Source: an uncultured Bacteroidia bacterium (GTDB lineage Bacteria > CAIWAD01 > BS150m-G50). From it: 64,000 nt of DNA. The notes under the pieces are model-generated. The model was not told the DNA's origin, ran no database searches, and saw nothing but the letters and a program-made list of their open reading frames with translations. Positions within the stretch are counted from its first letter, which is position 1. The number at the start of each line of letters is the position of its first letter. A program made the translations under genes and the position numbers. The stretch spans positions 10 to 64,009 of the forward strand of contig CAZFEC010000008.1 of the NCBI GenBank assembly GCA_964517435.1, given 5' to 3'. Positions 1 to 64,000 of the stretch are shown one piece after another.

Positions 1-1
1 A

Positions 2-1246
2 TCTGTCGGGTTAAACGAAATTCTTTTCAAGAATGAGTATAATATCCGGGATAATGATGAACTGCCGGAACGGGGTGATGTCTGGCACGATCCCGCTCTG
101 GAAGGCCAGCGTCCTCTGCTCGAAGGGACTGAAACCATTGGAACCATGCTCCAGCACGCCGGATACAGAACTGCCTGCGTAGGCAAGTGGGGACTGGGCG
201 GTCCCGAATCGTCGGGCCATCCTAACCGGCAGGGTTTTGACCTTTTCTACGGATATCTGTGTCAACGAGTAGCCCACAACTACTACCCCAGCTATCTGTG
301 GAAAAACCAGGAGATGGATTTGCTGGACAATGAGCCTTTCTCTCCTCATCAGAGATTTCCCGCAGACGCGGACCCGAATGATCCCTCGGTTTATTCTCCA
401 TATTCCGGCAATGATTACGCACCTGACCGCATGATTGAAGAAATCCTCGGCTTTATTCAAGCCAATCAAGCGGGACCATTCTTTCTTTACTTCGCCTCGC
501 CGGTACCGCACGTCGCTCTGCAGGTGCCGGAGGATGCCCTTCGAGAATACCTGGGTGAGTTTGATGAAGCGCCCTACCTGGGCAATAAAGGCTACCTGCC
601 GCATCAACATCCCAGATCAGCCTATGCAGCAATGATTTCGCGGTTGGACAAAGACGTCGGACGCATACTCTCCCAGCTGGATGAACTGGGGCTGGCTGAC
701 AACACCCTGGTTATCTTCTCCAGCGACAATGGCGCCACCTTCACCGGCGGTATGGACCGTGAGTTCTTCCAGAGCAATGCGCCCCTGCGGGGTGGTAAGT
801 GCGAGGTCTTTGAAGGTGGCATCCGAGTACCCATGATCGCCCGGTGGCCGGGAGTAATCCAGCCCGGATCGACGTCGAGTCACATCTCCGCTATCTGGGA
901 CATCATGCCGACTCTGGCTGAAGTATCCACGGGCAGCTGTCCGGAAGATGTTGACGGTATCAGTATTCTGCCAGCCTTGAGGGGAGATCCGATGCCTGAC
1001 GAACACGATCATCTCTACTGGGAGTACTTCGGTCGTCCGGCTCAGGCGGTGCGCATGGGCAAATGGAAAGGTATACGGCGCTACGACCAGCTGATGATTC
1101 CGCAGCCCATTGAACTATATAATCTGGATGAAGATCTTGGCGAGACGATGAATGTTGCAATCCATAATCCCGAAGTGGTGAAGGAAATTCGTCAGGTTAT
1201 GGATTCCAGATCGCCCTCCTTCCACCCGGATTGGAATTTTGAATGA
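2..1246 (+). CDS. Sulfatase (arylsulfatase family), 5'-truncated at window edge
   Basis: Open frame from nt 2 with no stop. Translation contains sulfatase-family segments (CVGKWGLGG, DNGATFTGG, C-terminal region); the N-terminal formylglycine motif lies upstream of the window. Confidence 0.8.
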   Translation, partial: SVGLNEILFKNEYNIRDNDELPERGDVWHDPALEGQRPLLEGTETIGTMLQHAGYRTACVGKWGLGGPESSGHPNRQGFDLFYGYLCQRVAHNYYPSYLWKNQEMDLLDNEPFSPHQRFPADADPNDPSVYSPYSGNDYAPDRMIEEILGFIQANQAGPFFLYFASPVPHVALQVPEDALREYLGEFDEAPYLGNKGYLPHQHPRSAYAAMISRLDKDVGRILSQLDELGLADNTLVIFSSDNGATFTGGMDREFFQSNAPLRGGKCEVFEGGIRVPMIARWPGVIQPGSTSSHISAIWDIMPTLAEVSTGSCPEDVDGISILPALRGDPMPDEHDHLYWEYFGRPAQAVRMGKWKGIRRYDQLMIPQPIELYNLDEDLGETMNVAIHNPEVVKEIRQVMDSRSPSFHPDWNFE

Positions 1247-1306
1247 AGGGATTTACACGGTTATCGAAGCGATCGCGAAGCTGTGTCAGCCCGGTACGCT
1301 CTTTAT

Positions 1307-2788
1307 CTACTGAACCGCGGAAATCCGCAGCGTCCAGGCGTGGTCGGCCGGCGGCGCTTGCCTGACGGCCGCCGGAATCCGTGCGCTGAAGCCGTCGCTA
1401 TCCCCCTGCCAGATGAGATCACCCTCGCTACCGAGCAGTGAGACTGTGGCGTTGTCAGTGGGAAACACCCCGTTCACCCGCACGCTGGCAGGCAGCACGC
1501 TTTCTCCCTCTCCGGCCAGATAGATCGCGTAGACCGATCCGTCCGCCACCTTTTGCGTCAGGCAGATGTTATCGGCTTTATACGGTGCAATCGCTCTGGT
1601 TGCGTAGATCGCCTCGGAGTTTACATCCATCCATGCCCCCACACCGGACAGAAGCGTATAAGCCTCCTTGTGCCAGGTGCCGTCCGGACCGGGGGCGATG
1701 TTCAGCAGCAGGTTCCCCCCTTTGGCCACGATGTCCACCAGCAGGTGCACCGTCTCATGCACGCTCTTGTAGCGCGCGTTCGGTACCCAGGACCAGCCGC
1801 CGCCGGCGATGATGCAGGATTCCCAGGGATAGGGGAGTTCCTTTTCCGGCACCCGGTTTTCAGGTGTGAGGTAGTTCTGGTTCTTGCCGTAGACCGCGCG
1901 ATCCACCACGATCAAACCGGGCTGCTTCCGCCGTGCCTTGACCACCAGATCATCCATACGGATGTCCTGGTTGATGAAGTGATGTTTGAGATATCCCAGC
2001 GGCACCTCTTCGAGCCGATCCAGATACCACTTCCTGATCCGCTCCGGATCGGCTTTCTCAACCCAGCCGCCATCGAGCCAGAGGATGTCCATCGGGCCAT
2101 AGTCGCTCAACAGCTCCATGATCTGGTTGTGGGTGAACTGGATATATTTATCCCAGCGCTCCGGATAGAGTTCCGGATCGTAGTTGACATTGCGGTCCCG
2201 GGGCGGATAGTAGGGATACCAGTAGTTCTCGCAGTGCCAGTCCGGCTTCGAGAAATAGGCGCCGGTCCACATCCCCTCCGCGCGGAAAGCGTCGAAAATG
2301 GCTTTAGCGATATTGGCCCGGGGATGGCTGTGGAAGGCACAACCGGGATCGGTGACCTTGTAGTCGGTTTCCCGGGTGTCAAACATGCAGAAGCCGTCGT
2401 GATGCTTGGTGGTGAACACCACGTAACGCATACCGGCTCCGGCGGCGGCTTCAGCCCAGCGGACGGGATCGAACTCCACCGGATTGAAAGTCTCCTTCAA
2501 CGCCTCGTACTCCCGCTTGTAGGCGAAGTAGTCCTGGGGATTGCTCCCGGCGCGGCGTTCACACCAGCCGTAGTCCTCGGGACAGAGTGACCAGGATTCC
2601 ACGATGCCCCACTGGCTGTAGGCGCCCCAGTGCATCAACAGACCGAACTTGAGATCCTGCCAGCACTCCAGTTTCTCCAGTACGAGCGGATCGGTTTCCG
2701 GCACATAGCGGCTCAGATCCTCCGCTTCGGCAAGCATGATGTTTCCCATAAGTGCAATAATCCCCAGTAACAGAACGGTTGACCTCAT
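1307..2788 (-). CDS. Alpha-L-fucosidase, GH29 family, secreted
   Basis: 493 aa with a signal peptide. GH29 hallmarks: FGLLMHWGAYSQ, RYVVFTTKHHDGFCMFDT, WLDGGW. Confidence 0.85.
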   Translation of the reverse strand: MRSTVLLLGIIALMGNIMLAEAEDLSRYVPETDPLVLEKLECWQDLKFGLLMHWGAYSQWGIVESWSLCPEDYGWCERRAGSNPQDYFAYKREYEALKETFNPVEFDPVRWAEAAAGAGMRYVVFTTKHHDGFCMFDTRETDYKVTDPGCAFHSHPRANIAKAIFDAFRAEGMWTGAYFSKPDWHCENYWYPYYPPRDRNVNYDPELYPERWDKYIQFTHNQIMELLSDYGPMDILWLDGGWVEKADPERIRKWYLDRLEEVPLGYLKHHFINQDIRMDDLVVKARRKQPGLIVVDRAVYGKNQNYLTPENRVPEKELPYPWESCIIAGGGWSWVPNARYKSVHETVHLLVDIVAKGGNLLLNIAPGPDGTWHKEAYTLLSGVGAWMDVNSEAIYATRAIAPYKADNICLTQKVADGSVYAIYLAGEGESVLPASVRVNGVFPTDNATVSLLGSEGDLIWQGDSDGFSARIPAAVRQAPPADHAWTLRISAVQ

Positions 2789-2820
2789 CGTAGGAGTCTC
2801 CTTCTCAGTCGGTACCTTTG

Positions 2821-5091
2821 CTATTTAAAGACCATCACTTCATCGCAGAAAATCCAGGCGTCGCCGCCCGCGCCATGGTGCCAGGCGGGGCACCACTTGA
2901 TGCTCGTGGCCTCCAGGCGCACATAACGGACCGGGTGTGCCGGGAAACTGCACTCGAACCGTTCGAAGAAGGGATCAGCACGTTTGGCTGGATTGCGTGG
3001 TAACAGAGTAGCCTCCGCTTCCCAGGTTTGACCATCCAGGGATGTGAACCAGCGAACCTCTGTCGGCAACCAGACCCAGGAGGCTACCACCTGCAGGAAG
3101 TCGGCCGCCAGGTGGCTGACCGGGCGTACCTCCTCCAGGTCGACCGTCAAGGCCATATCGACCGCCTCCCAGCCGAGCCAGCTGTACCAGTAATCGTTGA
3201 TTCCCTTGATCCCGTCGACCAGGGTGGCGGTGCCGTTGGCGGGATACTTGGGATTGAACGGCTCCGCCAGCTGCACCGGCTTGTCCAAAGCCAGATGGTA
3301 GGCCATGCCGTCGGTGAAGAACCTCAGCATGTCCTCTCGGTAGGCTGTGGGTGAGTAACTGCGCTCGCTGATGGCGGTGTATCCACCGGCGTTGCAGGCG
3401 GCTGTGAATTCCTCCAACCGTTCTTGCCACTCGTCCCGCACTTGCCAACCTCCGGTGGGAGCCGCTTCAAACAAACCGGACTCGCCGGCGCCGAAACGCT
3501 TGGCCTGTTCCAGTCGGGCATAGGTGACCGGCTGACTGACCTCACGCACTCGCGCCAGCAGCTCCGGTTGCCCCTCCACCGCCCGCTCCGCCGCCGCGAG
3601 TATCTCCTGTGCGGCGAGCAGCGTCTCCGGCTTCAGCCAGTCGTCGGCCGCGAGCGCCGGGTTGCCGTAAATCCCGAGACCAGCACCAGAGACCAGCAGG
3701 CTTGACTGCCGCAGGTCGAAGTAGCTGCGCAGCTGCCCGGCAGCCTCTCCGTAGCGACCGCGGAGGAAATCGTCGATCAGGGCTTCTACGTCACAGTCGG
3801 GATCCCACAGCAGATTGGCGATGACGTATTGCTTCAGTTCGGAGAGATCGCTCTTCGCGTTGCCGCTGCCCTGTTGGAACATGAGCTGGACATCGTGATC
3901 GCGAAAGAGCTGGATGTTGGGCTGCAGCACATGGAAGTTCGGGAAAGGAGAGACGTAATGCGTGAACTGTACCACATAGTCCCAGATCATCAGGTTGTCG
4001 GTCAGCGCCGACCACTGTTCGATGTCCCGGAGGAAGTCGGCGTTGCGCTCGCCCGCGGCCAGCGTCTGCGCGCGGTCGCACTCGATGCTGCAGAGACAGA
4101 TGTTGACGTTCGGGGCGGGTTTCAGGTCCCGCGGTGCGTGGCGGGTGTAGGAGTAGGCCAGGGTGGAGATGGTATGGTCGGGAAACTCCGCCGCCAACCG
4201 GTTTACGAACTTGATCAGCGGTCCCGCCTGGCTGCCATGCCTATCGACCAGCGCCTGGCAGTCGGCGCACTGACAGGCACCGTGGCAGTCGTTCTGGGAC
4301 ACCGACCAGCAGCGCGCCTCCGGGCGCTTGGCCATTCGATCGCGTAGTCCCACGACCACGATCTGAAAGACATCCTCGTTCGTCAAACAGAGCTGCAGGT
4401 TGGGCAGCCGCTGTCCTTTAATCTCGGAGAAGTACTCCGGATGCTCATCAAAGTACTCTTCCGGCGGCACGAGAGCGAAAAAGGTATGCACGAACATGCC
4501 CCAGAAATCCTCGCGATGGGCGCGGGAATGCACGCCGTGCCAGTCGCACCAGGCCTGGTCCTCCGCGCCCGGTAGATGCACCCAGCGTACCGGAAAGGCG
4601 GGGCGCCGTCTTTCGCTGAGTCGGGGCAGGGCGAAGGGGCGTTTTTCCGGTATGAAGGTCGACCCCGGCACATAGCTGCGCAGGCCCAGCTGCTCCTCCA
4701 GGAAGGCATAGATGCCGTAAAGGGTGCCGAGTTCCGGACCGCCGATGAGCAGCCGGTTGGCACTGGTGCTTTCCCAGAGAAAGGCGCCGGACGGGAGGTC
4801 CGGATCGAGGGCGGCCGCTTCCTCACCCCAGCCGACCACGATCTCAACACCGGAGCAATGCACTCCTTCCGTGCCGACTGGTAGTTCGACGCCGGTTGCC
4901 GCCGCCAGGTAGCGCTGCAGCTCCTCCGCGGCGTGGCGGGTCAGCGAATTATTTACCGCCAGCAGGATGCGACCGTCACCATGCCCCTCTGCTATCCATG
5001 GCGATTTAGGTATGGCGCTGCATCCTGACAACAGCAGCGCACCTGAAATAGTGAAGAGCAGGATCACAACAGGTTTTCGCGAGAGTTTCAT
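2821..5091 (-). CDS. DUF4838-family putative glycoside hydrolase lipoprotein with C-terminal discoidin-like (F5/8 type C) domain
   Basis: Lipobox LLSGC after the signal peptide. Central region resembles DUF4838 (HTFFALVPPEEYFDEHPEYF). C-terminal ~150 aa resemble a discoidin domain. Its ATG overlaps the stop of the upstream GH29 gene (TAATG). Confidence 0.6.
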   Translation of the reverse strand: MKLSRKPVVILLFTISGALLLSGCSAIPKSPWIAEGHGDGRILLAVNNSLTRHAAEELQRYLAAATGVELPVGTEGVHCSGVEIVVGWGEEAAALDPDLPSGAFLWESTSANRLLIGGPELGTLYGIYAFLEEQLGLRSYVPGSTFIPEKRPFALPRLSERRRPAFPVRWVHLPGAEDQAWCDWHGVHSRAHREDFWGMFVHTFFALVPPEEYFDEHPEYFSEIKGQRLPNLQLCLTNEDVFQIVVVGLRDRMAKRPEARCWSVSQNDCHGACQCADCQALVDRHGSQAGPLIKFVNRLAAEFPDHTISTLAYSYTRHAPRDLKPAPNVNICLCSIECDRAQTLAAGERNADFLRDIEQWSALTDNLMIWDYVVQFTHYVSPFPNFHVLQPNIQLFRDHDVQLMFQQGSGNAKSDLSELKQYVIANLLWDPDCDVEALIDDFLRGRYGEAAGQLRSYFDLRQSSLLVSGAGLGIYGNPALAADDWLKPETLLAAQEILAAAERAVEGQPELLARVREVSQPVTYARLEQAKRFGAGESGLFEAAPTGGWQVRDEWQERLEEFTAACNAGGYTAISERSYSPTAYREDMLRFFTDGMAYHLALDKPVQLAEPFNPKYPANGTATLVDGIKGINDYWYSWLGWEAVDMALTVDLEEVRPVSHLAADFLQVVASWVWLPTEVRWFTSLDGQTWEAEATLLPRNPAKRADPFFERFECSFPAHPVRYVRLEATSIKWCPAWHHGAGGDAWIFCDEVMVFK

Positions 5092-6422
5092 TATTCCTCT
5101 TCCTCCGACGGGTGTTTTTTACCCCTGTAGTACTTCACAGGCCCGTCCAACTCTATGGCCAGGACCGTAACTTCACTATCCAGTGACTTCTCCGGCAAGT
5201 CAATGTAGATAATTCCCGGGACATCGCTCCAGGACAGCTTCATTTTGATATCCCAGCTCAGGCTGTCCACTCCGCCGACAACCCGGATGTTCTCCACACT
5301 GTTCACTATCCCTTTGAGCGCCAGCGGTCCGATGGGTTTGTGCGTGACATACAGGTAGAGGGTGCTGTGATCCGGTGACAGGGCTGTGGGGCCATAGTAG
5401 TGACCGGGCGGCAGACCCGCCTGTGTGCCGTAGATAGCTTCGGCGTGCTTACCGGTCCAGCGTCCCAGTTCTTCCAGGATCTGCACCTGCTCCTCGCAGA
5501 TGGTGCCATCCGCCCGGGGGCCGATATCCAGCAGCAGGTTACCACCCATGCTGATGCAGTCCACCAGAATCCTGATAATCTGGTTGGTGGACTTGTAATT
5601 GCGGTCATCGGGCTGATAACCCCAGGAGTCGTTCATAGTCAGGCAGAGTTCCCAGTATGGATCCCGCGGTGGCGTGATGGGAACACCCTGTTCAGGCGTG
5701 GAATAGTCACCATAACCCTGCAGACGCGAATTGATCACAAGGTTGGGATTGTCCCGCAGCAGCATACTCCTGATTTCCGTGGCCCGCCAGCGCTCAGCTG
5801 ACTGCTCCCAGTCACCGTCAAACCAGAGGAGGTCAGGTTGAAAGAGCCGGGAAAGTTCCTGGATCTGAGCGTGGTTCGAACGGTTGAAGGACTCCCAGCG
5901 CTCGGGATCATCCTCGTAGCGCTTCTCGGTGCGGGTGTGATTTGGATAGTCGGGATCGGACCAGTCGATAAGCGAATAGTACAGACCTACTTTCAGCTCC
6001 GCGCTGCGGAGAGCTTCGACAAAGGGGTGAAGGAGGTCACGTCCCGCTGGAGTTCTGCTGACTACATTCAGATCGGTCGCTTCACTGTGCCACAATGCCA
6101 CACCGTCATGGTGCTTTGATGTAAGCACGGCGTAGCGCGCGCCGCTGTTTAGTATCAGATGGGCCCACTGCTGCGGATCGTAGCGCGCAGCGGTGAATCC
6201 GTCCAGTTGCTTCATGTAATCCGCGTGGGAAATGTGCCCGTTGTAAAAGGACCAGGACTCACCGATGCCTTCCACAGCGTAAATCCCCCAATGGATGAAG
6301 ATGCCCAGCTTGGCTTCGCGGAACCAGCGCAACCGCTCGGTTTCCGCCGAGCGCTCTTCCGGTGCGGCTATGGCGCCGGCTGCGAGGGCGCCGCCCAGGA
6401 GCAGGAGTGTGAGAATTTTCAA
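5091..6422 (-). CDS. Alpha-L-fucosidase, GH29 family (second copy)
   Basis: GH29 motifs (LGIFIHWGIY, RYAVLTSKHHDGVALWHS). I place the start at TTG 6422, which has GAGGG five nt upstream and gives signal peptide MKILTLLLLGGALAAGA. The ORF-track start at 6470 lacks a Shine-Dalgarno sequence. Confidence 0.8.
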   Translation of the reverse strand: MKILTLLLLGGALAAGAIAAPEERSAETERLRWFREAKLGIFIHWGIYAVEGIGESWSFYNGHISHADYMKQLDGFTAARYDPQQWAHLILNSGARYAVLTSKHHDGVALWHSEATDLNVVSRTPAGRDLLHPFVEALRSAELKVGLYYSLIDWSDPDYPNHTRTEKRYEDDPERWESFNRSNHAQIQELSRLFQPDLLWFDGDWEQSAERWRATEIRSMLLRDNPNLVINSRLQGYGDYSTPEQGVPITPPRDPYWELCLTMNDSWGYQPDDRNYKSTNQIIRILVDCISMGGNLLLDIGPRADGTICEEQVQILEELGRWTGKHAEAIYGTQAGLPPGHYYGPTALSPDHSTLYLYVTHKPIGPLALKGIVNSVENIRVVGGVDSLSWDIKMKLSWSDVPGIIYIDLPEKSLDSEVTVLAIELDGPVKYYRGKKHPSEEEE

Positions 6423-6903
6423 GGTGACCCTCTGGAGTTTGATGTTGCCTGTTACAGCGAAAGCGAGCAATTGGTGTAGACAAAAAATCAGCTGATTTTT
6501 TACTTTATATTATAGAATAACGCACACTGGCGTAATCCTGAAGTTGAATTTATGCGTTCCGTTCTGTGTACACAGCTTAGAAACCCAGCGGAGATCTTTC
6601 GTGAAATCAGCACGTTTTATTGCGACTCTGATTTGTGTCTTCCATTAGTCACATCCTTGAGTGATACTGCTCAGGCAACCCCGAACGTGGCTGGAATTGA
6701 AAGTTCTGGAAGTCAATCCTGTAGACAGGTTGAGAATCCGGAGCCGTTCCGCAATTATCCGCAGATGCCCGGATGGCCCAATTACATGGGGTTGTCAACT
6801 TTCTTCCCCATGGAAGAATCCCTCCTGTTCGACATCGCCGCCGCCACTGTTTCCTATCAGCTGCCGAAGTTGCTGTTCATCACATAATTGAAAGTCGCGC
6901 GCC

Positions 6904-7491
6904 ATGGTAAAAATGAAAACAGGCTGGAAACTACCGCCGCTGGCTCTGCCGGTGGCCCTCCTGGGAGCGACTGTTTCCGGCAGGCCGAATTTCTTTACTA
7001 TCGTGTGGTTCAACATGCTCCAGGATGACCCGCCACTCATCGGCGCGAGCATGAGCCGGAACCGCTACACCAAACAGGGCATCAAGGAGCATAAAACCTT
7101 CAGCCTCAACATTCCCTCCTCACCCCTGGCCGAGATCGTGGATTACTGCGGGTTGTACTCAGGCGCGCAAGTGGATAAAGCGCCGCTGTTCGATGTTTTC
7201 TACGGCGAACTCGAGACTGCGCCGATGGTGACGGAATGCGCGTTGAACATCGAGTGCAGGCTGGTTGAGGCGAGGGCCTTCAAGACCACGGAGCTGATCA
7301 TAGGTGAGATCGTCGAGGTCTACTGCGAGGAGAAGTATCTCACCGGCGGGAAGCCGGATTTCGAGAAGATGGACCCGATGATATTTTTCATGCCGGAGGG
7401 GCCTTATTTCAAGGGGGGCGAATTTCTGGCGCAGGCTTACGAGGCGGGCCGGAACTATCGCAGACGTGATACACAGCACCCGGCGGAGTGA
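6904..7491 (+). CDS. Flavin reductase-like domain protein (FMN-binding split barrel)
   Basis: 195 aa; RPNFFTIVWFNM...PPLIGASM resembles the flavin reductase domain family. Confidence 0.65.
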   Translation: MVKMKTGWKLPPLALPVALLGATVSGRPNFFTIVWFNMLQDDPPLIGASMSRNRYTKQGIKEHKTFSLNIPSSPLAEIVDYCGLYSGAQVDKAPLFDVFYGELETAPMVTECALNIECRLVEARAFKTTELIIGEIVEVYCEEKYLTGGKPDFEKMDPMIFFMPEGPYFKGGEFLAQAYEAGRNYRRRDTQHPAE

Positions 7492-7529
7492 CGGCGCGAA
7501 CGGCCGGTGCGGCAAGAGGAAGTGAAATT

Positions 7530-8570
7530 ATGCGGTATCTGAATGCGCTGGGTGTATTGACTCTGGTGATCGTCTTCAGTCTGGTTCTCCAGGCCGGGTC
7601 CGGGAAGGCTGCGGCACCGGAGGACCAGACGGGGATACGCCTGGCGGACCGGATCCGTATCGCGGAAGCGTACCGGATCGCTGAGCAGCTGCGGGAGGAA
7701 CTCTGGACCGGCTGGAGTGAAGTGCCTTTCGTCGTCCTGCTGGTCACACCGGAGCGGGAATTTCTCCTGCATCATCCCCATCCCTCCGACGACTTTATCC
7801 CGGCCGGCTACGACTCGTTGCTCGAATGCGAGGTGCTGACGCGTGAACGGATCTTCGGTCTCAACTTCCTGGCCACCTTTCCCGCCGTGGGTGGCGTGCC
7901 GACCGTAGTGATGGGGCTGCCGGAGAACACGGGAAAAACATCGACGGCCTGGACCGTTACGCTGCTCCACGAGCATTTCCACCAGCTCCAGAACTCACGG
8001 TCCGGGTACTACGCCGCCGTGGACTCACTGGAGCTGTCCGGCGGTGACCGGACCGGGATGTGGATGCTCAACTACCCTTTTCCCTACACTTCGGCCCGGC
8101 TCGGAGAACAGTACGCTCAGATGTGCACCCGGTTACTTCAGGCGCTCCAATCCCTGGATACGCATGACTGCGCCGAGCGGGTCACCGCCTACCTCCAGGC
8201 ACGCAAGACACTCACCGGCGCCCTGGATCCCGCGGACTACCGATACTTCTCCTTCCAGACCTGGCAGGAGGGAGTGGCACGCTACACTGAGTACCGGATG
8301 GCAAAGCTGGCCGCGGAAAAGTATATGCCCACGGCGGATTTCCAGGCACTGGCTGACTATACCACCTTGCAGTCCTGCGCTCAGAGCATTCTGGAGGGCA
8401 CCCTGACGGAATTGGAACAGCTGTCACTCGCGGATTACGGCCGCGTTGCCTTTTACCCGGTGGGCGCCGGCGAGGGGCTGTTGCTGGACCAGGTGAGCCC
8501 GGGCTGGCGGGGGCATTACTTCACGGAGTGGTTCGACCTGGAGATTCTGTTCCGGCCCCGGGGAGAGTAG
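7530..8570 (+). CDS. Secreted hypothetical protein with HExxH motif (putative zinc metallopeptidase)
   Basis: Start moved to ATG 7530 (GGAAG Shine-Dalgarno; signal peptide MRYLNALGVLTLVIVFSL). Contains HEHFH; no further family assignment. Confidence 0.4.
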   Translation: MRYLNALGVLTLVIVFSLVLQAGSGKAAAPEDQTGIRLADRIRIAEAYRIAEQLREELWTGWSEVPFVVLLVTPEREFLLHHPHPSDDFIPAGYDSLLECEVLTRERIFGLNFLATFPAVGGVPTVVMGLPENTGKTSTAWTVTLLHEHFHQLQNSRSGYYAAVDSLELSGGDRTGMWMLNYPFPYTSARLGEQYAQMCTRLLQALQSLDTHDCAERVTAYLQARKTLTGALDPADYRYFSFQTWQEGVARYTEYRMAKLAAEKYMPTADFQALADYTTLQSCAQSILEGTLTELEQLSLADYGRVAFYPVGAGEGLLLDQVSPGWRGHYFTEWFDLEILFRPRGE

Positions 8571-8665
8571 CCGGGGGGTGGATTGAAAGTAAAGGAAGCG
8601 CCTGAACCACGACGAGTACAGCCCTGTTTGAAGATTCGGAATCTGGAGGACTTAATCGCGTTCTT

Positions 8666-9481
8666 ATGATTCTACTCCCTAAACTCGCTCTCCTGATTCT
8701 GCTTACCGGTCTGATCGTCTCAGCAGTGCGCTTCCTCATCGTACCCGCTATCGACCGGATCTCTCTGGCACTGCGCTTCGGCAGCAAAACCAGAGGGCAG
8801 ATCCTCGGTTATGTGACCAGCCTGCCGGAACTGGTTATAGTCGTCTCCAGTGCCGCCGCCGGTGTTTTCGCCGCCGGTTTCTGGAACATCGCCTCCTCGA
8901 ACATCATCAACATAGTGCTCTTCCTCGGCGCGGTTGTTATCTTTCGGCAAAGCCGGGATCTGCAGAGGACCGCCTTTATCGACGAAATCTCATTCGGCCT
9001 GTTCTCGGTGATCCTGCCGCTGGCGTTGTACGCGCTGAATGTTCAGGGTTCGGTATTCACGGCCGCGAGCCTGTTGGTTGTATTCGTTGTCTACAAGATG
9101 CTGGATCGCCGCTTGAACCGGAGGACGGTTGAGACGACGACCTCCGGTCCAGTTTCGGTGAAACTGTTCCCCGCGCTGTTGAGCCTGGTGAGCGGAGTCA
9201 TCCTCATCGTGACGGCCGGCTGGTTTCTGGGCGTAGTAGCCGCGGAGCTGGTCGTCGAACTGGGCGTATCGGCCTGGGCGATCGGCTGGATCCTCGGCTT
9301 CACCAGCTCACTGCCGGAGCTGAGTGGCTTCTTCGTGATCTTCCTGAAGTACAAAAGAGCCGGCACCCTCGCCGGGATCGATGATACCCAGGAGGCGTTG
9401 GATACGCTGGTGGCGTCGAATATGTGCAATCTGGGGGTGATCCTGCCGGTTGGGGTGATGGTGGTTTCACTTCTGAGATGA
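8666..9481 (+). CDS. CaCA-family cation/Ca2+ antiporter membrane protein (YrbG-like)
   Basis: Polytopic membrane protein with two alpha-repeat signatures (GxxxTSLPELVI and SSLPELSGFFVIF). Confidence 0.7.
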   Translation: MILLPKLALLILLTGLIVSAVRFLIVPAIDRISLALRFGSKTRGQILGYVTSLPELVIVVSSAAAGVFAAGFWNIASSNIINIVLFLGAVVIFRQSRDLQRTAFIDEISFGLFSVILPLALYALNVQGSVFTAASLLVVFVVYKMLDRRLNRRTVETTTSGPVSVKLFPALLSLVSGVILIVTAGWFLGVVAAELVVELGVSAWAIGWILGFTSSLPELSGFFVIFLKYKRAGTLAGIDDTQEALDTLVASNMCNLGVILPVGVMVVSLLR

Positions 9482-9497
9482 TGATGGGGAAGATATA

Positions 9498-9667
9498 GGC
9501 TCGGTACTCGGGTATTCGATTGAGTAATCGTGGAAACTTGTTGTGACGTTCATTCGCCTTTTGCAGAACCGGTATAACGGGGATGCAAAAGATCGGCCTC
9601 GGTATCGGGTATTGAGATTGAAATCGATCCCGATTCCGATCCCGATATCCGATTGATATTCGATCTC
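9498..9667. repeat. Intergenic repeat block: two direct copies of GGC(C)TCGGTA(C)TCGGGTATT(C)GA(T)TGAG plus (CGATNC)n hexamer tract
   Basis: Copy 1 at 9498..9524 and copy 2 at 9595..9620, followed by cgatcccgattccgatcccgatatccgattgatattcgatc. Related to blocks at 22651..22702 and 23053..23067. Confidence 0.6.
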
Positions 9668-9682
9668 TTAAAAGGCTTGTCC

Positions 9683-10375
9683 ATGTACGAAAGTTCCAAA
9701 ACCCGTTCCGTGCGCGGCCCCGATTTCGAGGCGACCTATCTCGCCGGGACGGTGCTGGACATCGGTTCCGGGCGCGACGTGGTGGTCCCCCATGCGCAGC
9801 CCTTCGATCAGCAGGAGGGAGACGCCAACCGGATACTGCATTATCTCGAACCGGGCAGCTTTGACACCGTGCACAGCAGCCATTGTCTCGAACACATGCT
9901 GGATGCCGAGCAGGCGCTCCAGGACTGGTGGCAGCTGGTCAAACCGGGCGGGCACCTGATCATCGTCGTACCACACGAAGACCTGTATGAACAGGGCAAA
10001 TGGCCTAGCATCTTCAATCCGGATCACAAAACCACCTTCAGACTCAATTCCAGCCGGACCTGGTCGCCCCGTTCCTTTGACCTCTATGACCTGGTCGGGT
10101 TGCTGCCCGGAGCGAAGATTGTCGCCGCGGAAGTTCAGGACGACGGCTATAAACACGACCTCCAGAAACTGGACGCGGAGACTCCTGATGCAAAGACGAT
10201 CCGGTTGATACATATGGAACTGGTCCGTCAGCTGCTGCACAAGGAGCTCGCTTCCCTCCCGTTGCTGGATGAACTGAATCTGTTCTTCGCGAGTCTGGGC
10301 GCCTGTGTCGATCAAACCCTGGGATCGGCCCTGGCGCAGATACAGGTTATTGCCCGCAAGCCGACCATTGCGTAA
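9683..10375 (+). CDS. Class I SAM-dependent methyltransferase
   Basis: VLDIGSGRD glycine-rich SAM motif and Methyltransf_11-like layout. Start set at ATG 9683; the alternative TTG 9653 lies inside the repeat tract. Confidence 0.65.
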   Translation: MYESSKTRSVRGPDFEATYLAGTVLDIGSGRDVVVPHAQPFDQQEGDANRILHYLEPGSFDTVHSSHCLEHMLDAEQALQDWWQLVKPGGHLIIVVPHEDLYEQGKWPSIFNPDHKTTFRLNSSRTWSPRSFDLYDLVGLLPGAKIVAAEVQDDGYKHDLQKLDAETPDAKTIRLIHMELVRQLLHKELASLPLLDELNLFFASLGACVDQTLGSALAQIQVIARKPTIA

Positions 10376-10422
10376 ACGGTTTTGAACATGCAACCGTACT
10401 GTATCACATCGAGCAGGAACAA

Positions 10423-11313
10423 ATGACAGCCTCAATCCCCGTTCACCACCGCGAGGACTTCTTTCCAACACAGGGCGGCCTCCAGCTGTTCGAGCAGTCC
10501 TGGGCGCCACCAGTCCCCCGGGCGGTGATCGTGATCGTTCATGGCTATGCGGAGCACAGTTCGCGGTATGCGGAGACGGCGCTGTACCTGGCCCGGCAAG
10601 GGTATGCCCTGCAGGCATTCGATCTACAGGGACACGGGCGTTCGCCGGGGCGGCGCTGTTTCATCAGGGCTTTCGACGACTGCCTGGAGGATCTGGATCT
10701 GCTGCTGCAAAGGACCGCGCCCAGGTGGACGGGTCTGCCATGCTTCCTGCTGGGGCACAGCCTGGGCGGACTGATCGCCGTCCTCTTTGCGATCGAAGCG
10801 CGAGCCGATCTGTCCGGGCTGATTCTGAGCGCGCCCTCGGTGAAGCTGGGCGGGGACTTTTCCCCGCTCAAGGTGAAAGCCGCCCTGCGGTTGGGGCGAT
10901 GGCTTCCCCGTCTCCCGACTACCAGGTTCAACAGCGCTTCCATCTCGCGCGATCCGGCCGTGGTGCAGGCCTACCGCGACGATCCGCTGGTCAACCACGA
11001 TCGCATTCCCGCCCGGACTGCCTCGGAGATTATCCGGGCGATCGGACGCGCACAGTTGAACCTGGAGCGGATCACCCTCCCGCTGCTGGTCATGCACGGC
11101 GGCAACGACCAGGTGACCGACAGCGCGGGGAGCAGGGAACTTTACACCCGCGCCGGCTCCAAAGACAAAAGCTTTCGCCTCTGGGAGGGTCTCCATCACG
11201 AGATCATGAACGAACCGGAACGGGAGCAGGTGCTGGCGGAGATTGCGGACTGGTTGCGGGAGCGCACGCACCGGGCGGTTCCGGAGGACCAGCCGCCTGT
11301 TACACGCAGCTGA
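10423..11313 (+). CDS. Alpha/beta hydrolase, lysophospholipase/monoacylglycerol lipase-like
   Basis: HGYAEHSSRY...GHGRS and nucleophile elbow GHSLGG; an Asp/His pair near the C-terminus. Confidence 0.8.
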   Translation: MTASIPVHHREDFFPTQGGLQLFEQSWAPPVPRAVIVIVHGYAEHSSRYAETALYLARQGYALQAFDLQGHGRSPGRRCFIRAFDDCLEDLDLLLQRTAPRWTGLPCFLLGHSLGGLIAVLFAIEARADLSGLILSAPSVKLGGDFSPLKVKAALRLGRWLPRLPTTRFNSASISRDPAVVQAYRDDPLVNHDRIPARTASEIIRAIGRAQLNLERITLPLLVMHGGNDQVTDSAGSRELYTRAGSKDKSFRLWEGLHHEIMNEPEREQVLAEIADWLRERTHRAVPEDQPPVTRS

Positions 11314-11337
11314 TCTAATTCACAAGCCGGAGCAGAC

Positions 11338-11868
11338 ATGAAAGACGCAAACATACAGGAACTGAGCGAAGGCGGCTTGACTCCCTTCCTGCCGCTCCTC
11401 GCCGAAATCGAGTGCGGAGACCACTTCGACAGTGGCAATCCTGATCATACCACCTGGCTTGAGCGGAAAATCAAATCGCATCTCGCCCGTGGTTCCCGCT
11501 TCTTTGGCTATCGATCAAAGGAGGGCGGGATACTCGGAATTGTCGGTATTCTGATTGAACCCAGACTGTTCTGCACGCCGACCGCGGAGATCCTCGACAT
11601 CGGTGTCGTGAATGGACACCGGCGGGATGGACTGGGCACGGAACTGCTGAATCAGGCGCTCACGATCGCGCGTGAAGCGGGTGCGCATGCCGTCTTTGCC
11701 CGCACATACGCCGCCGATTTCGGCACCATCGCCTTTTACGGTCGTAGTCAATTCCATCCCGTTGCCGTGATCCCCGACACGAACGGTCCGACCGATGAAG
11801 GTGATATCGTTATGAGAAGGAGATTATCTGAGAGTCTGGATCCGGACGCAGCGGCATCCCAGCCTTAA
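11338..11868 (+). CDS. GNAT family N-acetyltransferase
   Basis: Motif A-like HRRDGLGTELL with a fold-typical layout. Confidence 0.55.
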   Translation: MKDANIQELSEGGLTPFLPLLAEIECGDHFDSGNPDHTTWLERKIKSHLARGSRFFGYRSKEGGILGIVGILIEPRLFCTPTAEILDIGVVNGHRRDGLGTELLNQALTIAREAGAHAVFARTYAADFGTIAFYGRSQFHPVAVIPDTNGPTDEGDIVMRRRLSESLDPDAAASQP

Positions 11869-11887
11869 CCACGCCGAAGGAGGATTC

Positions 11888-12238
11888 GTGAAAGTCATTC
11901 GTTTTGACAGCGCTGAGAGTTACGAACCGGACAAGGACTGGAGACGGGTGAGTCTGTGCAACCAGGCGGATATCTCCGTGGAACACTTCGTCAAGCCGGC
12001 GGGGCACGCCTCGCCACGCCACGAACATCCCCAGGCGCAGGTTCTAATCGTGCTGAAAGGCAGACTGACCATCAGGACCCCTGACGACGAACAGGAACTT
12101 GCCACCAACGACGCCGTGTACATCCCGGGGAGCGAACCGCATGTCGTAGCTAATCCTTCCTCTGAACCCGCTGTGGCTGTTGATATCTTCGTGCCGGGCC
12201 GTTCATTCGATTTCTGGACAAAGCGACGGAAAGCGTAA
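11888..12238 (+). CDS. Cupin domain protein
   Basis: 116 aa; cupin motif 1 (HEHPQAQVLIVLKG) and motif 2 (AVYIPGSEPH). Confidence 0.7.
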   Translation: MKVIRFDSAESYEPDKDWRRVSLCNQADISVEHFVKPAGHASPRHEHPQAQVLIVLKGRLTIRTPDDEQELATNDAVYIPGSEPHVVANPSSEPAVAVDIFVPGRSFDFWTKRRKA

Positions 12239-12334
12239 TTCTCATTGCCGGCCGGTCAAGATCAGCTTGGGAAAAGCCGATGTTATCAAGGCTAAGTTGT
12301 GCCTGATAGGTTTACTGGCTGAGCTGTATCCAAT

Positions 12335-13228
12335 ATGAAGACAGAAACCCCCGAGCTGATCGACACTTTGGAAATGGAGAGGGAAACGGCATATCCAGTC
12401 GTTCCCGCGGAAACCACATTACCGTCGATAGAAGCAGTGGAGCAGTCGGCCAAGGAGGCGACGGAGGCGCGTCCCGGCAGTATCGCCCGTCTTCTACAGT
12501 TCGCCAGGGACCTCTCTGAGAAACATGGCAGGTTATTCAATCTGCTGATTCAGTTACTGATCGTGTTCTCAATGATCAGCTTCACGATTGAGACGCTGCC
12601 GAACCTCTCCCCCGGTCTCACCCGTTTCCTCCTCTACACCGAATGGGTAGTTGTCATCATATTTTCGCTGGAGTATCTCTTCCGCCTGATCGTAAGTAAA
12701 CGCCGTCTCGCGTATGTCTTCAGTTTCTACGGGCTCATCGATCTGCTGGCGATTCTGCCATTCTACCTGCATATCGTTGGGGACCTCAGATCGATCCGTG
12801 CCGTGAGATTGCTCAGAATGGTGCGCATGCTGCGGGTGTTGAAGCTGGTGCGCTACACCAAGGCCGCCTACACGCTGCGCCGGGCCTTCACGATCGCGCG
12901 CGATGAGATAGTTCTCTATATCTTCGCGACCGTTATTCTCCTCTACCTGGCGGCGGTCGGGATCTATTTCTTCGAGCACACAGCCCAACCTGAAAACTTC
13001 TCCTCCGTGTTCCATTCGCTCTGGTGGGCGATCTGTACGATCACCACAGTCGGCTACGGCGACGTCGTGCCGGTGACCATCGGCGGCAGGGTTTTCACAT
13101 TCTGCGTGCTGATCCTCGGACTCGGTATCGTAGCAGTACCCGCCGGTCTGATCGCCTCCGCCCATTCCCAGGCTCGCGATGAGGGCCCGCCATCGGAGGA
13201 GCAGGCAACCCCGGATAGCGCTTTCTAA
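12335..13228 (+). CDS. Voltage-gated potassium channel (ion transport family)
   Basis: S4 segment with periodic Arg (RAVRLLRMVRMLRVLKLVR) and selectivity filter TTVGYGDV. Confidence 0.85.
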   Translation: MKTETPELIDTLEMERETAYPVVPAETTLPSIEAVEQSAKEATEARPGSIARLLQFARDLSEKHGRLFNLLIQLLIVFSMISFTIETLPNLSPGLTRFLLYTEWVVVIIFSLEYLFRLIVSKRRLAYVFSFYGLIDLLAILPFYLHIVGDLRSIRAVRLLRMVRMLRVLKLVRYTKAAYTLRRAFTIARDEIVLYIFATVILLYLAAVGIYFFEHTAQPENFSSVFHSLWWAICTITTVGYGDVVPVTIGGRVFTFCVLILGLGIVAVPAGLIASAHSQARDEGPPSEEQATPDSAF

Positions 13229-13378
13229 GCATTTTCCCTCCCACGCCATCCCAAATCACGAGCGATCCCCCGACCAGGGTGAAAGAGTTCCTTGCGTCCC
13301 TGGGAATGCTTAGTATAACAGCTGTGGATAGACCCACGCGGCGGCAAGCAGGCCGCTGCGAGACAGGATGAGTTCGAT

Positions 13379-14293
13379 ATGACCGGAAAAGAGAAACTCG
13401 CGTTGATTCTGAACGGCCAGGTGCCGGACTCCCCGCCGCACTGGGAACTGGTCTTCCAGATCGAACAGGCGATGTTCGGGATGGACCGGGAAACGGTCGC
13501 GACGGCCGATCTGCCGGCTTTCCAGCTGGATGTGTATAGGCGTCTGATCGACGAATACGATTGGGCGGCCGTGCGGGGCGGTTACGAACCGGACGAAATC
13601 GCCGGCGTCAAGCGCGCCCTGGGGCACCAGGCGCTCGTTCCCGCCTACGAGGGTGAGGGTGTCTTCTGGATGCCGAGCGGTGAGAACATGATGGACTTCG
13701 TGATGCGGCTTTTCAAGCGGCGAGACGAGCTGCACGCGGAAGCCCGGCGCAAATGCGACCGCGCGATACGGTTTTTCCGGCAGGCGGTCGACGCCGGCGC
13801 CGATTTTTTCGTTCTCACCTACGATTTCGGCTTCAACGACGCTCCCTTCATCTCGCCGGCTGATTTCGACGACATCGTGGCTCCCTATCTCACTGAACTG
13901 GTGCAGGCGATCCACGACCTGGATCGCAAAGTTATTCTACATTCGGACGGCTGCATCAAGCAGATTCTCGACCAGATCCATGCTACCGGACTGGACGGCT
14001 ACCAGTCGGTAGACCCGCAGGGGCACATGGATATTCGGGAGGTGCGGGAACGCTATCCGGACTGGATCCTGATGGGCAACGTCGCCTGCAACCTGCTGCA
14101 GAACACGGACGCCGCTCCGATCCGCGCCTCAGTGCGCTATTGCATGGACCATGGCGGCGTCGGGAAACCTTACATCTTCTCCACCTCGAATTGTATCTTC
14201 GAGGGCATGCCGCCGGAAAGCTACACCATCATGCATGCCGAGTACAGCCGTCTCAGCGCGGAAGCTGGAAGTCAGACGCACGAACCCGGGTGA
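13379..14293 (+). CDS. Uroporphyrinogen decarboxylase (URO-D) family protein, MtaA/CmuA-like
   Basis: 304 aa with URO-D-like TIM-barrel signature (VILHSDGCIKQILDQIHATGLDGYQSVDP). Confidence 0.65.
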   Translation: MTGKEKLALILNGQVPDSPPHWELVFQIEQAMFGMDRETVATADLPAFQLDVYRRLIDEYDWAAVRGGYEPDEIAGVKRALGHQALVPAYEGEGVFWMPSGENMMDFVMRLFKRRDELHAEARRKCDRAIRFFRQAVDAGADFFVLTYDFGFNDAPFISPADFDDIVAPYLTELVQAIHDLDRKVILHSDGCIKQILDQIHATGLDGYQSVDPQGHMDIREVRERYPDWILMGNVACNLLQNTDAAPIRASVRYCMDHGGVGKPYIFSTSNCIFEGMPPESYTIMHAEYSRLSAEAGSQTHEPG

Positions 14294-14342
14294 CAACCTG
14301 ATGGCGGTATCCCCGATTCCCGACCGGTGTGAAAGGAGCGGA

Positions 14343-14918
14343 ATGCCAGACCTGCCGAAAGTACTGTTGCTGGGTGATTCGATTCGGATGAGTTATCAGC
14401 CGCATGTCGCGCGCCTGCTCGATGGTAGAGCGGCAGTGGTCGGCCCGGCGGAGAACTGTCAGTACAGCCTCTATACCCTCGATTCACTGGACCTCTGGCT
14501 GGAAGAACTCGGGAGGCCGGACATCGTTCACTGGAACAACGGCATCCACGATGTCGGTCACAATCCGGATCGCGATCCGGTCCAGTTTCCGCCCGGGCAG
14601 TACCTGGCTAATCTGGAACGGATCCTCGAACAGCTCCTGGCCTTGACGCCCCGGGTGATCTGGGCAACCACCACGCCGGTCCATCCGGACTACCCCCTCC
14701 GCGAAGGGGAGTGGTCGTTTTGCAATGAGGATATCAATCGCTATAACCAGGCCGCCCGCCGTTTGATGGAGGGCAGGGGAGTACCGGTAAACGATTTACA
14801 CGCGCTGGTCCTGGGCGATCCGGACAGGTTCCTGTGTGAGGACATGCTTCACCTGTCCCGGGCCGGCGAGGCAGCTTGTGCGCACGCGGTGGCGGCAAGT
14901 GTTTCCCCCTTTTTGTGA
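14343..14918 (+). CDS. SGNH/GDSL hydrolase family protein
   Basis: Start at ATG 14343 (AAAGGAGCGG Shine-Dalgarno). Block I LLLGDSIR and catalytic DxxH near the C-terminus (CEDMLHLS). Confidence 0.7.
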   Translation: MPDLPKVLLLGDSIRMSYQPHVARLLDGRAAVVGPAENCQYSLYTLDSLDLWLEELGRPDIVHWNNGIHDVGHNPDRDPVQFPPGQYLANLERILEQLLALTPRVIWATTTPVHPDYPLREGEWSFCNEDINRYNQAARRLMEGRGVPVNDLHALVLGDPDRFLCEDMLHLSRAGEAACAHAVAASVSPFL

Positions 14919-14934
14919 TGAGATAGAGGGTGTT

Positions 14935-15279
14935 GTGAAAACCGTGAACTATCTGGTCAAGCGGTCATACACCGCTGCTTATCCCGAATCGCTCGTTATC
15001 AGGCAGGGAACGCGGATCCGTTTCGAGCGGAAGCCGACTGAATGGCCGGGCTGGATATGGTGCACCGTGGAAAGCGGTAAATCGGCCTGGGTGCCTGAAG
15101 CGTGGGTCGAGATCAACGGCAACTGTTGTGTACTCAAGCGGGATTACGACAGCAGAGAACTCACCGTCCAGCCTGGTGACGCCCTCGAAGTAGTGTTCAC
15201 GGAAAGCGGCTGGGGTTGGGTACGCAACCGCGAGGGTCGTGAGGGTTGGGTGCCGCTGGATAGAATCGACCCCAGATAA
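14935..15279 (+). CDS. Hypothetical protein, SH3-like (Trp/Gly-rich) domain
   Basis: GTG start with AGAGGG Shine-Dalgarno 4-5 nt upstream; 114 aa; no confident family. Confidence 0.35.
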   Translation: MKTVNYLVKRSYTAAYPESLVIRQGTRIRFERKPTEWPGWIWCTVESGKSAWVPEAWVEINGNCCVLKRDYDSRELTVQPGDALEVVFTESGWGWVRNREGREGWVPLDRIDPR

Positions 15280-15403
15280 CGACAACATGAACGATCGTAT
15301 CACACTCCGTCCGGCTGAAGGCCAGGGGCAGCCGCTGCGGATCGGATGTGATTGTGGTTATTCCCGCACTGCTGTATGGTGACTGACAACCTGAGTTGAC
15401 GCG

Positions 15404-16105
15404 ATGAGCGAAACCTTAATCACCACGTTGAAACGGAAGCGGGCGATACTCTTCGACCTGTTCCACACCCTTACCTCACTGGAAGCGGTGGGTTGCAGCG
15501 GCCAGGGAACCTGCGACATTCTGGGTGTATCACGTGATAACTGGAACGAACAGCTGCTGGAGTGTTCCCGCGACCGGCTCGTCGGGAAGCTGACGAACCC
15601 CCACCAGATAATCCGCCGTATGGCCCACGCTATCGATCCCGCCATCACGGAAGAGCGGATCGTGCGGGCGACGGAACACCGGATCGAGGGATTCGCACAG
15701 GCACTGGTCAATGTGCCGGAGACGACACTCACCGCACTCACTACCCTGCGTCAGGCGGGCAAGAGACTCGCCCTGATCAGCAATGCCGACGTAATAGAGG
15801 CACAGGCCTGGGAACGATCCCCTCTGGCTGGACTGTTTGACCTCGTACTGTTTTCCTGCCGGGTCGGGAGCGCGAAGCCGGAACCGGAGATCTATCGTCT
15901 TTGTCTGGAGCGGCTCGCGCTTGAGCCGGAAGATTGCCTGTTCGTGGGTGACGGCGGTTCGGACGAGCTGGCCGGAGCACGTGCCTGTGGAATCACCACG
16001 GTAATGATGGCCGGCATCATCCGGCGGCTCTGGCCGCAGTGGATTGAGGCCAGGCGGGAACAGGCGGACTTCGTCATCGAGGAGTTGACGGAGCTGCTGG
16101 CATGA
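15404..16105 (+). CDS. HAD superfamily hydrolase (haloacid dehalogenase-like, subfamily IA)
   Basis: Motif I ILFDLFHTL, motif III K, motif IV FVGDGGSDE. Confidence 0.7.
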   Translation: MSETLITTLKRKRAILFDLFHTLTSLEAVGCSGQGTCDILGVSRDNWNEQLLECSRDRLVGKLTNPHQIIRRMAHAIDPAITEERIVRATEHRIEGFAQALVNVPETTLTALTTLRQAGKRLALISNADVIEAQAWERSPLAGLFDLVLFSCRVGSAKPEPEIYRLCLERLALEPEDCLFVGDGGSDELAGARACGITTVMMAGIIRRLWPQWIEARREQADFVIEELTELLA

Positions 16106-16153
16106 GCCGATGGAGATCTGCAATGAAACCTGAAATGACCGCCACCGTCACTG

Positions 16154-16882
16154 TTGAAATCATCCGTCTACTCGAAAACAGAGGATGGGCAGATGCCCCC
16201 TGCGAACAAACCTGATTCGATATCTTCCATCCGCGAGGGTTACGATCGCTGGGCGGCGGTCTACGATCACGACCGCAATCCGCTGACAGCCCTGGAGGAA
16301 CCACACCTGCAGCGGGCGGCGGGGGAGGTCAGCGGTTTTCTGGTACTGGACCTCGGTTGTGGAACCGGCCGGCACGCAGTCTGGCTTGCCGCCGCCGGGG
16401 CCGAAGTGACCGCGGTCGATTTCTCGACCAGAATGCTTGACATTGCGCGCCGGAAGCCGGGAGCAAAGCAGGTCGCCTTTCTCCGCTGCGATCTGCGGGA
16501 TCCGCTACCGCTTCGTAGAGGCTGGTTCGATCTCGTCATCAGCAGCCTGGTTCTGGAGCACCTGCGGGATCTGCCCCGTTTCTTCGCTGAAATCCACCGA
16601 GTACTCCGCACCGGCGGTCGCGCCGTCGTCACCGCCATGCACCCGGCGATGTTTACCCGCGGCTGCCAGGCGAAGTTCACCGATCCTTCCTCGGGCGAAG
16701 CAGTGCGGCCCGGCAGCTTCGATCATCAGTTGGAAGACGTCACCCGGGCGGTGGAGCAAGTCGGAATGAGACTTGAGGACATCGGTGAATATGCACCTGA
16801 CGCCCGGTTCGCTGCTGCATACCCCAGAGCGGCCAAGTATGTGGATTACCCGATGCTGGTGATTCTGCAGATGTGCAGGTAG
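16154..16882 (+). CDS. Class I SAM-dependent methyltransferase
   Basis: VLDLGCGTGRHAVWLA motif I and acidic motif II (AVDFS). Confidence 0.8.
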   Translation: MKSSVYSKTEDGQMPPANKPDSISSIREGYDRWAAVYDHDRNPLTALEEPHLQRAAGEVSGFLVLDLGCGTGRHAVWLAAAGAEVTAVDFSTRMLDIARRKPGAKQVAFLRCDLRDPLPLRRGWFDLVISSLVLEHLRDLPRFFAEIHRVLRTGGRAVVTAMHPAMFTRGCQAKFTDPSSGEAVRPGSFDHQLEDVTRAVEQVGMRLEDIGEYAPDARFAAAYPRAAKYVDYPMLVILQMCR

Positions 16883-16956
16883 GTTGTCATCCTTTTCGCC
16901 TGGTGCGGATCGGCCGGATGTGATACATTATCCAACCTGACTTTCAAGAGGGACAC

Positions 16957-17568
16957 TTGAACATCGTATTCGACCTGGGTGGTGTCATCTTCAAATGGGA
17001 GCCGGCGGCGATCATCGCCGGAGTTTTCCCCGATCCGGCAGAGCAAGCCCTGGTGCGTACGCAGCTGTTCAAGCATCCCGACTGGAGTGAACTGGATCGC
17101 GGTACTCTGGCGCAACCGGAAGCGATCGCGCGGGCTGTGACGCGTACCGGACTGGCGGAAACTGAAATCGCGGAGCTGATGCGTCGGATACCGCCGGCTC
17201 TGATCGCGATCCCAGCCATGATTGATCTCCTCCACCGGCTCCGGGAAGGGGGACACCGGCTCTACTTCCTCTCCAATATGCAGGCCGCCTCCATCGAACA
17301 TCTGGAGCAAGCCAACCATTTCTGGGATGTGTTCGACGGCGGCGTCATCTCCTGCCGACTGCAGCAGATCAAGCCGGAACCGGGCATCTATCGCCACCTG
17401 CTGGAAACCTACCATCTGGTGGGAGCCGAGACGCTCTTCATCGACGACACGGAGATAAACCTGCCGCCGGCGGAGCAGCTGGGCATCCGGACGCTCCATT
17501 TCGAGAGCCCGGCACAATGCGAAGCGCGCTTGCGGGAACTGGGTGTGATTCCGGTTGACGCGATGTGA
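16957..17568 (+). CDS. HAD-IA family hydrolase
   Basis: TTG start; motif I IVFDLGGVIF and motif IV FIDDT. Confidence 0.7.
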   Translation: MNIVFDLGGVIFKWEPAAIIAGVFPDPAEQALVRTQLFKHPDWSELDRGTLAQPEAIARAVTRTGLAETEIAELMRRIPPALIAIPAMIDLLHRLREGGHRLYFLSNMQAASIEHLEQANHFWDVFDGGVISCRLQQIKPEPGIYRHLLETYHLVGAETLFIDDTEINLPPAEQLGIRTLHFESPAQCEARLRELGVIPVDAM

Positions 17569-17634
17569 TACAATTCACTGTATCCGCTTCCGGAGCCGCC
17601 GTTCCGTCTCCTCACCGGATGCCGGAGGAAAGTC

Positions 17635-18663
17635 ATGCGCATTCTGATCATCGGCGGTACCGGTTTTTCCGGACCGTACATCGTGCGACAGCTGGCGGAG
17701 CTGGGTCACGAGCTGCTCCTGCTTCACCGCGGCCGGACGGAAGCGGATTTACCCGTCGCCGTCCGACAGCTGCAGGGTGACCGAGAGCAGCTAACCGGCC
17801 ACGCGGCGGAGTTGACTGGTTTCGCGCCCGAGATCGTGCTGGACATGATTCCGCTGCACGAACGGCAGGCCCGGCAGGTGATGGAGCTATTCACCGGCGT
17901 GGCGCGGCGCGTGATTGCCATCAGCAGCCAGGACGTTTATCGCGCATACGGAGTTCTGAATCGCAGCGAACCGGGTCCTCCCGATCCCGTTCCCTTGACC
18001 GAGGAGGCGCCGCTGCGCAGCAAGCTCTATCCCTACCGGCAGCGGCTGGAGCCGGGTCATCGCCTCTACGACTACGACAAGATCCCGGTGGAACGGGCTT
18101 TCCTGGGCAGCTCCGAACTGCCAGGCACCATCCTGCGCTATCCGATGGTGTACGGTCCCCGGGACGCCCAGCATCGCCTTTATCCCTATCTCAAGCGTAT
18201 GAGCGATGAGCGTCCCGCCATCCTGCTGGAGCAGGGGATGGCGAACTGGCGCTGGACACGCGGCTATGTCGAGAACGCGGCCGCCGCCGTGGTACTTGCC
18301 GTCACGCGGGAACAGGCCGCCGGACGCATCTACAATATCGGAGAGGCGGCACCGTTGACCGAAGCGGAATGGGTGCGGGCGATCGGAAAGGCCGCGGGAT
18401 GGAGCGGTCGCATCGTCACGTTGCCGTCGGACCGCCTGCCGGAGCAACTGGCGGCCGGTATCAACACCGCCCAGGATCTGGTAACCGATGTCAGCCGGAT
18501 CCGCACGGAGCTGGGCTACATCGAACCGGTTGCGCCTGACGAAGCGCTGCGGCGCACCGTGGCCTGGGAGCTCGCCCATCCCCCCGCCGAGATCGCCGCG
18601 ATGGCGTTCGATTACGAGGTGGAAGACAGGATCCTGCGGGAACTCGAGGAGAGCAGGGAATAA
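17635..18663 (+). CDS. NAD-dependent epimerase/dehydratase family protein
   Basis: Rossmann GGTGFSG at the N-terminus; SDR-extended layout. Confidence 0.85.
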   Translation: MRILIIGGTGFSGPYIVRQLAELGHELLLLHRGRTEADLPVAVRQLQGDREQLTGHAAELTGFAPEIVLDMIPLHERQARQVMELFTGVARRVIAISSQDVYRAYGVLNRSEPGPPDPVPLTEEAPLRSKLYPYRQRLEPGHRLYDYDKIPVERAFLGSSELPGTILRYPMVYGPRDAQHRLYPYLKRMSDERPAILLEQGMANWRWTRGYVENAAAAVVLAVTREQAAGRIYNIGEAAPLTEAEWVRAIGKAAGWSGRIVTLPSDRLPEQLAAGINTAQDLVTDVSRIRTELGYIEPVAPDEALRRTVAWELAHPPAEIAAMAFDYEVEDRILRELEESRE

Positions 18664-18757
18664 CCGCCTCCGTTCCCGCGTGACGGCGATCTGCCGCCAG
18701 CGGCGAGGAAGAGGTGCGGAAAACAACCACAATCCCACCTGGAGTATTTGCGAACTG

Positions 18758-19129
18758 ATGTTGATGACATTGTCCTTTATCCTGATCACCCTGGCCCTGG
18801 TTTTCTACACCCTCGGTGTCTGGGCTGAACGCATCGTGCGGTATCTCAAACCCTGGCATGTCCTGTCTTTCTGGACGGGCTTCGGCTTCGACGTCGCAGG
18901 AACGCTGGCCATGCACCGGATTGCGGCGGATGGATTCCACATTCTGGAGCCGCACACTCTCACCGGTCAGATCGCCCTCTGGTTGATGCTGCTACATGCC
19001 GTCTGGGCAACCTGGGCCGCCAGAAGGGGCTCCGAACTCACCCGCATCCGCTTTCACAGGTACAGCCTGCTGGTCTGGCTGATTTGGTTGATCCCATACC
19101 TCGGCGGCATGTTCATAGGCATGCACTGA
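18758..19129 (+). CDS. Small integral membrane protein (hypothetical)
   Basis: Start moved to ATG 18758 (previous gene ends 18663). About 123 aa with 3-4 predicted transmembrane helices. Confidence 0.5.
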   Translation: MLMTLSFILITLALVFYTLGVWAERIVRYLKPWHVLSFWTGFGFDVAGTLAMHRIAADGFHILEPHTLTGQIALWLMLLHAVWATWAARRGSELTRIRFHRYSLLVWLIWLIPYLGGMFIGMH

Positions 19130-19378
19130 AAGCGAGACGGACCGGAACACCGGGGTTGGGAAGCGCTGACATGACCGATTTGATGCCGCATCTCTACGAT
19201 TCGACTGTCCGGATTGACTGAAGACGAAGTCGACGTCGTGCCGTATATCCAGCCGCGCTTGAGAACTGTTGCTCCCCCGGACGTACTATGCTATTGTTAA
19301 GTACGCGTCCGGCCATGGTTTACGGCGGATTACGAACGTAAGCAGACCCTCTGCAGACGCGGGAAAGGCGGTGGGACG

Positions 19379-19672
19379 ATGAAAGCGGGGATCTTCTTTA
19401 CCGGATCGGGTCCGATACTGATCCTGACTTCGTACGATTCTCTGGTGGCAGTATCCCTGGTGGAAAAGCTGCTGGCCAAGGGTATCAAGAAGTACATCGC
19501 GTACGAGGTGCCGGTTGAACTGGTCAGGCAGAAGTATGGGGCCCACTTTGATATCGTCATGCATGACCTCAAGCAGGAAGACGACCTGCGCGTCATGGAT
19601 TATGACGGTCATCATGTCTTCTACAGTTTTTCACTGGAGCAGCTGAGCGAGCCGGTCTACTTCGAGGAGTAG
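19379..19672 (+). CDS. Hypothetical protein (97 aa), orphan
   Basis: Clean ORF in a lower-GC island; no recognisable motif. Confidence 0.35.
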   Translation: MKAGIFFTGSGPILILTSYDSLVAVSLVEKLLAKGIKKYIAYEVPVELVRQKYGAHFDIVMHDLKQEDDLRVMDYDGHHVFYSFSLEQLSEPVYFEE

Positions 19673-20026
19673 CGCGCGGTGCGGCCTGATCGTCCCAGTT
19701 CCCCACCAGGGCAACGGATGCGCCTGTCCAGCTGCTATCCTCACCGGAGCACATTTCTTTCAACCGTTGAAAAGCCTGTGCAGTCATCGGTTTGACGCAG
19801 CAGCGCTCTCTCCGTGGTTGGCATAGCCCTCTTGCGGCCGCTTTGTGATCGATTAAGCCTCACATCTGTTGCAGGAACAATACCATGCAGATAATTGCTC
19901 CCGCGCGGATGAATCCTCCTGCGAAAGCAAAACACCACCTCTCAACGCTGGCACGCATTTTGCCATAAGTCCTTTTTGAGAACCTGAAAGCTGTGTGACA
20001 GCACGTTTTAGAAAGAAGGAACTATC

Positions 20027-22189
20027 GTGATATATCGCGTTTTACTCATCGCTTCGCTGCTGCTGCCGGGAACGGCAAGCCTGGCGGCCATGCTGCATGC
20101 AAACATCGTCGACGAAGCGGGGCAGGGCATCCCCGGTGCCAATCTGGTGGTTGTTGGAAGCACCATCGGTACCGCCAGTGATCTGGAGGGTAGAGCCTAT
20201 CTGCACAACCTGCCGCCCGGCACCCATACCATCGAAGTCAGCTGCATCGGCTACGAAACCATAAGTGTTGAATACACCCTGAATGCCCCCGACATCCTGG
20301 AACCGGTTCTGGTGCTGAAGTCCACCGTGCTGGATCTGGAGGAGGTGGAGGTCAGCGGTCAGGCGCCGGACGGCCTCGATGTCCGCGGCACCCGCACCGT
20401 CGAGCGGATCTCGGGCGCTGATCTGCAGGCCGCTGCCGGCGGCGGCGGTGCCCTGGAGATAATCGGTGAAAGCAGCGGCGTGGATACGAAACCGTGCGGT
20501 CTCTGCGGGTCTTCCGGGGTTGGACTGCAGGGATTGGACCCCTCCTACACCGAGGTGCAGGTGGACGGGCTGGCTTTGCTCAGCGGCGTCGGTTCGCTCT
20601 ACGGCATGGAATCGATCCGAACGCAGGGACTGGCCGCGGTCGAACTGCAGCGGGGCAGCACCAATCCCGCCCAGGGCGGCAGTGCCATCGCCGGCAGCGT
20701 CAATCTGCAGAGTTCCCAGGTCGCGGAAACCGATACCCTGCAGTTGCATTTCGCGCTGGGTGACGGTTATCGTCATGAAACCGGCCTCACCATCGAGCGG
20801 CACCTGCTCCTGCCCACCCGGCTCGATCTAAACTGGTCGGCCGATCCGCTACGCCTGGATCGCGACGGCGACCGGCTTACGGACACTCCGCAACAGGGCC
20901 GGCTGCAGGGTCGCTTGGACCAGCGGGCGCGGATCCGCGACTCGCAGTGGAACTGGTCCCTGCGGGCGCTGGATGAAGCGCGTTTCGCCGGCGATGTTGA
21001 CTGGGAGACGAGCGATCGCGGCAGCGCGGCGGTCTACGGACGCGACATCCGGATCAAACGTCTGGAGGCTGTCCTGCACGGGAAATGGCGGGATGGCGGC
21101 GGCCGGGACTGGAAGCTGTCGCAGGCCTGGGTGGAGCACCGGCAGGACTCCTGGTACGGATCCACCGCCTTCGACGCGCAACAGCAGCGCGGCCTGTTCA
21201 AACTGGAGTCGGCGCTGAACGCGCTGGGTGGGCGGCACCGGCTGGAAACCGGCTACACCTGGGACCGCTACGATGACAATCTGAACCTGACGGAGGCGAC
21301 CGACCGCCTGGACCGGATTCCCCACTTTTTCTACGGACACGCCCGGCAGCTGGGATCCCAACTGGCGATCGACGGCGGTTTTCGCCTCGAGTACCATGCC
21401 GAGGATGGCCTGGTGCCGCTATTGCGCGGTGCCCTGCGCTGGCAATGGCACCCACAGTTCAGTATGCAGCTGGGCGCCGGACAGGCTTTCCGGCAGATCA
21501 CGCTGTTCAGTCTGGATAAGGCCGTTCACGCCGGTTTCGATGGTGTAACCCTGGCCCATGCGCTGAAACCGGAACGCTCCTTTGCTTTGAACTACGCGCT
21601 GAACTGGGAACAGGTGGGGCTGGCCGCCAGGTATCGCCTCAACCTGGGACTGTTCGCGACCGAATTCCGGGACAAGGCGATCCTGGCTTACACCGACGAG
21701 AACGGTATTGTGGAATACTCCAATGCGCAGGAAGCCTGGAGTCGCGGTTTCACCCTGGCCAAGGACTTCGCCTGGGTGAGCGGCTGGCACAGCCGGCTCA
21801 ACTACAGCTGGGCGCGCGTGCGCTATCTCCAGGACGGCAGCTGGCACGAGGAGCACATGGTGAACCGCTGGACCGCATCGGCACAGCTGGACTACGCTTT
21901 CCAGGCCGCGCAGGCGAGCGCCGGATTGAAGTGGAAATCCTTCGGGCCGCAGAAGCTGCCCGCCGGCAGGTCCCGCTCGGAATCCCCCGTCTGGCATACC
22001 CTGGATCTGACCCTGGCCAAGCGGTTCCTGAACTGGCAGGTTGGTTTCGATGTCGAGAACCTGCTGGATTGGACCCAACCAGATTCTCCCTTTATCCACA
22101 ACGAAGATGGGGAACTGATCGATTCGGCGTTGATCTACGGTCCGTTGATCGGACGGCGGCTGCGTCTCCGGCTCAATCTCGGCTGGTAA
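20027..22189 (+). CDS. TonB-dependent outer membrane receptor with N-terminal carboxypeptidase-regulatory-like domain
   Basis: GTG start with AGGA Shine-Dalgarno. Signal peptide, CarbopepD_reg-like N-terminal domain, plug, beta-barrel with a C-terminal aromatic residue (NLGW). Confidence 0.8.
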   Translation: MIYRVLLIASLLLPGTASLAAMLHANIVDEAGQGIPGANLVVVGSTIGTASDLEGRAYLHNLPPGTHTIEVSCIGYETISVEYTLNAPDILEPVLVLKSTVLDLEEVEVSGQAPDGLDVRGTRTVERISGADLQAAAGGGGALEIIGESSGVDTKPCGLCGSSGVGLQGLDPSYTEVQVDGLALLSGVGSLYGMESIRTQGLAAVELQRGSTNPAQGGSAIAGSVNLQSSQVAETDTLQLHFALGDGYRHETGLTIERHLLLPTRLDLNWSADPLRLDRDGDRLTDTPQQGRLQGRLDQRARIRDSQWNWSLRALDEARFAGDVDWETSDRGSAAVYGRDIRIKRLEAVLHGKWRDGGGRDWKLSQAWVEHRQDSWYGSTAFDAQQQRGLFKLESALNALGGRHRLETGYTWDRYDDNLNLTEATDRLDRIPHFFYGHARQLGSQLAIDGGFRLEYHAEDGLVPLLRGALRWQWHPQFSMQLGAGQAFRQITLFSLDKAVHAGFDGVTLAHALKPERSFALNYALNWEQVGLAARYRLNLGLFATEFRDKAILAYTDENGIVEYSNAQEAWSRGFTLAKDFAWVSGWHSRLNYSWARVRYLQDGSWHEEHMVNRWTASAQLDYAFQAAQASAGLKWKSFGPQKLPAGRSRSESPVWHTLDLTLAKRFLNWQVGFDVENLLDWTQPDSPFIHNEDGELIDSALIYGPLIGRRLRLRLNLGW

Positions 22190-22293
22190 AAAGGGTATAT
22201 TCCGTCTTTCCTCGCTGAGGGCGAAATGAACAGGAAAAATTCGCTAACTGTCCGCCAGTATACTATGTTTGTGATAACGGATAGGAGGTGAGC

Positions 22294-22602
22294 ATGAGCA
22301 TTAAGAAGCAGTTCCTGAAGACGAAACCGGTCTGCAAAGTGACCTTCAAGCTGCCGGCGAAAACAACCCAGCGAGCTGAAACGGTCCATCTGGTCGGCGA
22401 GTTCAATCATTGGACGACTAACGCCACGCCGATGCGGAAACTGAAAAGAGGGGGCTACAGCGCTACCCTGGAACTGGAAGTGGGCCGGGAATATCAATTC
22501 CGCTATCTCATCAACGGCGACGAATGGATCAACGATGGCGAGGCGGATAGATATGTTCCCACCGTTTATCCCAGCGTCGAGAATTCGGTCGTGAAGCTCT
22601 GA
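22294..22602 (+). CDS. Stand-alone CBM48 / glycogen-binding (isoamylase N-terminal / AMPK-beta-like) domain protein
   Basis: ATG 22294 preceded by GGAGG at 5 nt. VHLVGEFNHWT...YQFRYLINGDEWIND is the CBM48 signature. Confidence 0.65.
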   Translation: MSIKKQFLKTKPVCKVTFKLPAKTTQRAETVHLVGEFNHWTTNATPMRKLKRGGYSATLELEVGREYQFRYLINGDEWINDGEADRYVPTVYPSVENSVVKL

Positions 22603-22650
22603 AGGTGGTTTCATAGAACCACGAATGGACACGAATTGCTGAAATCGGGA

Positions 22651-22702
22651 GTCGGCCTCGGAATCGGAATTCGATTTCGATACCGATACCGATGCCGAAT
22701 CT
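22651..22702. repeat. Intergenic repeat: TCGGCCTCGGAATCGG core plus (CGATNC)n
   Basis: gtcggcctcggaatcggaattcgatttcgataccgataccgatgccgaatc; same family as 9595..9667. Confidence 0.6.
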
Positions 22703-22786
22703 CACATTCAACCACCAGTGTGTGTTCCTGTTTGTTCGTGATTAAAATGGGCAAACCTTGGAACTGATAAAAAACGGAGAACCGAG

Positions 22787-22969
22787 ATGGCTGACAGCAG
22801 ACAGACAGTGCTAAAAGCGATGAAGAAAGCCGGTAAACCGCTCAAGGCGGGCGAAGTGGCGGATTTGACCGGTTTGCCCAAGACCGAGGTTGACAAGCAG
22901 ATCAAGGTGCTGAAAGCGGACGGCGATATCATCTCCCCCAAGCGCTGCTTCTACGCGCCGGCGGAATAA
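22787..22969 (+). CDS. Small winged-helix (wHTH)-like protein, 60 aa
   Basis: GGAG Shine-Dalgarno at 7 nt. VLKAMKKAGKPLKAGEVADLTGLPKTEVDKQIKVLKADGDI fits a wHTH pattern. Flanked by inverted CGGAATCGGAAT(T)CGA repeats. Confidence 0.45.
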   Translation: MADSRQTVLKAMKKAGKPLKAGEVADLTGLPKTEVDKQIKVLKADGDIISPKRCFYAPAE

Positions 22970-23052
22970 ACATGCGCGGGGAATCGGCAGCCGGCTCCCC
23001 GCTTTTCTCATAATCCCTCCCCATCGTCTCCTCTATATCCAAACCGCACAGT

Positions 23053-23067
23053 CGATTCCGATTCCGG
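23053..23067. repeat. Inverted copy of the CGGAATCGGAATCGA repeat
   Basis: tcgattccgattccg is the reverse complement of cggaatcggaat(t)cga at 22659..22674. Confidence 0.5.
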
Positions 23068-23223
23068 TACCTTCCCTGCGATGTTGATACATTCTCCGTC
23101 CCTTTTGCAGAACTTCCACCGGGTGAGATAATCGATTTCTTCGTTCCCCCCCGCGAGGATTATCGCTAACGTGCCTGCTGTAAGCCACCCAGTCACCGGG
23201 GCGCGAGATCAGAGCCGAGGATC

Positions 23224-24039
23224 GTGGACAGGACGACAATCACCGCAGAGCTGCACCGCTTCATTACCCGCTATCAGCGGGAGCAACCGGTGTCTACGCA
23301 TTGGCGGGAGCTGCTGACCGGTTTCGCCGCCGCCGCTGATCCGCTGTTCCGCGAACTGAAGCAGGTTGCCACTTCCGATCATCTGCTGCCGGAGGAACTG
23401 CTGACGGGCGCCCGTACGGTCATCGTTTTCTTTATCCCGTTCGCGGAGGAAATCGCCCGCAGCAACATCGAGGGGCAGGCAGCCTCGCCGCACTGGGCGC
23501 GGGCCTACCTGGAAACCAAGGTGCTGATCCAGGCCGCCGGCCGGCACTTGCAGCGCTACCTCACCGCGGCGGGGGAGCGCGCCATAGAAACGTCACCAGC
23601 GCAGGACTACGATCGGCAGCGGCTGGTCAGCAACTGGTCGCAGCGGCATGTCGCCTTTGTGGCCGGGCTCGGTCGTTTCGGCCTCAACCGGATGTTGATT
23701 ACACCGGCTGGCTGTTGCGGGCGCCTGGGCAGCGTGATCACCTCACTGGAACTGCCGCCGGACCGGCGATCCGATACGGAAGCGTGTCTCTATCACTTCG
23801 ACCGTTCCTGTCAACACTGTCTGAACCGCTGTCCCGGTCAGGCGTTGGGGGTGGCAAGCTTTGACCGTCACCGTTGCCACCGCATCTGCCACAGCAATGA
23901 GGTGGAGTTTGATGCGCTCGGCAGGGCCGTCGTCTGCGGGAAATGCCTGGTGGATGTTCCCTGCACCTTCCGTGATCCGGTGCGGGTGAAGCTGGATTCG
24001 GGTCGGGAAGATTGCGAAACAACAGGAGCTCAGGCATGA
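23224..24039 (+). CDS. 4Fe-4S dicluster protein, epoxyqueuosine reductase (QueG)-like
   Basis: Two Cys clusters (C-x7-C-x2-C-x3-CP and C-x3-C...CGKC...C). AGLGRFGLNRMLITP resembles QueG AGLGWIGKNxLLI. GTG start. Confidence 0.45.
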   Translation: MDRTTITAELHRFITRYQREQPVSTHWRELLTGFAAAADPLFRELKQVATSDHLLPEELLTGARTVIVFFIPFAEEIARSNIEGQAASPHWARAYLETKVLIQAAGRHLQRYLTAAGERAIETSPAQDYDRQRLVSNWSQRHVAFVAGLGRFGLNRMLITPAGCCGRLGSVITSLELPPDRRSDTEACLYHFDRSCQHCLNRCPGQALGVASFDRHRCHRICHSNEVEFDALGRAVVCGKCLVDVPCTFRDPVRVKLDSGREDCETTGAQA

Positions 24040-25037
24040 TCAAGGCATACGCGGCACTGGAACCTGGCAGGGAACTCACACCTTTCGAATACGATCCAGG
24101 CGGACTGAAGCCTGAAGAGGTGGAAATCGATGTCCACTACTGCGGCATCTGTCACAGCGACCTGAGCGTAATCGATAACGCCTGGGGTGGCACCCTCTAT
24201 CCCGTCGTGCCGGGGCACGAGGTGGCCGGCGTGATTGCCGCCATCGGTGATGAGGTTACGCGGCTGGCGGTCGGGCAGCGGGTTGGTCTGGGCTGGCACG
24301 CCGGCTACTGCAACAACTGTCCGCAGTGCCGGAGCGGCGACCACAACCTTTGCGGCGACTCCACGGCGACTATTGTCGGGCATCACGGCGGTTTCGCCGA
24401 CAAAGTGCGCGCGGCCGCTAACAGCGTCATACCGATCCCGGATGGTATCGATCTGGCGACCGCCGGTCCGCTGTTCTGCGGCGGTATCACCGTCTTCAAT
24501 CCCCTCGTACAGTACGCCGTCCGACCCACCGACCAGGTGGCGGTGATCGGTATCGGCGGCCTGGGCCATCTGGCTCTGCAGTTCCTCAACGCCTGGGGCT
24601 GTAAAGTAACCGCATTCACCTCCAGCGCGGCCAAGCAGCGGGAAGTACTGCAGCTGGGCGCCCACCACAGCCTCGATTCCCGTGATCCGGAAGCGATCGC
24701 GACGGCTGCCGGCCGTTTCGACCTGATCATCTCCACGGTAAATGTCAAACTGGATTGGGATCTCTATCTGAGTACGCTCAAACCACGCGGCCGCCTGCAC
24801 CTGGTGGGGGCGGTGCTGGATCCCCTCGACATCCACGCGTTTTCACTGGTCATCGGTCAGCGCTCGCTGTCCGGGTCACCGGTGGGCAGTCCGGCTACCA
24901 TGGCCAGGATGCTTGAGTTCGTCCGCCGCCATGATATCAAACCGGTTGTCGAACTGTTTAAGTTCGCTGAGGTCAATGAGGCGATCGCCAGGCTGCGGAG
25001 TGGCCGGACGCAGTACCGCATCGTGCTGCATCACTGA
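24036..25037 (+). CDS. Zinc-dependent alcohol dehydrogenase, NADP-dependent (YahK/cinnamyl-ADH-like)
   Basis: GICHSDL catalytic Zn motif, structural Zn Cys cluster (CNNCPQCRSGDHNLC), Rossmann GIGGLGH. ATG 24036 overlaps the previous stop (ATGA). Confidence 0.85.
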   Translation: MIKAYAALEPGRELTPFEYDPGGLKPEEVEIDVHYCGICHSDLSVIDNAWGGTLYPVVPGHEVAGVIAAIGDEVTRLAVGQRVGLGWHAGYCNNCPQCRSGDHNLCGDSTATIVGHHGGFADKVRAAANSVIPIPDGIDLATAGPLFCGGITVFNPLVQYAVRPTDQVAVIGIGGLGHLALQFLNAWGCKVTAFTSSAAKQREVLQLGAHHSLDSRDPEAIATAAGRFDLIISTVNVKLDWDLYLSTLKPRGRLHLVGAVLDPLDIHAFSLVIGQRSLSGSPVGSPATMARMLEFVRRHDIKPVVELFKFAEVNEAIARLRSGRTQYRIVLHH

Positions 25038-25060
25038 TACGGAGCTGCGGCGAAAGGAAG

Positions 25061-26608
25061 ATGGAGAGTCTTATGGAATCGAGTATAAGGAACCGGATCG
25101 CCTGTTTCTTTTTGGTCGGTATGATCAGTAGTTGCTTCGCAACCTCCGTCGGCGCGGAAGTGGAAGCGGACCGATTCGAGTTGCTCCGCGCTCATATCCA
25201 AACCTGGCTGGCCGGCGTGGAGCGTGAGGAGCTACTCATAACCTCAGCCGCACTGCAGGAAGAGATTGCGGCCGACTGGTCCCGGCAGCGCGAGCACTAC
25301 CAGATCATCAGCGTACGCTGGCCCGAGCACTACCATACTGCCGGACATATCCCGCGGGCTGAGAACATTTACTGGGTCGACCTGATGCAGGCGGAGAACC
25401 TGGAGAGGCTCGAGCGAGATAAAATGCAGATACTCTACTGCTACTACGGACACGGCAGCATGATCTCCGCCGTCATGCTGAACCTGCTCGGGATCGAGTC
25501 GCGTAGCCTTGACGGAGGCATGATGACCTGGAATGAGGAAGCCATGGTGAAGGAACCCTGGGACCGGGAAGCGGATTACGCAGTTGAGACGACCTACCGC
25601 CAGCCGGTCGTCGGCTATTCATTGCCAGAACTATCGGGTGAGGCCATCACGATCACTGAGTTGGTGACCGAGCGGGCCTGGGCCTACCTGGGCGGGGAGG
25701 GATCGCCCGTGATCCAGGCGGCGGCGCTCAAGGAGATCGTCGACGTTTGGGAAGAGCGGGGGGGAGACTACCAGATCGTCGATGTGAGATTGAAAGCGGA
25801 ATACGCAGATGGTCATGTTCCGTATGCCCTGCACATCCCCTGGCGATCACTGGCCGACCTTGTATCACTAGGGCGCCTCGATCCCGCCAAAACCGCGATC
25901 GTATACTCCTACAACGGTCAACTGGGGCAGATGGCGGCAACGCTGCTCAACCTGCTTGGGTATCCGTCGGTCAACCTGCTGTTCGGTATGCTGGACTGGA
26001 ACCTGGCTCAGGTAGCGGAGGAATACTATTGGAAGACCGCAGCCGGGTACCCGATCAAGGGAGCTGGAATCAAGATAGACCGTACTACCATTACGCCGGC
26101 AGTTACAGCAAGTCAATCTGAGGAGGCTGAGATGAGTTTGACGATTACCTCCAGCGCCTTCGAACCGGGTGGTGAGATCCCCGCCCGTTACACCTGTGAT
26201 GGAGAGGATGTTTCTCCGCCGCTCACCTGGACGGGCATCCCGGACGGAGCGCAGAGTCTGGTGCTGGTTGTCGACGACCCAGACGCGCCCGACCCGGAGG
26301 CGCCGCGGATGACCTGGGTGCACTGGGTGCTGTACAACCTGCCGCCTGACGCGAAAGGTTTACCGGAGGCGGTCACGAGCGACGACCTGCCGGTTGGCAC
26401 GCGGGAGGGACTCAACGACTGGAAGCGTACCGGCTACGGCGGACCCTGCCCGCCTATCGGCCGTCATCGTTACTTCCACAAGCTCTACGCGCTCGATCAA
26501 CAGCTGCCGGACCTGGGCGCGGCGACCAAGACGGAGCTGGAAGCGGCGATCTCGGGACACATCCTCGGGATGGCGGAGCTGGTGGGAACCTGCGAGCGGA
26601 CGCGCTAG
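25061..26608 (+). CDS. Fusion protein: two rhodanese-like domains plus C-terminal YbhB/YbcL (PEBP/RKIP) domain
   Basis: N-terminal signal peptide. First rhodanese domain has a Cys (ILYCYYGHG), second has none. C-terminal 160 aa resemble YbhB/YbcL (CPPIGRHRYFHKLYALD). Internal AGGAGG-N5-ATG at 26132 lies in-frame at the domain boundary. Confidence 0.7.
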   Translation: MESLMESSIRNRIACFFLVGMISSCFATSVGAEVEADRFELLRAHIQTWLAGVEREELLITSAALQEEIAADWSRQREHYQIISVRWPEHYHTAGHIPRAENIYWVDLMQAENLERLERDKMQILYCYYGHGSMISAVMLNLLGIESRSLDGGMMTWNEEAMVKEPWDREADYAVETTYRQPVVGYSLPELSGEAITITELVTERAWAYLGGEGSPVIQAAALKEIVDVWEERGGDYQIVDVRLKAEYADGHVPYALHIPWRSLADLVSLGRLDPAKTAIVYSYNGQLGQMAATLLNLLGYPSVNLLFGMLDWNLAQVAEEYYWKTAAGYPIKGAGIKIDRTTITPAVTASQSEEAEMSLTITSSAFEPGGEIPARYTCDGEDVSPPLTWTGIPDGAQSLVLVVDDPDAPDPEAPRMTWVHWVLYNLPPDAKGLPEAVTSDDLPVGTREGLNDWKRTGYGGPCPPIGRHRYFHKLYALDQQLPDLGAATKTELEAAISGHILGMAELVGTCERTR

Positions 26609-26637
26609 CCAGGAAACAACAGTCAAGGGGTACGACC

Positions 26638-27009
26638 ATGTTCAACCGTATCGGCGCCCTAGCGGTCTACGTAACGGACAAGGAGCGGGCCAAGGAGTTC
26701 TATACTGAAATACTCCGCTTTGAAATCGTGGTCGATCTGGGGCCGGAACTCTGTTTCCTGAGATCACCGCACGGCGCTATCGACATCTATCTCGAGGGAG
26801 GCAAGCAGGCGACGGCAACCACTGAGAAAAGCTGTCGTCTCAGCTTCTTCCTGCATGCCGAAGAACCGGTCGCCACTGTTTTCGCCTCGCTGCGGGATGC
26901 GGGAGTGCGGCTGCTTCAGGATGAACCGCAAGCTGTTGATGACGCAACCGCCTGTTTCCAGCTGCTCGACCCGGACGGAAACATCATCGAGATTTGCGGG
27001 CCGCGCTGA
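26638..27009 (+). CDS. VOC family (glyoxalase/bleomycin-resistance) protein
   Basis: 123 aa with VOC beta-alpha-beta3 layout (ALAVYVTD...FEIV). Confidence 0.75.
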   Translation: MFNRIGALAVYVTDKERAKEFYTEILRFEIVVDLGPELCFLRSPHGAIDIYLEGGKQATATTEKSCRLSFFLHAEEPVATVFASLRDAGVRLLQDEPQAVDDATACFQLLDPDGNIIEICGPR

Positions 27010-27076
27010 ACCGAACAGCTCTACCAGTTGAAAGCAATACTGGAAGGGGAGAACAGAGCACTTGGGAAGGAATAAT

Positions 27077-27115
27077 ACCGCGGTATCTGCGCTGGTTCGC
27101 GGTAAATTTTTCTTC
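27077..27115 (+). terminator. Putative intrinsic terminator
   Basis: ACCGCG-N15-CGCGGT stem followed by AAATTTTTCTT, about 70 nt after the VOC stop. Confidence 0.4.
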
Positions 27116-27275
27116 GTCTCATTTTGACACGAAAAAAGGTATCACTGCCTGCATCTGTTAACTAGGTTGTAGCCTAATCCACCCGGCCGACTCCTGCAAA
27201 CGGGTTGCAAAGTCGCTCCTGCCGGTGTGGATGCTCTCGAATAATCATAGCACATCCCATAGAAAAGGAGTGATG

Positions 27276-27746
27276 ATGTCACTATTGATCGCCGATAACC
27301 TGGTTGTCACCCTGCACTACAAATTAACCGATGACAGCGGCACGGTTCTGGATAGCTCGGAGGAATCTACACCGCTGGACTATCTCCACGGTGCCGGCAA
27401 TATCATACCCGGCTTGGAAAAAGCACTTACGGGCAAAGTAACCGGAGACACGCTGCAGGTGAAGGTGGAACCTGCCGAGGCCTACGGTGATGTCGTTCCG
27501 GAACTGATCAGAACCGTCAACAAGGCTGCTTTCCAGGGCGTCGAAACGGTCGAAATCGGTATGACTTTTGAAGCCAAGGGACCGGACGGATCAGTACATC
27601 AAGTGGTAGTGAAGGAAATCGAGGGTGATGATGTCATCATCGATGCCAATCACCCGCTTGCCGGCGTCGCTCTGAATTTCGATATTCAGATTGTCAATGT
27701 GCGAGAAGCGACGGAAACTGAGATCAGCAACGGGCGAGTGAACTAG
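27276..27746 (+). CDS. slyD: FKBP-type peptidyl-prolyl cis-trans isomerase, SlyD-like
   Basis: ATG 27276 sits 5 nt after AAAGGAG. LVVTLHYKLTDDSGTVLDSS...LDYLHGAGNIIPGLEKAL is the SlyD FKBP/IF-domain signature. Confidence 0.75.
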   Translation: MSLLIADNLVVTLHYKLTDDSGTVLDSSEESTPLDYLHGAGNIIPGLEKALTGKVTGDTLQVKVEPAEAYGDVVPELIRTVNKAAFQGVETVEIGMTFEAKGPDGSVHQVVVKEIEGDDVIIDANHPLAGVALNFDIQIVNVREATETEISNGRVN

Positions 27747-27851
27747 GAGCGGCCGGACCAGGTTCCTCTTCCGGAATCCATCTTCAGATCGCAACAGCCG
27801 TTTCTGCGCTGCTACCAGCTGTTTTCACGAACGGAATCTGAAGGGAGTACC

Positions 27852-28262
27852 ATGTCGCACATAACGACTGATCAGTTTACCCGACGTTTTGCGCAGATCG
27901 TCATCAGTGGCAACACCCTGCCCAAGAAGCAGCTGGATCGTCACATCATGCTGCTGAGTACGACGCTAAGTTTCGAAACGGACAGAATTTACGCGGAACC
28001 GGAGCTGAACCGCCTGCTGCGTGTCTGGACCGATAGTTTCGGTGAGAACATCGGTCTGGATCATGTGACGCTGCGACGGCTGCTCGTGGATGAGCGCTAT
28101 CTGCGGCGCGATCCGGCCGGCACCGGCTATCAGTTAGCGATGGACTTGATCCCCTATACTTTTGATAATGCGATAAATACGCTCGACCTCCAGGTCGTGA
28201 TCGACCAGGCAATTCTGGAAAGAGAGCAACGCAAACAGCAGCATCTGGCTGGAGGTAGATAG
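27852..28262 (+). CDS. DUF2087-like domain protein
   Basis: 136 aa; family assigned by recalled resemblance only. Confidence 0.45.
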   Translation: MSHITTDQFTRRFAQIVISGNTLPKKQLDRHIMLLSTTLSFETDRIYAEPELNRLLRVWTDSFGENIGLDHVTLRRLLVDERYLRRDPAGTGYQLAMDLIPYTFDNAINTLDLQVVIDQAILEREQRKQQHLAGGR

Positions 28263-28443
28263 AATCCCGCCGCGGCATTTCTAAGCTTGTCTCAAAAGCC
28301 CGGAATCACTACATTGCCAGTGTAGGCAGATGTTCAGATTTCCTCTCCCCTGGGCTCAATAAACAAAAATAATCGTTTTAACAACTAAAATATGCGCCAC
28401 AAGCGCTAATAGGGCGACTCGCGTTCGCCGGGAGGGACTCTTG

Positions 28444-29787
28444 ATGCAGGTACCGGAGCTGAAATACTACGGACCAAACGATCTGCAGCGGTTGCCGCAG
28501 CTGCAAAAACTGCCCCGGTCTGAAGTGCTGGCGATGCAGGCCGTCGCGCAGATATTTCCGTTCCGGACCAACAGTTATGTGGTGGAAAACCTGATCGACT
28601 GGGATGATATTCCGGACGATCCGATGTTTCGCCTCACCTTCCCGCATCGTGATATGCTGCCGGCGGTAACCTTGCGACGCCTGGTCAATCTGCTGACGGA
28701 GGGAGTCGCCGGGTCGGTCATCCAACGCTATGCCAACGAAATCCGCAGCCAGCTGCATCCCCATCCGGAAGGGCAGAAAGAGTATAATGTCCCGTTTCTC
28801 GACGGACAGCCGGTGCAGGGCGCTCAACACAAATACAGAGAAACACTGCTGGTTTTCCCCTCTGCCGGTCAGAGTTGCCACGCCTTCTGTACATTCTGTT
28901 TCCGCTGGCCGCAATTTGTTGGTGTGATCGATTGGCGTTTCGCCACTCGCGAACATGGTCTCTATCTGGATTACCTCCGGCGTCACCGGGAGATCACCGA
29001 TGTCCTCCTCACCGGCGGCGACCCGATGACCATGAACGCCAGACAGCTGTCACTCTATGTCAAACCGCTGCTCGGGCCCGGTTTCGAACATGTACAGACC
29101 ATCCGTATCGGCACCAAAGCACTCACATACTGGCCTTACCGTTATCTGACCGACAGCGATGCCGACGATCTGCTGCGACTGTTCGAGAGTGTCGGCACCG
29201 CCGGTAAACACCTGGCCGTCATGACCCATTTCTGTCACTGGAAAGCTCTGCAACCCCCCGCCGCCCAGTCCGCGATTCAGCGTCTGCGCTCCGCGGGGGT
29301 GGAGATCCGTAGTCAATCGCCGCTGGTCCGCCATATCAACGACACCCCGGTGGTCTGGATCAAGCTGTGGAAGCTGCTGGTGCGTTACGGGTGCATACCG
29401 TACTACATGTTTGTACAACGGCAGACCGGTCCGCATGATTATTTCAAGGTCCCGTTGCGGCGCTGTCTGGAGATCTACCGGCGGGCGGTGCAATCGGTCT
29501 CCGGCCTGAGCCGTACCGCGCGGGGGCCGGTGATGTCGGCGCTGCCCGGCAAGGTATGTATCGACGGTATCGCCGAGGTGAACGGCGAGCGGGTTTTCGT
29601 GCTCTCCTTCCTGCAGGGACGCAATCCGGCCTGGTGCGGGCGGCCTTTCTTCGCGAAGTACAGCGACACCGCCACCTGGCTGACCGACCTGGAGCCGGCA
29701 AGCGGTCAAAAGGAGTTTTTCTATCAACCGGAGTTGCGGGAAATTCTGACCCGAAAGGCGGCTCTGAAAGCCGGCATGACGCTCTGA
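28444..29787 (+). CDS. KamA-family radical SAM protein (lysine 2,3-aminomutase-like)
   Basis: CHAFCTFCFRW (CxxxCxxC) and KamA-like length and layout. ATG 28444 has GGGAGGG at 7 nt. Confidence 0.75.
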   Translation: MQVPELKYYGPNDLQRLPQLQKLPRSEVLAMQAVAQIFPFRTNSYVVENLIDWDDIPDDPMFRLTFPHRDMLPAVTLRRLVNLLTEGVAGSVIQRYANEIRSQLHPHPEGQKEYNVPFLDGQPVQGAQHKYRETLLVFPSAGQSCHAFCTFCFRWPQFVGVIDWRFATREHGLYLDYLRRHREITDVLLTGGDPMTMNARQLSLYVKPLLGPGFEHVQTIRIGTKALTYWPYRYLTDSDADDLLRLFESVGTAGKHLAVMTHFCHWKALQPPAAQSAIQRLRSAGVEIRSQSPLVRHINDTPVVWIKLWKLLVRYGCIPYYMFVQRQTGPHDYFKVPLRRCLEIYRRAVQSVSGLSRTARGPVMSALPGKVCIDGIAEVNGERVFVLSFLQGRNPAWCGRPFFAKYSDTATWLTDLEPASGQKEFFYQPELREILTRKAALKAGMTL

Positions 29788-29917
29788 GGATTTCATTTCT
29801 AATGCTTGAATTTGCTTTCCGTCCCCCACATCGTAGATTGTGATATAAACTCTGGCGTTCGAATAAGAAATCACAACAACCTGCTGTGACGTCATTATTG
29901 ATGTGGAGTTAAATGTG

Positions 29918-30712
29918 ATGAAATCTCTCCTCCTCCTGCTGATCGCGATCTCCCTGACCGGTACTCTTGCCTTTGCCGCCGAGCCGCCGGCCGGGTTGCC
30001 CGACGACTACCTGCCGTTTACTCTGGTCCTGCAGGATTTGCTGCTGACCGGTGAAAGCGAGTATCTTCCCGGTTTCACTCTCAACCTGAAGCTCTCCTGC
30101 GGTATACCGGATGGGGAGTTGAGTGATGCGATACTGTTCGCCGCGGTGCGTGTCGGGTGGCTGGACGGCCATCTATCCTACCCGAACGGCAGAACAACTC
30201 CGGTCACATTCGAACTCTTGCGGCACCGGAGTGTTGAAATAATCTATATGAAAACCTCGCTCGGTTATTTCCTCTGGGAATACCTCACGGTTGAGAAAGA
30301 CAGGGTGAACTTCGCGATCTACTGGTGGTACTGCCCGCCGGCAACGTCCACCGATCTGGCCATCATCGCCAGGACGCGGCAGTTGCTGACCGATTCCACC
30401 CGCTGGCACCAGACGGACGACCGCGATTGCGAGGATGATGTCACGCAGGAGCGGTGGAGCCTCTTCTGCGCGTTGAAGCATGCCTCGCTGGAACTGGCGG
30501 GCGAATACAATCACCACAACACCGCCCTGCAGACCGCCCGGTTCGTGATCGATGAATACTGGCCCGAACACGGTTTTGAGCACGCATTGATGGACTTCAA
30601 CAATGCGCCTACTACAGAGTTTGCTGATGTCCTGTGCGTGCTGACGCTGACGGAGCAGCGTCTCGAGTGGGAAGTCACGGCGGGAACCGGGGCGCAAACT
30701 CGATCGGAATAG
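29918..30712 (+). CDS. Hypothetical secreted protein
   Basis: Signal peptide MKSLLLLLIAISLTGTLAFA; no recognised domain. Confidence 0.45.
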   Translation: MKSLLLLLIAISLTGTLAFAAEPPAGLPDDYLPFTLVLQDLLLTGESEYLPGFTLNLKLSCGIPDGELSDAILFAAVRVGWLDGHLSYPNGRTTPVTFELLRHRSVEIIYMKTSLGYFLWEYLTVEKDRVNFAIYWWYCPPATSTDLAIIARTRQLLTDSTRWHQTDDRDCEDDVTQERWSLFCALKHASLELAGEYNHHNTALQTARFVIDEYWPEHGFEHALMDFNNAPTTEFADVLCVLTLTEQRLEWEVTAGTGAQTRSE

Positions 30713-30762
30713 TAGAAAATCAGGCGGAACCCATCAGTCGCACCAGGGAACGGGAGTTACGG

Positions 30763-31230
30763 ATGGAAAGCGTGAGAATCGAGCCGGCGACAGTCGCCGA
30801 TCTGGATCGCGATCTGGAGCGGATCACGGAGCTGATACGGGAGCTGTACGCTGCGATGACGGAACCGCCTTCGGGTGATGCTGAGGATATTCACGCCAAC
30901 TGCCGCGTTCTGCTCGACGATCCCGCATACCGGCTGCTGATCGCCAGGACGGGGGAGCGGCTGATAGGTCTGGTCAACTTCACGACACGGCGTACGCTCA
31001 GCCATACACGCCCTTCGGCACTGATCGACGAGCTGATCGTTACCGCTGAGTATCGCGGACGGGGGGTGGGGGAGCAGCTGATCGCGGCTGTGGCCAGCCT
31101 CTGCCGGGAGTTGGGTTGTGAGGAGTTGGAAGTCAGCACCGAGCTGAGCAACCACGCCGCGCGTGAGTTCTACCGGAAATGCGGTTTCGACGAGGAAGCG
31201 GTGCTTCTGGAGCTGCAGCTCGACAATTGA
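30763..31230 (+). CDS. GNAT family N-acetyltransferase
   Basis: ATG 30763 with GGAG at 7 nt; motif A YRGRGVGEQLI. Confidence 0.75.
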   Translation: MESVRIEPATVADLDRDLERITELIRELYAAMTEPPSGDAEDIHANCRVLLDDPAYRLLIARTGERLIGLVNFTTRRTLSHTRPSALIDELIVTAEYRGRGVGEQLIAAVASLCRELGCEELEVSTELSNHAAREFYRKCGFDEEAVLLELQLDN

Positions 31231-31242
31231 ACCAGGCCTGGT

Positions 31243-32289
31243 TCAAGCGACCGCGATACCCTCACCGTCGGTCACCTCACCCACCACGGCGCAGAGATGA
31301 CCCGCCGCTTCGAACCGTTCCTGCAACTTCTCCAGCTGCTCCGACGGCACCGCCGCCAGCAGGCCACCGGAGGTCTCCGGCGTGAAGAGCAGCATCCGTT
31401 TTTCCTCGCCGATATTCGCGGCAAATTCCACCTGCGGTTCGAAGCAGGTCTGGTTGTGACAGGATCCAGCCGGGAAGAACCAGTCCGCCGCGTAGTCGTG
31501 CGTCCCCGGCAGCAACGGCAGGCGATCAAAGTGCAGATTGAGACGGACACCGCTGCCGTCGGCCAGCTCCAGTCCATGCCCGAGCAGGCTGAAACCGGTG
31601 ACGTCGGTGCAGCAGATAACACCCGCTTCGCGCAGGAGGCGGGCGGCATCGCGGTTAAGCTGCTGCATGGATGTCACCGCGTCCGCCAGGTGTTCCGGCA
31701 GGGCGGCGTCTCCCTTCGCAGCGGTGGTGATAAGTCCGGTCCCCAGTGGTTTGGTCAGCAGCAGCCGGTCGCCGGAACGGGCGCCGTTGTTGGTGAACAG
31801 CCCCTCCGGATGCACGAGACCCATCACCGCCAGTCCGTATTTCGGTTCCGGGTCGCACACGGTGTGCCCCCCCGCCAGTACACCCCCCGCTTCGGCGACC
31901 TTGTCCGCTCCGCCCCGGAGGATCGCCTGCATGATCTCCGGATCGAGATCGGAGGGGAAACCGCAGATGTTCAACGCCAGCACCACTTCGCCCCCCATGG
32001 CGTAGACATCGCTCATGGCGTTGGCGGCGGCGATGCTGCCGTACTCGTAGGGATCATCCACCACCGGTGTGAAGAAATCGAGGGTTTGTATCACGGCCGT
32101 ATTGTCGTCAATGCGATACACCGCCGCGTCGTCACCCTCGGCCAGCCCGACCAGCAGAGCGGGGTGATCGCCGGCCGGGAATCGCTCCACCATCGGCTTG
32201 AGTACTTCCGCCAGAACCTCCGGCGCCATCTTGGAGGCTCATCCGGCTGCCGTGGTGAGCGAAGTCAACCGTACTTTCTTACTGGTCAT
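31243..32289 (-). CDS. selD: Selenide, water dikinase SelD, selenocysteine-containing (in-frame UGA at 32239..32241)
   Basis: The 328-aa ORF body is SelD (AIR-synthase-like). Reading upstream on the minus strand gives ATG(32289)-MTSKKVRLTSLTTAAG-TGA-ASKMAPEVLAEVL. This aligns with E. coli SelD 6[25 protein letters not shown], and the TGA falls on catalytic Cys17. GGAGG lies 7 nt upstream of ATG 32289; none precedes the ORF-track start at 32229. Confidence 0.85.
32214..32240 (-). promoter_or_regulatory. Candidate SECIS-like hairpin at/after the selD UGA
   Basis: mRNA GAGCCUCC-AAGAUGGCGCC-GGAGGUUC, an 8-bp stem with one G·U, starting within the UGA. Confidence 0.35.
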
Positions 32290-32343
32290 TGTACATCCTC
32301 CGTACCGGGTGTGCATCCATCTGCAACCGGCAGCGTTACTCCC

Positions 32344-32574
32344 TCAAGGGACGTCATGACAGGCACCGATATCCAGGTTGCCTTGAAGCAGGATCTCCTG
32401 CGCCAGCTTCCGGTCCTCGAGCTTCACCCGCACGCAGACGCCGCAATCGGAACTCAGGTGACGCGGGACCGGGATCAGGCGGCACTCGCAACCAGCCCGT
32501 TTCAACAGCCGCTCTCCCTTGAGGGCGTGGCTGGTGGTCGGTACCAGAAAAACCGTATATTTGTTTTCAGTCAT
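32344..32574 (-). CDS. DUF3343 (putative Se/S carrier-like) protein
   Basis: Start at ATG 32574 (MTENKYTVFLVPTTSHALKGERLLKRAGCECRLIPVP). Family is typically linked to selD/yedE. Confidence 0.65.
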   Translation of the reverse strand: MTENKYTVFLVPTTSHALKGERLLKRAGCECRLIPVPRHLSSDCGVCVRVKLEDRKLAQEILLQGNLDIGACHDVP

Positions 32575-32605
32575 CAACTCTCCCGGGGCTGGCGGAATTC
32601 CCGCC

Positions 32606-33763
32606 TCAATCGTTCCTCTCCGCCGCCGCAACCTCTGCGACCGCCGCCAGCGTGGTTTCGATCTCCCCCGCCGTCGTGAAAACACCGGGGCTCAGGCGCA
32701 CGGTGCCGGCGGGAAAGGTGCCAAGCGTGCGGTGCGAAGCGGGAGTACAATGTAAACCGACCCGGCACAGAATACCATGCTCCTCTTCCAGCCGCAGGCC
32801 GGTGGTGGAAGGGAGCTGATCCGCGATGGTGAAAGAGACCGCGCAGGTACGCTGTTCCGCCCGCGCCGGACCGTAGGCCGTAACGCCCGGAATCTCCCGC
32901 AATCCCTTCTGCAGTCGGTTCACCAGATCCGCTTCCCGCTGCTGTAGCTGTGCGATTCCCTGCCCCCGCAGCCAGTCGAGCGCCGCGCCCAAGCCCGCCA
33001 GGCCGGGTGCGTTGCGGGTGCCGCTTTCGTAGCGGTCCGGCAGCTGATCCGGCTGCGACTCCCGTTCCGACCAGCTGCCGGTGCCCCCGCGTGTCAGCGG
33101 CTGCAGACGTTCACAGTCAACCCGCTCGCCGATCACCAGACCACCGGTGCCGGACGGTCCCAGCAAACCCTTGTGCCCGGTAAACGCCAGCAGATCGATC
33201 CGATCCTGCTGTATATCGACCGGCAGGACCCCGGCACTCTGAGCGGCGTCGACCAGCAGCAGTAGATCGTGCTCCCGCGCGAAACGGCCGACGGCGGCAA
33301 CCGGCTGCACGGTCCCGATGATGTTGGACGCGTGGTTGAGTGCGATCAGCACCGTGTTCCTGCGCAGCGCCGGCGCCAGGTCAGCCGGATCCAGTTCGCC
33401 GGTAGCGGAGCAGGGCAGGACCGTCAGTTCGACACCCAGCTCCTCCAGCCGGCGCAGCGGACGCATCACGGAATTGTGTTCCATGCTGCTGGTAATCACA
33501 TGGTCGCCGGGACGGAGATAGCCGGCCAGCGCCAGGTTGAGACTTTCGGTGGCGTTCTGGGTGAACACCACCCGCAACGGGTCCGGTTGGCTGAACAGAC
33601 CGGCCACCGCTTCCCGCACGGCATAGACACCACGACCCGCTTCCAGAGACAACCGGTGTCCGGAGCGGCCCGGGTTGCCGCCGATAGCGAGCATCTCGAT
33701 CATCGCCGTCGCCACGCCGTCCGGCTTCGGCCAGGAGCTGGCGGCGTTGTCGAGGTAGATCAC
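32606..33763 (-). CDS. Cysteine desulfurase / selenocysteine lyase family (class V aminotransferase)
   Basis: GTG start overlapping the upstream stop (GTGA). Class-V aminotransferase fold with a PLP Lys region (FTGHKGLLGPSGTGGL). Confidence 0.8.
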   Translation of the reverse strand: MIYLDNAASSWPKPDGVATAMIEMLAIGGNPGRSGHRLSLEAGRGVYAVREAVAGLFSQPDPLRVVFTQNATESLNLALAGYLRPGDHVITSSMEHNSVMRPLRRLEELGVELTVLPCSATGELDPADLAPALRRNTVLIALNHASNIIGTVQPVAAVGRFAREHDLLLLVDAAQSAGVLPVDIQQDRIDLLAFTGHKGLLGPSGTGGLVIGERVDCERLQPLTRGGTGSWSERESQPDQLPDRYESGTRNAPGLAGLGAALDWLRGQGIAQLQQREADLVNRLQKGLREIPGVTAYGPARAEQRTCAVSFTIADQLPSTTGLRLEEEHGILCRVGLHCTPASHRTLGTFPAGTVRLSPGVFTTAGEIETTLAAVAEVAAAERND

Positions 33764-33969
33764 TCTTCTATCGTTAATCGGAAACCATCCTCTCTGTTAT
33801 CCACCTTCACTCTGTATCCCCGGCTCTCGGCCAGGCGTCGCACATTCTCGCGGGAGGCGACCGAATCGACGATCACCTCCACGAGCAGATCACCCGCCTC
33901 CAGCGCTCGCTTGGTCAGCAGCACCGGCTGGGGACAGGAAAGCCCGCTGGCATCCACTATTTGCGTCAT
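33760..33969 (-). CDS. TusA/YedF-like sulfur(selenium)transferase
   Basis: 69 aa with the CPxP motif (GLSCPQPVLLTKRAL); GAGAGGA Shine-Dalgarno. Confidence 0.75.
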   Translation of the reverse strand: MTQIVDASGLSCPQPVLLTKRALEAGDLLVEVIVDSVASRENVRRLAESRGYRVKVDNREDGFRLTIEE

Positions 33970-34020
33970 TCTATCGTCCTCTCAAACAGATTTGTATTGA
34001 TTTCACAGCGGTTGCACCGT

Positions 34021-35148
34021 TCAGACTCGTTCGCGCATCGTAAACCCGATCACCACGCAGACAACCAGGCCCAGCAGTACGGCGATCATGCCGGCCGTAT
34101 TGATACCACCGACCTGGACGACTCCCGCCACCAGCTTGTCCGGTCTGGCGGCCAGCGCGAAGTTATGCGCGAAAGCGGCGCCGGTGAGCATGCCCAGCAC
34201 GAAAATGCCGGCATCGCCGTCACCCTCTCCGCTCAGGAACAGCTGGCGACCGGGGCAGCCGCCGGCCAGCAGGAAGGCCAGCCCCGACAGCACCATCCCC
34301 AGGAAATTCCAGAAGTAGTTGGAATGGGCTACCGGTTGGGCCGCAACGCCGAAGCCCACCTGACCGAGCAAAAGGTTGGTGATGAAAGCGACCACGGCCA
34401 GCGTGATGACACCGGTCAGCAAATGAAAATCGCGGATCAGGATAGAGTCGCGGAAGGCGCCCATGGTGCAGAAACGGGTGCGCTGCGCCAGGAAACCTAT
34501 CAGCAGCCCCGCACCGAGTGAAATCAGCAGCGGTGCGTGCATTGCGCCGGGACCTTTCAGGCTGAAGAAAACGGCACCACCCTCGCTGAATTGCGGGCGC
34601 AGGATCACCAGCAGCAACAGACCGACCATCAGGAACGGCATCACCCAGCCGGCGGCGGCTTTGGTTCTGAACGCCCGCCCCAGGCTGTAGCCACGGCGGA
34701 GAAACAGGGTGCCAACCCAGATGCCGGCGCTGAGTCCCGCCAGACCGATCACGGCGTTCAGATCGCCGCCCGCCAGGCGCAGCAGGGCGCGCCAGGGACA
34801 ACCGAGAAATGCCAGTGCGCCGATCATGGCGAAGCCGCCCAGCAGAAAGCGGATCAGCGGTGCCGAACCGCCGCGGGCCCGGAACTCCCGGAAGAGCAGG
34901 GCGGCGACCAGCGAGCCCAGCACGAAGCCGACCAGCTCCGGCCGGATGTACTGGACGACGCCCGCCCGGTGCAGTCCCAGCGCGCCGGCGATATCCCGTT
35001 CGAAACAAGCGACGCAGACACCCATGTTGGGCGGATTACCCAGCTTCTGGAGCAGCGGCGCGAGCACGCCGATCACGGCTCCGGCCAGGATAATACCCCA
35101 GCGTGAGGCAAAGAAAGCGGTTAGATTTTCGGATCGATTCGTAGGCAT
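34021..35148 (-). CDS. YedE/YeeE family membrane protein (putative selenium/sulfur transporter)
   Basis: Polytopic membrane protein with two conserved Cys-containing half-motifs (GVCVACFERD and RFCTMGAFRD). Start set at ATG 35148. Confidence 0.75.
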   Translation of the reverse strand: MPTNRSENLTAFFASRWGIILAGAVIGVLAPLLQKLGNPPNMGVCVACFERDIAGALGLHRAGVVQYIRPELVGFVLGSLVAALLFREFRARGGSAPLIRFLLGGFAMIGALAFLGCPWRALLRLAGGDLNAVIGLAGLSAGIWVGTLFLRRGYSLGRAFRTKAAAGWVMPFLMVGLLLLVILRPQFSEGGAVFFSLKGPGAMHAPLLISLGAGLLIGFLAQRTRFCTMGAFRDSILIRDFHLLTGVITLAVVAFITNLLLGQVGFGVAAQPVAHSNYFWNFLGMVLSGLAFLLAGGCPGRQLFLSGEGDGDAGIFVLGMLTGAAFAHNFALAARPDKLVAGVVQVGGINTAGMIAVLLGLVVCVVIGFTMRERV

Positions 35149-35679
35149 GTAGACCTCCGGTTGGGCGCGGCCCTTCGCGCTGACCGGAGATCTCCGGCGG
35201 TCAGAGCGGGAAGGCGGCGCGTGGTTTGGCAATTGAGAACCTGACCGGTTCCCGGCACGCGCTTCAGATTTGGTGTGACATCAGGGTGTGATACATTGCT
35301 CTTTCCTGGTTGGCTGCGCAGAGCACCATGGTTACCGGGCGATTGCGCGGGTTTCTTAACGGTAAAAAGATTGAACAACCGGTTCTACCGATCAAGCATT
35401 ATCTCATTCACACAAAGCGGATCCGGCGATCGGCGATATCCTCTGGACCTGGCCGGATCGGCTGGTATTGCTGACTTCCATCATCCATATACCGTTCCAT
35501 CCAGTAACTGCCGGGTTGCTAGTTGAAGGTGGGTTAGATACCTTCTCAATTGAGTTGATCGACAAATGTGAGACGTAGACAGTGAAGAAAAAGCAGGGAA
35601 GCAGGGAGCGGATGTCACGCGGTTCGGAACCTTTCGTTCGAAGTGAAGGCCGGGTACCGCCTGTAAGCCGACAGGGACA

Positions 35680-36069
35680 GTGAACAGGTTGCGCCACGCC
35701 TTTTCGGCGCTGATCCTGGTCCAGGCGTTGCATGCCGTCGAGAAATACTATGGGCGGCTGTGGGAGCTGCTGCCGCCGGTCCGGTTCATCTGCAATCTGG
35801 TTGCTCATGATCCGGTACCAGGCTTCCTCCTGCTCAACAGCCTGTTTCTGCTGTTCGGTCTCTGGTGCCGGCTGTGGCCGGTCGGTCGGCAGTGGCGTTG
35901 GTGGCGCATCTGGCTCTGGCTCTGGATTGTGATTGAAATCATCAACGGTCTGGCTCATATCGGTCTGGCATTATGGCACGGCGGTTATTTCCCCGGCCTC
36001 TACACGGCGCCGCTGCTGTTGCTGATCGCCGGCTGGCTGGTGTTCCAACTGGGAAGCCGTCCGAGTTGA
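35680..36069 (+). CDS. HXXEE-like small membrane protein
   Basis: GTG start. HAVEKYYG early, Trp/Arg-rich helices; the protein has no internal Met. Confidence 0.35.
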   Translation: MNRLRHAFSALILVQALHAVEKYYGRLWELLPPVRFICNLVAHDPVPGFLLLNSLFLLFGLWCRLWPVGRQWRWWRIWLWLWIVIEIINGLAHIGLALWHGGYFPGLYTAPLLLLIAGWLVFQLGSRPS

Positions 36070-36088
36070 TGGCAGGAAGGGAGGTCTT

Positions 36089-36742
36089 ATGAAGAGAACA
36101 GCGATCTTCATCGTTCTGACCGCGCTCACCTGGCTTGGGATTGCTAATCCACCCTCCAGCGCCTACGATTTATACCCGGACCCGACGTCAGGACTTTATA
36201 CCGAGCGTAATGAGGAACAGGCAGATACCGATGTTGCCGCCGGGGAGAGATTGCGGCAGGTCGAGTTCCGGTTCCGGCTGGGGCAGGGAGGCTTTCAGGA
36301 TGACCGTTCCGATCTCGGTCAGCTCGGCGGCGGCCAGATTACCCTCGATATCAAGCCGGTCAGGCTACCACTCGCGTTATCTCTCACCAGCGAGTACTAC
36401 ACCAATTCCGCCGATCCGACCCATACCTACGAAATCCCCATCATGTTCGCTGTCAACCTGCTCTACATCGTAGATCCTCTCAAGTGGGAGCGGTTGCGTC
36501 TCTTTACGGGGGGCGGTGTCGGCAGGCTGGAAGTACCTATAAGCGAGACTAATCCCGATCTGACTCGGCACGCCTGGCTGGTCAACCTGGAGCTGGGTCT
36601 GGACTACCGGCTGTTCTGGAAGCTGGGTTTCTACGGTGTGGGTAAATACCTCTATTCGCGGCGGGATATCGACGGCGAGCGGGTGATCGACTTCAACGAA
36701 GCGATCCTGCTGCTGGGGCTGACCCTCACGTTCAGTATCTAA
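36089..36742 (+). CDS. Hypothetical secreted/outer-membrane beta-barrel-like protein
   Basis: Signal peptide and alternating-hydrophobic C-terminus; GGGAGG Shine-Dalgarno. Confidence 0.4.
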   Translation: MKRTAIFIVLTALTWLGIANPPSSAYDLYPDPTSGLYTERNEEQADTDVAAGERLRQVEFRFRLGQGGFQDDRSDLGQLGGGQITLDIKPVRLPLALSLTSEYYTNSADPTHTYEIPIMFAVNLLYIVDPLKWERLRLFTGGGVGRLEVPISETNPDLTRHAWLVNLELGLDYRLFWKLGFYGVGKYLYSRRDIDGERVIDFNEAILLLGLTLTFSI

Positions 36743-36832
36743 CAGATACGAGGGATCGACTCCGCCGATCCTTGCCCCGCTGGAGGAGCGAACACGGGAA
36801 TTGAAATCCGCGCCGAATCAACAGGAGTTATG

Positions 36833-37315
36833 ATGAAACGCTTAGTTGAGACGATACTGCTGCTGGCGATGTTGCTGAGCTGCCTGGCCGGCTGTCAGCG
36901 ACAGGTTACGGCGGACCTTCCCGCCGACCTGCAGAAGGCGATCGCGGCGTTCTACGACGCTATCGAAACCGGTGACACACAGGCTCGTGTCGATCTGCTG
37001 GCCGACGAAGTGATTCTGATGCCGAATCACTGGACCATGTATCGTGGTTTCGACGAAGTCGCCGGTCTCCTCGAAGCCGGTAGTGACGCCGTGTTCAAGA
37101 TCCGCGACCGGGTGATCGTGGCCGGCGCCGCCGGGCCGGAGCTGGCCTACACTGTAAACAGCTACGCCTACACCTATCACCTGGTCGGCGATCCGCCGCA
37201 GTGGCACCAGACCAAGAACCTGCATCTTTGGAGGCGCGACGCGGAAGGCCGCTGGCGACTGCAGGTGGATATCTGGAACAGCGATGTGCCTGTGAGTGAG
37301 TTCGACACTGAATGA
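36833..37315 (+). CDS. Lipoprotein, NTF2/SnoaL-like (DUF4440-like) fold
   Basis: Lipobox LLSCLAGC; the remainder fits an NTF2-like fold. Confidence 0.5.
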   Translation: MKRLVETILLLAMLLSCLAGCQRQVTADLPADLQKAIAAFYDAIETGDTQARVDLLADEVILMPNHWTMYRGFDEVAGLLEAGSDAVFKIRDRVIVAGAAGPELAYTVNSYAYTYHLVGDPPQWHQTKNLHLWRRDAEGRWRLQVDIWNSDVPVSEFDTE

Positions 37316-37337
37316 AAACGGTTGCGGCTGCTGGGAT

Positions 37338-38258
37338 ATGGTGAAAAAAGACTACCAGCCAGGCTATGTGGAGCTGCACCGCACCGGTGAGCTGAAGCGG
37401 CGTAGCGAACTGGCTTACGCGCGACTGCCCGCCTGCGACCTCTGCGCCCGGGACTGTGGCGTTGATCGCCGTCGTGAAACCGGTCTCTGCCGCACCGGTA
37501 CCCGGGCGCGGGTGGCCAGCGCCAGCCCCCATCACGGCGAAGAAGCCCCGCTGCGCGGCTGGCGTGGCAGCGGTACCATCTTCTTCGCCCACTGCAATCT
37601 GAGCTGCCAGTACTGCATCAACTATGATATCAGCCTGTTGGGCGAGGGCCGCGAGCTGGAGCCGGAGGAGCTGGCGGAACTGATGCTGCAGCTGGCGGCC
37701 GCCGACTGTCACAACGTCAACCTGGTCAGTCCCAGCCATGTAGTACCGATGTTCCTGGCGGCGCTCGACCTCGCCGCCGGCGCCGGTCTGCGGCTGCCGC
37801 TCGTCTACAACAGCGGCGGCTACGATTCACTCACGGCACTGCAACTACTGGACGGGGTGGTCGATATCTATATGCCGGACATGAAGTACGCGGACGCCGC
37901 CATCGCCGAGCGCTATTCCGGTGCGGCCGACTATCCGCACCACAACCAGCGAGCGGTCAAAGAAATGCACCGGCAGGTGGGGGACCTGGCGATCGACCTG
38001 CAGGGGCTGGCGCAGCGGGGATTGCTGGTGCGTCACCTGGTACTGCCGGCGGAGCTGGCCGGTACCGCACGGATCGCCAGTTTCCTGGCGGAGGAGATCT
38101 CGCGCCACACCTATGTTAACGTCATGGCCCAGTACCGGCCCTGCTATCGTGCCGACGAGCTGCCACCCCTGGACCGGCCGCTCACGCGCGAGGAATACCT
38201 GGCGGCGGTCGACACGATGCGCGAAGCCGGCTTGCACCGCCTGGACGGTGACGGGTGA
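37338..38258 (+). CDS. Radical SAM protein, PflA-like / AmmeMemoRadiSam-type activating enzyme family
   Basis: N-terminal extra Cys cluster CDLCARDCGVDRRRETGLCRTG followed by canonical CNLSCQYCIN (CxxxCxxC). Confidence 0.65.
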   Translation: MVKKDYQPGYVELHRTGELKRRSELAYARLPACDLCARDCGVDRRRETGLCRTGTRARVASASPHHGEEAPLRGWRGSGTIFFAHCNLSCQYCINYDISLLGEGRELEPEELAELMLQLAAADCHNVNLVSPSHVVPMFLAALDLAAGAGLRLPLVYNSGGYDSLTALQLLDGVVDIYMPDMKYADAAIAERYSGAADYPHHNQRAVKEMHRQVGDLAIDLQGLAQRGLLVRHLVLPAELAGTARIASFLAEEISRHTYVNVMAQYRPCYRADELPPLDRPLTREEYLAAVDTMREAGLHRLDGDG

Positions 38259-38299
38259 ATGGCACTGGTTCGACAACGGCGAAACCGGGAAGGAGAGCG

Positions 38300-38773
38300 A
38301 TGATCCAGATCAGGGCGATGCAACCGGATGAGATCGTTCCGGTCAGCGAGCTGCTCTGTGCCTGCTACCGCTGGCTGGGCCTGGTGGAAGGCTTCACCGC
38401 GGCTGAAGTTGAATTCCTGCTGCGGGAGCGGGGTACGGCGGCGACGGTGGAGCGGGAATCCGCCCGTGAAACCTATCTGGTCGCTGTAGACGAAGGCTGC
38501 CTGGTGGGAATGACTTCCTTCCGCCGGAACGAAATCACCAAACTGTACGTGGATCCCCAGCTGCATCGCCGTGGCATTGGCCGGCAGCTGTTTGCACAGG
38601 CGGCGACGCATATCGCCGGGCAGGGTTTCGCTGATGTGTGTCTGGGGACGCTGGGCACCAGCACCATGCCCTTTTACGAGACGATGGGTATGCGAGTGGC
38701 GGGGCGGAAGCAGGTGCGGCTGGGGAGCGGCCCCACGCGGGAAGTGCAGCTGATGAAGCTGAGGTTTGAGTAG
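38300..38773 (+). CDS. GNAT family N-acetyltransferase
   Basis: ATG 38300 after GGGAAGGAGAG; motif A HRRGIGRQLF. Confidence 0.75.
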   Translation: MIQIRAMQPDEIVPVSELLCACYRWLGLVEGFTAAEVEFLLRERGTAATVERESARETYLVAVDEGCLVGMTSFRRNEITKLYVDPQLHRRGIGRQLFAQAATHIAGQGFADVCLGTLGTSTMPFYETMGMRVAGRKQVRLGSGPTREVQLMKLRFE

Positions 38774-39010
38774 CGTTCAGATGTGGATATTCAGCAATTG
38801 ATCAGTACCGGGAATTCGTCAGCATAACTCCTGAAACAACGAGAAGCTGAGTACGATTACGATGCAATTGTGAACCGCCGTTTTTTGCACCTGAAAACTG
38901 CCTGCAAGACCCATTCTGGGCCAATAAACGACGCTTACTATTGTAATATCAATATGATAATCAGGTCCGACCCCCGTGACAAATGACCCCGATGAATATG
39001 CCGGTGACAA

Positions 39011-39889
39011 ATGAATATGAGTAACCAACACCTGACCCTCCGCACCGCCTACTGGGACGACGCCGCAGCGCGCGCCGCCTTCAAGCGGTTCATCCTCGAG
39101 ATCTTCAGCCTGGACTTTGCCCTCTGGGAACGGCATGGCTACTGGGATGACGCCTACTGCCCCTTCTCGTATTTCTCCGGCGAGCAGATCGTAGCCAGCC
39201 TCTGCGTCTATGCGCTGGAAGCGCTGGTGGCGGGTAAACCGGTCCGGTTGGCGCAGATCTCCGCTGTCGGCACCCTCCCTGAATGGCGGCGGCGGGGATT
39301 GTGCCGGCAACTGACGGAGCTGGCGCTCCCCCGGACCGCTCCCCGGCCTGACGGCATCTTTCTCTTCGCCAGCGAGATGGCGCATCCTCTCTATACTGCC
39401 TGCGGATTCACACCGCTGACCGACCATCTGGAGCAGATCCGGGCCGAACCGATGCCGGCGCGTAAGGGAATCGTGAAACTCGATCCCGCCGACCCGGCAC
39501 AGCTGTCGAAGGTCTACCGTTACGCCCGCGAACGGTGTGCCGTCTCACAACGGTTCTGCGTTCACAACCCGCAGCTCTTGATGTTCCACGCGCTCTACAC
39601 GCTGCCGGACCAGGTTTACGAAATCCCGGAGCTGGAGACGTTGCTCTTCTGCGACTGGGAGGAGGACCTGCTCACCGTTTACGACATCGTGAGTCCGCAA
39701 CCGGTTCCCTGGGTGGAACTCTACCCCTGGCTGGCGACACCTGACATCCGGCGCGTCCGGTTTCACTTTCACACCGACCTGCTGGCGCTGGAGTCGGTGG
39801 AAATCCTGCCCCGCGCAGGCAATCACCCCTTTGTCCTGGCCCCCTTCCCGGCGCCGGCACCGATATTTCCCTTCACCAGCATCGCTTGA
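39011..39889 (+). CDS. GNAT-like acetyltransferase domain protein
   Basis: WRRRGLCRQL motif-A-like; 292 aa. Confidence 0.5.
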   Translation: MNMSNQHLTLRTAYWDDAAARAAFKRFILEIFSLDFALWERHGYWDDAYCPFSYFSGEQIVASLCVYALEALVAGKPVRLAQISAVGTLPEWRRRGLCRQLTELALPRTAPRPDGIFLFASEMAHPLYTACGFTPLTDHLEQIRAEPMPARKGIVKLDPADPAQLSKVYRYARERCAVSQRFCVHNPQLLMFHALYTLPDQVYEIPELETLLFCDWEEDLLTVYDIVSPQPVPWVELYPWLATPDIRRVRFHFHTDLLALESVEILPRAGNHPFVLAPFPAPAPIFPFTSIA

Positions 39890-40004
39890 GAGAGCCGCGG
39901 AACAGCAGGATATGTTACTACGACTTGACCTTTTGACCTCTATCCAATACCTTGCCTGGGAGAAGAGAACGACCAAGCTGTTTTATCAACGAGGGGGTAG
40001 GACT

Positions 40005-40427
40005 ATGAACCTGTTAGTCGAAAAAGTCGATGTGTGGGCTGCCAGTGTCCCGGATGCCACAGGCAGCTTGGCCAACGTGCTGACCACCCTGAAGGAAAGC
40101 GGTGCCGATCTGGAGTTGATCATCGCCAGACGGGCGAAGGAGAATCCGGGTACCGCTGCCGTCTTCATAGCACCGCTGCGGGGTGATGAAGAGATTAAAA
40201 CCGCCGCCATGCTGGGCTTCAACATCACCAGCAGTGTCAACGCGGTACGGGTCGAGGGTGAGAACGAACCCGGTATCGCCGCGGTGCTGACCACCAAGCT
40301 GGCGGAACGTGGAATCCCGCTGCGGGGTGCCACCACGGCGGTGATCGGATCGCGTTACATCATGTACCTGGGTCTGGATAACGAAGAGGATACCACCCGA
40401 GCGCTCGAATGTATCCAGGAAGGTTGA
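40005..40427 (+). CDS. ACT domain-containing protein
   Basis: ATG 40005 with GAGGGGG at 7 nt. Tandem ACT-like beta-alpha-beta-beta-alpha-beta units. Confidence 0.55.
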   Translation: MNLLVEKVDVWAASVPDATGSLANVLTTLKESGADLELIIARRAKENPGTAAVFIAPLRGDEEIKTAAMLGFNITSSVNAVRVEGENEPGIAAVLTTKLAERGIPLRGATTAVIGSRYIMYLGLDNEEDTTRALECIQEG

Positions 40428-40476
40428 GATCCTGAAACCACCGGAGTTTCAGCTTCGGTTTGCGAATGCCACTCCA

Positions 40477-40512
40477 ACCGCTTCCGTAACCAACGGGAGC
40501 GGTTTTATTGTT
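40477..40512 (+). terminator. Putative intrinsic terminator
   Basis: ACCGCTTCC-gtaaccaac-GGGAGCGGT followed by TTTATTGTTGT. Confidence 0.45.
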
Positions 40513-40787
40513 GTGCACGTATCCGGTGAACCTGAGAGTTGATCGCGGTTTTAATGATGATGACGTCACTGCTGCCGATGCACAGCCTCGGGCATGGTTT
40601 CATCCCGCCGCCGATCCGCGCCGCCGACCGGGAGTGGATCGATCAGATCATCTTCGGCGAGCCGACTTAGTCGACCACCTGCAGGATTCGTTGAGATTGG
40701 TTTCCGTTTCGCGTATATATGTCTGGTAACGGTAACGGAACCGGACGCGAGACCGTCGGACTCTTAATACCCAAATCTGGAGCTTAC

Positions 40788-41081
40788 ATGGAAGAACAAA
40801 CGAGATACGAACGCGCCCGCAAACGGGCAGAAGAGATGGGAGAGTTCTATCAGCATGTGGTGGTTTATATCGCTGTCAATCTCTTTCTACTGATCGTTAA
40901 CCTCTGGACCTCGCCGTCCTACATGTGGGTATTCTGGCCGATCGCCGGCTGGGGATTGGGTCTCGTATTGCATGGCCTTTCCGTTTTCGGCGGCACCCAG
41001 TTCTGGGGCAGCGAGTGGCGGGAGCAGAAAGCGCGGGAACTGATGGAGAAAGAGGAGCGGAATAAAAACATGATGCCGTAA
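40788..41081 (+). CDS. 2TM domain small membrane protein
   Basis: ATG 40788 with GGAG at 6 nt; two transmembrane helices then a charged tail. Confidence 0.5.
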   Translation: MEEQTRYERARKRAEEMGEFYQHVVVYIAVNLFLLIVNLWTSPSYMWVFWPIAGWGLGLVLHGLSVFGGTQFWGSEWREQKARELMEKEERNKNMMP

Positions 41082-41186
41082 TCATATCCGGGATTACGGC
41101 TACCGGCCTGTCGTCGCTGGGTGCTGGACCATTACTGCTGGTCGCGGTTGCTTCCCGCTATCGGCATTGTTTGTGGAGATACATCA

Positions 41187-41441
41187 ATGGAGCATTTCAC
41201 CAAAATCGTTGTCCTCGATAATGAAGTGCAGGCGCAGATCCTGGTCTCGCTGCTGGAGGAGGCGGGCATCCCGCACCGGCTGCGCAGTTACCGCGACTCT
41301 GTTCTGGACGGACTCTTCCAGGGTATGAAAGGATGGGGGCATGTCGATGCGCCGGAGCGCTTTCGCACGGAGATAATGGCGTTGCTGGAACGGGTGAATG
41401 AAGCAGGCAGAACCGCCGGCGATATTGAAGAAGTCGATTGA
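41187..41441 (+). CDS. DUF2007-like putative signal-transducing protein
   Basis: 84 aa; family assigned by recalled resemblance only. Confidence 0.4.
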   Translation: MEHFTKIVVLDNEVQAQILVSLLEEAGIPHRLRSYRDSVLDGLFQGMKGWGHVDAPERFRTEIMALLERVNEAGRTAGDIEEVD

Positions 41442-41478
41442 CCGCGACATCATCTTGAGGTTACCCCATCACCTGACA

Positions 41479-42432
41479 ATGTTACAAATGAGAGGAGACC
41501 AACGGACCGGCAGGCTGGCGGCCGGTCTCCTGGTGCTGATCGCAATAATCGCGTCTCAACTGATGGCAGGAGAGGAAAGCGGATTGAAATTACGGGAACT
41601 GACACCGGAAGAGGAGCGGGTCATACTGCACAAGGGCACCGAACCGGCTTTCTCCGGGGAGTATAACGACCACTTCACCACGGGGACCTACAGCTGCAGG
41701 CATTGCGGCGCCGCTCTCTACCGCTCGAGCGATAAATTCGCGTCGCATTGCGGGTGGCCCAGTTTTGACGACGCGCTCCCGGACGCTGTGGTCAGCCAGC
41801 CTGACGCCGACGGCAAGCGTACTGAGATTAGCTGCGGTAACTGCGGCGCGCACCTGGGACATGTTTTCAGCGGTGAGGAATATACCGACAAGAACATCCG
41901 GCACTGTGTCAATTCCATTTCGCTGGAGTTTCAGGCCGCACCGAAGCCAGCTACCGAGGTGGCCGTTTTCGCGGGCGGTTGTTTCTGGGGCGTGGAGTTT
42001 TACTTCCAGGTCGAACCGGGAGTGCTGTCGACCCGGGTCGGCTATACCGGCGGCGAACTCGAACAGCCGACCTACCAGAAGGTCTGTACGGGAGCGACCG
42101 GTCACGCCGAGGCGATCGAAATCACCTACGATCCCGCTTTGACCGATTTCGAGACGCTGGCGCGACTCTTTTTCGAGATCCACGATCCCACCCAGATCGA
42201 TCGCCAGGGCCCGGATATCGGTAATCAGTATCGTTCGGCGATCTTCTGCCAAAACGCGGAGCAGAAACGGATCGCACAGGGGTTGATCAAACTGCTGGAA
42301 ACCGCGGGCTTCCGGGTCGCGACGAAATTGCAGCCTGCCGGCACCTTCTGGGAAGCGGAGAATTACCACCAGGACTACTTCAAGACCACCGGCAAACGAC
42401 CCTACTGCCATGAGCGCACCAAGCGCTTCTAA
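41479..42432 (+). CDS. msrAB: Bifunctional peptide-methionine sulfoxide reductase MsrB-MsrA, secreted
   Basis: Signal peptide. MsrB zinc motifs (CRHCGAAL...CGNCGAHLGHVF) and catalytic RHCVNS, then MsrA GGCFWG. The catalytic residues are Cys, not Sec. Confidence 0.85.
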   Translation: MLQMRGDQRTGRLAAGLLVLIAIIASQLMAGEESGLKLRELTPEEERVILHKGTEPAFSGEYNDHFTTGTYSCRHCGAALYRSSDKFASHCGWPSFDDALPDAVVSQPDADGKRTEISCGNCGAHLGHVFSGEEYTDKNIRHCVNSISLEFQAAPKPATEVAVFAGGCFWGVEFYFQVEPGVLSTRVGYTGGELEQPTYQKVCTGATGHAEAIEITYDPALTDFETLARLFFEIHDPTQIDRQGPDIGNQYRSAIFCQNAEQKRIAQGLIKLLETAGFRVATKLQPAGTFWEAENYHQDYFKTTGKRPYCHERTKRF

Positions 42433-42480
42433 ACGGTTGCACTGTAGGCGCAGCGATCACCGAAAACAGGGAGTCTGATC

Positions 42481-42840
42481 ATGAGTCGAACCCAGCCACC
42501 CTGCAAAATCGAATGGCTGGAGATCCCCGCACCCGATCTGGCGACGGCGCGGGAATTCTACGCCAGCCTGTTCGGCTGGGCGATCGAATCCTACAGCCCC
42601 GATTACGCTGTCTTTCGCTCCGGCACGCTGCAGGGCGGTCTGAGCCGGGGACTGCAACCGAACGGCCAGGGGATCGGTTTTTCGATCACGGTGGATGATA
42701 TCGAGGCGATGCTGGCCAGGATCGTCGCAACCGGCGGAAACATCATCCGGGAGAAATATCATCTCGGCGGTGACCTGGGCTACTGCGCTCGTTTTGAGGA
42801 TCCCAACGGCAACCAGATCGAACTGTGGTCACCAGAGTAA
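42481..42840 (+). CDS. VOC family protein
   Basis: 119 aa with a glyoxalase-like fold (IEWLEIPAPDL...). Confidence 0.7.
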   Translation: MSRTQPPCKIEWLEIPAPDLATAREFYASLFGWAIESYSPDYAVFRSGTLQGGLSRGLQPNGQGIGFSITVDDIEAMLARIVATGGNIIREKYHLGGDLGYCARFEDPNGNQIELWSPE

Positions 42841-42860
42841 GTGAGAATTGGAGCAGCGAC

Positions 42861-43316
42861 ATGAGTGAGGCAGAGGCAATCGTAAAACTGGACAGTGACA
42901 GCAACCGACTCGTGCTGCAGGCGGATTTTCCGCAATTGACCACGGAACAGCTGTTCGCCTACTTCACCGAACCGGAGCTGCTGTGCGCCTGGTGGACACA
43001 GGGAGCGGAGCTGGAGCCCAGGCCGGGCGGACACTATCACTTCTGGTGGCCGGCGATGGATTGGCATCTGCGTGGTGAGATCCTGGAGTTCGTGACCGGT
43101 GAACGGTTGCGTTTCACCTGGAAGTGGGATCACGAACCGGACATGCCGCTGCGGGAGGTGGAACTGACCTTCACGCGGCGGGAAACGGGCAGCCGCCTGA
43201 TTCTGGTGCATGGTTTTTATACCGACACACCGGTGGACCAGACCGACCGCCGGGAGCACCTGGAAGGCTGGCTGCACTACCTGATGCATCTGCAAAAAGT
43301 GCTCGAGACCGGCTGA
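42861..43316 (+). CDS. SRPBCC superfamily protein (AHSA1/Aha1-like)
   Basis: ATG 42861 with GGAG at 7 nt; about 150 aa with the AHSA1 pattern. Confidence 0.65.
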   Translation: MSEAEAIVKLDSDSNRLVLQADFPQLTTEQLFAYFTEPELLCAWWTQGAELEPRPGGHYHFWWPAMDWHLRGEILEFVTGERLRFTWKWDHEPDMPLREVELTFTRRETGSRLILVHGFYTDTPVDQTDRREHLEGWLHYLMHLQKVLETG

Positions 43317-43337
43317 ACCGGTAGCGAGCTCGCTGCT

Positions 43338-43679
43338 ATGACGGACAACGGGATGTCTGCAACCTTCACCGAACGCGTACTCGCGGCGATACGGCGCATC
43401 CCGCCCGGCCGGGTGGCCACTTACGGCTCTATCGCACTGGCCGCCGGCAACCCGCGCGGCGCCAGGCAGGTAGCTCGCCTGCTGCACTCCAGCTCCGTCA
43501 AGCACAACCTGCCGTGGCAGCGGGTGGTGAACCGCGCCGGTTGTATCGCCCTGCCGCGAGGCGAGGGTTACGAGCTGCAGAAGCAACTGCTGGAAACGGA
43601 GGGGGTTGAATTCGGTGCCGGCGATACGATCGACCTGGAGCGTTATCTCTGGTCGGAGACCGGCCTGCCGACTCAATAG
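43338..43679 (+). CDS. Alkyltransferase-like (ATL) protein: MGMT-family DNA-binding domain lacking the acceptor Cys
   Basis: YGSIALAAGNPRGARQVARLL...NLPWQRVVNRAG matches the MGMT C-terminal domain, with PWQRV in place of the catalytic PCHRV. Confidence 0.7.
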   Translation: MTDNGMSATFTERVLAAIRRIPPGRVATYGSIALAAGNPRGARQVARLLHSSSVKHNLPWQRVVNRAGCIALPRGEGYELQKQLLETEGVEFGAGDTIDLERYLWSETGLPTQ

Positions 43680-43761
43680 CGGTCGATCGTCTGCCGATCA
43701 TCTGAAAGTTGGCGTGTGGCGGGCGTGTGCCGTACTACCTGTAATCTGATTGAGTCTCGAC

Positions 43762-44679
43762 ATGAACAAACCTGAACCTATACCTAAGATCGGTCTGGCG
43801 TTGGGCAGCGGTTCTTCCCGCGGCTGGTGCCATATCGGTATCCTCAACGCCCTGGTGGAGCGGGGTATCGTGCCGGATGTGATCTGCGGCTGTTCGATCG
43901 GTGCTTTGGTGGCGGCCTCCTACGCGAACGGCCATTTGAAACGGCTGGAGGAGTGGGTCCTCTCCCTGACCAGGCGGAAAACCACGAAGTACATCCGTTT
44001 CGATACCAAGCTGAACGGATTCGTCAACACCGAAAAGCTGCACCACTTCCTCAATCAATACGTCGCTGACGATGATGTCAGCATCGAAAACCTGCCGCTC
44101 CCTTTCGGCGTCGTCTCCACCGAGCTGGCTACCGGCCGGGAGATCTGGTTCACGCAGGGTTCATTAATCGAGGCGGTCTGGGCTTCCATCTCAATGCCGG
44201 GGCTCTTTCCGGCGATCAGCAACCGTAACCGCTGGCTGGTTGACGGCGGGCTGGTCAATCCGATACCGGTCACACTCTGCCGCTCGTTGGGAGCCGATAT
44301 CGTCATCGCCGTCAATCTGAACAACCGGATCAACGGGCAGCGCGTGCTGCCGGCAGTGGAACGTAAAGCGGAGAGTGGGGGTGTCGTCGGCCGCATCCGG
44401 GAAGCGGTGAAGGAGTACTCCGGCTCGCTCTTCGCCACCACCCGCGATACGGATGACACGCCCGGATTGCTGGAATCGATTGCCCGCTCGATCTACATCA
44501 CCCAGGATCGTATCACCCGCAGCCGCATCGCCGGCGATCCACCGGACCTGATGTTGACACCGCGCCTGGCACCGATCGGTTTCCTGGAGTTTCACCGCGC
44601 CGCGGAAGCTATCACCGAAGGAAAGCGCTGCGTACAGCGCCTGCTGCCCGACATTCTCTATGTCACCGGCCGGGAGTGA
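43762..44679 (+). CDS. Patatin-like phospholipase (RssA-like)
   Basis: Oxyanion hole GSGSSRG, nucleophile GCSIG (GxSxG), catalytic Asp in DGG. Confidence 0.8.
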   Translation: MNKPEPIPKIGLALGSGSSRGWCHIGILNALVERGIVPDVICGCSIGALVAASYANGHLKRLEEWVLSLTRRKTTKYIRFDTKLNGFVNTEKLHHFLNQYVADDDVSIENLPLPFGVVSTELATGREIWFTQGSLIEAVWASISMPGLFPAISNRNRWLVDGGLVNPIPVTLCRSLGADIVIAVNLNNRINGQRVLPAVERKAESGGVVGRIREAVKEYSGSLFATTRDTDDTPGLLESIARSIYITQDRITRSRIAGDPPDLMLTPRLAPIGFLEFHRAAEAITEGKRCVQRLLPDILYVTGRE

Positions 44680-44968
44680 GCGCCTGGAGCCTGACGATAC
44701 CGGCTCGGACATGTATAGTATTTCCCAGTTAAATTGTCTTAGTAGTTAATAACCTTCCGGGAAATACTATTAAGCTATGCCCGCTATGCCATTAAAGACG
44801 GACATTTTGTGTGAGCATAGCTATAACCGCGAGGTGAACCTCCCGCCGTAACCCACTTTCAGATTTCCCTGCTTGCTATAGCGCCGCCGATTGTGCATTA
44901 ATTAACCTGATACCGTCTCATCCGCCTGCTTAGCGGCTCAACTCCATTTAGCCAGGGATCTCATACCA

Positions 44969-46282
44969 ATGTCCAGTATACAACCTCGTCTCTACAGCGG
45001 TACCCGCGATCTGACGCCGGAGATGATGATCCAGCGCGAGGATATCATCGCCCGCCTGACCGAGGTCTTCCGCCGTTTCGGATTCTCCCCGCTGGAGACA
45101 CCGGCGCTGGAGTACCTGGAGATCCTGCTCGGCAAGTATGGCGATGAGGAGAAGCTGATCTATAAGCTGGATTACCGCAATGACCAGCCGGAGAAGCGGC
45201 TGGCGCTGCGCTACGACCTGACGGTGCCGTTGGCCCGCTGCGTCGCGCAGGACCGCAATCTGACGCTGCCTTTCAAGCGCTACCAGATCCAGCCGGTCTG
45301 GCGGGCGGATCGCCCCCAACCGCGCCAGGGACGTTTCCGCGAGTTCTATCAGTGCGATATCGATATCATCGGGGTGCCCGATATCACCGCCGACGCCGAG
45401 ATAGTGCAGCTGCAGTACGAGCTGCTGCGGGCGCTCAAGATTCCCGGTTTCCGGATCCGGGTCAGCGACCGGCGGTTGCTGCGCGGTCTGATCGAAGTGG
45501 CCGGTATCCCGCTGGAGTTGGAAGCCTCAGTTTGTACCGCCATCGACAAGAAGGACAAAGTCGGACTGGAGGGAGTCGAGGAGGATCTCGCCGTCCGCGG
45601 CGTTACCTCTGCGGCCGCCGACCGGTTGCTGGCGCTGCTCGCCTCCCCCCTGAGCTGGGACGGTATCGACGACTGGCGCGACCGCATCGCCACCTTCCCC
45701 AAAGCGCTGCAGGCGCTGACCGACCTGGAAGCCATGCAGGACATTCTCACCGCCGCCGGCCTGGATTTAACCTACATCACCCCCGATCCCTGGCTGGCAC
45801 GCGGTTTGGACTACTACACCGGGCCTATTTTCGAGACGACGCTGCCACAACTGCCGCACATGGGTTCGCTGACCGGCGGCGGGCGCTGGGACGGGCTGAT
45901 CGGGCTCTATTCCGACCGCGACCTGCCGGCGACCGGTGCCACCTTCGGCCTGGACCGGCTGTTGACCGCGATGGAGCAGCTGGATCTGCTGGAGAAGCGC
46001 GCCACCCGCACCCAGATCCTGGTCACCCTCTTCTTCCCGCAGACGCGCGAATACTGCCGGCGCCTGGCCGCGACTCTCCGGGAGCAGGGCATCGCCACTG
46101 AGACCTTCCTGGGACAGGCCAAGCTGAAGAAGCAGTTTGAGTACGCGGACCGGATGGGGATACCCTGGGTGGTGGTTGCCGGCGAGACCGAGCAGGAGCT
46201 GCAGCAATATACCTTGAAGGAAATGGCGACCGGCGAGCAGCAAAAGGTCGATCTGACCACGCTGCTGCAACGATTGGGTTGA
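44969..46282 (+). CDS. hisS: Histidine--tRNA ligase
   Basis: Class-II aaRS motifs (RYDLTVPLAR, FREFYQCDIDIIG, GGGRWDG) and a C-terminal anticodon-binding domain; 437 aa. Confidence 0.8.
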   Translation: MSSIQPRLYSGTRDLTPEMMIQREDIIARLTEVFRRFGFSPLETPALEYLEILLGKYGDEEKLIYKLDYRNDQPEKRLALRYDLTVPLARCVAQDRNLTLPFKRYQIQPVWRADRPQPRQGRFREFYQCDIDIIGVPDITADAEIVQLQYELLRALKIPGFRIRVSDRRLLRGLIEVAGIPLELEASVCTAIDKKDKVGLEGVEEDLAVRGVTSAAADRLLALLASPLSWDGIDDWRDRIATFPKALQALTDLEAMQDILTAAGLDLTYITPDPWLARGLDYYTGPIFETTLPQLPHMGSLTGGGRWDGLIGLYSDRDLPATGATFGLDRLLTAMEQLDLLEKRATRTQILVTLFFPQTREYCRRLAATLREQGIATETFLGQAKLKKQFEYADRMGIPWVVVAGETEQELQQYTLKEMATGEQQKVDLTTLLQRLG

Positions 46283-46310
46283 TGCGCCCTGATCCCTCCC
46301 AAGTTCCCGC

Positions 46311-46943
46311 TTACATATCTCCGTAGAGCAGGGAGAACTCCGTCAGCGTGTGAAATAACGCCTCGGTGAAAGTCGGCCAGGGCAGCCAGGTGGTCGGATC
46401 GGTCTGGCTCAGTTCCAGCGTCGGATCGAGCGCCTGCAGCGCTGTCAATGACGCAGCGAATTCGCCCCGGTAGAACTCGCATTGCGCTCGCAGCAACCAG
46501 AGATCCCGCCAGTTGACAGCCGGTTCATGGCTGAATACCCAGTCGGCAGCGAGGCTCAAAAGCGTCGCGGCTTCGGCACTCAGCGCGGCGTAGTCGGCGT
46601 CAGCCTGCTCACGCTGGGCGAACAAGCGGCCGGCGCGGCTGTCCAGATGCCAGGTGGAAAGTGCGATCGCGGCGTTGAAGCTGCTCAGCGCCGCGGCAGG
46701 TTGGTGCAGATGCAGATAACAGTAGCCGACGCCGCCGTAGGCTTCCGCCGCCGGTTCGCTGTTGATCACCTCGCTGAACTCAGCCAGCGCCTCCGCCCAT
46801 TCGTTCGCGTGATACAAGGTCCAGGCGGTGGTGAGGGGATCCTCCTCGCTGTCGTCGGGCTGGGAGGGTACGCTGCAGTTGAAGACGGTAAACGTCGCCA
46901 GCAACAGGAAGGCGATGGTCAACAGCTCGCGTTTACTCTTCAC
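46311..46943 (-). CDS. TPR-like lipoprotein (hypothetical)
   Basis: Lipobox TVFNCS; helical-repeat composition. Confidence 0.4.
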   Translation of the reverse strand: MKSKRELLTIAFLLLATFTVFNCSVPSQPDDSEEDPLTTAWTLYHANEWAEALAEFSEVINSEPAAEAYGGVGYCYLHLHQPAAALSSFNAAIALSTWHLDSRAGRLFAQREQADADYAALSAEAATLLSLAADWVFSHEPAVNWRDLWLLRAQCEFYRGEFAASLTALQALDPTLELSQTDPTTWLPWPTFTEALFHTLTEFSLLYGDM

Positions 46944-46953
46944 CTGTCACTCC

Positions 46954-49900
46954 TCACTTCAACAGCATCATCTTGCGGGTCTGGTTGAGGTGCTCGCTCT
47001 GCACCCTCAGGAAGTAGACACCGCTGGCCAGGTTCCCCGTCTCCCGGCTGTCGAAAACCAGCACCTGGTGACCCGCCGGCAGGTAGCCGTCCCAGAGTTG
47101 CGCCACGCGCCGGCCCAGCACATCGTAAACGGTTGCCCGCAGGTGTTCGCCCGTCACCAGGGTTAGGTCGAAGCTGGTAACCGGATTGAAGGGATTGGGA
47201 TAGGGGTGGGAAAGCGTCCAGACATCGGGTGTCGTCAGCGGCTCACGCGTGCCGGTCAGCAGCAGGAAACGGCCGCCGTGGTTCACCTCTGTGTGAAGGT
47301 TCCCCGACTCGCTGTCACGATATGTATCACACCAGACCGTATCTCCCGCTTCCACACGGTAAATGCCATAGTGGCACTCCTCCGGTGCGCCTGCCGGTAC
47401 CGTAAAGGTGATGCGCACCGCGCCCGGCAGCTGTAACGGCAGCAGGTCGAATCCGGCGGTGCCGTCTGGAGTGAGATCGTGTATCACATAGCGGGTAGCG
47501 ACGGGAATATCCCGGCACAAACGCAATCGGTATTCATCCCCCGGTCCGGGCAGCAGATCACCGGCCGCCTGCATGTAGTTGCTGCTGATCAGCAGCGTAT
47601 CCTGTGTCACGTTACCCGCCAGATCGACGGCGGTTAAACCGATGACCACGTCGCCGGTACCGATGAAGAGATAACTCCCCAGATAGAGATCATAGGCATC
47701 CGGCTCGGTTCCGCTCTGGATCAACTCGAAAGTGACCGAACCGCTGCTCGCTGAAGCCGCCAGGGGCGGGGTAAGCGGCTCATCCACCATCACCAGCAGA
47801 TCGAGGTACTCATTCACGGCCGGATTGGGCAGAATCCCCGGGCTCAACGTCGGGGGGATGTTCTCCAGCGACACCACCAAGAGCGGGCCGCTGTCGCTGT
47901 TGCCGTCGTTGTCGAGTACGGTCACTTCCGCGACGGTGTTGTCGTGGAAGAGTGAATCCGGCTCGATCACCAGACAGTCGGCGTCCGGCAGATAGGTGAT
48001 GGCGACGGAATCGATCACCGCGATCTCCCATTCGAGGTACTCATCGGGGGAGTCGGGATCGTAGACATAACCGGAGAGATTCCGGAGCGTGTCGCTGCTG
48101 CCGGCGCGCAGGGTGACGGGCGGCAGCGTGTAGAGCTGCGGGGCGGCGCCGGCTGTCACCTGAAAGCGCCACCAGGCCGCAGCGGTATCACCATCCGGAT
48201 CCTCCACCGCGAAGAGGAGACTGTCACTGCCGGTGATCATCAGCGAGTTGAATGTGACACAACGTGATACAGTGTCCAGAATCGCTTCCACCAGGTTCCC
48301 GCCGCTCCAACTCCAATCGAGACTGGTGACGGGATCATCGTGATCGTAGACATAATCGTCCAGCGGCCAGGGACCGGAGGTGGTCAGCGTGGACAACGTC
48401 AACTCCGGGAAATCGAATATGAGCGGTACGCCGGTCGTGTCGATCACCAGCAGACGGCAGTCGTCGCCGGTCAGGTTGGAATCAGGATCGAAACAGTAGA
48501 AGGCGATGTCGGTAAGGCTGCCGGGCGTGAGGGGCGCGGTAACCTGAACCAGATGGCTGGCCGGGTCGACCGACACCTGGAAGGGCGCGGGATCGGTGAA
48601 CGCCCAGGTCATCTGGTCCGGATCGTGATCGAAATCCCAGACATGGTCGTCCAGATCGAGGTGGTTGTCCACCTCACCCGGGAGCAGTAGCAGATCGGGC
48701 AGGGCGGCTGCCTGCGGCAGTCCATTGTAGAGGAGAACCGCCGTAACCGCCGCGGTCGCGCTGTTCTGATCGGGATCGGTAACGGTGAACTGCAGCTCCT
48801 CCCAGCCCTGTGTCGCCGGCGACGCGCTGAGCGTAGCCACATGTGTCACACTGTTGATCTGAACCGAGACCAGGTCGCCGCTGCCGGCGGACCAGCTCAG
48901 TTGCGAATCGGCGTGATCGGCGTCGGCAACATAATCATCCAGATAAAGCAGTTCGCCGGTTCCGTTGTGTAACACCTGGGCCGGGATGACGGCCAATACC
49001 GGCGGCGCGCTGGCAACCTGCACGATCAGCGTGTCCTGGTCCTGCAGCGGTTCCGGATCGCTGACCGTCAGCAGATAGGGAAAAGACTGGCCGATCAGCG
49101 AGACGGCGGTGGTGAAGAAGCGGAGTGTTCCCTCGTAGGTATCCACCACGGTCGAGATGCTGTCATGCGCGCCCGCCAGGGTCCAGATCATCTCCTGCCA
49201 GTCGTGATCGGGGTCGTAGACCAGGTCCGGCAGCTGGAGGACCAGCTCGCTGCCGGGGTGCAGCGGGAACAGGAGCGGTTCGGTAAGCAATGGTGCGTCG
49301 TTGACCGGCGTTACCTCCAGCGGTATAAAAGAAGTATCCGCCAGGCCCAGGGGATCGCTGACGATAAAAGTGACGCTGTCGCTGCCGCTCCAGTTCAGGG
49401 GCGGGGTCAGTCGCGCCCGGTGCGACACCGGATCAATCGCGAGCGTCACCAGGCTCTGTTCCGGCACCGCGTAGGTCAACCAGCCGGCGGCATGGTCGTT
49501 GTCGGTCACGAAGTCATCCAGGACGAGCGAGCTGTCGACGTCATCTTCCGCCCAGCTTACCAGCGGCAGCGGTTCCGCAACCTGGGGCGCGTCGTCACAC
49601 AGCACGGCCAGCGTGTCCACGGCGGCGGTCAAGTCGGGCGCCGTAGCTTGAATCGCCACCTCCAGCCAGGCCGGCGTTACCGGCAGGCGGTTGAAGATGA
49701 ACAGGAAGGCCTCGCTGTCTACCCGCACCGTGTCGATGGTGGCCGAGTTACCGCCGGCCAGCACCTCATAGCTGATGACGAATTCCGAATCGGGACAGAA
49801 GAACGCCTCCAGGTGATCGTAGAGGTTCAGGGTGTCGCAGGGCTGGAAAGTCGTCAGCTGCAGATCGGGCAGGGGCGGGTAGAAAGCGAAACCGGCGATT

Positions 49901-50478
49901 TCAATGTAGGGGACCGTTTCGAGGTTGAAGCTCCACTCGGCACCGCTCTCCGCCTGCCAGTACAGCGTGTTGCGGAACTCCAGGTTGTCGTGATCGACGG
50001 TAACGGGTCTCCCCGCGAATTCGCTCAACGCCCGCACCCGGAAACGCAACGCGTCGGCGGCGTTGGCGCAGCTGGGGCGCGGTTCGTCCCCCTGACCGGT
50101 CTGTATGATGTAATCGAGTTGCGTGCCCGGAATGCCGTTGCCGGGATCGTCGTGGGTGTGGTTGGCCAGGACGACGGCACCACCACAGGGTGCGAACCAG
50201 CCCTCGCCCACCTGCTGGAAAGGCGAATCGTCATCGCCCGGCACCAGCTGCAGGATACCCTCCTGCAGGGTCAGCATGATCTGGAAGCCGGTCAGCAGCT
50301 CGGCGTGTGAATCGATGTGCAGGTAGAGGTCGGTTTCCTCGCCCATGTGCAGGAAGAGGCTGTCCCGGCCGTCGACGGTGTGCAAACGCAGATCGCTGAA
50401 ACCTTCGTCGCGCGTCGCCAGAGCCGCGCCGGCGAATGTGATACAGAACAGGATTGTCAGCGGGAGGAGCCGTCTCAT
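46954..50478 (-). CDS. Giant secreted protein with cadherin-like repeats and C-terminal T9SS sorting domain
   Basis: ATG 50478 overlaps the upstream stop (ATGA). Signal peptide. At least six repeats carry LDDYVxDxDHxxxxLxWS, plus VNDAP. C-terminus ...HPYPNPFNP...GVYFLRV... is T9SS type-A CTD-like. Confidence 0.7.
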   Translation of the reverse strand: MRRLLPLTILFCITFAGAALATRDEGFSDLRLHTVDGRDSLFLHMGEETDLYLHIDSHAELLTGFQIMLTLQEGILQLVPGDDDSPFQQVGEGWFAPCGGAVVLANHTHDDPGNGIPGTQLDYIIQTGQGDEPRPSCANAADALRFRVRALSEFAGRPVTVDHDNLEFRNTLYWQAESGAEWSFNLETVPYIEIAGFAFYPPLPDLQLTTFQPCDTLNLYDHLEAFFCPDSEFVISYEVLAGGNSATIDTVRVDSEAFLFIFNRLPVTPAWLEVAIQATAPDLTAAVDTLAVLCDDAPQVAEPLPLVSWAEDDVDSSLVLDDFVTDNDHAAGWLTYAVPEQSLVTLAIDPVSHRARLTPPLNWSGSDSVTFIVSDPLGLADTSFIPLEVTPVNDAPLLTEPLLFPLHPGSELVLQLPDLVYDPDHDWQEMIWTLAGAHDSISTVVDTYEGTLRFFTTAVSLIGQSFPYLLTVSDPEPLQDQDTLIVQVASAPPVLAVIPAQVLHNGTGELLYLDDYVADADHADSQLSWSAGSGDLVSVQINSVTHVATLSASPATQGWEELQFTVTDPDQNSATAAVTAVLLYNGLPQAAALPDLLLLPGEVDNHLDLDDHVWDFDHDPDQMTWAFTDPAPFQVSVDPASHLVQVTAPLTPGSLTDIAFYCFDPDSNLTGDDCRLLVIDTTGVPLIFDFPELTLSTLTTSGPWPLDDYVYDHDDPVTSLDWSWSGGNLVEAILDTVSRCVTFNSLMITGSDSLLFAVEDPDGDTAAAWWRFQVTAGAAPQLYTLPPVTLRAGSSDTLRNLSGYVYDPDSPDEYLEWEIAVIDSVAITYLPDADCLVIEPDSLFHDNTVAEVTVLDNDGNSDSGPLLVVSLENIPPTLSPGILPNPAVNEYLDLLVMVDEPLTPPLAASASSGSVTFELIQSGTEPDAYDLYLGSYLFIGTGDVVIGLTAVDLAGNVTQDTLLISSNYMQAAGDLLPGPGDEYRLRLCRDIPVATRYVIHDLTPDGTAGFDLLPLQLPGAVRITFTVPAGAPEECHYGIYRVEAGDTVWCDTYRDSESGNLHTEVNHGGRFLLLTGTREPLTTPDVWTLSHPYPNPFNPVTSFDLTLVTGEHLRATVYDVLGRRVAQLWDGYLPAGHQVLVFDSRETGNLASGVYFLRVQSEHLNQTRKMMLLK

Positions 50479-53400
50479 TGCAGATGCATCACTTTGCGGG
50501 TGGCTCGATGTTCGGGAGTCACAGCCTGGAGGAAATAAAGCCCGGCGGCGAAACTCTCCGCCCGCCATTGCAGCTGATAGCTGCCGGGAACGATTGTATC
50601 ACGGTACAGCACTTCCACCTGCTGGCCGAGGATGTTGTATACCGCCAGACGCAGCGAAGTTGTTTCGTAAACGACCAGGGGAATGGTCAGACTGCTGTTG
50701 AAGGGGTTTGGCCAGGGAGGCGGCAGCTCGAAAGCGAGCGGTGGCGCCGTAACCACGCCGCTGGTGGTGCGGAAGGCGGTGTCGACGGAATGACCCTCGA
50801 GCAGCAGAACCGGCAGACCGCTGCCGGTGGGCAGGGTGAACCGCGCCAAAGCCAGTTCACCGCTGACGCCCGGACTCTGACCGTAGCGGGCTACGGCCAG
50901 CAGGAGTCGATTGCCGTGGGTTTGTATCACGGACTGAGCTTCGGTGTCGAACAGTTCGCACAGCTGCAGATCGGTGACTGCGCCCGGCGGCAAAGCCAAC
51001 CGGGCACTCCAGCCGATCAGATCGCTGGCCGGCGCGATGACCAGGGTCCAGGTCGTGTATTCTCCGGCCGGTTGCCGCTCCAGCTGCCAGACCGGAGTGG
51101 CGTTGTGACCGCGGCGATAGACCGGCGGCACGCCGCTGCTGTTCAGGTTTGTCGTGCAGAGGGTCAGATCGGTGATATAGACCAGCTCATCTCCATCAAA
51201 GTCACAGTAGGAGTTCCAGCCGGCGGAATCAGGCGTACTGCCGTAAGCTTCCACGATGGCGTTGAGGTCGGTGGCGTCGATCTGGTTGTCCGGGAGGACG
51301 GTGTCGCTGCTGTCGACGTAACCGGCGCAGTCACCGGCGATCAGCTGCAGCAGGTCGACATCCTCGGAGTTGAAGTGCGGATTTACCCCCTCCAGCAGAT
51401 CGCCGTGTTGAATGTCGAACGGGTAGTAGCCGCTGAGCCAGCCCGGTACGCTCGCTACCAGTTCCCAGCAGCCGTCCGGCACCGAATGCAACTGGTAGGT
51501 GCCGTCGGTTCCCAGCTGCACCTGTACGCCGGCCGCGGCCGGATCGATGTCGTTCTGGTTGAACAGCGAATCGGTCACCGGCAGCCAGGATCCCGGCTCA
51601 CGCAGGATCAGCGTGGATTCGAGACCGTTATAATCGCGCCCCTGCAGCTGGACGTGTCCCGAAACCCGGCCGCGCGACCAGGTATACGAAATAGCCGCCG
51701 GCGACTGGATGGTGGTGCCCAGAAGTTCGCCATCCTGGTAGAAACTGGTGAAGCGGTTGGCCTCGTCGTCCACCGCGAAGACCAGGTTGTCGATGGTGGC
51801 GCCGGTAGCGGGATCGCGGCGGGGCAACAACTGCAGCGTGCAGAGCAGGTGGGTGCCGTCACTGAACTCCGGCACCGGAGCGCCGTTTTCAAAGTAGGTG
51901 AAATCGAGGTGATGGCGACCGTTGCTGAGGTCGCCCCCGTGATTGTCGTTTTCCAGTATGCTCGCTTCCTCGAAGTCAGGTCCGAGCCGGAAGGGTGACG
52001 TGAGCGAAACGATATCGAAAGCGACCGTGTCCACGTCGACATAGAGGCTGATCATGTCGGCTGTGATCACGCCCGCCTGCGGATAGATCGAAACGGTGAC
52101 CGTGTCGCCGGGAAAGGTGTCGAAGCGGTAAGGCCGCATCTGCAGGTTGTAGCAGATATTGCCGCCGAAGCCGTTGATCGCCAGCGTACCCGGCGCTGTA
52201 AAGACCGGGTCGGCGGCGTCCGGTTCCTGGCCGGCGGGATTGCTGCTGACCAGTAGAAAGACGTGATACGTCTCATCGCCGGCGTCTTCCAACGGTATAC
52301 CCTCCCCGACCGAAGGTCCGGTCATGGTATTGGGCAGGAACTCCCAGGTGGTGATGTCGCCGGCCGGCGTATCGAGATGCTGGTCGATCGTGCCATCCTG
52401 TGAATTCATCACCCAGAGATTCGGCACCGACGTAGTCAGGTCGAACCAGGTCGCTTCCGGCAATTCGCAGCCCGTATCTCCCAGCAGCAGGAAGAGCTGC
52501 TGATGTTCGCCGCCGAAATTCCAGGCGTAGACCCAGCGCACCAGATAACTGGCGTGAGCGGAGATCGCCGCTCCCAGGGGCGGCGGGTCGACCAGCATCA
52601 CATTAGGAGCCGCCTGGAACCGGAACGAAGTGATCGGTTCATCCTCCGCGAGGAAGTTGTCGTAACCATCCTCGAAGGAACCCAGCCGTCCGGTGACGCC
52701 GTCGTCGATGTGGGCGTAGAAATGCAGCCAGCCGCTGTGCGTGATGATCTGGTTGGCCAGCGCGGAGGGCAGGTCGGCCGGATGCCAGACGTACATGTTG
52801 TCCGGCTGCTGGTCGGGATCCTCGTGGATACCCTGCACCATCAGCTCGCCGTTAGCCAGCCAACCATCGGTCGCGGCCAGGGTGTCGATCAACAGGTCCA
52901 TGGTCGCCTGGCTGAAGTCCGCCAGGCTGTCATCGCTGGCGTCGATGTAGAGCGCGATCAGGGCGTCGTCGTCGGCGTCCCGGTCGCCGTCTACTGTCTC
53001 CCCCCAGTTGAAGGTGAAGCAGAAGTCCTCCCCCAGGTCGATGGTAGTCGCGGGGGGCGTTTGCAGATCGATCAGCGGCGTGTGATACACCGTCACCGGC
53101 GCCTCGCTCTCGCGCAACACCGCGTGACGGCCGTCACCAGCGACGGCGTAGACGCTGTACTGGCCTGCAGTCACCCATTCGCTGGCTGAACTGTAGACGG
53201 TCCAGGGATACTCCTGGTAGAGATCGACCGGCAGGGGAGCCGGTGTGATCGCTTCGCAGCCGGTTAAGCCCACTACTGTCAACGCTGGTGGTGAACCGCT
53301 GGTGACTATCGCGTTTGCCGTGATGCCGGCGGGACCGTAGAAAAGAGAAACCTCCGGCACGGAATCGAGATCCTCGGCGGCGAACTCCAACATCACCTGG

Positions 53401-54371
53401 GGTGTGCCGCTGCCGTCCGGAACGGCCGAAAGCGGATTATACAGGCGGCCGGAATCGAGGTGCAACTCGGTAGTGGGGTCCACAGCCAGCACTTCCGGAA
53501 AGTGATACACCCGCAACCAGCCGCTGTGGCCGACGCTGCGCTGCGTGGTCAGGGAGGATGCGGCGTAGAGGTAGTATGGCGCCGCCTCGTTTTCCTCCAG
53601 TGCGGCCGTCAGAACCGCCTGTTCAAGGGCACCTGCCGGCAGGTTGATCAAGGGTTGCCCCGCCAGGTCCACGGCGGCGAAAGCCTCCGCCGTGATCGAG
53701 GTCAGGGCGGGGTTGGTACTCCAGTAGAGCGAATAGGTGGCTCCCAGTACATCGCTGAGCGTCCCGCTGCAGGTAAAAGCGTAGCCGCCGTCCCCGCCGC
53801 AGGTCGCCGTTGAATCCTGCTGCGGCGCGGTGAAAACCGCCGCGGGACCGGGGATGGCGCTGATCAAACCGGCCACGGCCTGGGTGGTATCGATTTCGGC
53901 GGTACCGATCAACTGAACCGGCAGGGCCGGGACGGCCGCGGCGGTGGTTGTATCACAACAGGCGAAGAGGGCGAGGAAACGGATGTTGCCCCCGCCGCCG
54001 ATGCTGGTTTCGCACAGCAGCTGCAGAGTGTCGCCGGCGACCTGCAGCGAAAAGGCGCCGCCAATGTCGGTGGCGTCGATTTGCGCCATTCCATTCAACT
54101 GACTGTCAAACTGGAACTGTGACGGCAGCACGATCGTGATCGTCTCACCCGCGATGATGTCCTGACTCTGCTCAACCTGCAGGATCAGGTCGCGGCCGTG
54201 AAAAGCGGAAGTCGTGATGTCGACGGGAGTGTAGGGGCCGCCGCCGGTCAGGTAAGGCAGCTCTATCGCGGTGGCCGACAGCGATTGTGCCACGTTGACA
54301 GCGGCTGCCGCCGTTCCAGTGAACCACAGGCACAGCTGCATAGTCAGCCAGGCTTTAACGCGCAGTCGCAA
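50475..54371 (-). CDS. Giant secreted protein with dockerin-like segment and C-terminal T9SS sorting domain
   Basis: TTG start at 54371 with GAGGAG 5 nt upstream; signal peptide. Dockerin-like DFDGDELVYITDL. C-terminus PWPNPFNS...GLYFLQ... is a T9SS CTD. Confidence 0.7.
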   Translation of the reverse strand: MRLRVKAWLTMQLCLWFTGTAAAAVNVAQSLSATAIELPYLTGGGPYTPVDITTSAFHGRDLILQVEQSQDIIAGETITIVLPSQFQFDSQLNGMAQIDATDIGGAFSLQVAGDTLQLLCETSIGGGGNIRFLALFACCDTTTAAAVPALPVQLIGTAEIDTTQAVAGLISAIPGPAAVFTAPQQDSTATCGGDGGYAFTCSGTLSDVLGATYSLYWSTNPALTSITAEAFAAVDLAGQPLINLPAGALEQAVLTAALEENEAAPYYLYAASSLTTQRSVGHSGWLRVYHFPEVLAVDPTTELHLDSGRLYNPLSAVPDGSGTPQVMLEFAAEDLDSVPEVSLFYGPAGITANAIVTSGSPPALTVVGLTGCEAITPAPLPVDLYQEYPWTVYSSASEWVTAGQYSVYAVAGDGRHAVLRESEAPVTVYHTPLIDLQTPPATTIDLGEDFCFTFNWGETVDGDRDADDDALIALYIDASDDSLADFSQATMDLLIDTLAATDGWLANGELMVQGIHEDPDQQPDNMYVWHPADLPSALANQIITHSGWLHFYAHIDDGVTGRLGSFEDGYDNFLAEDEPITSFRFQAAPNVMLVDPPPLGAAISAHASYLVRWVYAWNFGGEHQQLFLLLGDTGCELPEATWFDLTTSVPNLWVMNSQDGTIDQHLDTPAGDITTWEFLPNTMTGPSVGEGIPLEDAGDETYHVFLLVSSNPAGQEPDAADPVFTAPGTLAINGFGGNICYNLQMRPYRFDTFPGDTVTVSIYPQAGVITADMISLYVDVDTVAFDIVSLTSPFRLGPDFEEASILENDNHGGDLSNGRHHLDFTYFENGAPVPEFSDGTHLLCTLQLLPRRDPATGATIDNLVFAVDDEANRFTSFYQDGELLGTTIQSPAAISYTWSRGRVSGHVQLQGRDYNGLESTLILREPGSWLPVTDSLFNQNDIDPAAAGVQVQLGTDGTYQLHSVPDGCWELVASVPGWLSGYYPFDIQHGDLLEGVNPHFNSEDVDLLQLIAGDCAGYVDSSDTVLPDNQIDATDLNAIVEAYGSTPDSAGWNSYCDFDGDELVYITDLTLCTTNLNSSGVPPVYRRGHNATPVWQLERQPAGEYTTWTLVIAPASDLIGWSARLALPPGAVTDLQLCELFDTEAQSVIQTHGNRLLLAVARYGQSPGVSGELALARFTLPTGSGLPVLLLEGHSVDTAFRTTSGVVTAPPLAFELPPPWPNPFNSSLTIPLVVYETTSLRLAVYNILGQQVEVLYRDTIVPGSYQLQWRAESFAAGLYFLQAVTPEHRATRKVMHLQ

Positions 54372-54875
54372 GCGGACTCCTCAAGCTTGGGCGAGCTTTG
54401 GAAAAGCCGTCACCGGCGAATCCTGGACAACAGGCACATCAGTACATTTCCAGCCCTGCTCGCTTTACATAATATGCAGCAAGAGCCATGCCAGCGCTCC
54501 AGCTCCGTCAACAGCACGTAAGCATTCTCCCATTGTGATAAATAACAAGGTGATACGACTGCGCAACTTCAGAATGGATGAACTTCCGGAGCCGTTTCGC
54601 AGAACGACAGGCGCGGTAAAGGTTTCCCCACCGGAAACAATTACCTGGAAACCTGATGTGTACCACCCCATGCTCGGGGCGACTCCGCCGGTTCAGGAAG
54701 TGGTTGTGTGCGGTACGCCGCCGCCTGGACCGCCAATCTTTTCCCTCGGCCGGCCGGTTACAAAAACTGTTGGCACTTCAGTTGATGATTTTACATATTG
54801 CCTGCAGAGAAGTGAGCGGAAGCGACGTGATACATTCGATCGGTTCAGTTATTGAATGAGAGTGATCCCGCGTCG

Positions 54876-55769
54876 ATGAGTGACAAAGTTGATACCATCC
54901 GGGCGATGCAGGAGCGGATCCTCAGCATCCGTGATCTGCCGACACTGCCTGTTGTCGCGGTGGAGATCATGGGACTGGTTCAGCGCGACTCTTCCTCAGT
55001 CATGGATGTCGCCCAGGTCATGTACCGCGATCCGGTCCTGACCGCCAAAGTACTCAAGCTCGCCAATTCCGCCTTCTACGGTCTACGACGCCAGGTCGAA
55101 ACCCTCAACCAGGCCATGGTAGTGCTGGGTTTCAGTGAGATACTCAACCTGGTGCAGAGCGTGTCGGTAGTACAGGCGTTCAAGGATGAGCAATTCGAGG
55201 ACAGTTTCGATCTCAACGCTTTCTGGGACCATTCCGTCGGCACCGGCGAGATCAGCCGGGCGCTGGCGACCAAGGTCGGATTGCGGTTTGACGGAGCCGA
55301 TTTCACGGCGGGATTGATTCACGACATCGGCAAGGTGGTCCTGGAGATGTACTTCCACGAGGACTTCACCCGCGCGCTGAAGACTTCACGCACCAGCGAG
55401 ACACCACTGTATCAATCGGAGCGGAAAGTGCTGGGTGTTGACCACACCGAGATCGGCACCTGGCTGGCGGAGCGCTGGACACTGCCGGAACGACTCGTCG
55501 ATGTGATACAAAACCACCATGCTCCGCTCCAGAGTTCCCGTGATAAAGTACTGGTGGCGATCGTCCATCTCGCCAATACGCTGGCCAAGGTCGCCAATAT
55601 CGGCTTCAGCGGCGACCGGGTGGTCTTCGACCTGAAACAGGATCCCGCCTGGCTGTTGCTGGAACGGGAGGCGCCCGCCATGGAACAATTCGATCTGGCC
55701 CGTTTCACATTCGAGCTGGACGACAAAGTGGAACGGGCACGTGATTTCATGCGCATCGTGAGCAGCTAA
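54876..55769 (+). CDS. HDOD domain signalling protein
   Basis: LPTLPVVAVEIMGLV...DPVLTAKVLKLANSAFYG is the HDOD signature. Start ambiguous (TTG 54852 or ATG 54876). Confidence 0.7.
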   Translation: MSDKVDTIRAMQERILSIRDLPTLPVVAVEIMGLVQRDSSSVMDVAQVMYRDPVLTAKVLKLANSAFYGLRRQVETLNQAMVVLGFSEILNLVQSVSVVQAFKDEQFEDSFDLNAFWDHSVGTGEISRALATKVGLRFDGADFTAGLIHDIGKVVLEMYFHEDFTRALKTSRTSETPLYQSERKVLGVDHTEIGTWLAERWTLPERLVDVIQNHHAPLQSSRDKVLVAIVHLANTLAKVANIGFSGDRVVFDLKQDPAWLLLEREAPAMEQFDLARFTFELDDKVERARDFMRIVSS

Positions 55770-55783
55770 ATCGGAGACTGAAC

Positions 55784-56626
55784 GTGCATCATCTCGATGA
55801 AGTAGTGGTGCAAGCCAGGCAGCAACTCTACGACTGTTCCGGTATCTATATTTCCGGCAACCAACTATCGTACTTCGAGCGACAGATCCTCGCCCGGATG
55901 GAGGAACTGGAGCTGGAATCGGGATTCGATTATCTGGAAAGGCTGAGCAACGGTACGCAGGACGATGAGATCAGTCAACTGTTGAAGCGGGTCTTCGTAT
56001 CCGACACCCGCTTTTTCAGCCACCGCTTCCAGATTAACGCCATCGTGGAATACGCGATACCGGAAATCCTGCATGAACGCAACCTCGACAGAATCAACAT
56101 CTGGTATCACGGGATGGCCCGTGGGGAAGGGCTTTATTCGCTACTCCTGCTGCTGAACGAACAGGTGCGCCGCATCACCCGCAAGTGCCAATACCGGATC
56201 ATCGGCAGCGATGTCGACAGCCTGGCGCTGGAGCGCACGCGTCAGGCCAAGTTCCGCTGGTCCTCCCTGTCGCACCTTGATGAGGAACTGCGTAAGACCT
56301 ACTTCGAAGTGGTGGACAACACCAAGTATCGCTTCCTCCCCCTGCCGGACCAGGAGCTGGAGTTCCTGCAACTGGTTCCGCACGAAGACGAGCAGTGGCA
56401 GGCTGTCGAGACTGTGGATCTGATCATATTCCAGAATATCCTGATGTATTACGGTCTGCGGCAGCGTCAACAGATCGCCGAGAAGCTTTATAACAAGCTG
56501 AATCCGCTCGGGTACCTGTTCGTCGGACCGACCGAGTCGCTGTACCAGGTTACCGATAGCTTCAACATCATCCATTTCACCAAGACACTGGGCTACAAGA
56601 AGCCGGGTGACGGTTCACAAAAGTGA
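55784..56626 (+). CDS. CheR-type protein-glutamate O-methyltransferase
   Basis: TRFFSH (compare CheR TxFFR) and a SAM-binding region (IWYHGMARGEG). Confidence 0.7.
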   Translation: MHHLDEVVVQARQQLYDCSGIYISGNQLSYFERQILARMEELELESGFDYLERLSNGTQDDEISQLLKRVFVSDTRFFSHRFQINAIVEYAIPEILHERNLDRINIWYHGMARGEGLYSLLLLLNEQVRRITRKCQYRIIGSDVDSLALERTRQAKFRWSSLSHLDEELRKTYFEVVDNTKYRFLPLPDQELEFLQLVPHEDEQWQAVETVDLIIFQNILMYYGLRQRQQIAEKLYNKLNPLGYLFVGPTESLYQVTDSFNIIHFTKTLGYKKPGDGSQK

Positions 56627-56677
56627 TACACAACGCTTGAGCTGACACCAGTTGCGGTGCTGGAAAAGGGGATGCGC

Positions 56678-57121
56678 ATGAAAAAAGCTTCCGTGGAGGC
56701 ATTCCGGCGGCTGCAGGATTTCAACCGGCCGATAGACGAACGGATGTCGGAACACTTCTCGACATCCCACCAGGTAATCGGTTCGCTGCACATGAGCTGG
56801 AAACCGCCGATGGATGTTTTCTTTTCCAGCGGCAACCTGGTCATCATCATGGATATCGCCGGGGTAAGCGAGCAACAGTTGTATCTCTCCTGTCAGGACC
56901 AGCGGCTGGTTATCCGCGGTATCCGTCAGGAACCGGGGCGTTATCCCCAGCGGGAATTTCACCAGCTGGAGGTGAATTTCGGGCCCTTTCAACGCAGCTT
57001 GACCATCCCTTTCAAAGTGAACGAAGAGGAAATCCGCGCCCGTTACCGCGATGGTTTTCTGGAGATAGTGATTCCGATGGATCAGATGGATGACCGGCAA
57101 GTGATTCTGGAACTGGACTGA
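56678..57121 (+). CDS. Hsp20/alpha-crystallin small heat-shock protein
   Basis: Alpha-crystallin domain (DQRLVIRGIRQEP...GFLEIVIP). ATG 56678 sits 6 nt after AAGGGG. Confidence 0.8.
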   Translation: MKKASVEAFRRLQDFNRPIDERMSEHFSTSHQVIGSLHMSWKPPMDVFFSSGNLVIIMDIAGVSEQQLYLSCQDQRLVIRGIRQEPGRYPQREFHQLEVNFGPFQRSLTIPFKVNEEEIRARYRDGFLEIVIPMDQMDDRQVILELD

Positions 57122-57128
57122 GGTGGAA

Positions 57129-59459
57129 ATGCAGAACAACGACGCTCCCAGCGCGATCAAGATTCCCGGCAAGCTGCCACTGCTGCCTCTGGACGACATC
57201 GTCGTCTTTCCCTTTGTTATAGCACCGGTAGTGGTGGCGGAACCACGCCAGCTGGAGATGGTTAATCATGTGCTCTCCGGCGACAAGATGCTGGCGGTGT
57301 TCTCGAAACGCAGCACCGAGACGATGGACGAGGATCGCCGCTTCTACGATACCGGCTGCGCCGCCATCGTTTTGAAGATGTTCAAGATGCAGAACGGCGA
57401 GGTCGGTCTGCTGCTGCAGGGCCTGGCCCGGGTACAACTGGACAAACTGGTCCGGCGTGATCCCTTCCTGGAGGGCAGTCTTACTATTCTACGCGAGGAC
57501 TCCCGGTCCTCCCTGAAAATCGAAGCGTTGCGCAAGGAACTCAAACGCAAGTTCCAGATCATGGCGCAGAACCGCCATATCGTGAAGGAGGATGTCCAAT
57601 CCGCCATCCTCAACATCCAGGAACCGGGCAAGCTGTGCGATGTGATCGTCTCCAATCTGCCGGTTACGGTCGAGGAACGTCAACGGATTCTGGATACGGT
57701 CAATATCACCAAACGTCTCCACGGTACCACGCACCTGTTGCAGCGGGAGATCGAGCTGGAGGAACTCAGCCAGCAGATCAAGAAGTCGGTCGACCAGGAG
57801 ATCGAGGTCTCCGAGAAACAGCGCTACCTGCGGGCGCAGATCAACATGATGCAGCGGGAGCTGGGTGAGGAAGACAGCGGCGAGGAACTGGACCAGATGC
57901 TGGTGGACGCCCGCGAGAGCGGCATGAGCCAGGAAGCGTTGCAGGCAGTGGAGAAGGAGATCCGCCGCATGCGCAGCATGTCCGCCTCTTCAGCCGACTA
58001 CCATGTCCTTCGCGGTTATGTGGAGTGGATGATCGATCTGCCCTGGCAGAAACGTGATACAAAACCGCTGAACATACGCAAAGCCGCCGCGGTCCTGAAT
58101 CGCGATCATTACGGGCTGGATGAGGTCAAGAACCGCATTCTGGAATTTCTGGCGGTGATGGAGCTTAATCCGGATACCCGCAGCCCGATTCTATGTCTGG
58201 TCGGCCCGCCCGGCGTGGGCAAGACCTCCCTGGGGCGTTCCATCGCTTCGGCGCTTAACCGCAAGTTCACCCGCCTGGCCCTGGGCGGCGTCCACGACGA
58301 AGCGGAGATCCGCGGGCATCGCAAGACTTATGTCGGCGCCTTTCCCGGCCGGATTATCCAGCGTCTGCGCGACGCCGGCACCCGCAATCCTGTCTTCATG
58401 CTGGATGAGATCGACAAGCTGGGCGCCGACGTCAAAGGGGATCCCGCCAGCGCGCTCCTGGAAGTGCTGGATCCGGAGCAGAACCACGAATTCATGGATC
58501 ACTTCCTCGATGTGAAGTTCGATCTGTCCGAAGTCATCTTCATCACTACGGCCAACCAGCCCTACAACATTCCGGAGCCGCTGCTGGACCGGATGGAAGT
58601 GATTCACCTCCCGGGCTACCTCAAACAGGAGAAGGTGCAAATCGCCCGGACCTACCTGATCCCGCGCCAGCTGGAGAACAGCGGCCTGACCAAGCGGCAT
58701 CTCACCATCACCGCCGCCGGCTTGAACGCCATTATCAGCGGCTATACGCGGGAGGCGGGAGTCCGCAAGCTGGAACAGCAGATCGGGGCGATCTGCCGGA
58801 AGACGGCCCGTCGCGTTCTGGTCAAACCCTCCCGGCGCATCAGCCTGACCAGCCGCAATCTGCCGGAGTTCCTCGGGGCGCCGCGGCACCAACTCACCCA
58901 GCGGCCGAGTCGCCGCCAGGCCGGCGTTTCGACCGGCCTCGCCTGGACTCCTTACGGCGGCGTGGTCCTCTATGTCGAAACCAGCCTGATGCCGGGTGGA
59001 CGCAATTTGAAGCTGACCGGACAGCTGGGGGAAGTGATGCGGGAATCGGCCGAAACCGCGCTTTCCTACCTGCGCGCCAACAGCGCCAAGTTCAACCTGC
59101 CGGAACATTTCTTCAACGAGTCGGACATCCACATGCATATACCCGCCGGCGCGACACCCAAAGACGGGCCTTCCGCCGGGACCGCCCTCATCCTGGCGCT
59201 GTTGTCGCTGCTCTGGCGCAAACCGCTGCCGGCCGGGGTGGCGGTGACGGGTGAAATAACCCTGACCGGGGAAGTGATGCCGGTCGGCGGCATCAAGGAG
59301 AAGCTGCTGGCCGCAAAAGAGGGGCAAATCCGGCGCGTGCTGATTCCCGCCGGCAACGCGGCCGACCTCGCGGAGGTGCCGTCGGAAGTCAAGCGCAACC
59401 TCAAGATCAAGCTGGTCAAGCGAATTTCCGAGGTGGTGAGCGAAGCTTTCGGTGCCTGA
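57129..59459 (+). CDS. lon: ATP-dependent Lon protease (LonA)
   Basis: Lon N-terminal domain, Walker A GPPGVGKTS, protease Ser in PKDGPSAGTAL. Start could instead be GTG 57123. Confidence 0.9.
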   Translation: MQNNDAPSAIKIPGKLPLLPLDDIVVFPFVIAPVVVAEPRQLEMVNHVLSGDKMLAVFSKRSTETMDEDRRFYDTGCAAIVLKMFKMQNGEVGLLLQGLARVQLDKLVRRDPFLEGSLTILREDSRSSLKIEALRKELKRKFQIMAQNRHIVKEDVQSAILNIQEPGKLCDVIVSNLPVTVEERQRILDTVNITKRLHGTTHLLQREIELEELSQQIKKSVDQEIEVSEKQRYLRAQINMMQRELGEEDSGEELDQMLVDARESGMSQEALQAVEKEIRRMRSMSASSADYHVLRGYVEWMIDLPWQKRDTKPLNIRKAAAVLNRDHYGLDEVKNRILEFLAVMELNPDTRSPILCLVGPPGVGKTSLGRSIASALNRKFTRLALGGVHDEAEIRGHRKTYVGAFPGRIIQRLRDAGTRNPVFMLDEIDKLGADVKGDPASALLEVLDPEQNHEFMDHFLDVKFDLSEVIFITTANQPYNIPEPLLDRMEVIHLPGYLKQEKVQIARTYLIPRQLENSGLTKRHLTITAAGLNAIISGYTREAGVRKLEQQIGAICRKTARRVLVKPSRRISLTSRNLPEFLGAPRHQLTQRPSRRQAGVSTGLAWTPYGGVVLYVETSLMPGGRNLKLTGQLGEVMRESAETALSYLRANSAKFNLPEHFFNESDIHMHIPAGATPKDGPSAGTALILALLSLLWRKPLPAGVAVTGEITLTGEVMPVGGIKEKLLAAKEGQIRRVLIPAGNAADLAEVPSEVKRNLKIKLVKRISEVVSEAFGA

Positions 59460-59594
59460 GTGATCGGGAGCCGTATTGGCGCCCAACCGGATCCGGCTGA
59501 CCGGCGCTATCGCGGTCGGGCCCGCCGGATTGATACCCATCCATCCCCTCACAACGAACCCGGTACCCGTACGTCACCGGAGCGATTTCCAGAA

Positions 59595-60410
59595 GTGAAA
59601 ACGGATTTCCACCTCCATACCCACCTGTGCCGGCATGCCGCCGGCGGGATGGAGGAGTATGTGCGACAGGCCCTGGCACTCGGCCTGGAGCATATCTGCT
59701 TCACCGATCACGTCCCCCTGCCTTATGATTTCGACCTGACCCACCGGATGGGGCCGGAACAGCTGTCCGACTACATCGCCGGCGTGCGGGAATTGCAGCG
59801 GCGCTATCGGGGCCGCATCGAAATCGGTCTCGGTCTGGAGTGCGACTACCTGCCCGGCGTGGAACCGTGGCTCGAGCGGATTCTGGCGGAGCAGGAGTGG
59901 GACTGCGTGCTGGGGAGTATTCACTTTGTGGGCCACATCCGCTCCGACGCGCCGGTCTTCGTCTTCCGGCCGGGCGAGGTGCCGCTGGACCAGCTGGAGG
60001 ATAACTACTGGCGACAGCTGGACGAGCTGGTCACCTGCGGGCTCTTCGATGCGATCACCCACCTGGATATCTTCAAGAAACGGGGCTGGCGGCCGCAACC
60101 GGAACGGCTGCCGCGGATCACCGGGATCCTGGACCGCATGGCCGCCGCCGGCACAGCTCTGGAAGTCAACGCCTCCGGTTACGATAAGCCGGAGGTGGGG
60201 GAAGCCTATCCCCATCCCCAACTGTTGCGCCTGGCGGTTGAGCGGGGATTGACTTTCATCTACGGCTCTGACGCGCATCAACCGCAGCAGGTAGGGCGCT
60301 ACCGGGACGTGATACAATCTCAACTGCTACGGCTGGGGGTAGAGCAACACGCGATCTACCGCAGGCGGCAACGATTCCTGCTGCCGTTGACAGCGGACGG
60401 GTGTGAGTGA
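59595..60410 (+). CDS. hisK: PHP-family histidinol-phosphatase (HisJ/HisK-type)
   Basis: DFHLHTHLC...FTDH are PHP metal-binding motifs. GTG 59595 gives a typical ~270 aa product; the ORF-track start 59460 abuts the lon stop. Confidence 0.65.
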   Translation: MKTDFHLHTHLCRHAAGGMEEYVRQALALGLEHICFTDHVPLPYDFDLTHRMGPEQLSDYIAGVRELQRRYRGRIEIGLGLECDYLPGVEPWLERILAEQEWDCVLGSIHFVGHIRSDAPVFVFRPGEVPLDQLEDNYWRQLDELVTCGLFDAITHLDIFKKRGWRPQPERLPRITGILDRMAAAGTALEVNASGYDKPEVGEAYPHPQLLRLAVERGLTFIYGSDAHQPQQVGRYRDVIQSQLLRLGVEQHAIYRRRQRFLLPLTADGCE

Positions 60411-60471
60411 ATCTGAGGCGCGAAACCGGTACCCTGTCCGCAAAAAGAGCTCTGTTGAGAACAGATTTATA

Positions 60472-60500
60472 TTGACATCCAGAGGGTGGTAATGTAAACT
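60472..60500 (+). promoter_or_regulatory. Sigma-70-type promoter (TTGACA-N17-TAAACT) upstream of tRNA-Leu
   Basis: Perfect -35 and 5/6 -10 with a 17-nt spacer, placing the TSS about 10 nt before the tRNA. Confidence 0.45.
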
Positions 60501-60516
60501 AACCGACTGCAATCGA

Positions 60517-60600
60517 GCCGGAGTGGTGGAATTGGTAGACGCGCACGTTTCAGGGGCGTGTGGCTGCAAGGCCGTGTGGGTTCAAATCCCACCTCCGGCA
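60517..60600 (+). tRNA. tRNA-Leu (anticodon CAG), class II with long variable arm
   Basis: Manual fold: 7-bp acceptor stem GCCGGAG/CTCCGGC, D-loop with GG, anticodon stem CACGT/GCGTG, loop TTCAGGG (U33, CAG, G37), 15-nt variable arm, T-arm GTGGG-TTCAAAT-CCCAC, discriminator A. CCA is not encoded. Confidence 0.85.
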
Positions 60601-60627
60601 TTTGAAGTTTAGTTAACGGAGAAGGAT

Positions 60628-60888
60628 ATGCCGCATCACAAATCATGCGCCAAGCGAGTTAAAACCAGCGCCGCCGCCCGACTGCGCAATCGAATCTATA
60701 AAAGCCGGCTGCACACAGCCATGCGCCGTATTTACAGCGTCACCACCCGCGAAGAAGCCGAACAGCTGCACCCGGGCACTGTCTCTCTGATCGACAAACT
60801 GGAACGCAAAGGCATTCTGCATAAAAAGAACGCGGCAAATAAGAAATCGAAATTGAGTCAATTTGTCAGCCGGTTGCAGAATTCCTGA
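60628..60888 (+). CDS. rpsT: 30S ribosomal protein S20
   Basis: 86 aa, basic, S20 signature (HKSCAKRVKTSAAARLRNR); GGAGAAGG Shine-Dalgarno. Confidence 0.85.
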   Translation: MPHHKSCAKRVKTSAAARLRNRIYKSRLHTAMRRIYSVTTREEAEQLHPGTVSLIDKLERKGILHKKNAANKKSKLSQFVSRLQNS

Positions 60889-61011
60889 AAAGCGTCTCTA
60901 TGATACGCGTTTGCCGGATTCCGTCGTGACCGCATTGATTTCCTGTCACCCCGGTATCCGGTTTTCTCTTTTTTCGCCCTCGCAACCGACCAACTCACAG
61001 GATTTGTGTCA

Positions 61012-63018
61012 ATGAAACTGCATCGAATTCTGCTGATAATGCCGCTGATGGGGCTAAGCTTCTGGCTGTCCGGTTGCGCTCAGTTGCAGTCACTTACCGG
61101 CGCCGCTGCCGCAATTCCTGTGGTCAGCGATACTGCAATCGTCACCTTACCTGAAGATGAAATCGCCGCCTGTCTCTTCGCACCGGACGATTACCTCTAT
61201 TATTGCCGGCTGCTGGAACAGACCCTCATACAATGTGACTCGGTCGATCTGGACCTGGTTTACGGCGATCTGGAGCAGCAGTACAGCGAAATCCAGAATT
61301 TCACCAATACCGCCGATACCTCCCTCCTCGAATTGAAACGGCAATACACCCGCGAATTAACGGAACTGGCCGGCCGCATGCTGGGCGTTTCGGAAAACGG
61401 CGACGCCGCGCTGCTCAAGGCGGGATTAAGTACGGAATCCCCGGGAGAATGGGATCAGGATTTCAGCCGGTTTACCGACGCTGATATCGATTCGATTCTC
61501 TATGCCCTTTTGCATATCCCGGCGCAAAACCTATTGCCGACCGTACCTGACGCCGCGCATGAACTGGTAGACGCCAAGGTTGAATTTCTGACCGGCGCCG
61601 GCCGCAAGAGTTTCACCCGCTGGCTGAGCCGTTCATCCCGCTACCTGCCGTTGCTGCAGGAAATAATCAACGCTCACAACCTTCCCCCCGACCTCGTCTA
61701 CCTGGCGATGATCGAATCCGGATTCAGTAGCAAGGCTTACTCCTGGGCGCACGCCGCCGGACCGTGGCAGTTTATCGGCAGTACGGCCAAGATTTTCGGT
61801 TTACGGCGCGATTACTGGGTCGACGAGCGTTACGATCTGATCGCCTCCACCCATGCCGCCGCCCGTTTCCTGCGCGTGCTCTACAATCGGTACCAGGACT
61901 GGTATCTGGCTTTTGCCGCCTATAACGCCGGCCCCGGCCGGGTTGACCGCGCCCTGAAACGCCATGGTACCCGGGACTATTGGCAGCTCTGGTCTTTGCC
62001 GCGGGAAACGCGCAACTACGTACCGATGTTTCTCGCCGCCCGGAAGATCACCCGGCACCCGGAACGCTACGGTTTTACCGCTATCGAGTACCAGGAACCG
62101 CTGGTGATTGATACCCTGCGGGTGGAAGGGGGTTACCGCCTGCAGGATATCGCCGCCGAGCTGAAACTGAGCTCCGCGACACTGCAGGAACTGAATCCCG
62201 CGCTGCTGCGGGAGGTTACCCCGCCGGGCGAAACACCCGCACTGTTGAAACTCCCCGCCGGTTCCGCTGACGCTCTGCTGGCGGCGTTGCCCACACTGCC
62301 CAAGGCGGCCGATACCCGCATCGTTACCCGGCACAAAGTACGTTACGGGGAAACGCTCTCCAGTATCGCGTTGCGTTACGGCGTCAGCGTACGTTCCCTC
62401 AGGCAGGCCAATGACCTGCGGGGATCCCGTATTTACGCCGGCAAAACGCTGGTGGTGATGGACGCCGCCGATCCGATTCGGTCCGGAGGGGGGCAGGAAT
62501 TTCCGCAAAACGGTGGCAGGGCGACCAAATACCGTGTCAAGCGAGGCGACACTTTAAGCGAAATTGCCTTGCGATATGGCCTTACAGTCAGTAAGATACG
62601 CAAGTGGAATGGTATTGGACGGCAGGGTAAGATCTATGCCGGCCAAAACCTGGTACTATATTTGAGTGGTGACGCACCGGCAGGCGATGCCGTTGTTCTG
62701 GGCGAATGGCTGATCCATACCGTCAAACGGGGTGAGAACGCGTCGCTCCTGGCTGAACGCTACGGGGTTTCACTGCGCGATCTGCGCAGTTGGAACAACC
62801 TGGATCGCAAGCTGAAACTGCTGGTCGGCCAGAAGCTCAAGGTGGGGCGTATCGATCAGGATCGCGTCATTGAGTACCGGGTGCGTCAAGGCGATTCACT
62901 CTGGCTCATCGCCGAACGGCACCATGTTACCACAGCTGAAATACAACAATGGAACAACCTGGGCAAGAACGATAAGATCTTCCCGGGTGATAAACTGGTC
63001 ATACACACAAGGGAGTAA
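61012..63018 (+). CDS. Lytic transglycosylase lipoprotein with multiple LysM domains (MltD-like)
   Basis: Lipobox FWLSGCA. SLT catalytic region (LAMIESGFSSKAYSWAHAAGPWQF). At least four C-terminal LysM repeats. Confidence 0.8.
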   Translation: MKLHRILLIMPLMGLSFWLSGCAQLQSLTGAAAAIPVVSDTAIVTLPEDEIAACLFAPDDYLYYCRLLEQTLIQCDSVDLDLVYGDLEQQYSEIQNFTNTADTSLLELKRQYTRELTELAGRMLGVSENGDAALLKAGLSTESPGEWDQDFSRFTDADIDSILYALLHIPAQNLLPTVPDAAHELVDAKVEFLTGAGRKSFTRWLSRSSRYLPLLQEIINAHNLPPDLVYLAMIESGFSSKAYSWAHAAGPWQFIGSTAKIFGLRRDYWVDERYDLIASTHAAARFLRVLYNRYQDWYLAFAAYNAGPGRVDRALKRHGTRDYWQLWSLPRETRNYVPMFLAARKITRHPERYGFTAIEYQEPLVIDTLRVEGGYRLQDIAAELKLSSATLQELNPALLREVTPPGETPALLKLPAGSADALLAALPTLPKAADTRIVTRHKVRYGETLSSIALRYGVSVRSLRQANDLRGSRIYAGKTLVVMDAADPIRSGGGQEFPQNGGRATKYRVKRGDTLSEIALRYGLTVSKIRKWNGIGRQGKIYAGQNLVLYLSGDAPAGDAVVLGEWLIHTVKRGENASLLAERYGVSLRDLRSWNNLDRKLKLLVGQKLKVGRIDQDRVIEYRVRQGDSLWLIAERHHVTTAEIQQWNNLGKNDKIFPGDKLVIHTRE

Positions 63019-63023
63019 AGTTA

Positions 63024-63298
63024 TGAACCGCAGTGAAGTTATCGAGAAGATCGCCCGGGAGACCGGAATTCAAAAGCGGGACGCGACTGTGGTCGTGGAA
63101 GGCTTTCTGTCCGTCGTGACCGATTCTCTTGAAAAAGGTGAGAAGGTCGATCTGCGCGGTTTCGGAACCTTTAAGGTTGATCAGCGCAAAGCACGTAAAG
63201 CGCGGAATCCCCGTACCGGCGCCGAGGTTTATGTCCCGGCCAAGCAGGTTCCGGTTTTCCGTCCTTCCAGAGATCTTAAAGAGCGGGTCAATCAATAA
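63024..63298 (+). CDS. HU family DNA-binding protein
   Basis: 91 aa with the HU/IHF signature (GFGTFKVDQRKARKARNPRTGAEV); GGGAG Shine-Dalgarno. Confidence 0.85.
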
Positions 63299-63331
63299 CT
63301 ATTTCGCAATTCCAGAATTCCCGGAGGAGCA

Positions 63332-63424
63332 ATGCCCAGCGGCAAAAAGCGCAAGCGTGCCAAGATGTCGACGCATAAACGCAAGAAACGTCTGCGCAAG
63401 AATCGTCATAAGAAGAAGAAATAA
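63332..63424 (+). CDS. 30-aa highly basic peptide (possible small ribosomal bTHX-like protein)
   Basis: ATG 63332 preceded by GGAGGAG at 4 nt. MPSGKKRKRAKMSTHKRKKRLRKNRHKKKK; below the ORF-track size cutoff. Confidence 0.5.
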   Translation: MPSGKKRKRAKMSTHKRKKRLRKNRHKKKK

Positions 63425-63454
63425 CAGTCCAGGCTGAGGCCTGCGGGGTTCTGG

Positions 63455-64000
63455 ATGACCCGCCCCACGTTGACAGTGTCCGATCTGGCCCGGAGAATCC
63501 GGGAGACGATCGACGACGCCTTTCCTCCCGTCTGGGTGGAAGGGGAGGTCTCCAATTACATCAGGCATAGATCAGGACACCATTATTTCTCCATCAGAGA
63601 TACCGAGTGCCAGCTCGCCTGCGTCCTTTGGCGCGGGCGGGCCGGGCAGCTCACGTTCGAACTCCAGGACGGACTGCAGGTACGTCTGCAGGTCCGGATT
63701 GCCTTCTATGATCGCGGCGGTCGCCTGCAGCTCGATGTGCAGCAGGTTGAGAGCAGCGGTCAGGGCGACCTGCTTCTGCGGTTCGAACAGCTGAAAGCGA
63801 AGCTCCTGGCGGAGGGTCTCTTCGACCCGGAATGCAAGCAGGAGCTGCCCACCTTTCCCGCGCGGCTGGGGATCGTCACCTCGCCCAGCGGGGCCGCTAT
63901 TCAGGACATCAAGAAGGTCATCCGGCAGCGGTTTCCCGCCGTCAGCCTGCAGCTCTATCCCGCTCAGGTCCAGGGTGAGGGAGCGGCGGTGCAGGTGGCC
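63455..64000 (+). CDS. xseA: Exodeoxyribonuclease VII large subunit, 3'-truncated at window edge
   Basis: N-terminal OB-fold region (LTVSDLARRIRETIDDAFPPVWVEGEVSN) and GIVTSPSGAAIQD. Confidence 0.8.
   Translation, partial: MTRPTLTVSDLARRIRETIDDAFPPVWVEGEVSNYIRHRSGHHYFSIRDTECQLACVLWRGRAGQLTFELQDGLQVRLQVRIAFYDRGGRLQLDVQQVESSGQGDLLLRFEQLKAKLLAEGLFDPECKQELPTFPARLGIVTSPSGAAIQDIKKVIRQRFPAVSLQLYPAQVQGEGAAVQVA

What the first reader, a model, noticed from the sequence alone, without database searches (positions are those of the whole stretch)
10400..60316. Octamer GTGATACA / TGTATCAC is about 20-fold over-represented (19 exact copies in 64 kb)
I count 19 exact copies by eye. Plus-strand GTGATACA starts: 16920, 17565, 35287, 48264, 50438, 53092, 53503, 54827, 55503, 56623, 58054, 60309. 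TGTATCAC starts: 10400, 32087, 47323, 47480, 50595, 50923, 53949. At least 7 more sites match the 7-mer GTGATAC. At about 62% GC, a 5-A/T octamer is expected roughly once on both strands combined. Thirteen copies lie inside coding sequences in different frames. Nine of those lie within the two giant T9SS genes. Several are read as gtg-ATA-caa, forcing the rare Ile codon ATA, which argues for selection at the DNA level. Four copies extend to GTATCACGG, and two share GGGTTTGTATCACGG (32081 and 50917). This pattern resembles Chi sites, uptake or architecture signals, or a regulator box. Orientation is 12:7, not strongly skewed.
Basis: seen in the sequence. Interest (0 to 1): 0.8.

Follow-up and report, generated by a model that had tools for sequence, protein, structure and literature searches.

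The report
Hyper-abundant genome word GTGATACA
The 8-base word GTGATACA occurs about 10-20 times more often than chance allows in this uncultured bacterium and in some of its relatives. It sits in genes in every reading frame and on both strands, so it is a real DNA-level signal of unknown function, most like DNA-uptake sequences or the cyanobacterial HIP1 word.

Summary
There are 23 exact copies (14 +, 9 -) against 1-2.5 expected under order 0-4 Markov models or dinucleotide shuffles. It is the top-ranked 8-mer in the window. One-mismatch variants are at background, flanks are unrelated, and all five stop-free frames, both gene orientations and intergenic DNA are used. It is therefore a sharp DNA-level word, YGTGATACAWW.

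The same word is the most over-represented 8-mer in three other species of the window's clade (GC 50-55%). It is also top in a second clade, two genomes whose HisRS is 55% identical to the window's. It is absent from three syntenic Delongbacteria-like relatives, probably absent from a fourth relative sampled over only 5.4 kb, and not enriched in 1.24 Mb from 80 other genomes.

Orthologous sites are kept 7-13 times more often than ordinary 8-mers, yet many sites are species-specific.

Orientation shows no polarity: 41:46 relative to GC skew, and the ratio reverses between syntenic loci. This argues against Chi or KOPS. Sites are not concentrated between genes, so a regulator box is unlikely.

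The best guess is a DNA-uptake-type signal (confidence about 0.3). A HIP1-like chromosomal binding word and a repair or methylation by-product remain open. The octamer appears in no searchable paper.

The parts
7466..7473 (+). GTGATACA site inside the flavin-reductase gene 6904-7491, sense strand, read xGT-GAT-ACA
10400..10407 (-). site in the intergenic gap between 9653-10375 and 10423-11313
15526..15533 (-). site inside HAD-hydrolase gene 15404-16105, antisense
16920..16927 (+). intergenic site between 16154-16882 and 16957-17568
17565..17572 (+). site whose internal TGA is the stop codon of gene 16957-17568
25861..25868 (-). site inside rhodanese-PEBP gene 25061-26608, antisense
32087..32094 (-). 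site inside selD 31243-32229(-), sense, read GTG-ATA-CAA (rare ATA codon)
35288..35295 (+). intergenic site between 34021-35232(-) and 35680-36069(+)
46809..46816 (+). site inside TPR gene 46311-46943(-), antisense; conserved in all four clade-1 species
47323..47330 (-). site in giant T9SS gene 46954-50478(-), sense; only in this species
47480..47487 (-). site in giant T9SS gene 46954-50478(-), sense, GTG-ATA-CAC; only in this species
48264..48271 (+). site in giant T9SS gene 46954-50478(-), antisense; shared with L003 and L341
50438..50445 (+). site at the 5' end of giant T9SS gene 46954-50478(-), antisense; shared with L003
50595..50602 (-). site in the C-terminal sorting domain region of giant T9SS gene 50475-54371(-), sense; conserved in all four species
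50923..50930 (-). site in giant T9SS gene 50475-54371(-), sense, GTG-ATA-CAA; only in this species
53082..53089 (+). site in giant T9SS gene 50475-54371(-), antisense; conserved in all four species
53502..53509 (+). site in giant T9SS gene 50475-54371(-), antisense; only in this species
53949..53956 (-). site in giant T9SS gene 50475-54371(-), sense; only in this species
54827..54834 (+). intergenic site upstream of HDOD gene 54852-55769; ACGTGATACATT is conserved in all four species although the surrounding spacer is only 37% conserved
55503..55510 (+). site inside HDOD gene, sense, GTG-ATA-CAA; shared with L007 and L341 (L003 has GTGATACG)
56623..56630 (+). site whose internal TGA is the stop codon of the CheR gene 55784-56626
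58054..58061 (+). site inside lon 57123-59459, sense
60309..60316 (+). site inside histidinol-phosphatase gene 59460-60410, sense, GTG-ATA-CAA

Best explanation
GTGATACA (extended consensus YGTGATACAWW) is a lineage-specific, genome-wide DNA word. It is read on duplex DNA by a sequence-specific protein, independently of genes, transcription and replication direction.

SHOWN:
- It is 10-40 fold over-represented.
- It is exact.
- It is indifferent to reading frame and strand.
- It is non-polar.
- It is present in two separate uncultured clades of the FCB (Fibrobacteres-Chlorobi-Bacteroidetes) group, and it is missing from their nearer relatives.
- Individual sites are retained far more often than neighbouring sequence, while new sites keep arising by point mutation.

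INFERRED, my committed guess: it is a DNA-uptake signal for natural transformation. Fragments carrying the word would be bound and imported preferentially by a surface DNA receptor. They would then recombine into the chromosome, so alleles containing the word spread (molecular drive) wherever coding constraints tolerate them. Lineages that lose the receptor or competence lose the word. This would explain both the combination of site conservation with turnover and the patchy phylogeny.

The general statement, a protein-read DNA word kept by selection or drive, has confidence of about 0.9. The specific uptake mechanism has confidence of about 0.3.
For: Abundance and sharpness:
- 23 copies against 1-2.5 expected; top 8-mer in the window.
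- The 24 one-mismatch variants occur 0-4 times each.
- Pooled over four loci, transition neighbours are only mildly enriched (GTGACACA 18, GTGATACG 16), as expected for decaying or proto-sites.

DNA level:
- All five stop-free frames are used. Over five loci there are 40 sense and 29 antisense sites, 10 intergenic sites and 3 supplying a stop codon.
- GTG-ATA-CA accounts for 5 of 92 ATA codons.
- Flanks are unrelated.
- A weak extended consensus exists, as in USS/DUS: Y at -1 in 55 of 68 sites, and W at +1 and +2 in 45 and 46 of 68.

Non-polar, like USS/DUS:
- 41:46 relative to the GC-skew-inferred leading strand.
- The syntenic region gives 8:5 in the window's species, 5:11 in L007 and 7:12 in L341.
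- A 75% Chi-type skew is rejected at P<=1e-4 under either assignment of the leading strand.

Lineage-wide distribution:
- It is the top 8-mer in L003 (12 in 21 kb), L007 (16), L341 (19 in 19 kb), L011 (17 in 21 kb) and L340 (12 in 11 kb).
- Control: 17 copies against 28 expected in 1.24 Mb from 80 other genomes.

Maintenance with turnover:
- At 63-67% nucleotide identity, 42-60% of sites are shared between species pairs, against 4.6-6.1% of all 8-mers (P about 1e-5).
- Of 23 site columns across four species, 4 are occupied in all four, 4 in three, 5 in two and 10 in one.
- Frye et al. explain the exceptional over-representation and conservation of DUS dialects by a DUS-dependent bias in transformation and recombination (PMC3630211). 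The combination seen here fits that reading.
Against: - No competence, pilus or DNA-receptor gene was seen in about 190 kb of lineage DNA. Whole genomes could not be inspected.
- The word is 8 bp with an observed/expected ratio of 10-40. Known uptake sequences have 9-12 bp cores and, from my own knowledge, higher excess.
- None of the sites forms a close inverted pair or terminator hairpin, which is common for neisserial DUS.
- Density is very uneven. 15 of 23 sites lie in 13.5 kb (p = 0.00025), and L011 has none in 10 kb. Local sequence conservation explains little of this.
- The identical word occurs in two clades whose HisRS is 55% identical, yet is absent from three relatives at 62-65% identity that share synteny. 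Known DUS dialects track phylogeny (PMC3630211).
- These organisms are uncultured, so uptake has never been measured.
Confidence: 0.3

Rival explanations
1. HIP1-like chromosomal binding word. The octamer would be the in-situ binding site of an abundant chromosome-structuring, segregation or repair-loading protein. Selection would keep each site where it is, and the clustering of sites would reflect chromosome domains.
For: - Site-level conservation is well above background. This is the argument used for selection on HIP1, which is also an octamer, is 15-300 fold over-represented, has no gene-level role and is linked to nucleoid structure through its periodic spacing (PMC5861425).
- Sites cluster significantly (p = 0.00025), and the dense and sparse stretches are the same in four species.
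- There is no relation to gene ends, strand or intergenic space.
- A patchy phylogeny fits gain and loss of a single reader gene.
Against: - The word is not a palindrome, unlike HIP1.
- No known nucleoid protein uses thousands of exact 8-mers.
- Turnover is high. 10 of 23 site columns are species-specific in clade 1, and only 4 of 14 and 12 sites are shared in clade 2. This suggests that number matters more than position.
- No candidate protein has been identified.
Confidence: 0.25
2. By-product of sequence-specific DNA modification or repair. A mobile methyltransferase or restriction-modification system recognising GTGATACA, coupled to a mismatch-nicking repair activity (as Vsr is coupled to Dcm), would convert near-cognate sequences into the word without any function for the sites themselves.
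For: - The patchy distribution of an identical word in distant clades, with absence in closer relatives, is what mobile restriction-modification or methyltransferase genes would produce.
- The word is non-polar and gene-independent.
- New sites arise frequently.
Against: - No one-mismatch neighbour is depleted. The deamination-type variants are at or above expectation: GTGATATA 4 against 1.5-2.8, GTAATACA 6 against 1.2-1.8, ATGATACA 1 against 2.6-3.9.
- From my own knowledge, known very-short-patch (VSP) repair effects on word frequency are far weaker than 10-40 fold.
- Conservation of orthologous sites with diverged flanks argues for selection, as argued for HIP1 (PMC5861425).
- No DNA methyltransferase or Vsr gene occurs in the loci read.
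Confidence: 0.15
3. Polar recombination or segregation signal: a Chi site for AddAB/RecBCD, or a KOPS-type guide for FtsK.
For: - It is an over-represented exact octamer at about one per 1-3 kb, which is the density range of Chi (one per 5 kb in E. coli; bioRxiv 10.1101/2020.08.13.249359).
- The window alone (14:9 on the GC-skew-positive strand) does not exclude a 75% skew (P = 0.096).
Against: - Polarity on the leading strand is a defining property of Chi and is used as a detection criterion.
- Here the pooled ratio is 41:46. The syntenic region reverses from 8:5 to 5:11 and 7:12 between species with the same GC-skew sign. Joint P<=1e-4 under either orientation.
- From my own knowledge, the word is not G-rich.
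- An identical word in distant clades but not in nearer relatives is odd for vertically inherited RecC or AddB specificity.
Confidence: 0.05
4. Operator of a global transcription factor, or a promoter-like element.
For: - Some intergenic copies are well conserved. ACGTGATACATT upstream of the HDOD gene is kept in four species.
- With AT following, the word resembles an extended -10 element (TGnTAnAAT). In an unrelated phage contig it appears in that role.
Against: - 84% of sites are inside genes, matching the coding fraction.
- Orientation relative to genes is random (40:29).
- There is no positional bias within genes (34 outer against 35 inner).
- The word is exact rather than degenerate.
Confidence: 0.03
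5. Artefact: chance, a biased background model, a duplicated segment, or a repeated peptide.
For: Order-6 Markov expectation is 17, but only because that model is built from the word's own 7-mers.
Against: - None of 100 shuffles reached 23; the maximum was 5.
- It is the top word under orders 2-4.
- Flanks are unrelated.
- Five frames and both strands are used.
- It is reproduced in independent assemblies from JGI, ENA, Logan and NCBI.
- The protein-level repeats seen in motif-negative relatives look quite different: same strand and in frame.
Confidence: 0.01

Closest known systems
DNA uptake sequences (DUS of Neisseriaceae, USS of Pasteurellaceae)
   Same: - A short exact word with a weaker flanking consensus.
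- Hundreds to thousands of copies per genome implied, at 0.4-1 per kb.
- Both orientations, inside genes in several frames as well as between genes.
- Lineage-restricted.
- Orthologous sites conserved, yet with turnover.
- One-off variants mildly enriched.
   Different: - 8 bp rather than 9-12 bp, with a lower excess.
- No inverted-pair terminators.
- Strongly uneven density.
- Distribution does not track phylogeny: two clades share one word while nearer relatives have none.
- The organisms belong to the FCB group, where no uptake sequence is known (my own knowledge).
- Neither uptake nor a receptor has been demonstrated.
HIP1 (GCGATCGC) of cyanobacteria (PMC5861425)
   Same: - An octamer with 15-300 fold excess (here 10-40 fold).
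- Found within and between genes.
- No peptide, RNA or expression role.
- Sites conserved between genomes beyond background.
- Function unknown.
- From my own knowledge, its presence among related lineages is also patchy.
   Different: - HIP1 is a perfect palindrome containing methylation sites; GTGATACA is asymmetric.
- The phylum is different.
- Periodicity could not be tested on 64 kb.
Chi (GCTGGTGG and Chi-like words) and KOPS/AIMS octamers
   Same: An over-represented exact 5-8-mer scattered through core genes at about one per few kb.
   Different: - Those words are polarised on the leading strand; this one is not.
- They are G-rich; this one is A+T-rich (5 of 8 bases) in a 60% GC genome.
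REP/MITE-type dispersed repeats
   Same: Many dispersed copies.
   Different: - Conservation does not extend beyond about 11 bp.
- There is no palindrome.
- Most copies lie inside intact genes.

Membership tests
DNA uptake sequence (DUS/USS) | Exact short word, strongly over-represented genome-wide | tested here: met
   23 copies against 1-2.5 expected in the window. 99 copies in 158 kb of six lineage loci against about 7.5 expected. Only loci were tested, not whole genomes.
DNA uptake sequence (DUS/USS) | No replication-strand polarity; both orientations | tested here: met
   41:46 relative to GC skew, with reversal between syntenic species.
DNA uptake sequence (DUS/USS) | Preferential binding and uptake of DNA carrying the word by competent cells | not testable with these tools
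   The organisms are uncultured; an uptake or transformation assay is needed.
DNA uptake sequence (DUS/USS) | Cognate receptor and competence machinery (ComP-like pilin, ComEA/ComEC, DprA) encoded in the genome | not tested
   None was seen in the window or the fetched loci.
DNA uptake sequence (DUS/USS) | Distribution congruent with phylogeny (dialects per clade) | tested here: not met
   The identical word occurs in two clades whose HisRS is 55% identical. It is absent in L092, L095 and L219, which are 62-65% identical to clade 2 and share its synteny.
DNA uptake sequence (DUS/USS) | Frequent inverted pairs forming terminators (DUS) | tested here: not met
   The smallest spacing between any two sites in the window is 157 nt. 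The closest inverted pair in any locus has a gap of 43 nt, in L003.
Chi / Chi-like | Polarisation on the leading strand | tested here: not met
   A 75% skew is rejected at P<=1e-4 under either strand assignment. Polarity is used as a defining criterion in bioRxiv 10.1101/2020.08.13.249359. Caveat: the replichore is inferred from GC skew only.
Chi / Chi-like | Recognition by RecBCD/AddAB with attenuation of nuclease activity | not testable with these tools
   Biochemistry is required. No recB/addA gene is present in the window.
KOPS / architecture-imparting sequences | Very strong strand skew switching at origin and terminus | tested here: not met
HIP1-like hyper-abundant words | Octamer more than 15-fold over-represented, in and between ORFs | tested here: met
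   Observed/expected is 9-14 under order 2-4 models in the window, and up to 39 in the first 11.4 kb of L011 (14 against 0.36).
HIP1-like hyper-abundant words | Sites conserved between genomes beyond background | tested here: met
   42-60% against 4.6-6.1%. In clade 2, 4 of 14 and 4 of 12 against 9%.
HIP1-like hyper-abundant words | Palindromic sequence | tested here: not met
   The reverse complement of GTGATACA is TGTATCAC.
HIP1-like hyper-abundant words | Periodic spacing at 10-90 kb | not testable with these tools
   Only 64 kb of contiguous sequence is available. Clustering is significant (p = 0.00025).
Dispersed repeat element (REP/MITE) | Conserved sequence or palindrome extending beyond the core | tested here: not met
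   The flank logo is flat beyond -1 and +2. The best flank match between any two sites is 26 of 60.
Transcription-factor regulon box | Degenerate sites concentrated upstream of genes | tested here: not met
   The word is exact. 69 of 82 sites are intragenic, and there is no positional bias.
Methyltransferase/VSP-repair-driven word bias | Depletion of the deamination-product neighbours of the word | tested here: not met
   GTGATATA, GTAATACA and ATGATACA are not depleted. Power is limited, with expectations of 1-4.

The most novel reading that the evidence does not exclude
GTGATACA is the first DNA-uptake (self-recognition) sequence outside the Proteobacteria. It would be used by uncultured FCB-group bacteria related to Candidatus Delongbacteria. 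Two deeply diverged clades share the same 'dialect'. This would mean either that the receptor gene moved horizontally or that the shared word keeps a channel of gene exchange open between them.
Probability: 0.25. Interest if true: 0.85.

Novelty: new variant of a known kind. Interest (0 to 1): 0.65.

Why it matters
Hyper-abundant exact words are rare. Each understood case revealed a core DNA transaction: Chi and recombination, KOPS and segregation, DUS/USS and transformation. HIP1 is still unsolved after decades.

This word is as sharp and as conserved as those. It is asymmetric and non-polar, and it lies in a barely studied uncultured lineage. It also offers a natural experiment: motif-positive and motif-negative relatives share synteny. 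Comparing their gene content could identify the protein that reads the word, and so test whether sequence-specific DNA uptake, or a HIP1-type function, exists in the FCB group.

In practice the word is also a strong binning and host-assignment marker for these organisms in metagenomes.

Tried and rejected
1. Genome-collection scan with HisRS. It therefore gave no names for the close relatives. I reused the 80 loci as a negative control.
2. Cluster look-up for organism names returned nothing beyond 'MAG: bacterium' and 'Candidatus Delongbacteria'.
3. Fishing for motif-rich contigs with two-copy patterns in viral contigs and metagenome contigs. Hits were almost all chance pairs or local iteron arrays. 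Only L303 (4 copies in 1.5 kb) looks like the lineage, and L181 is a phage promoter repeat.
4. 'Dialects' in motif-negative relatives. The top words in L092, L095 and L219 (GTAATAC, GGCACCTA, ACCGGCAC) are same-strand, in-frame peptide repeats of PPC-domain proteins, not DNA words.
5. Bias toward gene termini, as reported for uptake sequences (PMC2346458). Suggestive in the window alone, it disappears in the pooled data (34 outer against 35 inner).
6. Intergenic enrichment: 13 of 82 sites against a 9-15% non-coding fraction, so none.
7. Neighbour-word depletion, the VSP-repair signature: none.
8. Site density against GC3 gives only a weak correlation (rho = 0.29). Density against local conservation gives p = 0.07.
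9. Within-species SNPs are too few (0-34 per locus), and none falls in a site.
10. Resemblance to DnaA boxes, the CRP half-site, IHF sites and the extended -10 element was considered from memory. It was rejected because the spacing or key positions do not fit and the sites are intragenic.
11. A full-text search for the octamer found 0 papers.

Full report
OBSERVATION

An exact search finds 23 copies of GTGATACA/TGTATCAC in the 64 kb window, 14 on the + strand and 9 on the - strand. Three coordinates were off by 1-10 nt, and four sites were missed (7466, 15526, 25861, 46809). GC is 59.8%.

One hundred dinucleotide-preserving shuffles give a mean of 1.04 copies and never more than 5. Markov models of order 0-4 predict 1.1, 0.9, 1.6, 2.0 and 2.5 copies. 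The word is the single most over-represented 8-mer in the window under orders 2, 3 and 4, with z = 13-17. Orders 5 and 6 predict 5.6 and 17 only because they are built from the word's own 6- and 7-mers.

The signal is sharp. The 24 one-mismatch variants occur 0-4 times each.

No two sites share more than 26 of 60 flanking bases, against about 16 expected at random. The copies are therefore independent and do not come from a duplicated segment.

A DNA-LEVEL WORD

The octamer contains TGA, so one sense frame is closed. All five remaining frames are used.

In the window, 10 sites lie on the sense strand of a gene and 7 on the antisense strand. Four are intergenic, and two supply the TGA stop codon of a gene.

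GTG-ATA-CA accounts for 5 of the 92 ATA codons. ATA makes up 10% of Ile codons. I estimate about 0.15 such codons expected from the codon counts.

I pooled five loci from the lineage. This gave 40 sense and 29 antisense sites, 10 intergenic sites and 3 stop-overlapping sites, against a coding fraction of 85-92%. Intragenic positions are flat, with 34 in the outer halves of genes and 35 in the inner halves. There is thus no link to translation, transcription direction, gene ends or intergenic space.

A logo built from 68 sites extends the word only slightly. Position -1 is Y in 55 of 68 sites, and positions +1 and +2 are W in 45 and 46 of 68. This gives YGTGATACAWW, and the logo is flat beyond that.

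SOURCE ORGANISM

The window matches a JGI metagenome contig (3300009128, Ga0118727_1000934, 76.6 kb). The genes are ordinary housekeeping and metabolic genes:
- hisS, lon and selD;
- two giant genes with type IX secretion system (T9SS) sorting domains;
- an HDOD protein and CheR;
- fucosidases;
- a tRNA-Leu.

None has an evident role in recombination, competence or DNA modification.

The nearest named relatives of its HisRS are labelled Candidatus Delongbacteria and Calditrichota, at 52-55% identity. The organism is therefore an uncultured member of the FCB (Fibrobacteres-Chlorobi-Bacteroidetes) group.

RELATED GENOMES

Clade 1. HisRS homologues at 74-76% identity lie in syntenic loci of three other species: L003 (GC 55%), L007 (51%) and L341 (50%). 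GTGATACA is the top 8-mer in each, with 12, 16 and 19 copies in 19-21 kb against about 1.2-1.5 expected.

Clade 2. A HisRS 55% identical to the window's lies on a 3.72 Mb contig (L011). The word occurs there 17 times in 21 kb, including 14 in the first 11.4 kb against 0.36 expected. An 84%-identical relative of that genome, L340, has 12 copies in 11 kb.

Motif-negative relatives. L011 shares gene order (sfsA, bshC-bshB-bshA, hisS, T9SS genes) with three loci whose HisRS is 62-65% identical to its own:
- L092 (GCA_964568855.1, GC 65%) has 1 copy.
- L095 (Candidatus Delongbacteria GCA_041675285.1, GC 70%) has 1 copy.
- L219 (GC 64%) has 0 copies.

None of the three has a comparable alternative word. 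Their top 8-mers are same-strand, in-frame peptide repeats.

L217 is the nearest outgroup of clade 1, at 60-62% identity. It has no copy in 5.4 kb, which is suggestive only.

Control. Eighty loci from other phyla (1.24 Mb) hold 17 copies against 28 expected.

The word is therefore lineage-specific, spans a GC range of 50-60%, and is patchily distributed.

CONSERVATION AND TURNOVER

I aligned the syntenic 11 kb of the clade-1 species, which are 62-79% identical at the nucleotide level.
- Between species pairs at 63-67% nucleotide identity, 42-60% of sites are shared, against 4.6-6.1% of all 8-mers (binomial P about 1e-5).
- Flanks of shared sites have diverged. One example is GTTCGC|GTGATACA|AGGTCC against ACCAAT|GTGATACA|AACTCC.
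- Of 23 site columns across four species, 4 are occupied in all four, 4 in three, 5 in two and 10 in one.
- The empty orthologous positions usually hold one- or two-step variants such as GTGACACG or TGTGTCAC.

In clade 2 only 4 sites are shared, out of 14 in L011 and 12 in L340. The background for all 8-mers there is 9%.

Pooled one-mismatch neighbours are not depleted. Transition neighbours are mildly enriched.

Sites are thus both maintained and continually created.

POLARITY

GC skew is positive on the + strand of the window (+0.014), L003 (+0.038), L007 (+0.071) and L341 (+0.067). It is negative in L011 (-0.024).

Relative to the inferred leading strand the pooled count is 41:46.

The same syntenic region gives different ratios in different species:

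| Locus | + : - |
|---|---|
| window's species (L001) | 8:5 |
| L003 | 7:5 |
| L007 | 5:11 |
| L341 | 7:12 |

A Chi-type 75% skew is rejected at P<=1e-4 whichever strand is leading. Leading-strand polarity is a defining criterion for Chi (bioRxiv 10.1101/2020.08.13.249359) and for KOPS. Those readings are therefore disfavoured.

Caveat: replication direction is inferred from GC skew and synteny, not from a mapped origin.

UNEVEN DENSITY

Fifteen of the 23 sites lie between 46.8 and 60.3 kb (permutation p = 0.00025). The stretch from 35.3 to 46.8 kb has one site.

The sparse stretch upstream of hisS and the dense stretch downstream of it recur in all four clade-1 species. In L011, 13 sites lie within 6.5 kb, and none lies in 10 kb of T9SS genes.

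GC3 correlates only weakly with density (rho = 0.29), and local conservation is not significant (p = 0.07). Together they explain little. This remains unexplained.

INTERPRETATION

The properties listed under SHOWN in the best explanation define a protein-read duplex-DNA word kept by selection or drive.

Among known classes only DNA-uptake sequences and HIP1 share this profile.

I commit to an uptake-signal mechanism as the single most likely reading, with confidence of about 0.3. The reasons are:
- it explains non-polarity;
- it explains gene-independence;
- it explains the weak flanking consensus;
- it explains conservation together with turnover, through a transformation/recombination bias as proposed for DUS (PMC3630211);
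- it explains loss of the word in sister lineages.

The arguments against are:
- the short length and lower excess;
- the absence of inverted pairs;
- the uneven density;
- a distribution that does not follow phylogeny;
- the lack of any competence gene in the roughly 190 kb examined.

The main rivals are a HIP1-like in-situ binding word (0.25) and a by-product of a mobile methyltransferase or repair system (0.15). The second is favoured by the patchy phylogeny but not by the neighbour-word spectrum. Chi or KOPS (0.05), a regulator box (0.03) and artefact (0.01) are unlikely.

NOVELTY

A full-text search of 8 million papers finds the octamer nowhere. I know of no uptake sequence, Chi site or HIP-like word described for the FCB group; this rests on my own knowledge.

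I rate it a new variant of a known kind. It is a hyper-abundant lineage word that is asymmetric, non-polar and phylogenetically patchy.

LIMITS

- Only about 158 kb of motif-positive DNA could be read.
- No whole genome could be inspected.
- Clade-1 species share ancestry, so pooled counts are not independent.
- Taxonomy rests on one protein plus synteny.

Noticed in passing
window, 18 sites: + strand 1475, 19039, 20389, 32425, 33569, 44514, 46003, 53508, 56176, 58379, 62234; - strand 5930, 12831, 23981, 33013, 41749, 50495, 62117: A second over-represented octamer, CACCCGCA/TGCGGGTG, has 18 copies against 3.1 expected (11:7). It is weak in L003 (4 against 1.1) and absent in the other relatives, so it is species-specific and unexplained.
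   Followed up: partly
window 17565-17572 and 56623-56630; L011 4063-4070: The TGA inside the octamer serves as the stop codon of three genes: the HAD hydrolase 16957-17568, CheR 55784-56626, and sfsA in L011.
   Followed up: partly
window 46311-54371 (- strand): A conserved three-gene block lies next to hisS: a TPR protein followed by two giant proteins of about 1,200-1,300 aa with T9SS C-terminal sorting domains. The two giant genes overlap by 4 nt. The block is present in all four clade-1 species, and in L009 the first giant gene is split in two.
   Followed up: partly
window 25061-35232: Selenium/sulfur-handling genes lie within about 10 kb: selD (31243-32229, -), a class-V aminotransferase (32606-33763, -), a YeeE-like sulfur transporter (34021-35232, -) and a rhodanese-PEBP fusion (25061-26608, +).
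   Followed up: no
L011 11200-21000: Five consecutive T9SS-sorting-domain genes contain no copy of the octamer. The preceding 6.5 kb holds 13 copies. This may mark a recently acquired or fast-evolving segment.
   Followed up: no
L181 (IMG/VR viral contig) 4394-4433 and 8419-8443: A repeated CAATCCCCYTRTTTCGTGATACAAT sits upstream of ORFs in a 57% GC phage contig. There the octamer forms part of an extended -10-like promoter (TGaTAcAAT). It was probably found only because the search selected for motif pairs.
   Followed up: partly
L272 (metagenome contig, 1.1 kb): Two dense arrays of TGATGTATCA iterons (27 copies of ATACATCA) flank a low-complexity ORF. This is a local repeat array unrelated to the dispersed octamer.
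   Followed up: no
L303 (metagenome contig, 1.5 kb, GC 57%): Four copies of the octamer occur in 1.5 kb, apparently across an aminotransferase gene (read from the sequence, not checked with a domain search). This is probably another member of a motif-positive lineage.
   Followed up: no
L092, L095, L219: In the motif-negative relatives the most over-represented 8-mers (GGCACCTA, GTAATAC, ACCGGCAC) are same-strand codon repeats. They encode G-T-Y and Y-Y motifs of PPC-domain surface proteins. This is a useful contrast with a true DNA-level word.
   Followed up: yes
L340: Gene calls are fragmented: sfsA is split in two and the beta-helix gene is in pieces. This suggests frameshift errors in that assembly, although the octamer counts are unaffected.
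   Followed up: no
window 47323/47480 and 50438/50595: Two pairs of sites share an identical 157-nt spacing. Their flanks are unrelated, so this is taken as coincidence.
   Followed up: yes

Follow-up and report, generated by a model that had tools for sequence, protein, structure and literature searches.

The selD gene of this uncultured bacterium raises the question of whether its product begins at the annotated start codon, or at an upstream ATG separated from it by an in-frame TGA that would have to be translated as selenocysteine (Sec). The locus was analyzed in its genomic surroundings, a 64-kb stretch of DNA referred to here as the window. On the minus strand, the ATG at 32289 (32287..32289) is followed by 16 sense codons, MTSKKVRLTSLTTAAG, the in-frame TGA (32241..32239), the residues ASK and a second ATG at 32229 (32227..32229; MAPEVL...), after which the selD frame stays open until a TGA stop at 31245..31243. 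The full-length coding sequence (31243..32289, minus strand) has 348 codons including the in-frame TGA at codon 17, an extent based on translation, HMM searches and an ungapped alignment with E. coli SelD. A Shine-Dalgarno (SD) sequence, GGAGG (32297..32301, minus strand), lies 7 nt 5' of ATG 32289, and the equivalent position starts the genes of the relatives. For ATG 32229, no SD motif was found in the 25 nt upstream, where CCTCC is present, although SD-like motifs precede most genes of the host genome. The mechanical ORF list opens selD at 32229, and public gene calls give the same 328-residue SelD on at least 24 contigs, with agreement among all 24 that were read; these derive from JGI, ENA, Logan and NCBI. 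An earlier sequence-only reading had proposed the order ATG, coding stretch, UGA, ASK and MAPEVL, which proved correct to the base. Its observations of an SD sequence before ATG 32289 and of none before 32229, and its claim that ORF calling had missed the N terminus, were likewise borne out. The 171 nt of the TGA region are base-identical to the window in six independent assemblies. The codon at 32239..32241 is therefore a TGA, as that reading had stated, and not a sequencing or assembly error.

For profile searches of the 348-residue product, the TGA was translated as Cys. The SelD model TIGR00476 matched with 371 bits (cut-off 125) from residue 7 of the extended protein, and NF002098 scored 344 bits (cut-off 299) over residues 2-342. 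The AIRS N- and C-terminal domains (PF00586 and PF02769) were found on the SelD product as called. Because the profile matches begin at residues 7 and 2, the 20 residues before the called start represent the N terminus of the family, and the gene product is predicted from these matches to be a 348-residue selenophosphate synthetase. The protein is at most 68% identical to any database relative. The alignment with E. coli SelD (3u0o) contains no gaps from residue 2 onward and reads TSKKVRLTSLTTAAG[TGA]ASKMAPEVLAEVL, with the TGA on Cys17 and with Lys20 retained. In the Gly-rich N-terminal loop, AAG-TGA-ASK stands opposite GAGCGCK of E. coli SelD, and in the crystal construct of Aquifex aeolicus SelD this column falls within SSGCAAK. 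The Cys-type homologues L083 (TGC) and P0121 (TGT) fill the column that is occupied by TGA in the window. This alignment confirmed the residue-for-residue correspondence with E. coli SelD that had been claimed. The comparison of the extended N terminus with the SelD family, which had been put forward as a check, placed the TGA inside the conserved loop, and the equivalog models were passed from residues 2-7. Mutagenesis work on E. coli SelD marks Cys17 and Lys20 in this loop as essential for catalysis. Aquifex SelD is natively a selenoprotein.

The state of the Cys17 column in other organisms was examined in the DNA of the 80 best species-representative genomes. Most of these belong to Anaerolineae/Chloroflexota, and the set also includes Acidobacteriota, Spirochaetota, Fibrobacterota, Planctomycetota and Thermodesulfobacteriota. 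The column is occupied by TGA in 79 of the 80 relatives and by TGC in the remaining one. All 80 carry a conserved IRLTxLTSAAG peptide before the column together with an upstream start. In the window, TGA is at the same time the most frequent genuine stop codon, terminating 26 of 44 long ORFs with high GC3, selD itself included. Because TGA is the main ordinary stop, UGA has not been reassigned, and its decoding at codon 17 must be context-dependent. A change of the genetic code was thus ruled out. The reading that we consider very probable is that selD encodes a SelD with Sec at residue 17, the UGA being decoded through a downstream SECIS element. Sec decoding of UGA by this organism is thereby strongly implied.

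The region downstream of the UGA was investigated in the relatives, where two hairpins follow the codon. H1 spans +15..+28 and H2 spans +30..+46, the latter with the form GGCGCAG-GUG-CUGCGCC and a GUN loop. By explicit pair counting, 86.7% of the cells in the relatives are paired, compared with 83.4% in shuffles (none of 500 reached the observed value) and 35-55% in slid registers. Double-sided compensatory cells number 27, with 7.9 expected, and the H2 helix is 93% paired. Among synonymous codons, entropy at the third base drops to 0.1-0.7 bits over +7..+14, with the exception of codon +12 in the H2 loop (1.71 bits). Past codon +14 it returns to 1.4-2.0 bits, the level found upstream of the UGA. 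This collapse of synonymous entropy reflects selection on RNA structure, and by these measures a SECIS element is under selection in the SelD clade to which the window gene belongs. RNAalifold applied to 79 post-UGA sequences gave no consensus structure. The TGT-type (Cys) selD of an Armatimonadota relative still carries both clade hairpins. Remnant SECIS elements after Sec-to-Cys conversion have been described (PMC1794560). Since this Cys-type gene retains such a remnant, Sec is ancestral in the clade.

In the window, the region corresponding to H2 reads GGCGGAAGUACUCAAGC. The codons GAA GUA CUC AAG stand in place of CAG GUN CUG CGC of the relatives, so H2 has largely been lost; nothing more than a weak 3 + 2 bp structure can form there, and the H2 of the clade was not found. 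Folding of the stretch after the UGA, which the sequence-only reading had recommended, yielded instead a different hairpin of SECIS type. This candidate SECIS (32209..32225, minus strand) spans +17..+33 counted from the U of the UGA and has the form CGCCGGA-GGU-UCUGGCG, with the apical GGU at 32218..32216. Its folding energy is -10.5 kcal/mol (z = -2.6), and 2 of 200 dinucleotide shuffles fold equally well. Across in-frame positions of 28 genes of the window, 0.57% reach this stability over the corresponding span, and a perfect stem of 6 bp or more that has GU in its loop at +12..+41 occurs at 7 of 1500 in-frame positions (0.47%), the criteria of both counts having been set post hoc. The hairpin is identical in all seven copies, and the nearest SelD, at 68% identity, has a different structure.

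The candidate was compared with a published model of bacterial SECIS elements, the bSECISearch model (bSECIS; PMC13188914). In size, that model calls for an apical loop of 3-9 nt and an upper stem of 4-16 bp (Fig. 2 legend); the window hairpin has a loop of 3 nt (GGU) on a 7-bp stem or of 5 nt (AGGUU) on a 6-bp stem. Within the first two positions of the loop the model expects a G, as part of the pattern N1 G [G|U] N N2 in which N1 pairs with N2, and the loop A-G-G-U-U follows this pattern through an A-U pair. From the UGA to the apical loop, 16-37 nt are allowed and 19-20 nt were found (loop start at +23 or +24). The energy of the hairpin lies within the limit of the model (MFE <= -7.5 kcal/mol). 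In all four respects the +17..+33 hairpin fits the bSECIS model, which makes it a candidate SECIS on structural prediction. Folding of the whole region, 42-66 nt after the UGA, gave no significant MFE z-scores, and only the local 21-nt hairpin stands out. An Rfam scan of the window at gathering thresholds gave no match to a SECIS family. The global MFE structures prefer an alternative lower helix (32214..32240, minus strand), in which +2..+9, including the GA of the UGA, pair with +21..+28. This helix and the SECIS hairpin are mutually exclusive.

These features suggest a possible course of decoding. Translation would begin at the SD-led ATG 32289, and a ribosome reaching the UGA would melt the helix that sequesters this codon, freeing its 3' arm for the SECIS hairpin. 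The lower helix of E. coli fdhF is an analogue for such opening by the ribosome, and the proposed switch is modeled on it. The +17..+33 hairpin with its GGU apical loop could then be displayed to SelB loaded with GTP and Sec-tRNA(Sec), and SelB would deliver Sec at residue 17, within the loop AAG-U-ASK, in place of termination. Because SelD makes the selenium donor for its own Sec, the synthesis of SelD would itself depend on the selenium supply.

The computations on sequence are blind to the residue that is inserted, and it was considered whether the UGA is read through to give an enzyme with Cys or Trp at residue 17, either by a near-cognate tRNA (Trp or Cys) or by insertion of Cys through the Sec machinery under selenium scarcity. 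Cys is functional in this column in many SelDs, as in L083 with TGC and in the Armatimonadota gene with TGT. However, TGA has been kept over TGC or TGT in 79 of 80 lineages and is accompanied by a selected RNA structure downstream, which together form the signature of SelB-dependent Sec insertion, and elsewhere in the genome TGA is an efficient stop. Read-through with a residue other than Sec was therefore judged very unlikely.

The genes neighboring selD were also analyzed. The selD gene is the fifth and last of five co-directional genes on the minus strand, which are separated by 51, -4, 31 and 54 nt. Gene 1 (34021..35148) encodes a YedE-family putative selenium transporter of 375 residues (TIGR04112 seleno_YedE, 477 bits, cut-off 200). 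Gene 2 (33760..33969) encodes a TusA/SirA-like sulfur/selenium transfer protein of 69 residues (PF01206, E = 8.5e-17), whose match to the YedF model TIGR03527 is confined to the first, N-terminal third of that model and stays below its cut-off (56 bits, cut-off 110). The product of gene 3 (32606..33763) is a class-V aminotransferase of 385 residues, an EF2568-type cysteine desulfurase or SclA-like selenocysteine lyase. It scored 440 bits on TIGR01977 (cut-off 377) and 360 bits on the SclA model NF040779, below the cut-off of 525. Gene 4 (32344..32574) encodes a DUF3343/Se_S_carrier protein of 76 residues (PF11823, E = 5.5e-21, 74 bits, cut-off 25), and selD (31243..32289) was recognized by the SelD HMMs. 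The set of YedE, YedF (SirA-like), Sec lyase and DUF3343 has been linked to selenium by comparative genomics (Lin et al. 2015, PMC5322559). In the Cys-type relative from Armatimonadota, the genes for desulfurase, DUF3343, YedF and SelD follow one another in the same order. By these family assignments, selD closes an operon of a known selenium type, with a predicted role in selenium uptake and activation. Promoter and terminator scans of the operon gave nothing above background.

The host was characterized from other genes of the window. Its Lon protease is 83% identical to a protein from a "Candidatus Delongbacteria" MAG and at most 59% identical to anything else, and the window also encodes T9SS sorting domains and a CarboxypepD_reg TonB receptor. 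These features indicate that the host belongs to an uncultured, deep-branching, Delongbacteria-like lineage. The remaining genes of the window have ordinary housekeeping and envelope functions. In a literature search, no paper was found that mentions both 'Delongbacteria' and 'selenocysteine'. No selA, selB or tRNA-Sec was found in the 64-kb window or in about 5.5 kb past its 3' edge, a segment with genes for ExoVII, NAD kinase, FtsY and others and with no Sec genes. All public contigs end 9-73 nt from the 5' edge of the window, and extension was possible on the 3' side only. In the 64-kb window, neither ARAGORN nor Rfam detected a tRNA-Sec, the Rfam match being only a tRNA-Leu. Actual insertion of Sec and binding by SelB are inferred, as is the existence of selA, selB and selC elsewhere in the genome.

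The sequence-only reading had also held that other ORFs truncated at a TGA deserve re-inspection. Scans of the window for TGA-interrupted genes and for small ORFs of the CxxU type gave no credible second selenoprotein gene. The 12 long-segment candidates and 7 Cys-context candidates interrupted by TGA were all either neighboring genes that have starts of their own (17566, 43314 and 59457) or shadow-frame junk. An MsrBA fusion in the window has an ordinary cysteine in the motif GCFWG.

The failure to see Sec machinery or other selenoprotein genes in about 70 kb would agree with a TGA that is a nonsense mutation, with selD a recently inactivated pseudogene, as could follow horizontal transfer into a host unable to decode Sec. 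The closest relatives of the SelD are from Chloroflexota, whereas the host looks Delongbacteria-like, and the decay of the consensus hairpin H2 in the window points in the same direction. However, the TGA is ancestral in the clade, being shared by 79 of 80 relatives, and is not a new mutation. Despite a divergence of about 34% from every relative, the gene shows no further stop and no frameshift over its 348 codons. Its N-terminal peptide is conserved, its GC3 of 0.79 is typical of the host genes, and the other genes of the five-gene operon are intact. A well-formed replacement hairpin fits the bSECIS model, and the sequence is identical across many samples. Loss of function was on these grounds considered very unlikely indeed, and the reading of codon 17 as Sec is retained.

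The translation of the codons upstream of the TGA was assessed by the substitution pattern between the window and its relatives. At codons -11..-1, nucleotide identity is 0.64, 0.90 and 0.30 at positions 1, 2 and 3, with 68% amino acid identity. The corresponding values for the 45 codons after the TGA are 0.70, 0.72 and 0.40, with 56% amino acid identity. The pattern upstream is at least as coding-like as that after the TGA, which places the upstream stretch under protein-coding selection in the selD frame. Among the closest proteins in a collection of 5.8 billion, 117 of 120 begin at the equivalent of residue 21, which is odd for a real N terminus. At residue 21, the genomic DNA of the relatives encodes M, R, L, K, T, V or A. 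Because the residue varies, it is not a conserved start, and the "conserved Met" of the databases is an artefact of gene calling; for the same reason, Met21 was rejected as a conserved re-initiation site. It is extremely unlikely that the annotated model is right, with a 328-residue SelD starting at an ATG that is indeed present at 32229 and is chosen by the ORF list and all public gene calls, and with the 16 upstream codons as an untranslated leader, since this start has no SD sequence, falls on a residue other than Met in many relatives, lies behind 11 codons with a coding pattern and would leave a truncated SelD without the Cys/Sec17 and Lys20 loop, which is essential for catalysis in E. 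coli SelD.

With Sec17 as the preferred reading, the correct product has 348 residues, and the public copies represent a presumably catalytically dead 328-residue form. The main value of the result is thus for annotation, as the same N-terminal truncation runs through the 117 entries mentioned above. A flag on the organism as a Sec decoder would also mean that other UGA-terminated ORFs of its genome merit re-examination. The gene also provides a natural example of apparent SECIS turnover inside one orthologous family. We regard it as possible, although on balance doubtful, that in the Delongbacteria-like lineage the ancestral two-hairpin SECIS of the SelD clade has been replaced by a single fdhF-like hairpin nearer to the UGA, with SelD perhaps one of few selenoproteins, or the sole one, that sustain Sec decoding. 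Such a replacement, if true, would mean that the element evolved together with a SelB of another specificity, perhaps following horizontal acquisition of the selenium operon, and the use of Sec would be extended to a candidate phylum for which it had not been described earlier. The understanding of selenium biology is left unchanged by the finding.

Sec-containing SelD has long been known and is common (PMC4561486, PMC1794560, PMC13188914). Of the SelD genes that Mariotti et al. (2015, PMC4561486) detected in their reference prokaryotic genomes, 19% contain Sec, "always in the same position", and these authors note that misannotation of selenoprotein genes is usual. Together with FdhA, SelD is the most widespread bacterial selenoprotein (Zhang et al. 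2006, PMC1794560), and Sec-SelD ranks second among the bacterial selenoprotein families by spread. The window SelD resembles the Sec-SelDs of Deltaproteobacteria, Clostridia and Aquifex in its assignment to the same family by curated HMMs, in a UGA at the single known Sec position and in the retention of Lys20. In those genes, too, a hairpin lies directly 3' of the UGA and the gene calls are N-terminally truncated. The window SelD differs from them in its Delongbacteria-like host and in its identity of no more than 68% to database relatives, and its loop reads AAG-U-ASK where that of E. coli SelD reads GAG-C-GCK.

In comparison with the bacterial SECIS prototype from E. coli fdhF, the window hairpin has a close geometry, starting 13 nt after the UGA with a 7-bp stem. 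In fdhF, the minihelix begins 11 nt past the UGA and has the loop GGUC. Unlike the prototype, the window hairpin has no bulged U, and it also differs from the conserved arrangement of H1 and H2 in its own clade. The operon was compared with known clusters of YedE, YedF, Sec lyase and DUF3343 and with the selD-sclA operon of E. faecalis. The same families are found in the window, co-directional and tightly spaced. YedF consists of SirA and DsrE domains, whereas the YedF-like protein of the window is a 69-residue TusA domain that lacks DsrE and scores below the YedF cut-off. As for the lyase, its score exceeds the cut-off of the EF2568 family model and falls short of the 'exception' cut-off for SclA. 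The Sec-SelD gene is thus a well-known phenomenon in a new organism; mildly new are the host lineage and the apparent replacement of the clade SECIS by a different hairpin.

The in-frame TGA of the window selD was present at the same position in 79 of the 80 relative genomes examined (loci L007-L086). Among the 120 closest SelD entries in a collection of 5.8 billion proteins (P0001-P0120), 117 were truncated at the N-terminus at the equivalent of residue 21, a Met wrongly taken as the start by gene callers. From these comparisons, the whole SelD clade looks systematically mis-annotated at its N-terminus, and SelD variants with a chance Met at residue 21 are over-represented in the protein database.

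The region following the UGA was compared over 66 nt from the TGA in L007-L086 (alignment A3). Two hairpins were common to the selD relatives, H1 at +15..+28 and H2 at +30..+46 (GGCGCAG-GUG-CUGCGCC), numbered from the U of UGA. In codons +7..+14 of the relatives, synonymous variation was collapsed, with the exception of the loop codon. The window selD has lost H2 and instead forms another predicted hairpin at +17..+33; this difference suggests that the SECIS has turned over inside one orthologous SelD family. Within the Sec-type clade, Cys-type SelDs were found in Armatimonadota (L090-L093, 6001-7047; TGT codon) and Dehalococcoidia (L083; TGC codon). Because both retain SECIS-like hairpins, these proteins appear to have changed from Sec to Cys recently. 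In Armatimonadota, the locus maintains an operon of desulfurase, DUF3343, YedF, and SelD.

Several other features of the window were noted. Two adjoining giant ORFs on the minus strand (46954..54380; 1214 and 1301 codons between stops) encode products that both carry a Por_Secre_tail domain (T9SS C-terminal sorting) in public gene calls, the smaller with an additional Big_9 Ig domain; no family match beyond these two was obtained for the pair. Together with a CarboxypepD_reg TonB receptor (20012..22189), the Por_Secre_tail proteins point to an FCB-type envelope in the host. A plus-strand gene at 24980..26608 encodes a protein of unusual architecture, in which two rhodanese domains are fused to a PEBP/YbhB (Raf-kinase-inhibitor-like) domain at the C-terminus and the N-terminus is signal-like. 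This gene is separated from the selenium operon by 5 kb, and a connection with S/Se trafficking would be purely hypothetical.

Directly after the TGA stop of lon (57123..59459, plus strand) and in the same frame lies a PHP-domain gene (59460..60410, plus strand). This gene is not a read-through extension of Lon, as the Lon_C match, which covers positions 2-203 of the 205 in the profile, stops no more than two residues from the TGA. Public gene calls differ in the start, giving either 316 aa, counted from the codon after the Lon stop, or 271 aa. Since the initial 50 codons have a low GC3, the 271-aa form is more likely than the 316-aa form.

Variation at the level of strain or assembly was also observed. 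CheR methyltransferase, intact at 280 aa in other samples, is split into calls of 192 and 70 aa in metagenome JGI 3300013112 (L089 8656..9498, corresponding to about 55784..56626 of the window); the split is explained by a frameshift at strain level, by a nonsense variant, or by an error of assembly. The public long contigs with the selD locus (76.6, 80.6, and 85 kb) all stop within about 9-73 nt of window position 1. The assemblies consistently break at this 5' edge, where a repeat or strain-variable region possibly lies.

At the head of the selenium operon, yedE is separated from the divergent gene at 35689 by a 540-nt intergenic region (35149..35688), which matched neither an Rfam family nor a promoter consensus and is likely the regulatory region of the operon. 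Lon shares 83% identity with a protein from a 'Candidatus Delongbacteria' MAG, with all others at 59% or less. In contrast, the nearest SelD relatives are mostly from Chloroflexota, at 63-68% identity; possibly, the selenium operon was gained by horizontal transfer.

What the first reader, a model, noticed from the sequence alone, without database searches (positions are those of the whole stretch)
31243..35148. Compact selenium-utilization operon: yedE - tusA/yedF-like - cysteine desulfurase/SCL - DUF3343 - selD(Sec)
Five co-directional minus-strand genes are packed tightly. They overlap by GTGA, or sit 31-54 nt apart. The operon combines a putative selenium transporter (YedE), a CPxP sulfur/selenium carrier, a class-V desulfurase/selenocysteine lyase, a DUF3343 protein and the Sec-containing SelD. 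The comparative-genomics linkage of YedE/YedF/DUF3343 to SelD is established. Finding all of them with a lyase in a single operon makes this a useful marker locus for the Se trait in this lineage.
Basis: partly seen in the sequence, partly recalled or inferred. Interest (0 to 1): 0.55.

Follow-up and report, generated by a model that had tools for sequence, protein, structure and literature searches.

The report
Selenium operon with selenocysteine-sensing leader
The five-gene selenium-uptake and activation operon is real but of a known, common type; the new part is a short upstream reading frame with a selenocysteine codon and hairpin that probably lets the cell tune the operon to its selenium supply.

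Summary
Five minus-strand genes lie at 31243-35148: yedE, a 69-aa TusA-like CPxP protein, a class-V PLP desulfurase of the EF2568/SclA family, DUF3343, and selD with an in-frame UGA at the catalytic position. Spacings are 51, -4 (GTGA), 31 and 54 nt. All pass curated HMM cut-offs, except that the TusA-like protein is not a full YedF and the desulfurase is below the SclA cut-off.

The arrangement is ordinary. The same gene order occurs in 14 other species-level genomes of 80 fetched, and the gene linkage was published in 2015. No other selenium gene is in the window.

The unexpected part lies just outside the coordinates, in the yedE leader (35307-35149). It holds a Shine-Dalgarno-like site, AUG, 10 codons, UGA, a SECIS-like hairpin (GGU loop), 20 more codons, then a stop beside an anti-SD/SD switch. 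The closest relative (82% YedE identity) keeps this layout while the peptide diverges.

Two unrelated leader families in other phyla share the logic: 32 Chloroflexota-type instances with covarying terminator and antiterminator, and 6 Desulfobacterota-type instances. I read these as leader-peptide attenuators that sense selenocysteine decoding. I found no prior description. This is untested experimentally.

The parts
34021..35148 (-). yedE: 375-aa membrane protein, putative selenium transporter of the YedE family
   Evidence: TIGR04112 scores 477 bits against a cut-off of 200. PF04143 matches. There is distant similarity to the thiosulfate transporter YeeE/TsuA, PDB 6LEO/8J4C. Motifs invariant across 128 homologues: GNPxNMGxCVAC, FLGCPWR, RFCT, LAGGCPGRQL.
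33760..33969 (-). tusA-like 69-aa CPxP carrier (GLSCPQPV). Not a full-length YedF.
   Evidence: PF01206 scores 61 bits. It matches only positions 1-63 of the 194 in TIGR03527, at 56 bits, below the cut-off of 110. The CPxP motif is conserved in 133 homologues. Nearest solved structure is 3HZ7.
32606..33763 (-). Class-V PLP cysteine desulfurase / selenocysteine-lyase family protein (EF2568/SclA family). Its GTG start overlaps the upstream stop as GTGA.
   Evidence: TIGR01977 scores 440 bits against 377. SclA NF040779 scores 360 bits against 525, so that cut-off is not met. The PLP lysine in GHK (K198) and the catalytic Cys in RVGLHC align to SufS/CsdB structures. EHN, GHK and GLHC are invariant in 104 homologues.
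32344..32574 (-). DUF3343 / Se_S_carrier, a 76-aa protein with the conserved SSDCG cysteine
   Evidence: PF11823 scores 75 bits. The motif PvPRhxSSdCG is conserved in 42 homologues. No solved structure matches by sequence.
31243..32289 (-). selD, selenophosphate synthetase (348 aa) with selenocysteine at residue 17 (TGA 32241-32239); motif AAG-U-ASK
   Evidence: TIGR00476 scores 371 bits. U17 and K20 align with Cys17 and Lys20 of E. coli SelD (3U0O) and with the Sec site of Aquifex SelD (2YYE). The codon is TGA in 42 of 44 cluster-linked homologues and TGT in 2.
32210..32241 (-). Candidate SECIS of selD, with two mutually exclusive hairpins: GAGCCUCC/GGAGGUUC (11-nt loop), or GCCGGA-GGU-UCUGGC starting 14 nt after the UGA
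   Evidence: The two folds are nearly isoenergetic and not better than shuffles. Relatives carry hairpins after the UGA whose stems differ in sequence but stay paired in single-sequence folds. There is no Rfam match. Status: candidate only.
35201..35307 (-). Leader reading frame. SD-like AGGAAAG 35307-35301; AUG 35296-35294; 10 codons (MYHTLMSHQI); UGA 35266-35264; 20 codons; stop UGA 35203-35201.
   Evidence: Read directly from the sequence. It is the only place on either strand of the 64-kb window that fits the generic pattern: start, short ORF, TGA, spacer, hairpin with [AG]G[UG] loop, open frame. In related loci the background rate is 0.0015 per 340 nt, against 33 of 144 upstream regions of selenium operons. 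The layout is conserved in L166 while the peptide diverges.
35235..35253 (-). SECIS-like hairpin of the leader: GGGAACC-GGUCA-GGUUCUC, 10 nt after the UGA, nested in the helix GCGCGUG (35262-35256) / CACGCGC (35223-35217)
   Evidence: Present in the minimum-free-energy fold. L166 has GGGAACC-GGUAC-GGUUCCC with the same spacing, and its outer helix is kept with different bases (GCGUGC/GCACGC). Covariance models of the Chloroflexota-type leader do not match it.
35154..35197 (-). Putative expression platform. Palindrome CCGGAG-AU-CUCCGG (35197-35184), whose 3' arm is complementary to the yedE Shine-Dalgarno region ACCGGAGGUC (35161-35152).
   Evidence: The free-RNA fold pairs GAUCUCCGGU with the SD, giving P(unpaired) 0.00. 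The element is conserved in L166. Ribosome-masking folds give only weak differences. Inferred, not shown.
31227..31246 (.). Perfect 20-nt palindrome TTGAACCAGG/CCTGGTTCAA. It overlaps the selD stop and the end of the convergent acetyltransferase gene. Possible bidirectional terminator without a U-tract.
   Evidence: Read directly from the sequence. Not found by the terminator scan. Not followed up.

Best explanation
This is a selenium-assimilation operon. The inferred pathway runs as follows. YedE, working with the adjacent TusA-like CPxP protein, brings a selenium species across the membrane, by analogy with the YeeE/YeeD (TsuA/TsuB) thiosulfate importer. The class-V PLP enzyme of the EF2568/SclA family mobilises selenium as an enzyme-bound perselenide, from selenocysteine or from the carrier. 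DUF3343, with its single conserved cysteine, shuttles it onward. SelD, itself a selenoprotein, converts it with ATP into selenophosphate for Sec-tRNA synthesis. The gene identities are shown by curated HMMs; the pathway order is inferred from what is known of these families.

The operon is probably placed under feedback by its own product pathway. Its leader encodes a short peptide whose 11th codon is UGA, followed by a SECIS-like hairpin. When Sec-tRNA(Sec)-SelB is plentiful, the ribosome reads through to a stop 20 codons later, next to an anti-SD hairpin. That favours sequestration of the yedE ribosome-binding site and turns the operon down. When selenium is scarce, the ribosome halts at the UGA, a different fold forms, and the operon is expressed.

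Relatives in Chloroflexota use the same logic with a terminator/antiterminator output. Relatives in Desulfobacterota use it with an anti-SD output. My confidence in the operon identity is about 0.9. My confidence that the leader is a functional Sec-decoding sensor in this window is about 0.6-0.7. The direction of regulation is less certain.
For: Operon. The HMM scores are above curated cut-offs. Catalytic residues are present: U17/K20 in SelD, K198 and the RxGxHC cysteine in the desulfurase, CPxP in TusA, SSDCG in DUF3343, and the cysteine motifs of YedE. Gene order is conserved across 80 genomes. The co-occurrence is published (PMC5322559). SclA of the same family prefers selenocysteine (bioRxiv 10.1101/2020.02.07.939272). 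Solved YeeE-YeeD structures exist.

Leader in the window. It is the single hit of the generic pattern in 128 kb. In related loci the background is 13 hits in 2.96 Mb, against 33 of 144 upstream regions. L166 (82% YedE identity) has the same layout. It keeps the start position, the 10 codons, CAR-AUC-UGA-AGCG, the spacing, the hairpin with a GGU loop and a G-U to G-C change, the outer helix with different bases, the 20 codons, the stop in CCGCUCUGACC, and the anti-SD and SD. Codons 2-8 are not conserved.

Leader families elsewhere. Model R1 finds 32 instances, always in front of the first selenium gene, whether that is yedE, csd or selD. The UGA is invariant in 31 of 31. The start codon lies 9 codons upstream in about 21 of 31. 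The leader stop falls at a conserved alignment column and is TGA 20 times, TAG 6 times and TAA 5 times. The terminator, the antiterminator and the SECIS-like hairpin all show compensatory changes and beat shuffled and slid controls. A second, unrelated family has the same parts.

Physiology. yedE mRNA rises 5.3 log2-fold on selenium starvation in Methanococcus maripaludis (PMC11097638).
Against: No experiment links YedE to selenium transport. A yedE deletion in M. maripaludis gave no clear phenotype. The desulfurase is below the SclA cut-off, and it has Asn where SclA has His100. The covariance models of the Chloroflexota-type leader (R1, R2) do not match the window leader at E up to 10. The case for the window therefore rests on a pattern defined partly after seeing it, plus a single diverged relative. 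The leader fold is not more stable than shuffles (z = -1.25). Ribosome-masking folds change SD accessibility only modestly: 0.22 against 0.13 in the window, and 0.26 against 0.03 in L166. The window leader has no U-tract terminator. The SD of the leader frame is weak (AGGAAAG). SelB, SelA and tRNA-Sec were not seen because only 64 kb is available.
Confidence: 0.68

Rival explanations
1. The operon is as described, but the leader frame, UGA and hairpin do not sense selenocysteine. The UGA is an ordinary stop of a 10-codon upstream ORF, or the frame is not translated at all. The hairpins are ordinary 5'-UTR structure or belong to another kind of regulator, such as a protein- or metabolite-binding RNA.
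For: R1 and R2 do not match the window leader. The fold z-score is not significant. Only one diverged relative supports the layout. The scan pattern was tuned after inspection. The masking effects are weak.
Against: In L166, the frame after the UGA stays open for exactly 20 codons and ends at the same conserved stop, while codons 2-8 diverge. The generic pattern is about 150-fold enriched upstream of selenium operons. In the large family, the second stop uses all three stop codons at a conserved column while the first is always UGA. That pattern is hard to explain unless translation continues past the UGA.
Confidence: 0.22
2. The leader hairpin is a SelB-binding decoy that works without translation of a leader peptide. 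This would resemble the SECIS-like element in the 5' UTR of E. coli selAB (Thanbichler and Boeck 2002, recalled from my own knowledge). SelB bound to it would repress or activate yedE translation according to its charge state.
For: The hairpin has an apical GGU/GGUU loop, with the GG conserved in 30 of 30 family members. It sits in a 5' UTR of a selenium operon. A precedent exists in E. coli.
Against: A decoy does not need several features that are seen: an invariant UGA at a fixed distance, a start codon with an SD at a fixed 9-11 codons upstream, or an in-frame stop at a conserved column that varies among TGA, TAG and TAA.
Confidence: 0.1
3. The cassette handles sulfur rather than selenium: persulfide or thiosulfate import and trafficking by a YeeE/YedE-family permease, TusA, a cysteine desulfurase and DUF3343. 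On this view selD is only a neighbour.
For: All four families have sulfur-handling relatives. DUF3343 occurs in organisms lacking SelD (PMC5322559). The closest relative lacks selD in the operon. E. coli YedE has been described as a zero-valent sulfur transporter (title of PMC10812762).
Against: The permease matches the selenium-linked YedE equivalog at 477 bits, against 44 and 31 bits for the TsuA models. SelD lies within the cluster in 46 of 80 relatives. YedE is reported as exclusive to selenium-utilising organisms. The leader carries a UGA with a SECIS-like module in front of the operon even where selD is absent (L166).
Confidence: 0.07
4. The short frame encodes a functional small selenopeptide, for example a selenium carrier or sensor peptide, rather than a regulatory leader.
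For: The frame has a start, a Sec codon, a SECIS-like hairpin and a stop, as a selenoprotein gene would.
Against: The peptides of the three leader types share nothing but the Sec. Within the large family, the residues after Sec are dictated by RNA helices (AGWR comes from the hairpin, GGGG from the P1 strand). Between the window and L166 the N-terminal residues are not conserved. NCBIfam has no model for them.
Confidence: 0.04

Closest known systems
Selenium gene clusters described by Lin, Peng, Jiang, ... Zhang 2015 (Genome Biol Evol 7:664; PMC5322559), e.g. Slackia heliotrinireducens Shel_25110-25460
   Same: The same families are clustered: YedE, a SirA/TusA-like protein, a Sec-lyase-family PLP enzyme, DUF3343 and SelD. 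The functional model proposed there is also the same: transporter, carriers, lyase, SelD.
   Different: Here the five genes form one compact operon with no selA/selB, LysR_Se or long YedF. The host is a poorly sampled candidate-phylum lineage; its Lon protease is 83% identical to that of a 'Candidatus Delongbacteria' MAG. That paper describes no leader element.
Enterococcus faecalis sclA (EF2568)-selD-xdh locus; SclA selenocysteine lyase
   Same: The PLP enzyme belongs to the same family (TIGR01977, named after EF2568), is group II with RxGxHC, and is encoded next to selD.
   Different: The window protein scores below NCBI's SclA cut-off (360 against 525). It has Asn at the position of SclA His100. 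E. faecalis has an orphan selD serving a selenium-dependent molybdenum hydroxylase with yqeB/yqeC. Here selD is itself a selenoprotein, so the Sec trait is present.
YeeE/YeeD (TsuA/TsuB) thiosulfate uptake system (PDB 6LEO, 8J4C, 8K1R)
   Same: It pairs a membrane protein of the Sulf_transp superfamily, with conserved cysteines, with an adjacent small TusA-like CPxP partner.
   Different: Similarity is only about 30 bits over roughly 100 residues. The substrate there is thiosulfate. No substrate is known for YedE.
Leader-peptide transcription attenuation (trp, his, leu operons of enterobacteria)
   Same: Both have a short translated leader whose ribosome position selects between mutually exclusive helices (1:2, 2:3, 3:4). 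In the Chloroflexota-type relatives a terminator and an antiterminator both covary.
   Different: The sensing codon is a single UGA that needs SelB, Sec-tRNA and a SECIS-like hairpin, rather than a run of codons for a standard amino acid. In the window and in the Desulfobacterota type, the output appears to be SD sequestration rather than termination.
SECIS-like element in the E. coli selAB 5' UTR; selenium-dependent translational uncoupling at the fdhF(Sec) UGA in Treponema primitia (PMC3892789)
   Same: Both use Sec-decoding components (SelB/SECIS, or the UGA itself) to couple gene expression to selenium status (for T. primitia; the selAB element is recalled from my own knowledge).
   Different: The selAB element is untranslated and controls the decoding machinery. 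In T. primitia the UGA is inside the selenoprotein gene itself. Here a dedicated leader frame precedes selenium uptake and activation genes.

Membership tests
YedE family putative selenium transporter (TIGR04112) | Full-length match above the curated equivalog cut-off | tested here: met
   477 bits against a cut-off of 200, covering model positions 2-337 of 337
YedE family putative selenium transporter (TIGR04112) | Conserved cysteine-containing motifs of the YeeE/YedE superfamily | tested here: met
   CVAC, GCPWR, RFCT and GGCPG are invariant in 128 homologues
YedE family putative selenium transporter (TIGR04112) | Transport of a selenium species | not testable with these tools
   No experimental proof exists in any organism. 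The M. maripaludis deletion was inconclusive.
YedF (TIGR03527 long form; NF008242 E. coli form) | Match above the curated cut-off over the whole model | tested here: not met
   56 bits against 110, covering only model positions 1-63 of 194. NF008242 scores 21 bits against 79. It is therefore filed as TusA-like, not YedF.
TusA/SirA-like sulfur carrier (PF01206) | Pfam gathering score and the CPxP active-site motif | tested here: met
   61 bits against 28.6. GLSCPQPV is conserved in 133 homologues.
Cysteine desulfurase family TIGR01977 (EF2568 clade) | Match above the curated cut-off; PLP lysine; catalytic cysteine in RxGxHC | tested here: met
   440 bits against 377. GHK198 and RVGLHC align to SufS/CsdB structures and are invariant in 104 homologues.
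Selenocysteine lyase SclA (NF040779) | Match above the curated cut-off | tested here: not met
   360 bits against 525
Selenocysteine lyase SclA (NF040779) | His100 (equivalent of human SCL Asp146) next to the conserved His | tested here: not met
   The window and at least 95% of 104 relatives have E-H-N. The role of His100 in SclA is itself unsettled.
Selenocysteine lyase SclA (NF040779) | [quoted passage not shown] | not testable with these tools
   Needs enzyme kinetics
DUF3343 / Se_S_carrier (PF11823) | Pfam gathering score and the single conserved cysteine | tested here: met
   75 bits against 25. The SSDCG motif is conserved.
Selenophosphate synthetase SelD (TIGR00476), selenoprotein form | Equivalog score; Sec/Cys17 and Lys20 in the N-terminal glycine-rich loop | tested here: met
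   371 bits against 125. U17 and K20 align to E. coli C17 and K20. The codon is UGA in 42 of 44 cluster-linked homologues.
Selenophosphate synthetase SelD (TIGR00476), selenoprotein form | Functional SECIS downstream of the UGA | tested here: inconclusive
   There are two alternative hairpins, one with a GGU loop 14 nt after the UGA. Neither is better than shuffles, and there is no Rfam match.
Ribosome-mediated leader-peptide attenuator | Short translated ORF with start and SD in the leader, holding the regulatory codon | tested here: met
   AGGAAAG-N4-AUG, 10 codons, UGA. The position is conserved in L166. It is present in 31 and 6 members of the two other leader families. Translation itself is not shown.
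Ribosome-mediated leader-peptide attenuator | [quoted passage not shown] | tested here: inconclusive
   In the window, the anti-SD:SD helix versus the palindrome hairpin is seen only in single-sequence folds, with weak masking effects. In Chloroflexota-type relatives, both terminator and antiterminator are supported by covariation.
Ribosome-mediated leader-peptide attenuator | Intrinsic terminator (GC hairpin plus U-tract) before the first gene | tested here: not met
   None is present in the window leader. One is present in the Chloroflexota-type family.
Chloroflexota-type yedE leader (models R1/R2 built here) | Significant covariance-model match | tested here: not met
   There is no hit in the window leader at E up to 10 with filters off. 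The window leader is an analogue, not a detectable homologue.
Bacterial SECIS element (descriptive bSECIS model of Zhang and Gladyshev 2005, recalled from my own knowledge) | Hairpin shortly after the UGA with G in the first positions of the apical loop, 16-37 nt from the UGA | tested here: met
   The leader has UGA, 10 nt, a 7-bp stem and loop GGUCA. The first loop G follows 17 nt after the UGA (10-nt spacer plus 7-nt stem arm). SelB binding is not testable here.

The most novel reading that the evidence does not exclude
Bacteria of at least three phyla measure their selenium status by translating a leader peptide with a single selenocysteine codon. The codon is backed by a SECIS hairpin, and the leader lies in front of the yedE/csd/selD selenium-assimilation operon. 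Read-through or halting at the UGA switches the mRNA between alternative folds. In Chloroflexota the folds are a terminator and an antiterminator. In Desulfobacterota, and in the window's Delongbacteria-like lineage, the switch is anti-SD pairing with the SD. This would be a ribosome-mediated attenuator for a non-standard amino acid. It would also be the first cis-regulatory evidence that the YedE cassette is under selenium control.
Probability: 0.6. Interest if true: 0.85.

Novelty: new variant of a known kind. Interest (0 to 1): 0.62.

Why it matters
The operon by itself adds one more member to a known gene neighbourhood, in a barely sampled candidate phylum. The leader matters more. No selenium-specific transporter has been proven in any organism. 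How bacteria sense selenium to regulate its uptake is also largely unknown. A Sec-codon leader in front of yedE operons, found in three unrelated designs, ties the YedE cassette to selenium status through sequence logic alone. It gives a simple handle for testing both questions: reporter fusions with UGA and hairpin mutants, with and without selenite. It would extend classical attenuation to the 21st amino acid. It would also supply a compact natural selenium-responsive switch. Finally, it warns annotators that the 5' UTRs of these operons hold short selenoprotein-like frames that gene callers miss.

Tried and rejected
(1) My first tblastn of selD used a start that was off by one base. It gave spurious 30-40% out-of-frame matches. 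This was corrected.

(2) Rfam found only a tRNA-Leu in the window (gathering thresholds). It found nothing meaningful in the operon and most of its leader at E up to 10 (window 31100-35500). It found nothing in eight related loci or in a Chloroflexota-type leader.

(3) ARAGORN found no tRNA-Sec in the window.

(4) A codon-usage scan for other in-frame-UGA genes in the window was uninformative. Antisense frames score high at this G+C content, and the scan did not even recover selD.

(5) Covariance models R1 (whole Chloroflexota-type leader) and R2 (start, UGA and hairpin only) did not match the window leader. I therefore rejected homology between the window leader and that family.

(6) The metagenome scan with YedE found no relative above about 75% identity. 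The protein search then found one at 82%.

(7) Exact look-ups failed for two window proteins, probably because their starts were called differently.

(8) The cluster-member look-up returned no organism names. The lineage was inferred instead from Lon protease hits and from the T9SS and TonB-like domains.

(9) The sigma-70 and terminator scans gave counts no higher than shuffled sequence.

(10) I considered that the conserved leader in relatives might be a tRNA-Sec, a known riboswitch (for example TPP), or the 3' end of an upstream selenoprotein gene. I rejected these because Rfam has no match, and because the open frame upstream of the UGA is only about 10-40 codons with a start about 9 codons before it.

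(11) NCBIfam has no model for the leader peptides.

(12) Literature searches for a selenocysteine leader peptide or attenuator found nothing relevant in the open-access library.

Full report
**Observation.** On the minus strand of the window there are five tightly packed genes.
- yedE is 34021-35148, with an ATG preceded by GGAGG.
- A 69-aa tusA-like gene is 33760-33969.
- A 385-aa class-V PLP enzyme is 32606-33763. Its GTG start overlaps the preceding TGA as GTGA.
- A 76-aa DUF3343 gene is 32344-32574.
- selD is 31243-32289, with an in-frame TGA at 32241-32239.

Gene calls made by others on the source contig agree, with selD cut at the UGA. The source is an 80.6-kb metagenome scaffold, SUTE22-1 SAMN10231913.

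**Identities.** Curated profile HMMs place each protein.
- YedE: TIGR04112, 477 bits against a cut-off of 200.
- TusA-like protein: PF01206, 61 bits.
- PLP enzyme: TIGR01977 (the EF2568 clade), 440 bits against 377.
- DUF3343: PF11823 (Se_S_carrier), 75 bits.
- SelD: TIGR00476, 371 bits against 125.

Two labels need trimming. The CPxP protein covers only the first third of the long YedF model, at 56 bits against 110, and it does not reach the E. coli YedF model either. It is TusA-like, not YedF. The PLP enzyme scores 360 bits on NCBI's SclA model, whose cut-off is 525. It is a family member of the characterised E. faecalis selenocysteine lyase, not a demonstrated orthologue.

The catalytic residues are in place.
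- SelD residue 17 (the UGA) and Lys20 align with Cys17 and Lys20 of E. coli SelD. The local motif G-U-A-S-K resembles the Aquifex Sec-type enzyme.
- The PLP lysine (GHK198) and the group-II cysteine (RVGLHC) align with SufS/CsdB structures.
- Alignments with 42-133 homologues show these residues, the CPxP motif, the SSDCG cysteine of DUF3343 and four cysteine motifs of YedE to be conserved at 70% or more.

The position that is His100 in SclA is Asn throughout this clade. The role of His100 in specificity is itself unsettled.

**SelD as a selenoprotein.** Among cluster-linked selD homologues, the codon at this position is TGA in 42 of 44 and TGT in 2. Downstream of the window's UGA there are two mutually exclusive hairpins. 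One has a GGU loop starting 14 nt after the UGA. Neither is more stable than shuffled sequence, and Rfam has no match. Relatives carry hairpins after the UGA whose stems differ in sequence but stay paired in single-sequence folds. I treat the SECIS of selD as a candidate only. The window holds no tRNA-Sec, selA, selB, ybbB, yqeB or yqeC. The Sec trait is therefore inferred only from selD itself, and the other selenium traits cannot be assessed from 64 kb.

**How common is the arrangement?** I fetched 80 loci from species-representative genomes using the PLP enzyme as query. They are mostly Anaerolineae and other Chloroflexota, plus Atribacterota and Thermodesulfobacteriota, and are 55-67% identical to the query. 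The exact order yedE-tusA-csd-DUF3343-selD occurs in 14 of them. Many more are truncated or permuted versions, and 46 of 80 have selD within the fetched cluster. The linkage of these families was published in 2015, including clusters with the Sec-lyase family gene (PMC5322559). The finding as written is therefore correct and is a typical new member of a known kind.

**Lineage.** The rest of the window encodes proteins with T9SS sorting tails, a TonB-dependent-receptor-like protein, fucosidases and a sulfatase. Its Lon protease is 83% identical to one from a MAG labelled Candidatus Delongbacteria. The next hits fall to 59% and then to about 50%. The host is thus a poorly sampled candidate-phylum bacterium, not a Chloroflexota member. 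Yet its selenium proteins are 60-79% identical to Chloroflexota ones. That hints at lateral spread of the cassette, but I did not test this.

**The closest relative.** A protein search with YedE found one relative at 82% identity, from a sister sample of the same study (L166-L168). Its operon is yedE-tusA-csd-DUF3343 without selD, and it sits beside a nos gene cluster instead of the window's neighbours. The four-gene core is the stable unit and the selD linkage varies.

**The leader in relatives.** While checking the upstream regions of yedE in the related loci, I saw a long conserved element. An alignment of 14-16 Chloroflexota-type leaders shows the following parts, in order.
- A start codon (ATG, GTG or TTG), usually 9 codons before an invariant UGA, with an SD-like site.
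- The UGA itself. The codon before it varies (ACC, ACG, ACA, AUC, AUU and others).
- A 7-bp hairpin 11-12 nt further on, with a GGUU-type loop. The hairpin has compensatory changes in 6 of 7 pairs, and the position of the second loop G is invariant.
- A frame that stays open for 20-30 codons. It ends at a conserved alignment column with TGA (20), TAG (6) or TAA (5).
- A GC-rich hairpin followed by a U-tract.

The strand just before the UGA pairs with a strand near the end of the short frame. That second strand, together with the sequence before it, can instead pair with the 5' arm of the terminator. Both the terminator (6 of 12 pairs with double changes) and the antiterminator (10 of 19) keep more than 92% of cells paired. 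Slid controls give 32-67%, and no shuffle reaches these values.

A covariance model of this leader finds 32 instances among 165 loci. Each lies directly in front of the first selenium gene, whether that is yedE, csd (L008, L064) or selD (L025, which has two copies).

A second, unrelated leader occurs in six Desulfobacterota-type loci. It has the same parts: SD, start, 11 codons, UGA, a hairpin GAGACCUA-GGU-UAGGUCUC, a frame of 34 codons in the four loci where it was read, and a stop. It also has a strand before the UGA that pairs downstream, and a CCCUCCCUCC anti-SD facing the yedE SD.

A generic pattern scan captures this layout: start, 4-14 codons, TGA, 8-22 nt, a stem of at least 6 bp, an [AG]G[UG] loop, and an open frame of 15-60 codons. 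It hits 33 of 144 upstream regions of selenium operons, against 13 hits in 2.96 Mb of background.

**The leader in the window.** The 540-nt non-coding stretch before yedE contains the single hit of that pattern on either strand of the whole window. Its parts are as follows.
- AGGAAAG at 35307-35301.
- AUG at 35296-35294.
- Ten codons, MYHTLMSHQI.
- UGA at 35266-35264.
- After 10 nt, the hairpin GGGAACC-GGUCA-GGUUCUC (35253-35235), nested in the helix GCGCGUG/CACGCGC.
- Twenty more codons, then a stop at 35203-35201.
- Four bases later, the palindrome CCGGAG-AU-CUCCGG, whose 3' arm is complementary to the yedE SD region ACCGGAGGUC.

The minimum-free-energy fold of the free leader sequesters the SD. 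The covariance models of the Chloroflexota-type leader do not match this region, so it is not a detectable homologue.

The 82%-identical relative L166 has an alignable leader with the same plan. These features are conserved:
- the SD-like site;
- the AUG at the same place, with 10 codons;
- CAR-AUC-UGA-AGCG;
- the same 10-nt spacer;
- the hairpin GGGAACC-GGUAC-GGUUCCC, in which a G-U pair becomes G-C;
- the outer helix, kept with different bases;
- 20 codons;
- the stop within CCGCUCUGACC;
- the anti-SD hairpin and the SD.

Codons 2-8 of the peptide are not conserved: MLNELTVYQI against MYHTLMSHQI. Conservation of frame, length and signals, but not of the peptide, is what a regulatory leader predicts.

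**Mechanism proposed, and what is shown versus inferred.**
- *Shown by sequence analysis:* the gene identities, the conserved order, the UGA in selD, the leader layout and its conservation, and the covariation of alternative helices in the large leader family.
- *Inferred from family knowledge:* YedE with the TusA-like protein imports a selenium species, by analogy with YeeE-YeeD. The PLP enzyme and DUF3343 hand selenium to SelD, as in the Se-delivery role of NifS-like proteins, the SclA data and the 2015 model.
- *Inferred from RNA logic:* the ribosome on the leader reads the UGA as Sec when Sec-tRNA-SelB is available. It then runs on to the stop, covering the strand that would otherwise prevent the off-state fold. 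That off state is a terminator in Chloroflexota, and anti-SD:SD pairing in the other two designs. When selenium is short, the ribosome halts at the UGA and the on-state fold forms.

The direction, induction under selenium shortage, fits the 5.3 log2-fold rise of yedE mRNA in selenium-starved Methanococcus maripaludis.

For the window itself the expression platform is the weakest link. Folding with a ribosome footprint masked gives SD accessibility of 0.22 with the ribosome at the Sec-UGA and 0.13 at the leader stop. In L166 the values are 0.26 and 0.03. These shifts are in the expected direction but small. How long a ribosome would dwell at a UGA in competition with release factor 2 is unknown.

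**Rivals.**
- The leader could be an ordinary upstream ORF with unrelated structure.
- It could be an untranslated SelB decoy like the E. coli selAB 5' UTR element.
- It could encode a small functional selenopeptide.
- The cassette could handle sulfur rather than selenium.

The fixed start-to-UGA distance argues against the first three. So do the invariance of the first stop as UGA and the free choice of stop codon at the second site, and so does the lack of peptide conservation. The YedE equivalog score, the frequent selD linkage and the Sec-codon leader itself argue against the sulfur reading.

**Prior knowledge.** Rfam 15 has no family matching these leaders. NCBIfam has no model for the peptides. 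Full-text searches for a selenocysteine leader peptide, attenuator or upstream ORF returned nothing relevant. The nearest items are selenium-dependent translational uncoupling within the fdhF(Sec) gene of Treponema primitia (PMC3892789) and, from my own knowledge, the selAB SECIS-like element. The search covers open-access papers only, so an earlier description cannot be excluded.

**Verdict.** On their own they describe an ordinary, already understood kind of locus, with interest of about 0.3. The leader raises the interest. It is a conserved selenocysteine-codon reading frame with a SECIS-like hairpin in front of the operon. It is supported in the window by one diverged relative and by a strongly enriched pattern. 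In other phyla it is supported by two independent leader families, one with solid covariation. I rate it a new variant of a known kind, namely leader-peptide attenuation. I put the probability that it works as a Sec-decoding sensor in this window at about 0.6, and overall interest at 0.62.

Noticed in passing
L010:5200-5360, L014:5256-5416, L019:6339-6504, L027:5446-5637 and 28 further matches: A Chloroflexota-type leader of about 160 nt lies in front of selenium operons. It has a short frame with an invariant UGA, a GGUU-loop hairpin, and covarying terminator and antiterminator. Rfam has no match for it.
   Followed up: yes
L066:190-436, L069:6196-6446, L082:6428-6673, L081:102-344, L130:120-355, L068 around 6170-6512: A second, unrelated yedE leader occurs in Desulfobacterota-type loci. 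It has SD, start, 11 codons (MGKxQTPFSLR), UGA, hairpin GAGACCUA-GGU-UAGGUCUC, a frame of 34 codons where read, and a stop. A CCCUCCCUCC anti-SD faces the yedE SD.
   Followed up: partly
L025:5077-5234 and L025:6409-6565: One genome has two copies of the Chloroflexota-type leader, one before selD and one before yedE. This suggests a small regulon.
   Followed up: no
L027:3965-4053: A weak partial match of the leader model (25.9 bits, E about 0.007) lies just upstream of a 420-aa membrane protein (4097-5359) that looks transporter-like by eye. That gene precedes the yedE leader. It may be another regulated transporter or may be chance.
   Followed up: partly
Chloroflexota-type leaders, between the terminator U-tract and the yedE start (e.g. 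L010:5360-5425): A further conserved block, GUUGCCCAC...variable hairpin...CGCGUGGAGA, sits between the terminator and the SD. Its role is unexplained.
   Followed up: no
L006 and L023 leaders: These two leader frames carry a second in-frame UGA: one codon after the conserved UGA in L006, and two codons before it in L023. This could be a variant design or an assembly error.
   Followed up: no
L166:6001-8794 (also L167, L168): The closest relative of the window's cassette lacks selD in the operon and lies next to a nosZ-nosDFYL nitrous-oxide reductase cluster. The cassette therefore sits in different neighbourhoods in related genomes.
   Followed up: partly
window 31227-31246: A perfect 20-nt palindrome, TTGAACCAGGCCTGGTTCAA, spans the selD stop and the end of the convergent acetyltransferase gene. 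It may be a bidirectional terminator without a U-tract.
   Followed up: no
window 46954-54371 (minus strand): Two adjacent giant ORFs (about 1200 and 1300 aa) carry weak Por_Secre_tail (T9SS) matches. A CarboxypepD_reg/Plug receptor-like gene lies at 20027-22189. The Lon protease is 83% identical to that of a 'Candidatus Delongbacteria' MAG. Together these point to a poorly sampled FCB-type candidate phylum.
   Followed up: partly
window 28441-29787 (plus strand): A 448-aa ORF has a CxxxCxxC motif (CHAFCTFCF) suggestive of a radical-SAM aminomutase-like enzyme. It has no Pfam match at E up to 0.01.
   Followed up: no
window 41398-42432 (plus strand): An MsrB-MsrA fusion (SelR plus PMSR domains) is encoded as an uninterrupted ORF. 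It therefore has no in-frame UGA, although both families have selenoprotein forms elsewhere.
   Followed up: partly
selD homologues in L004-L082: The active-site motif in this clade is G-U-A-[A/S/G]-K rather than the enterobacterial G-C-G-C-K. The second cysteine of the E. coli motif is absent.
   Followed up: no
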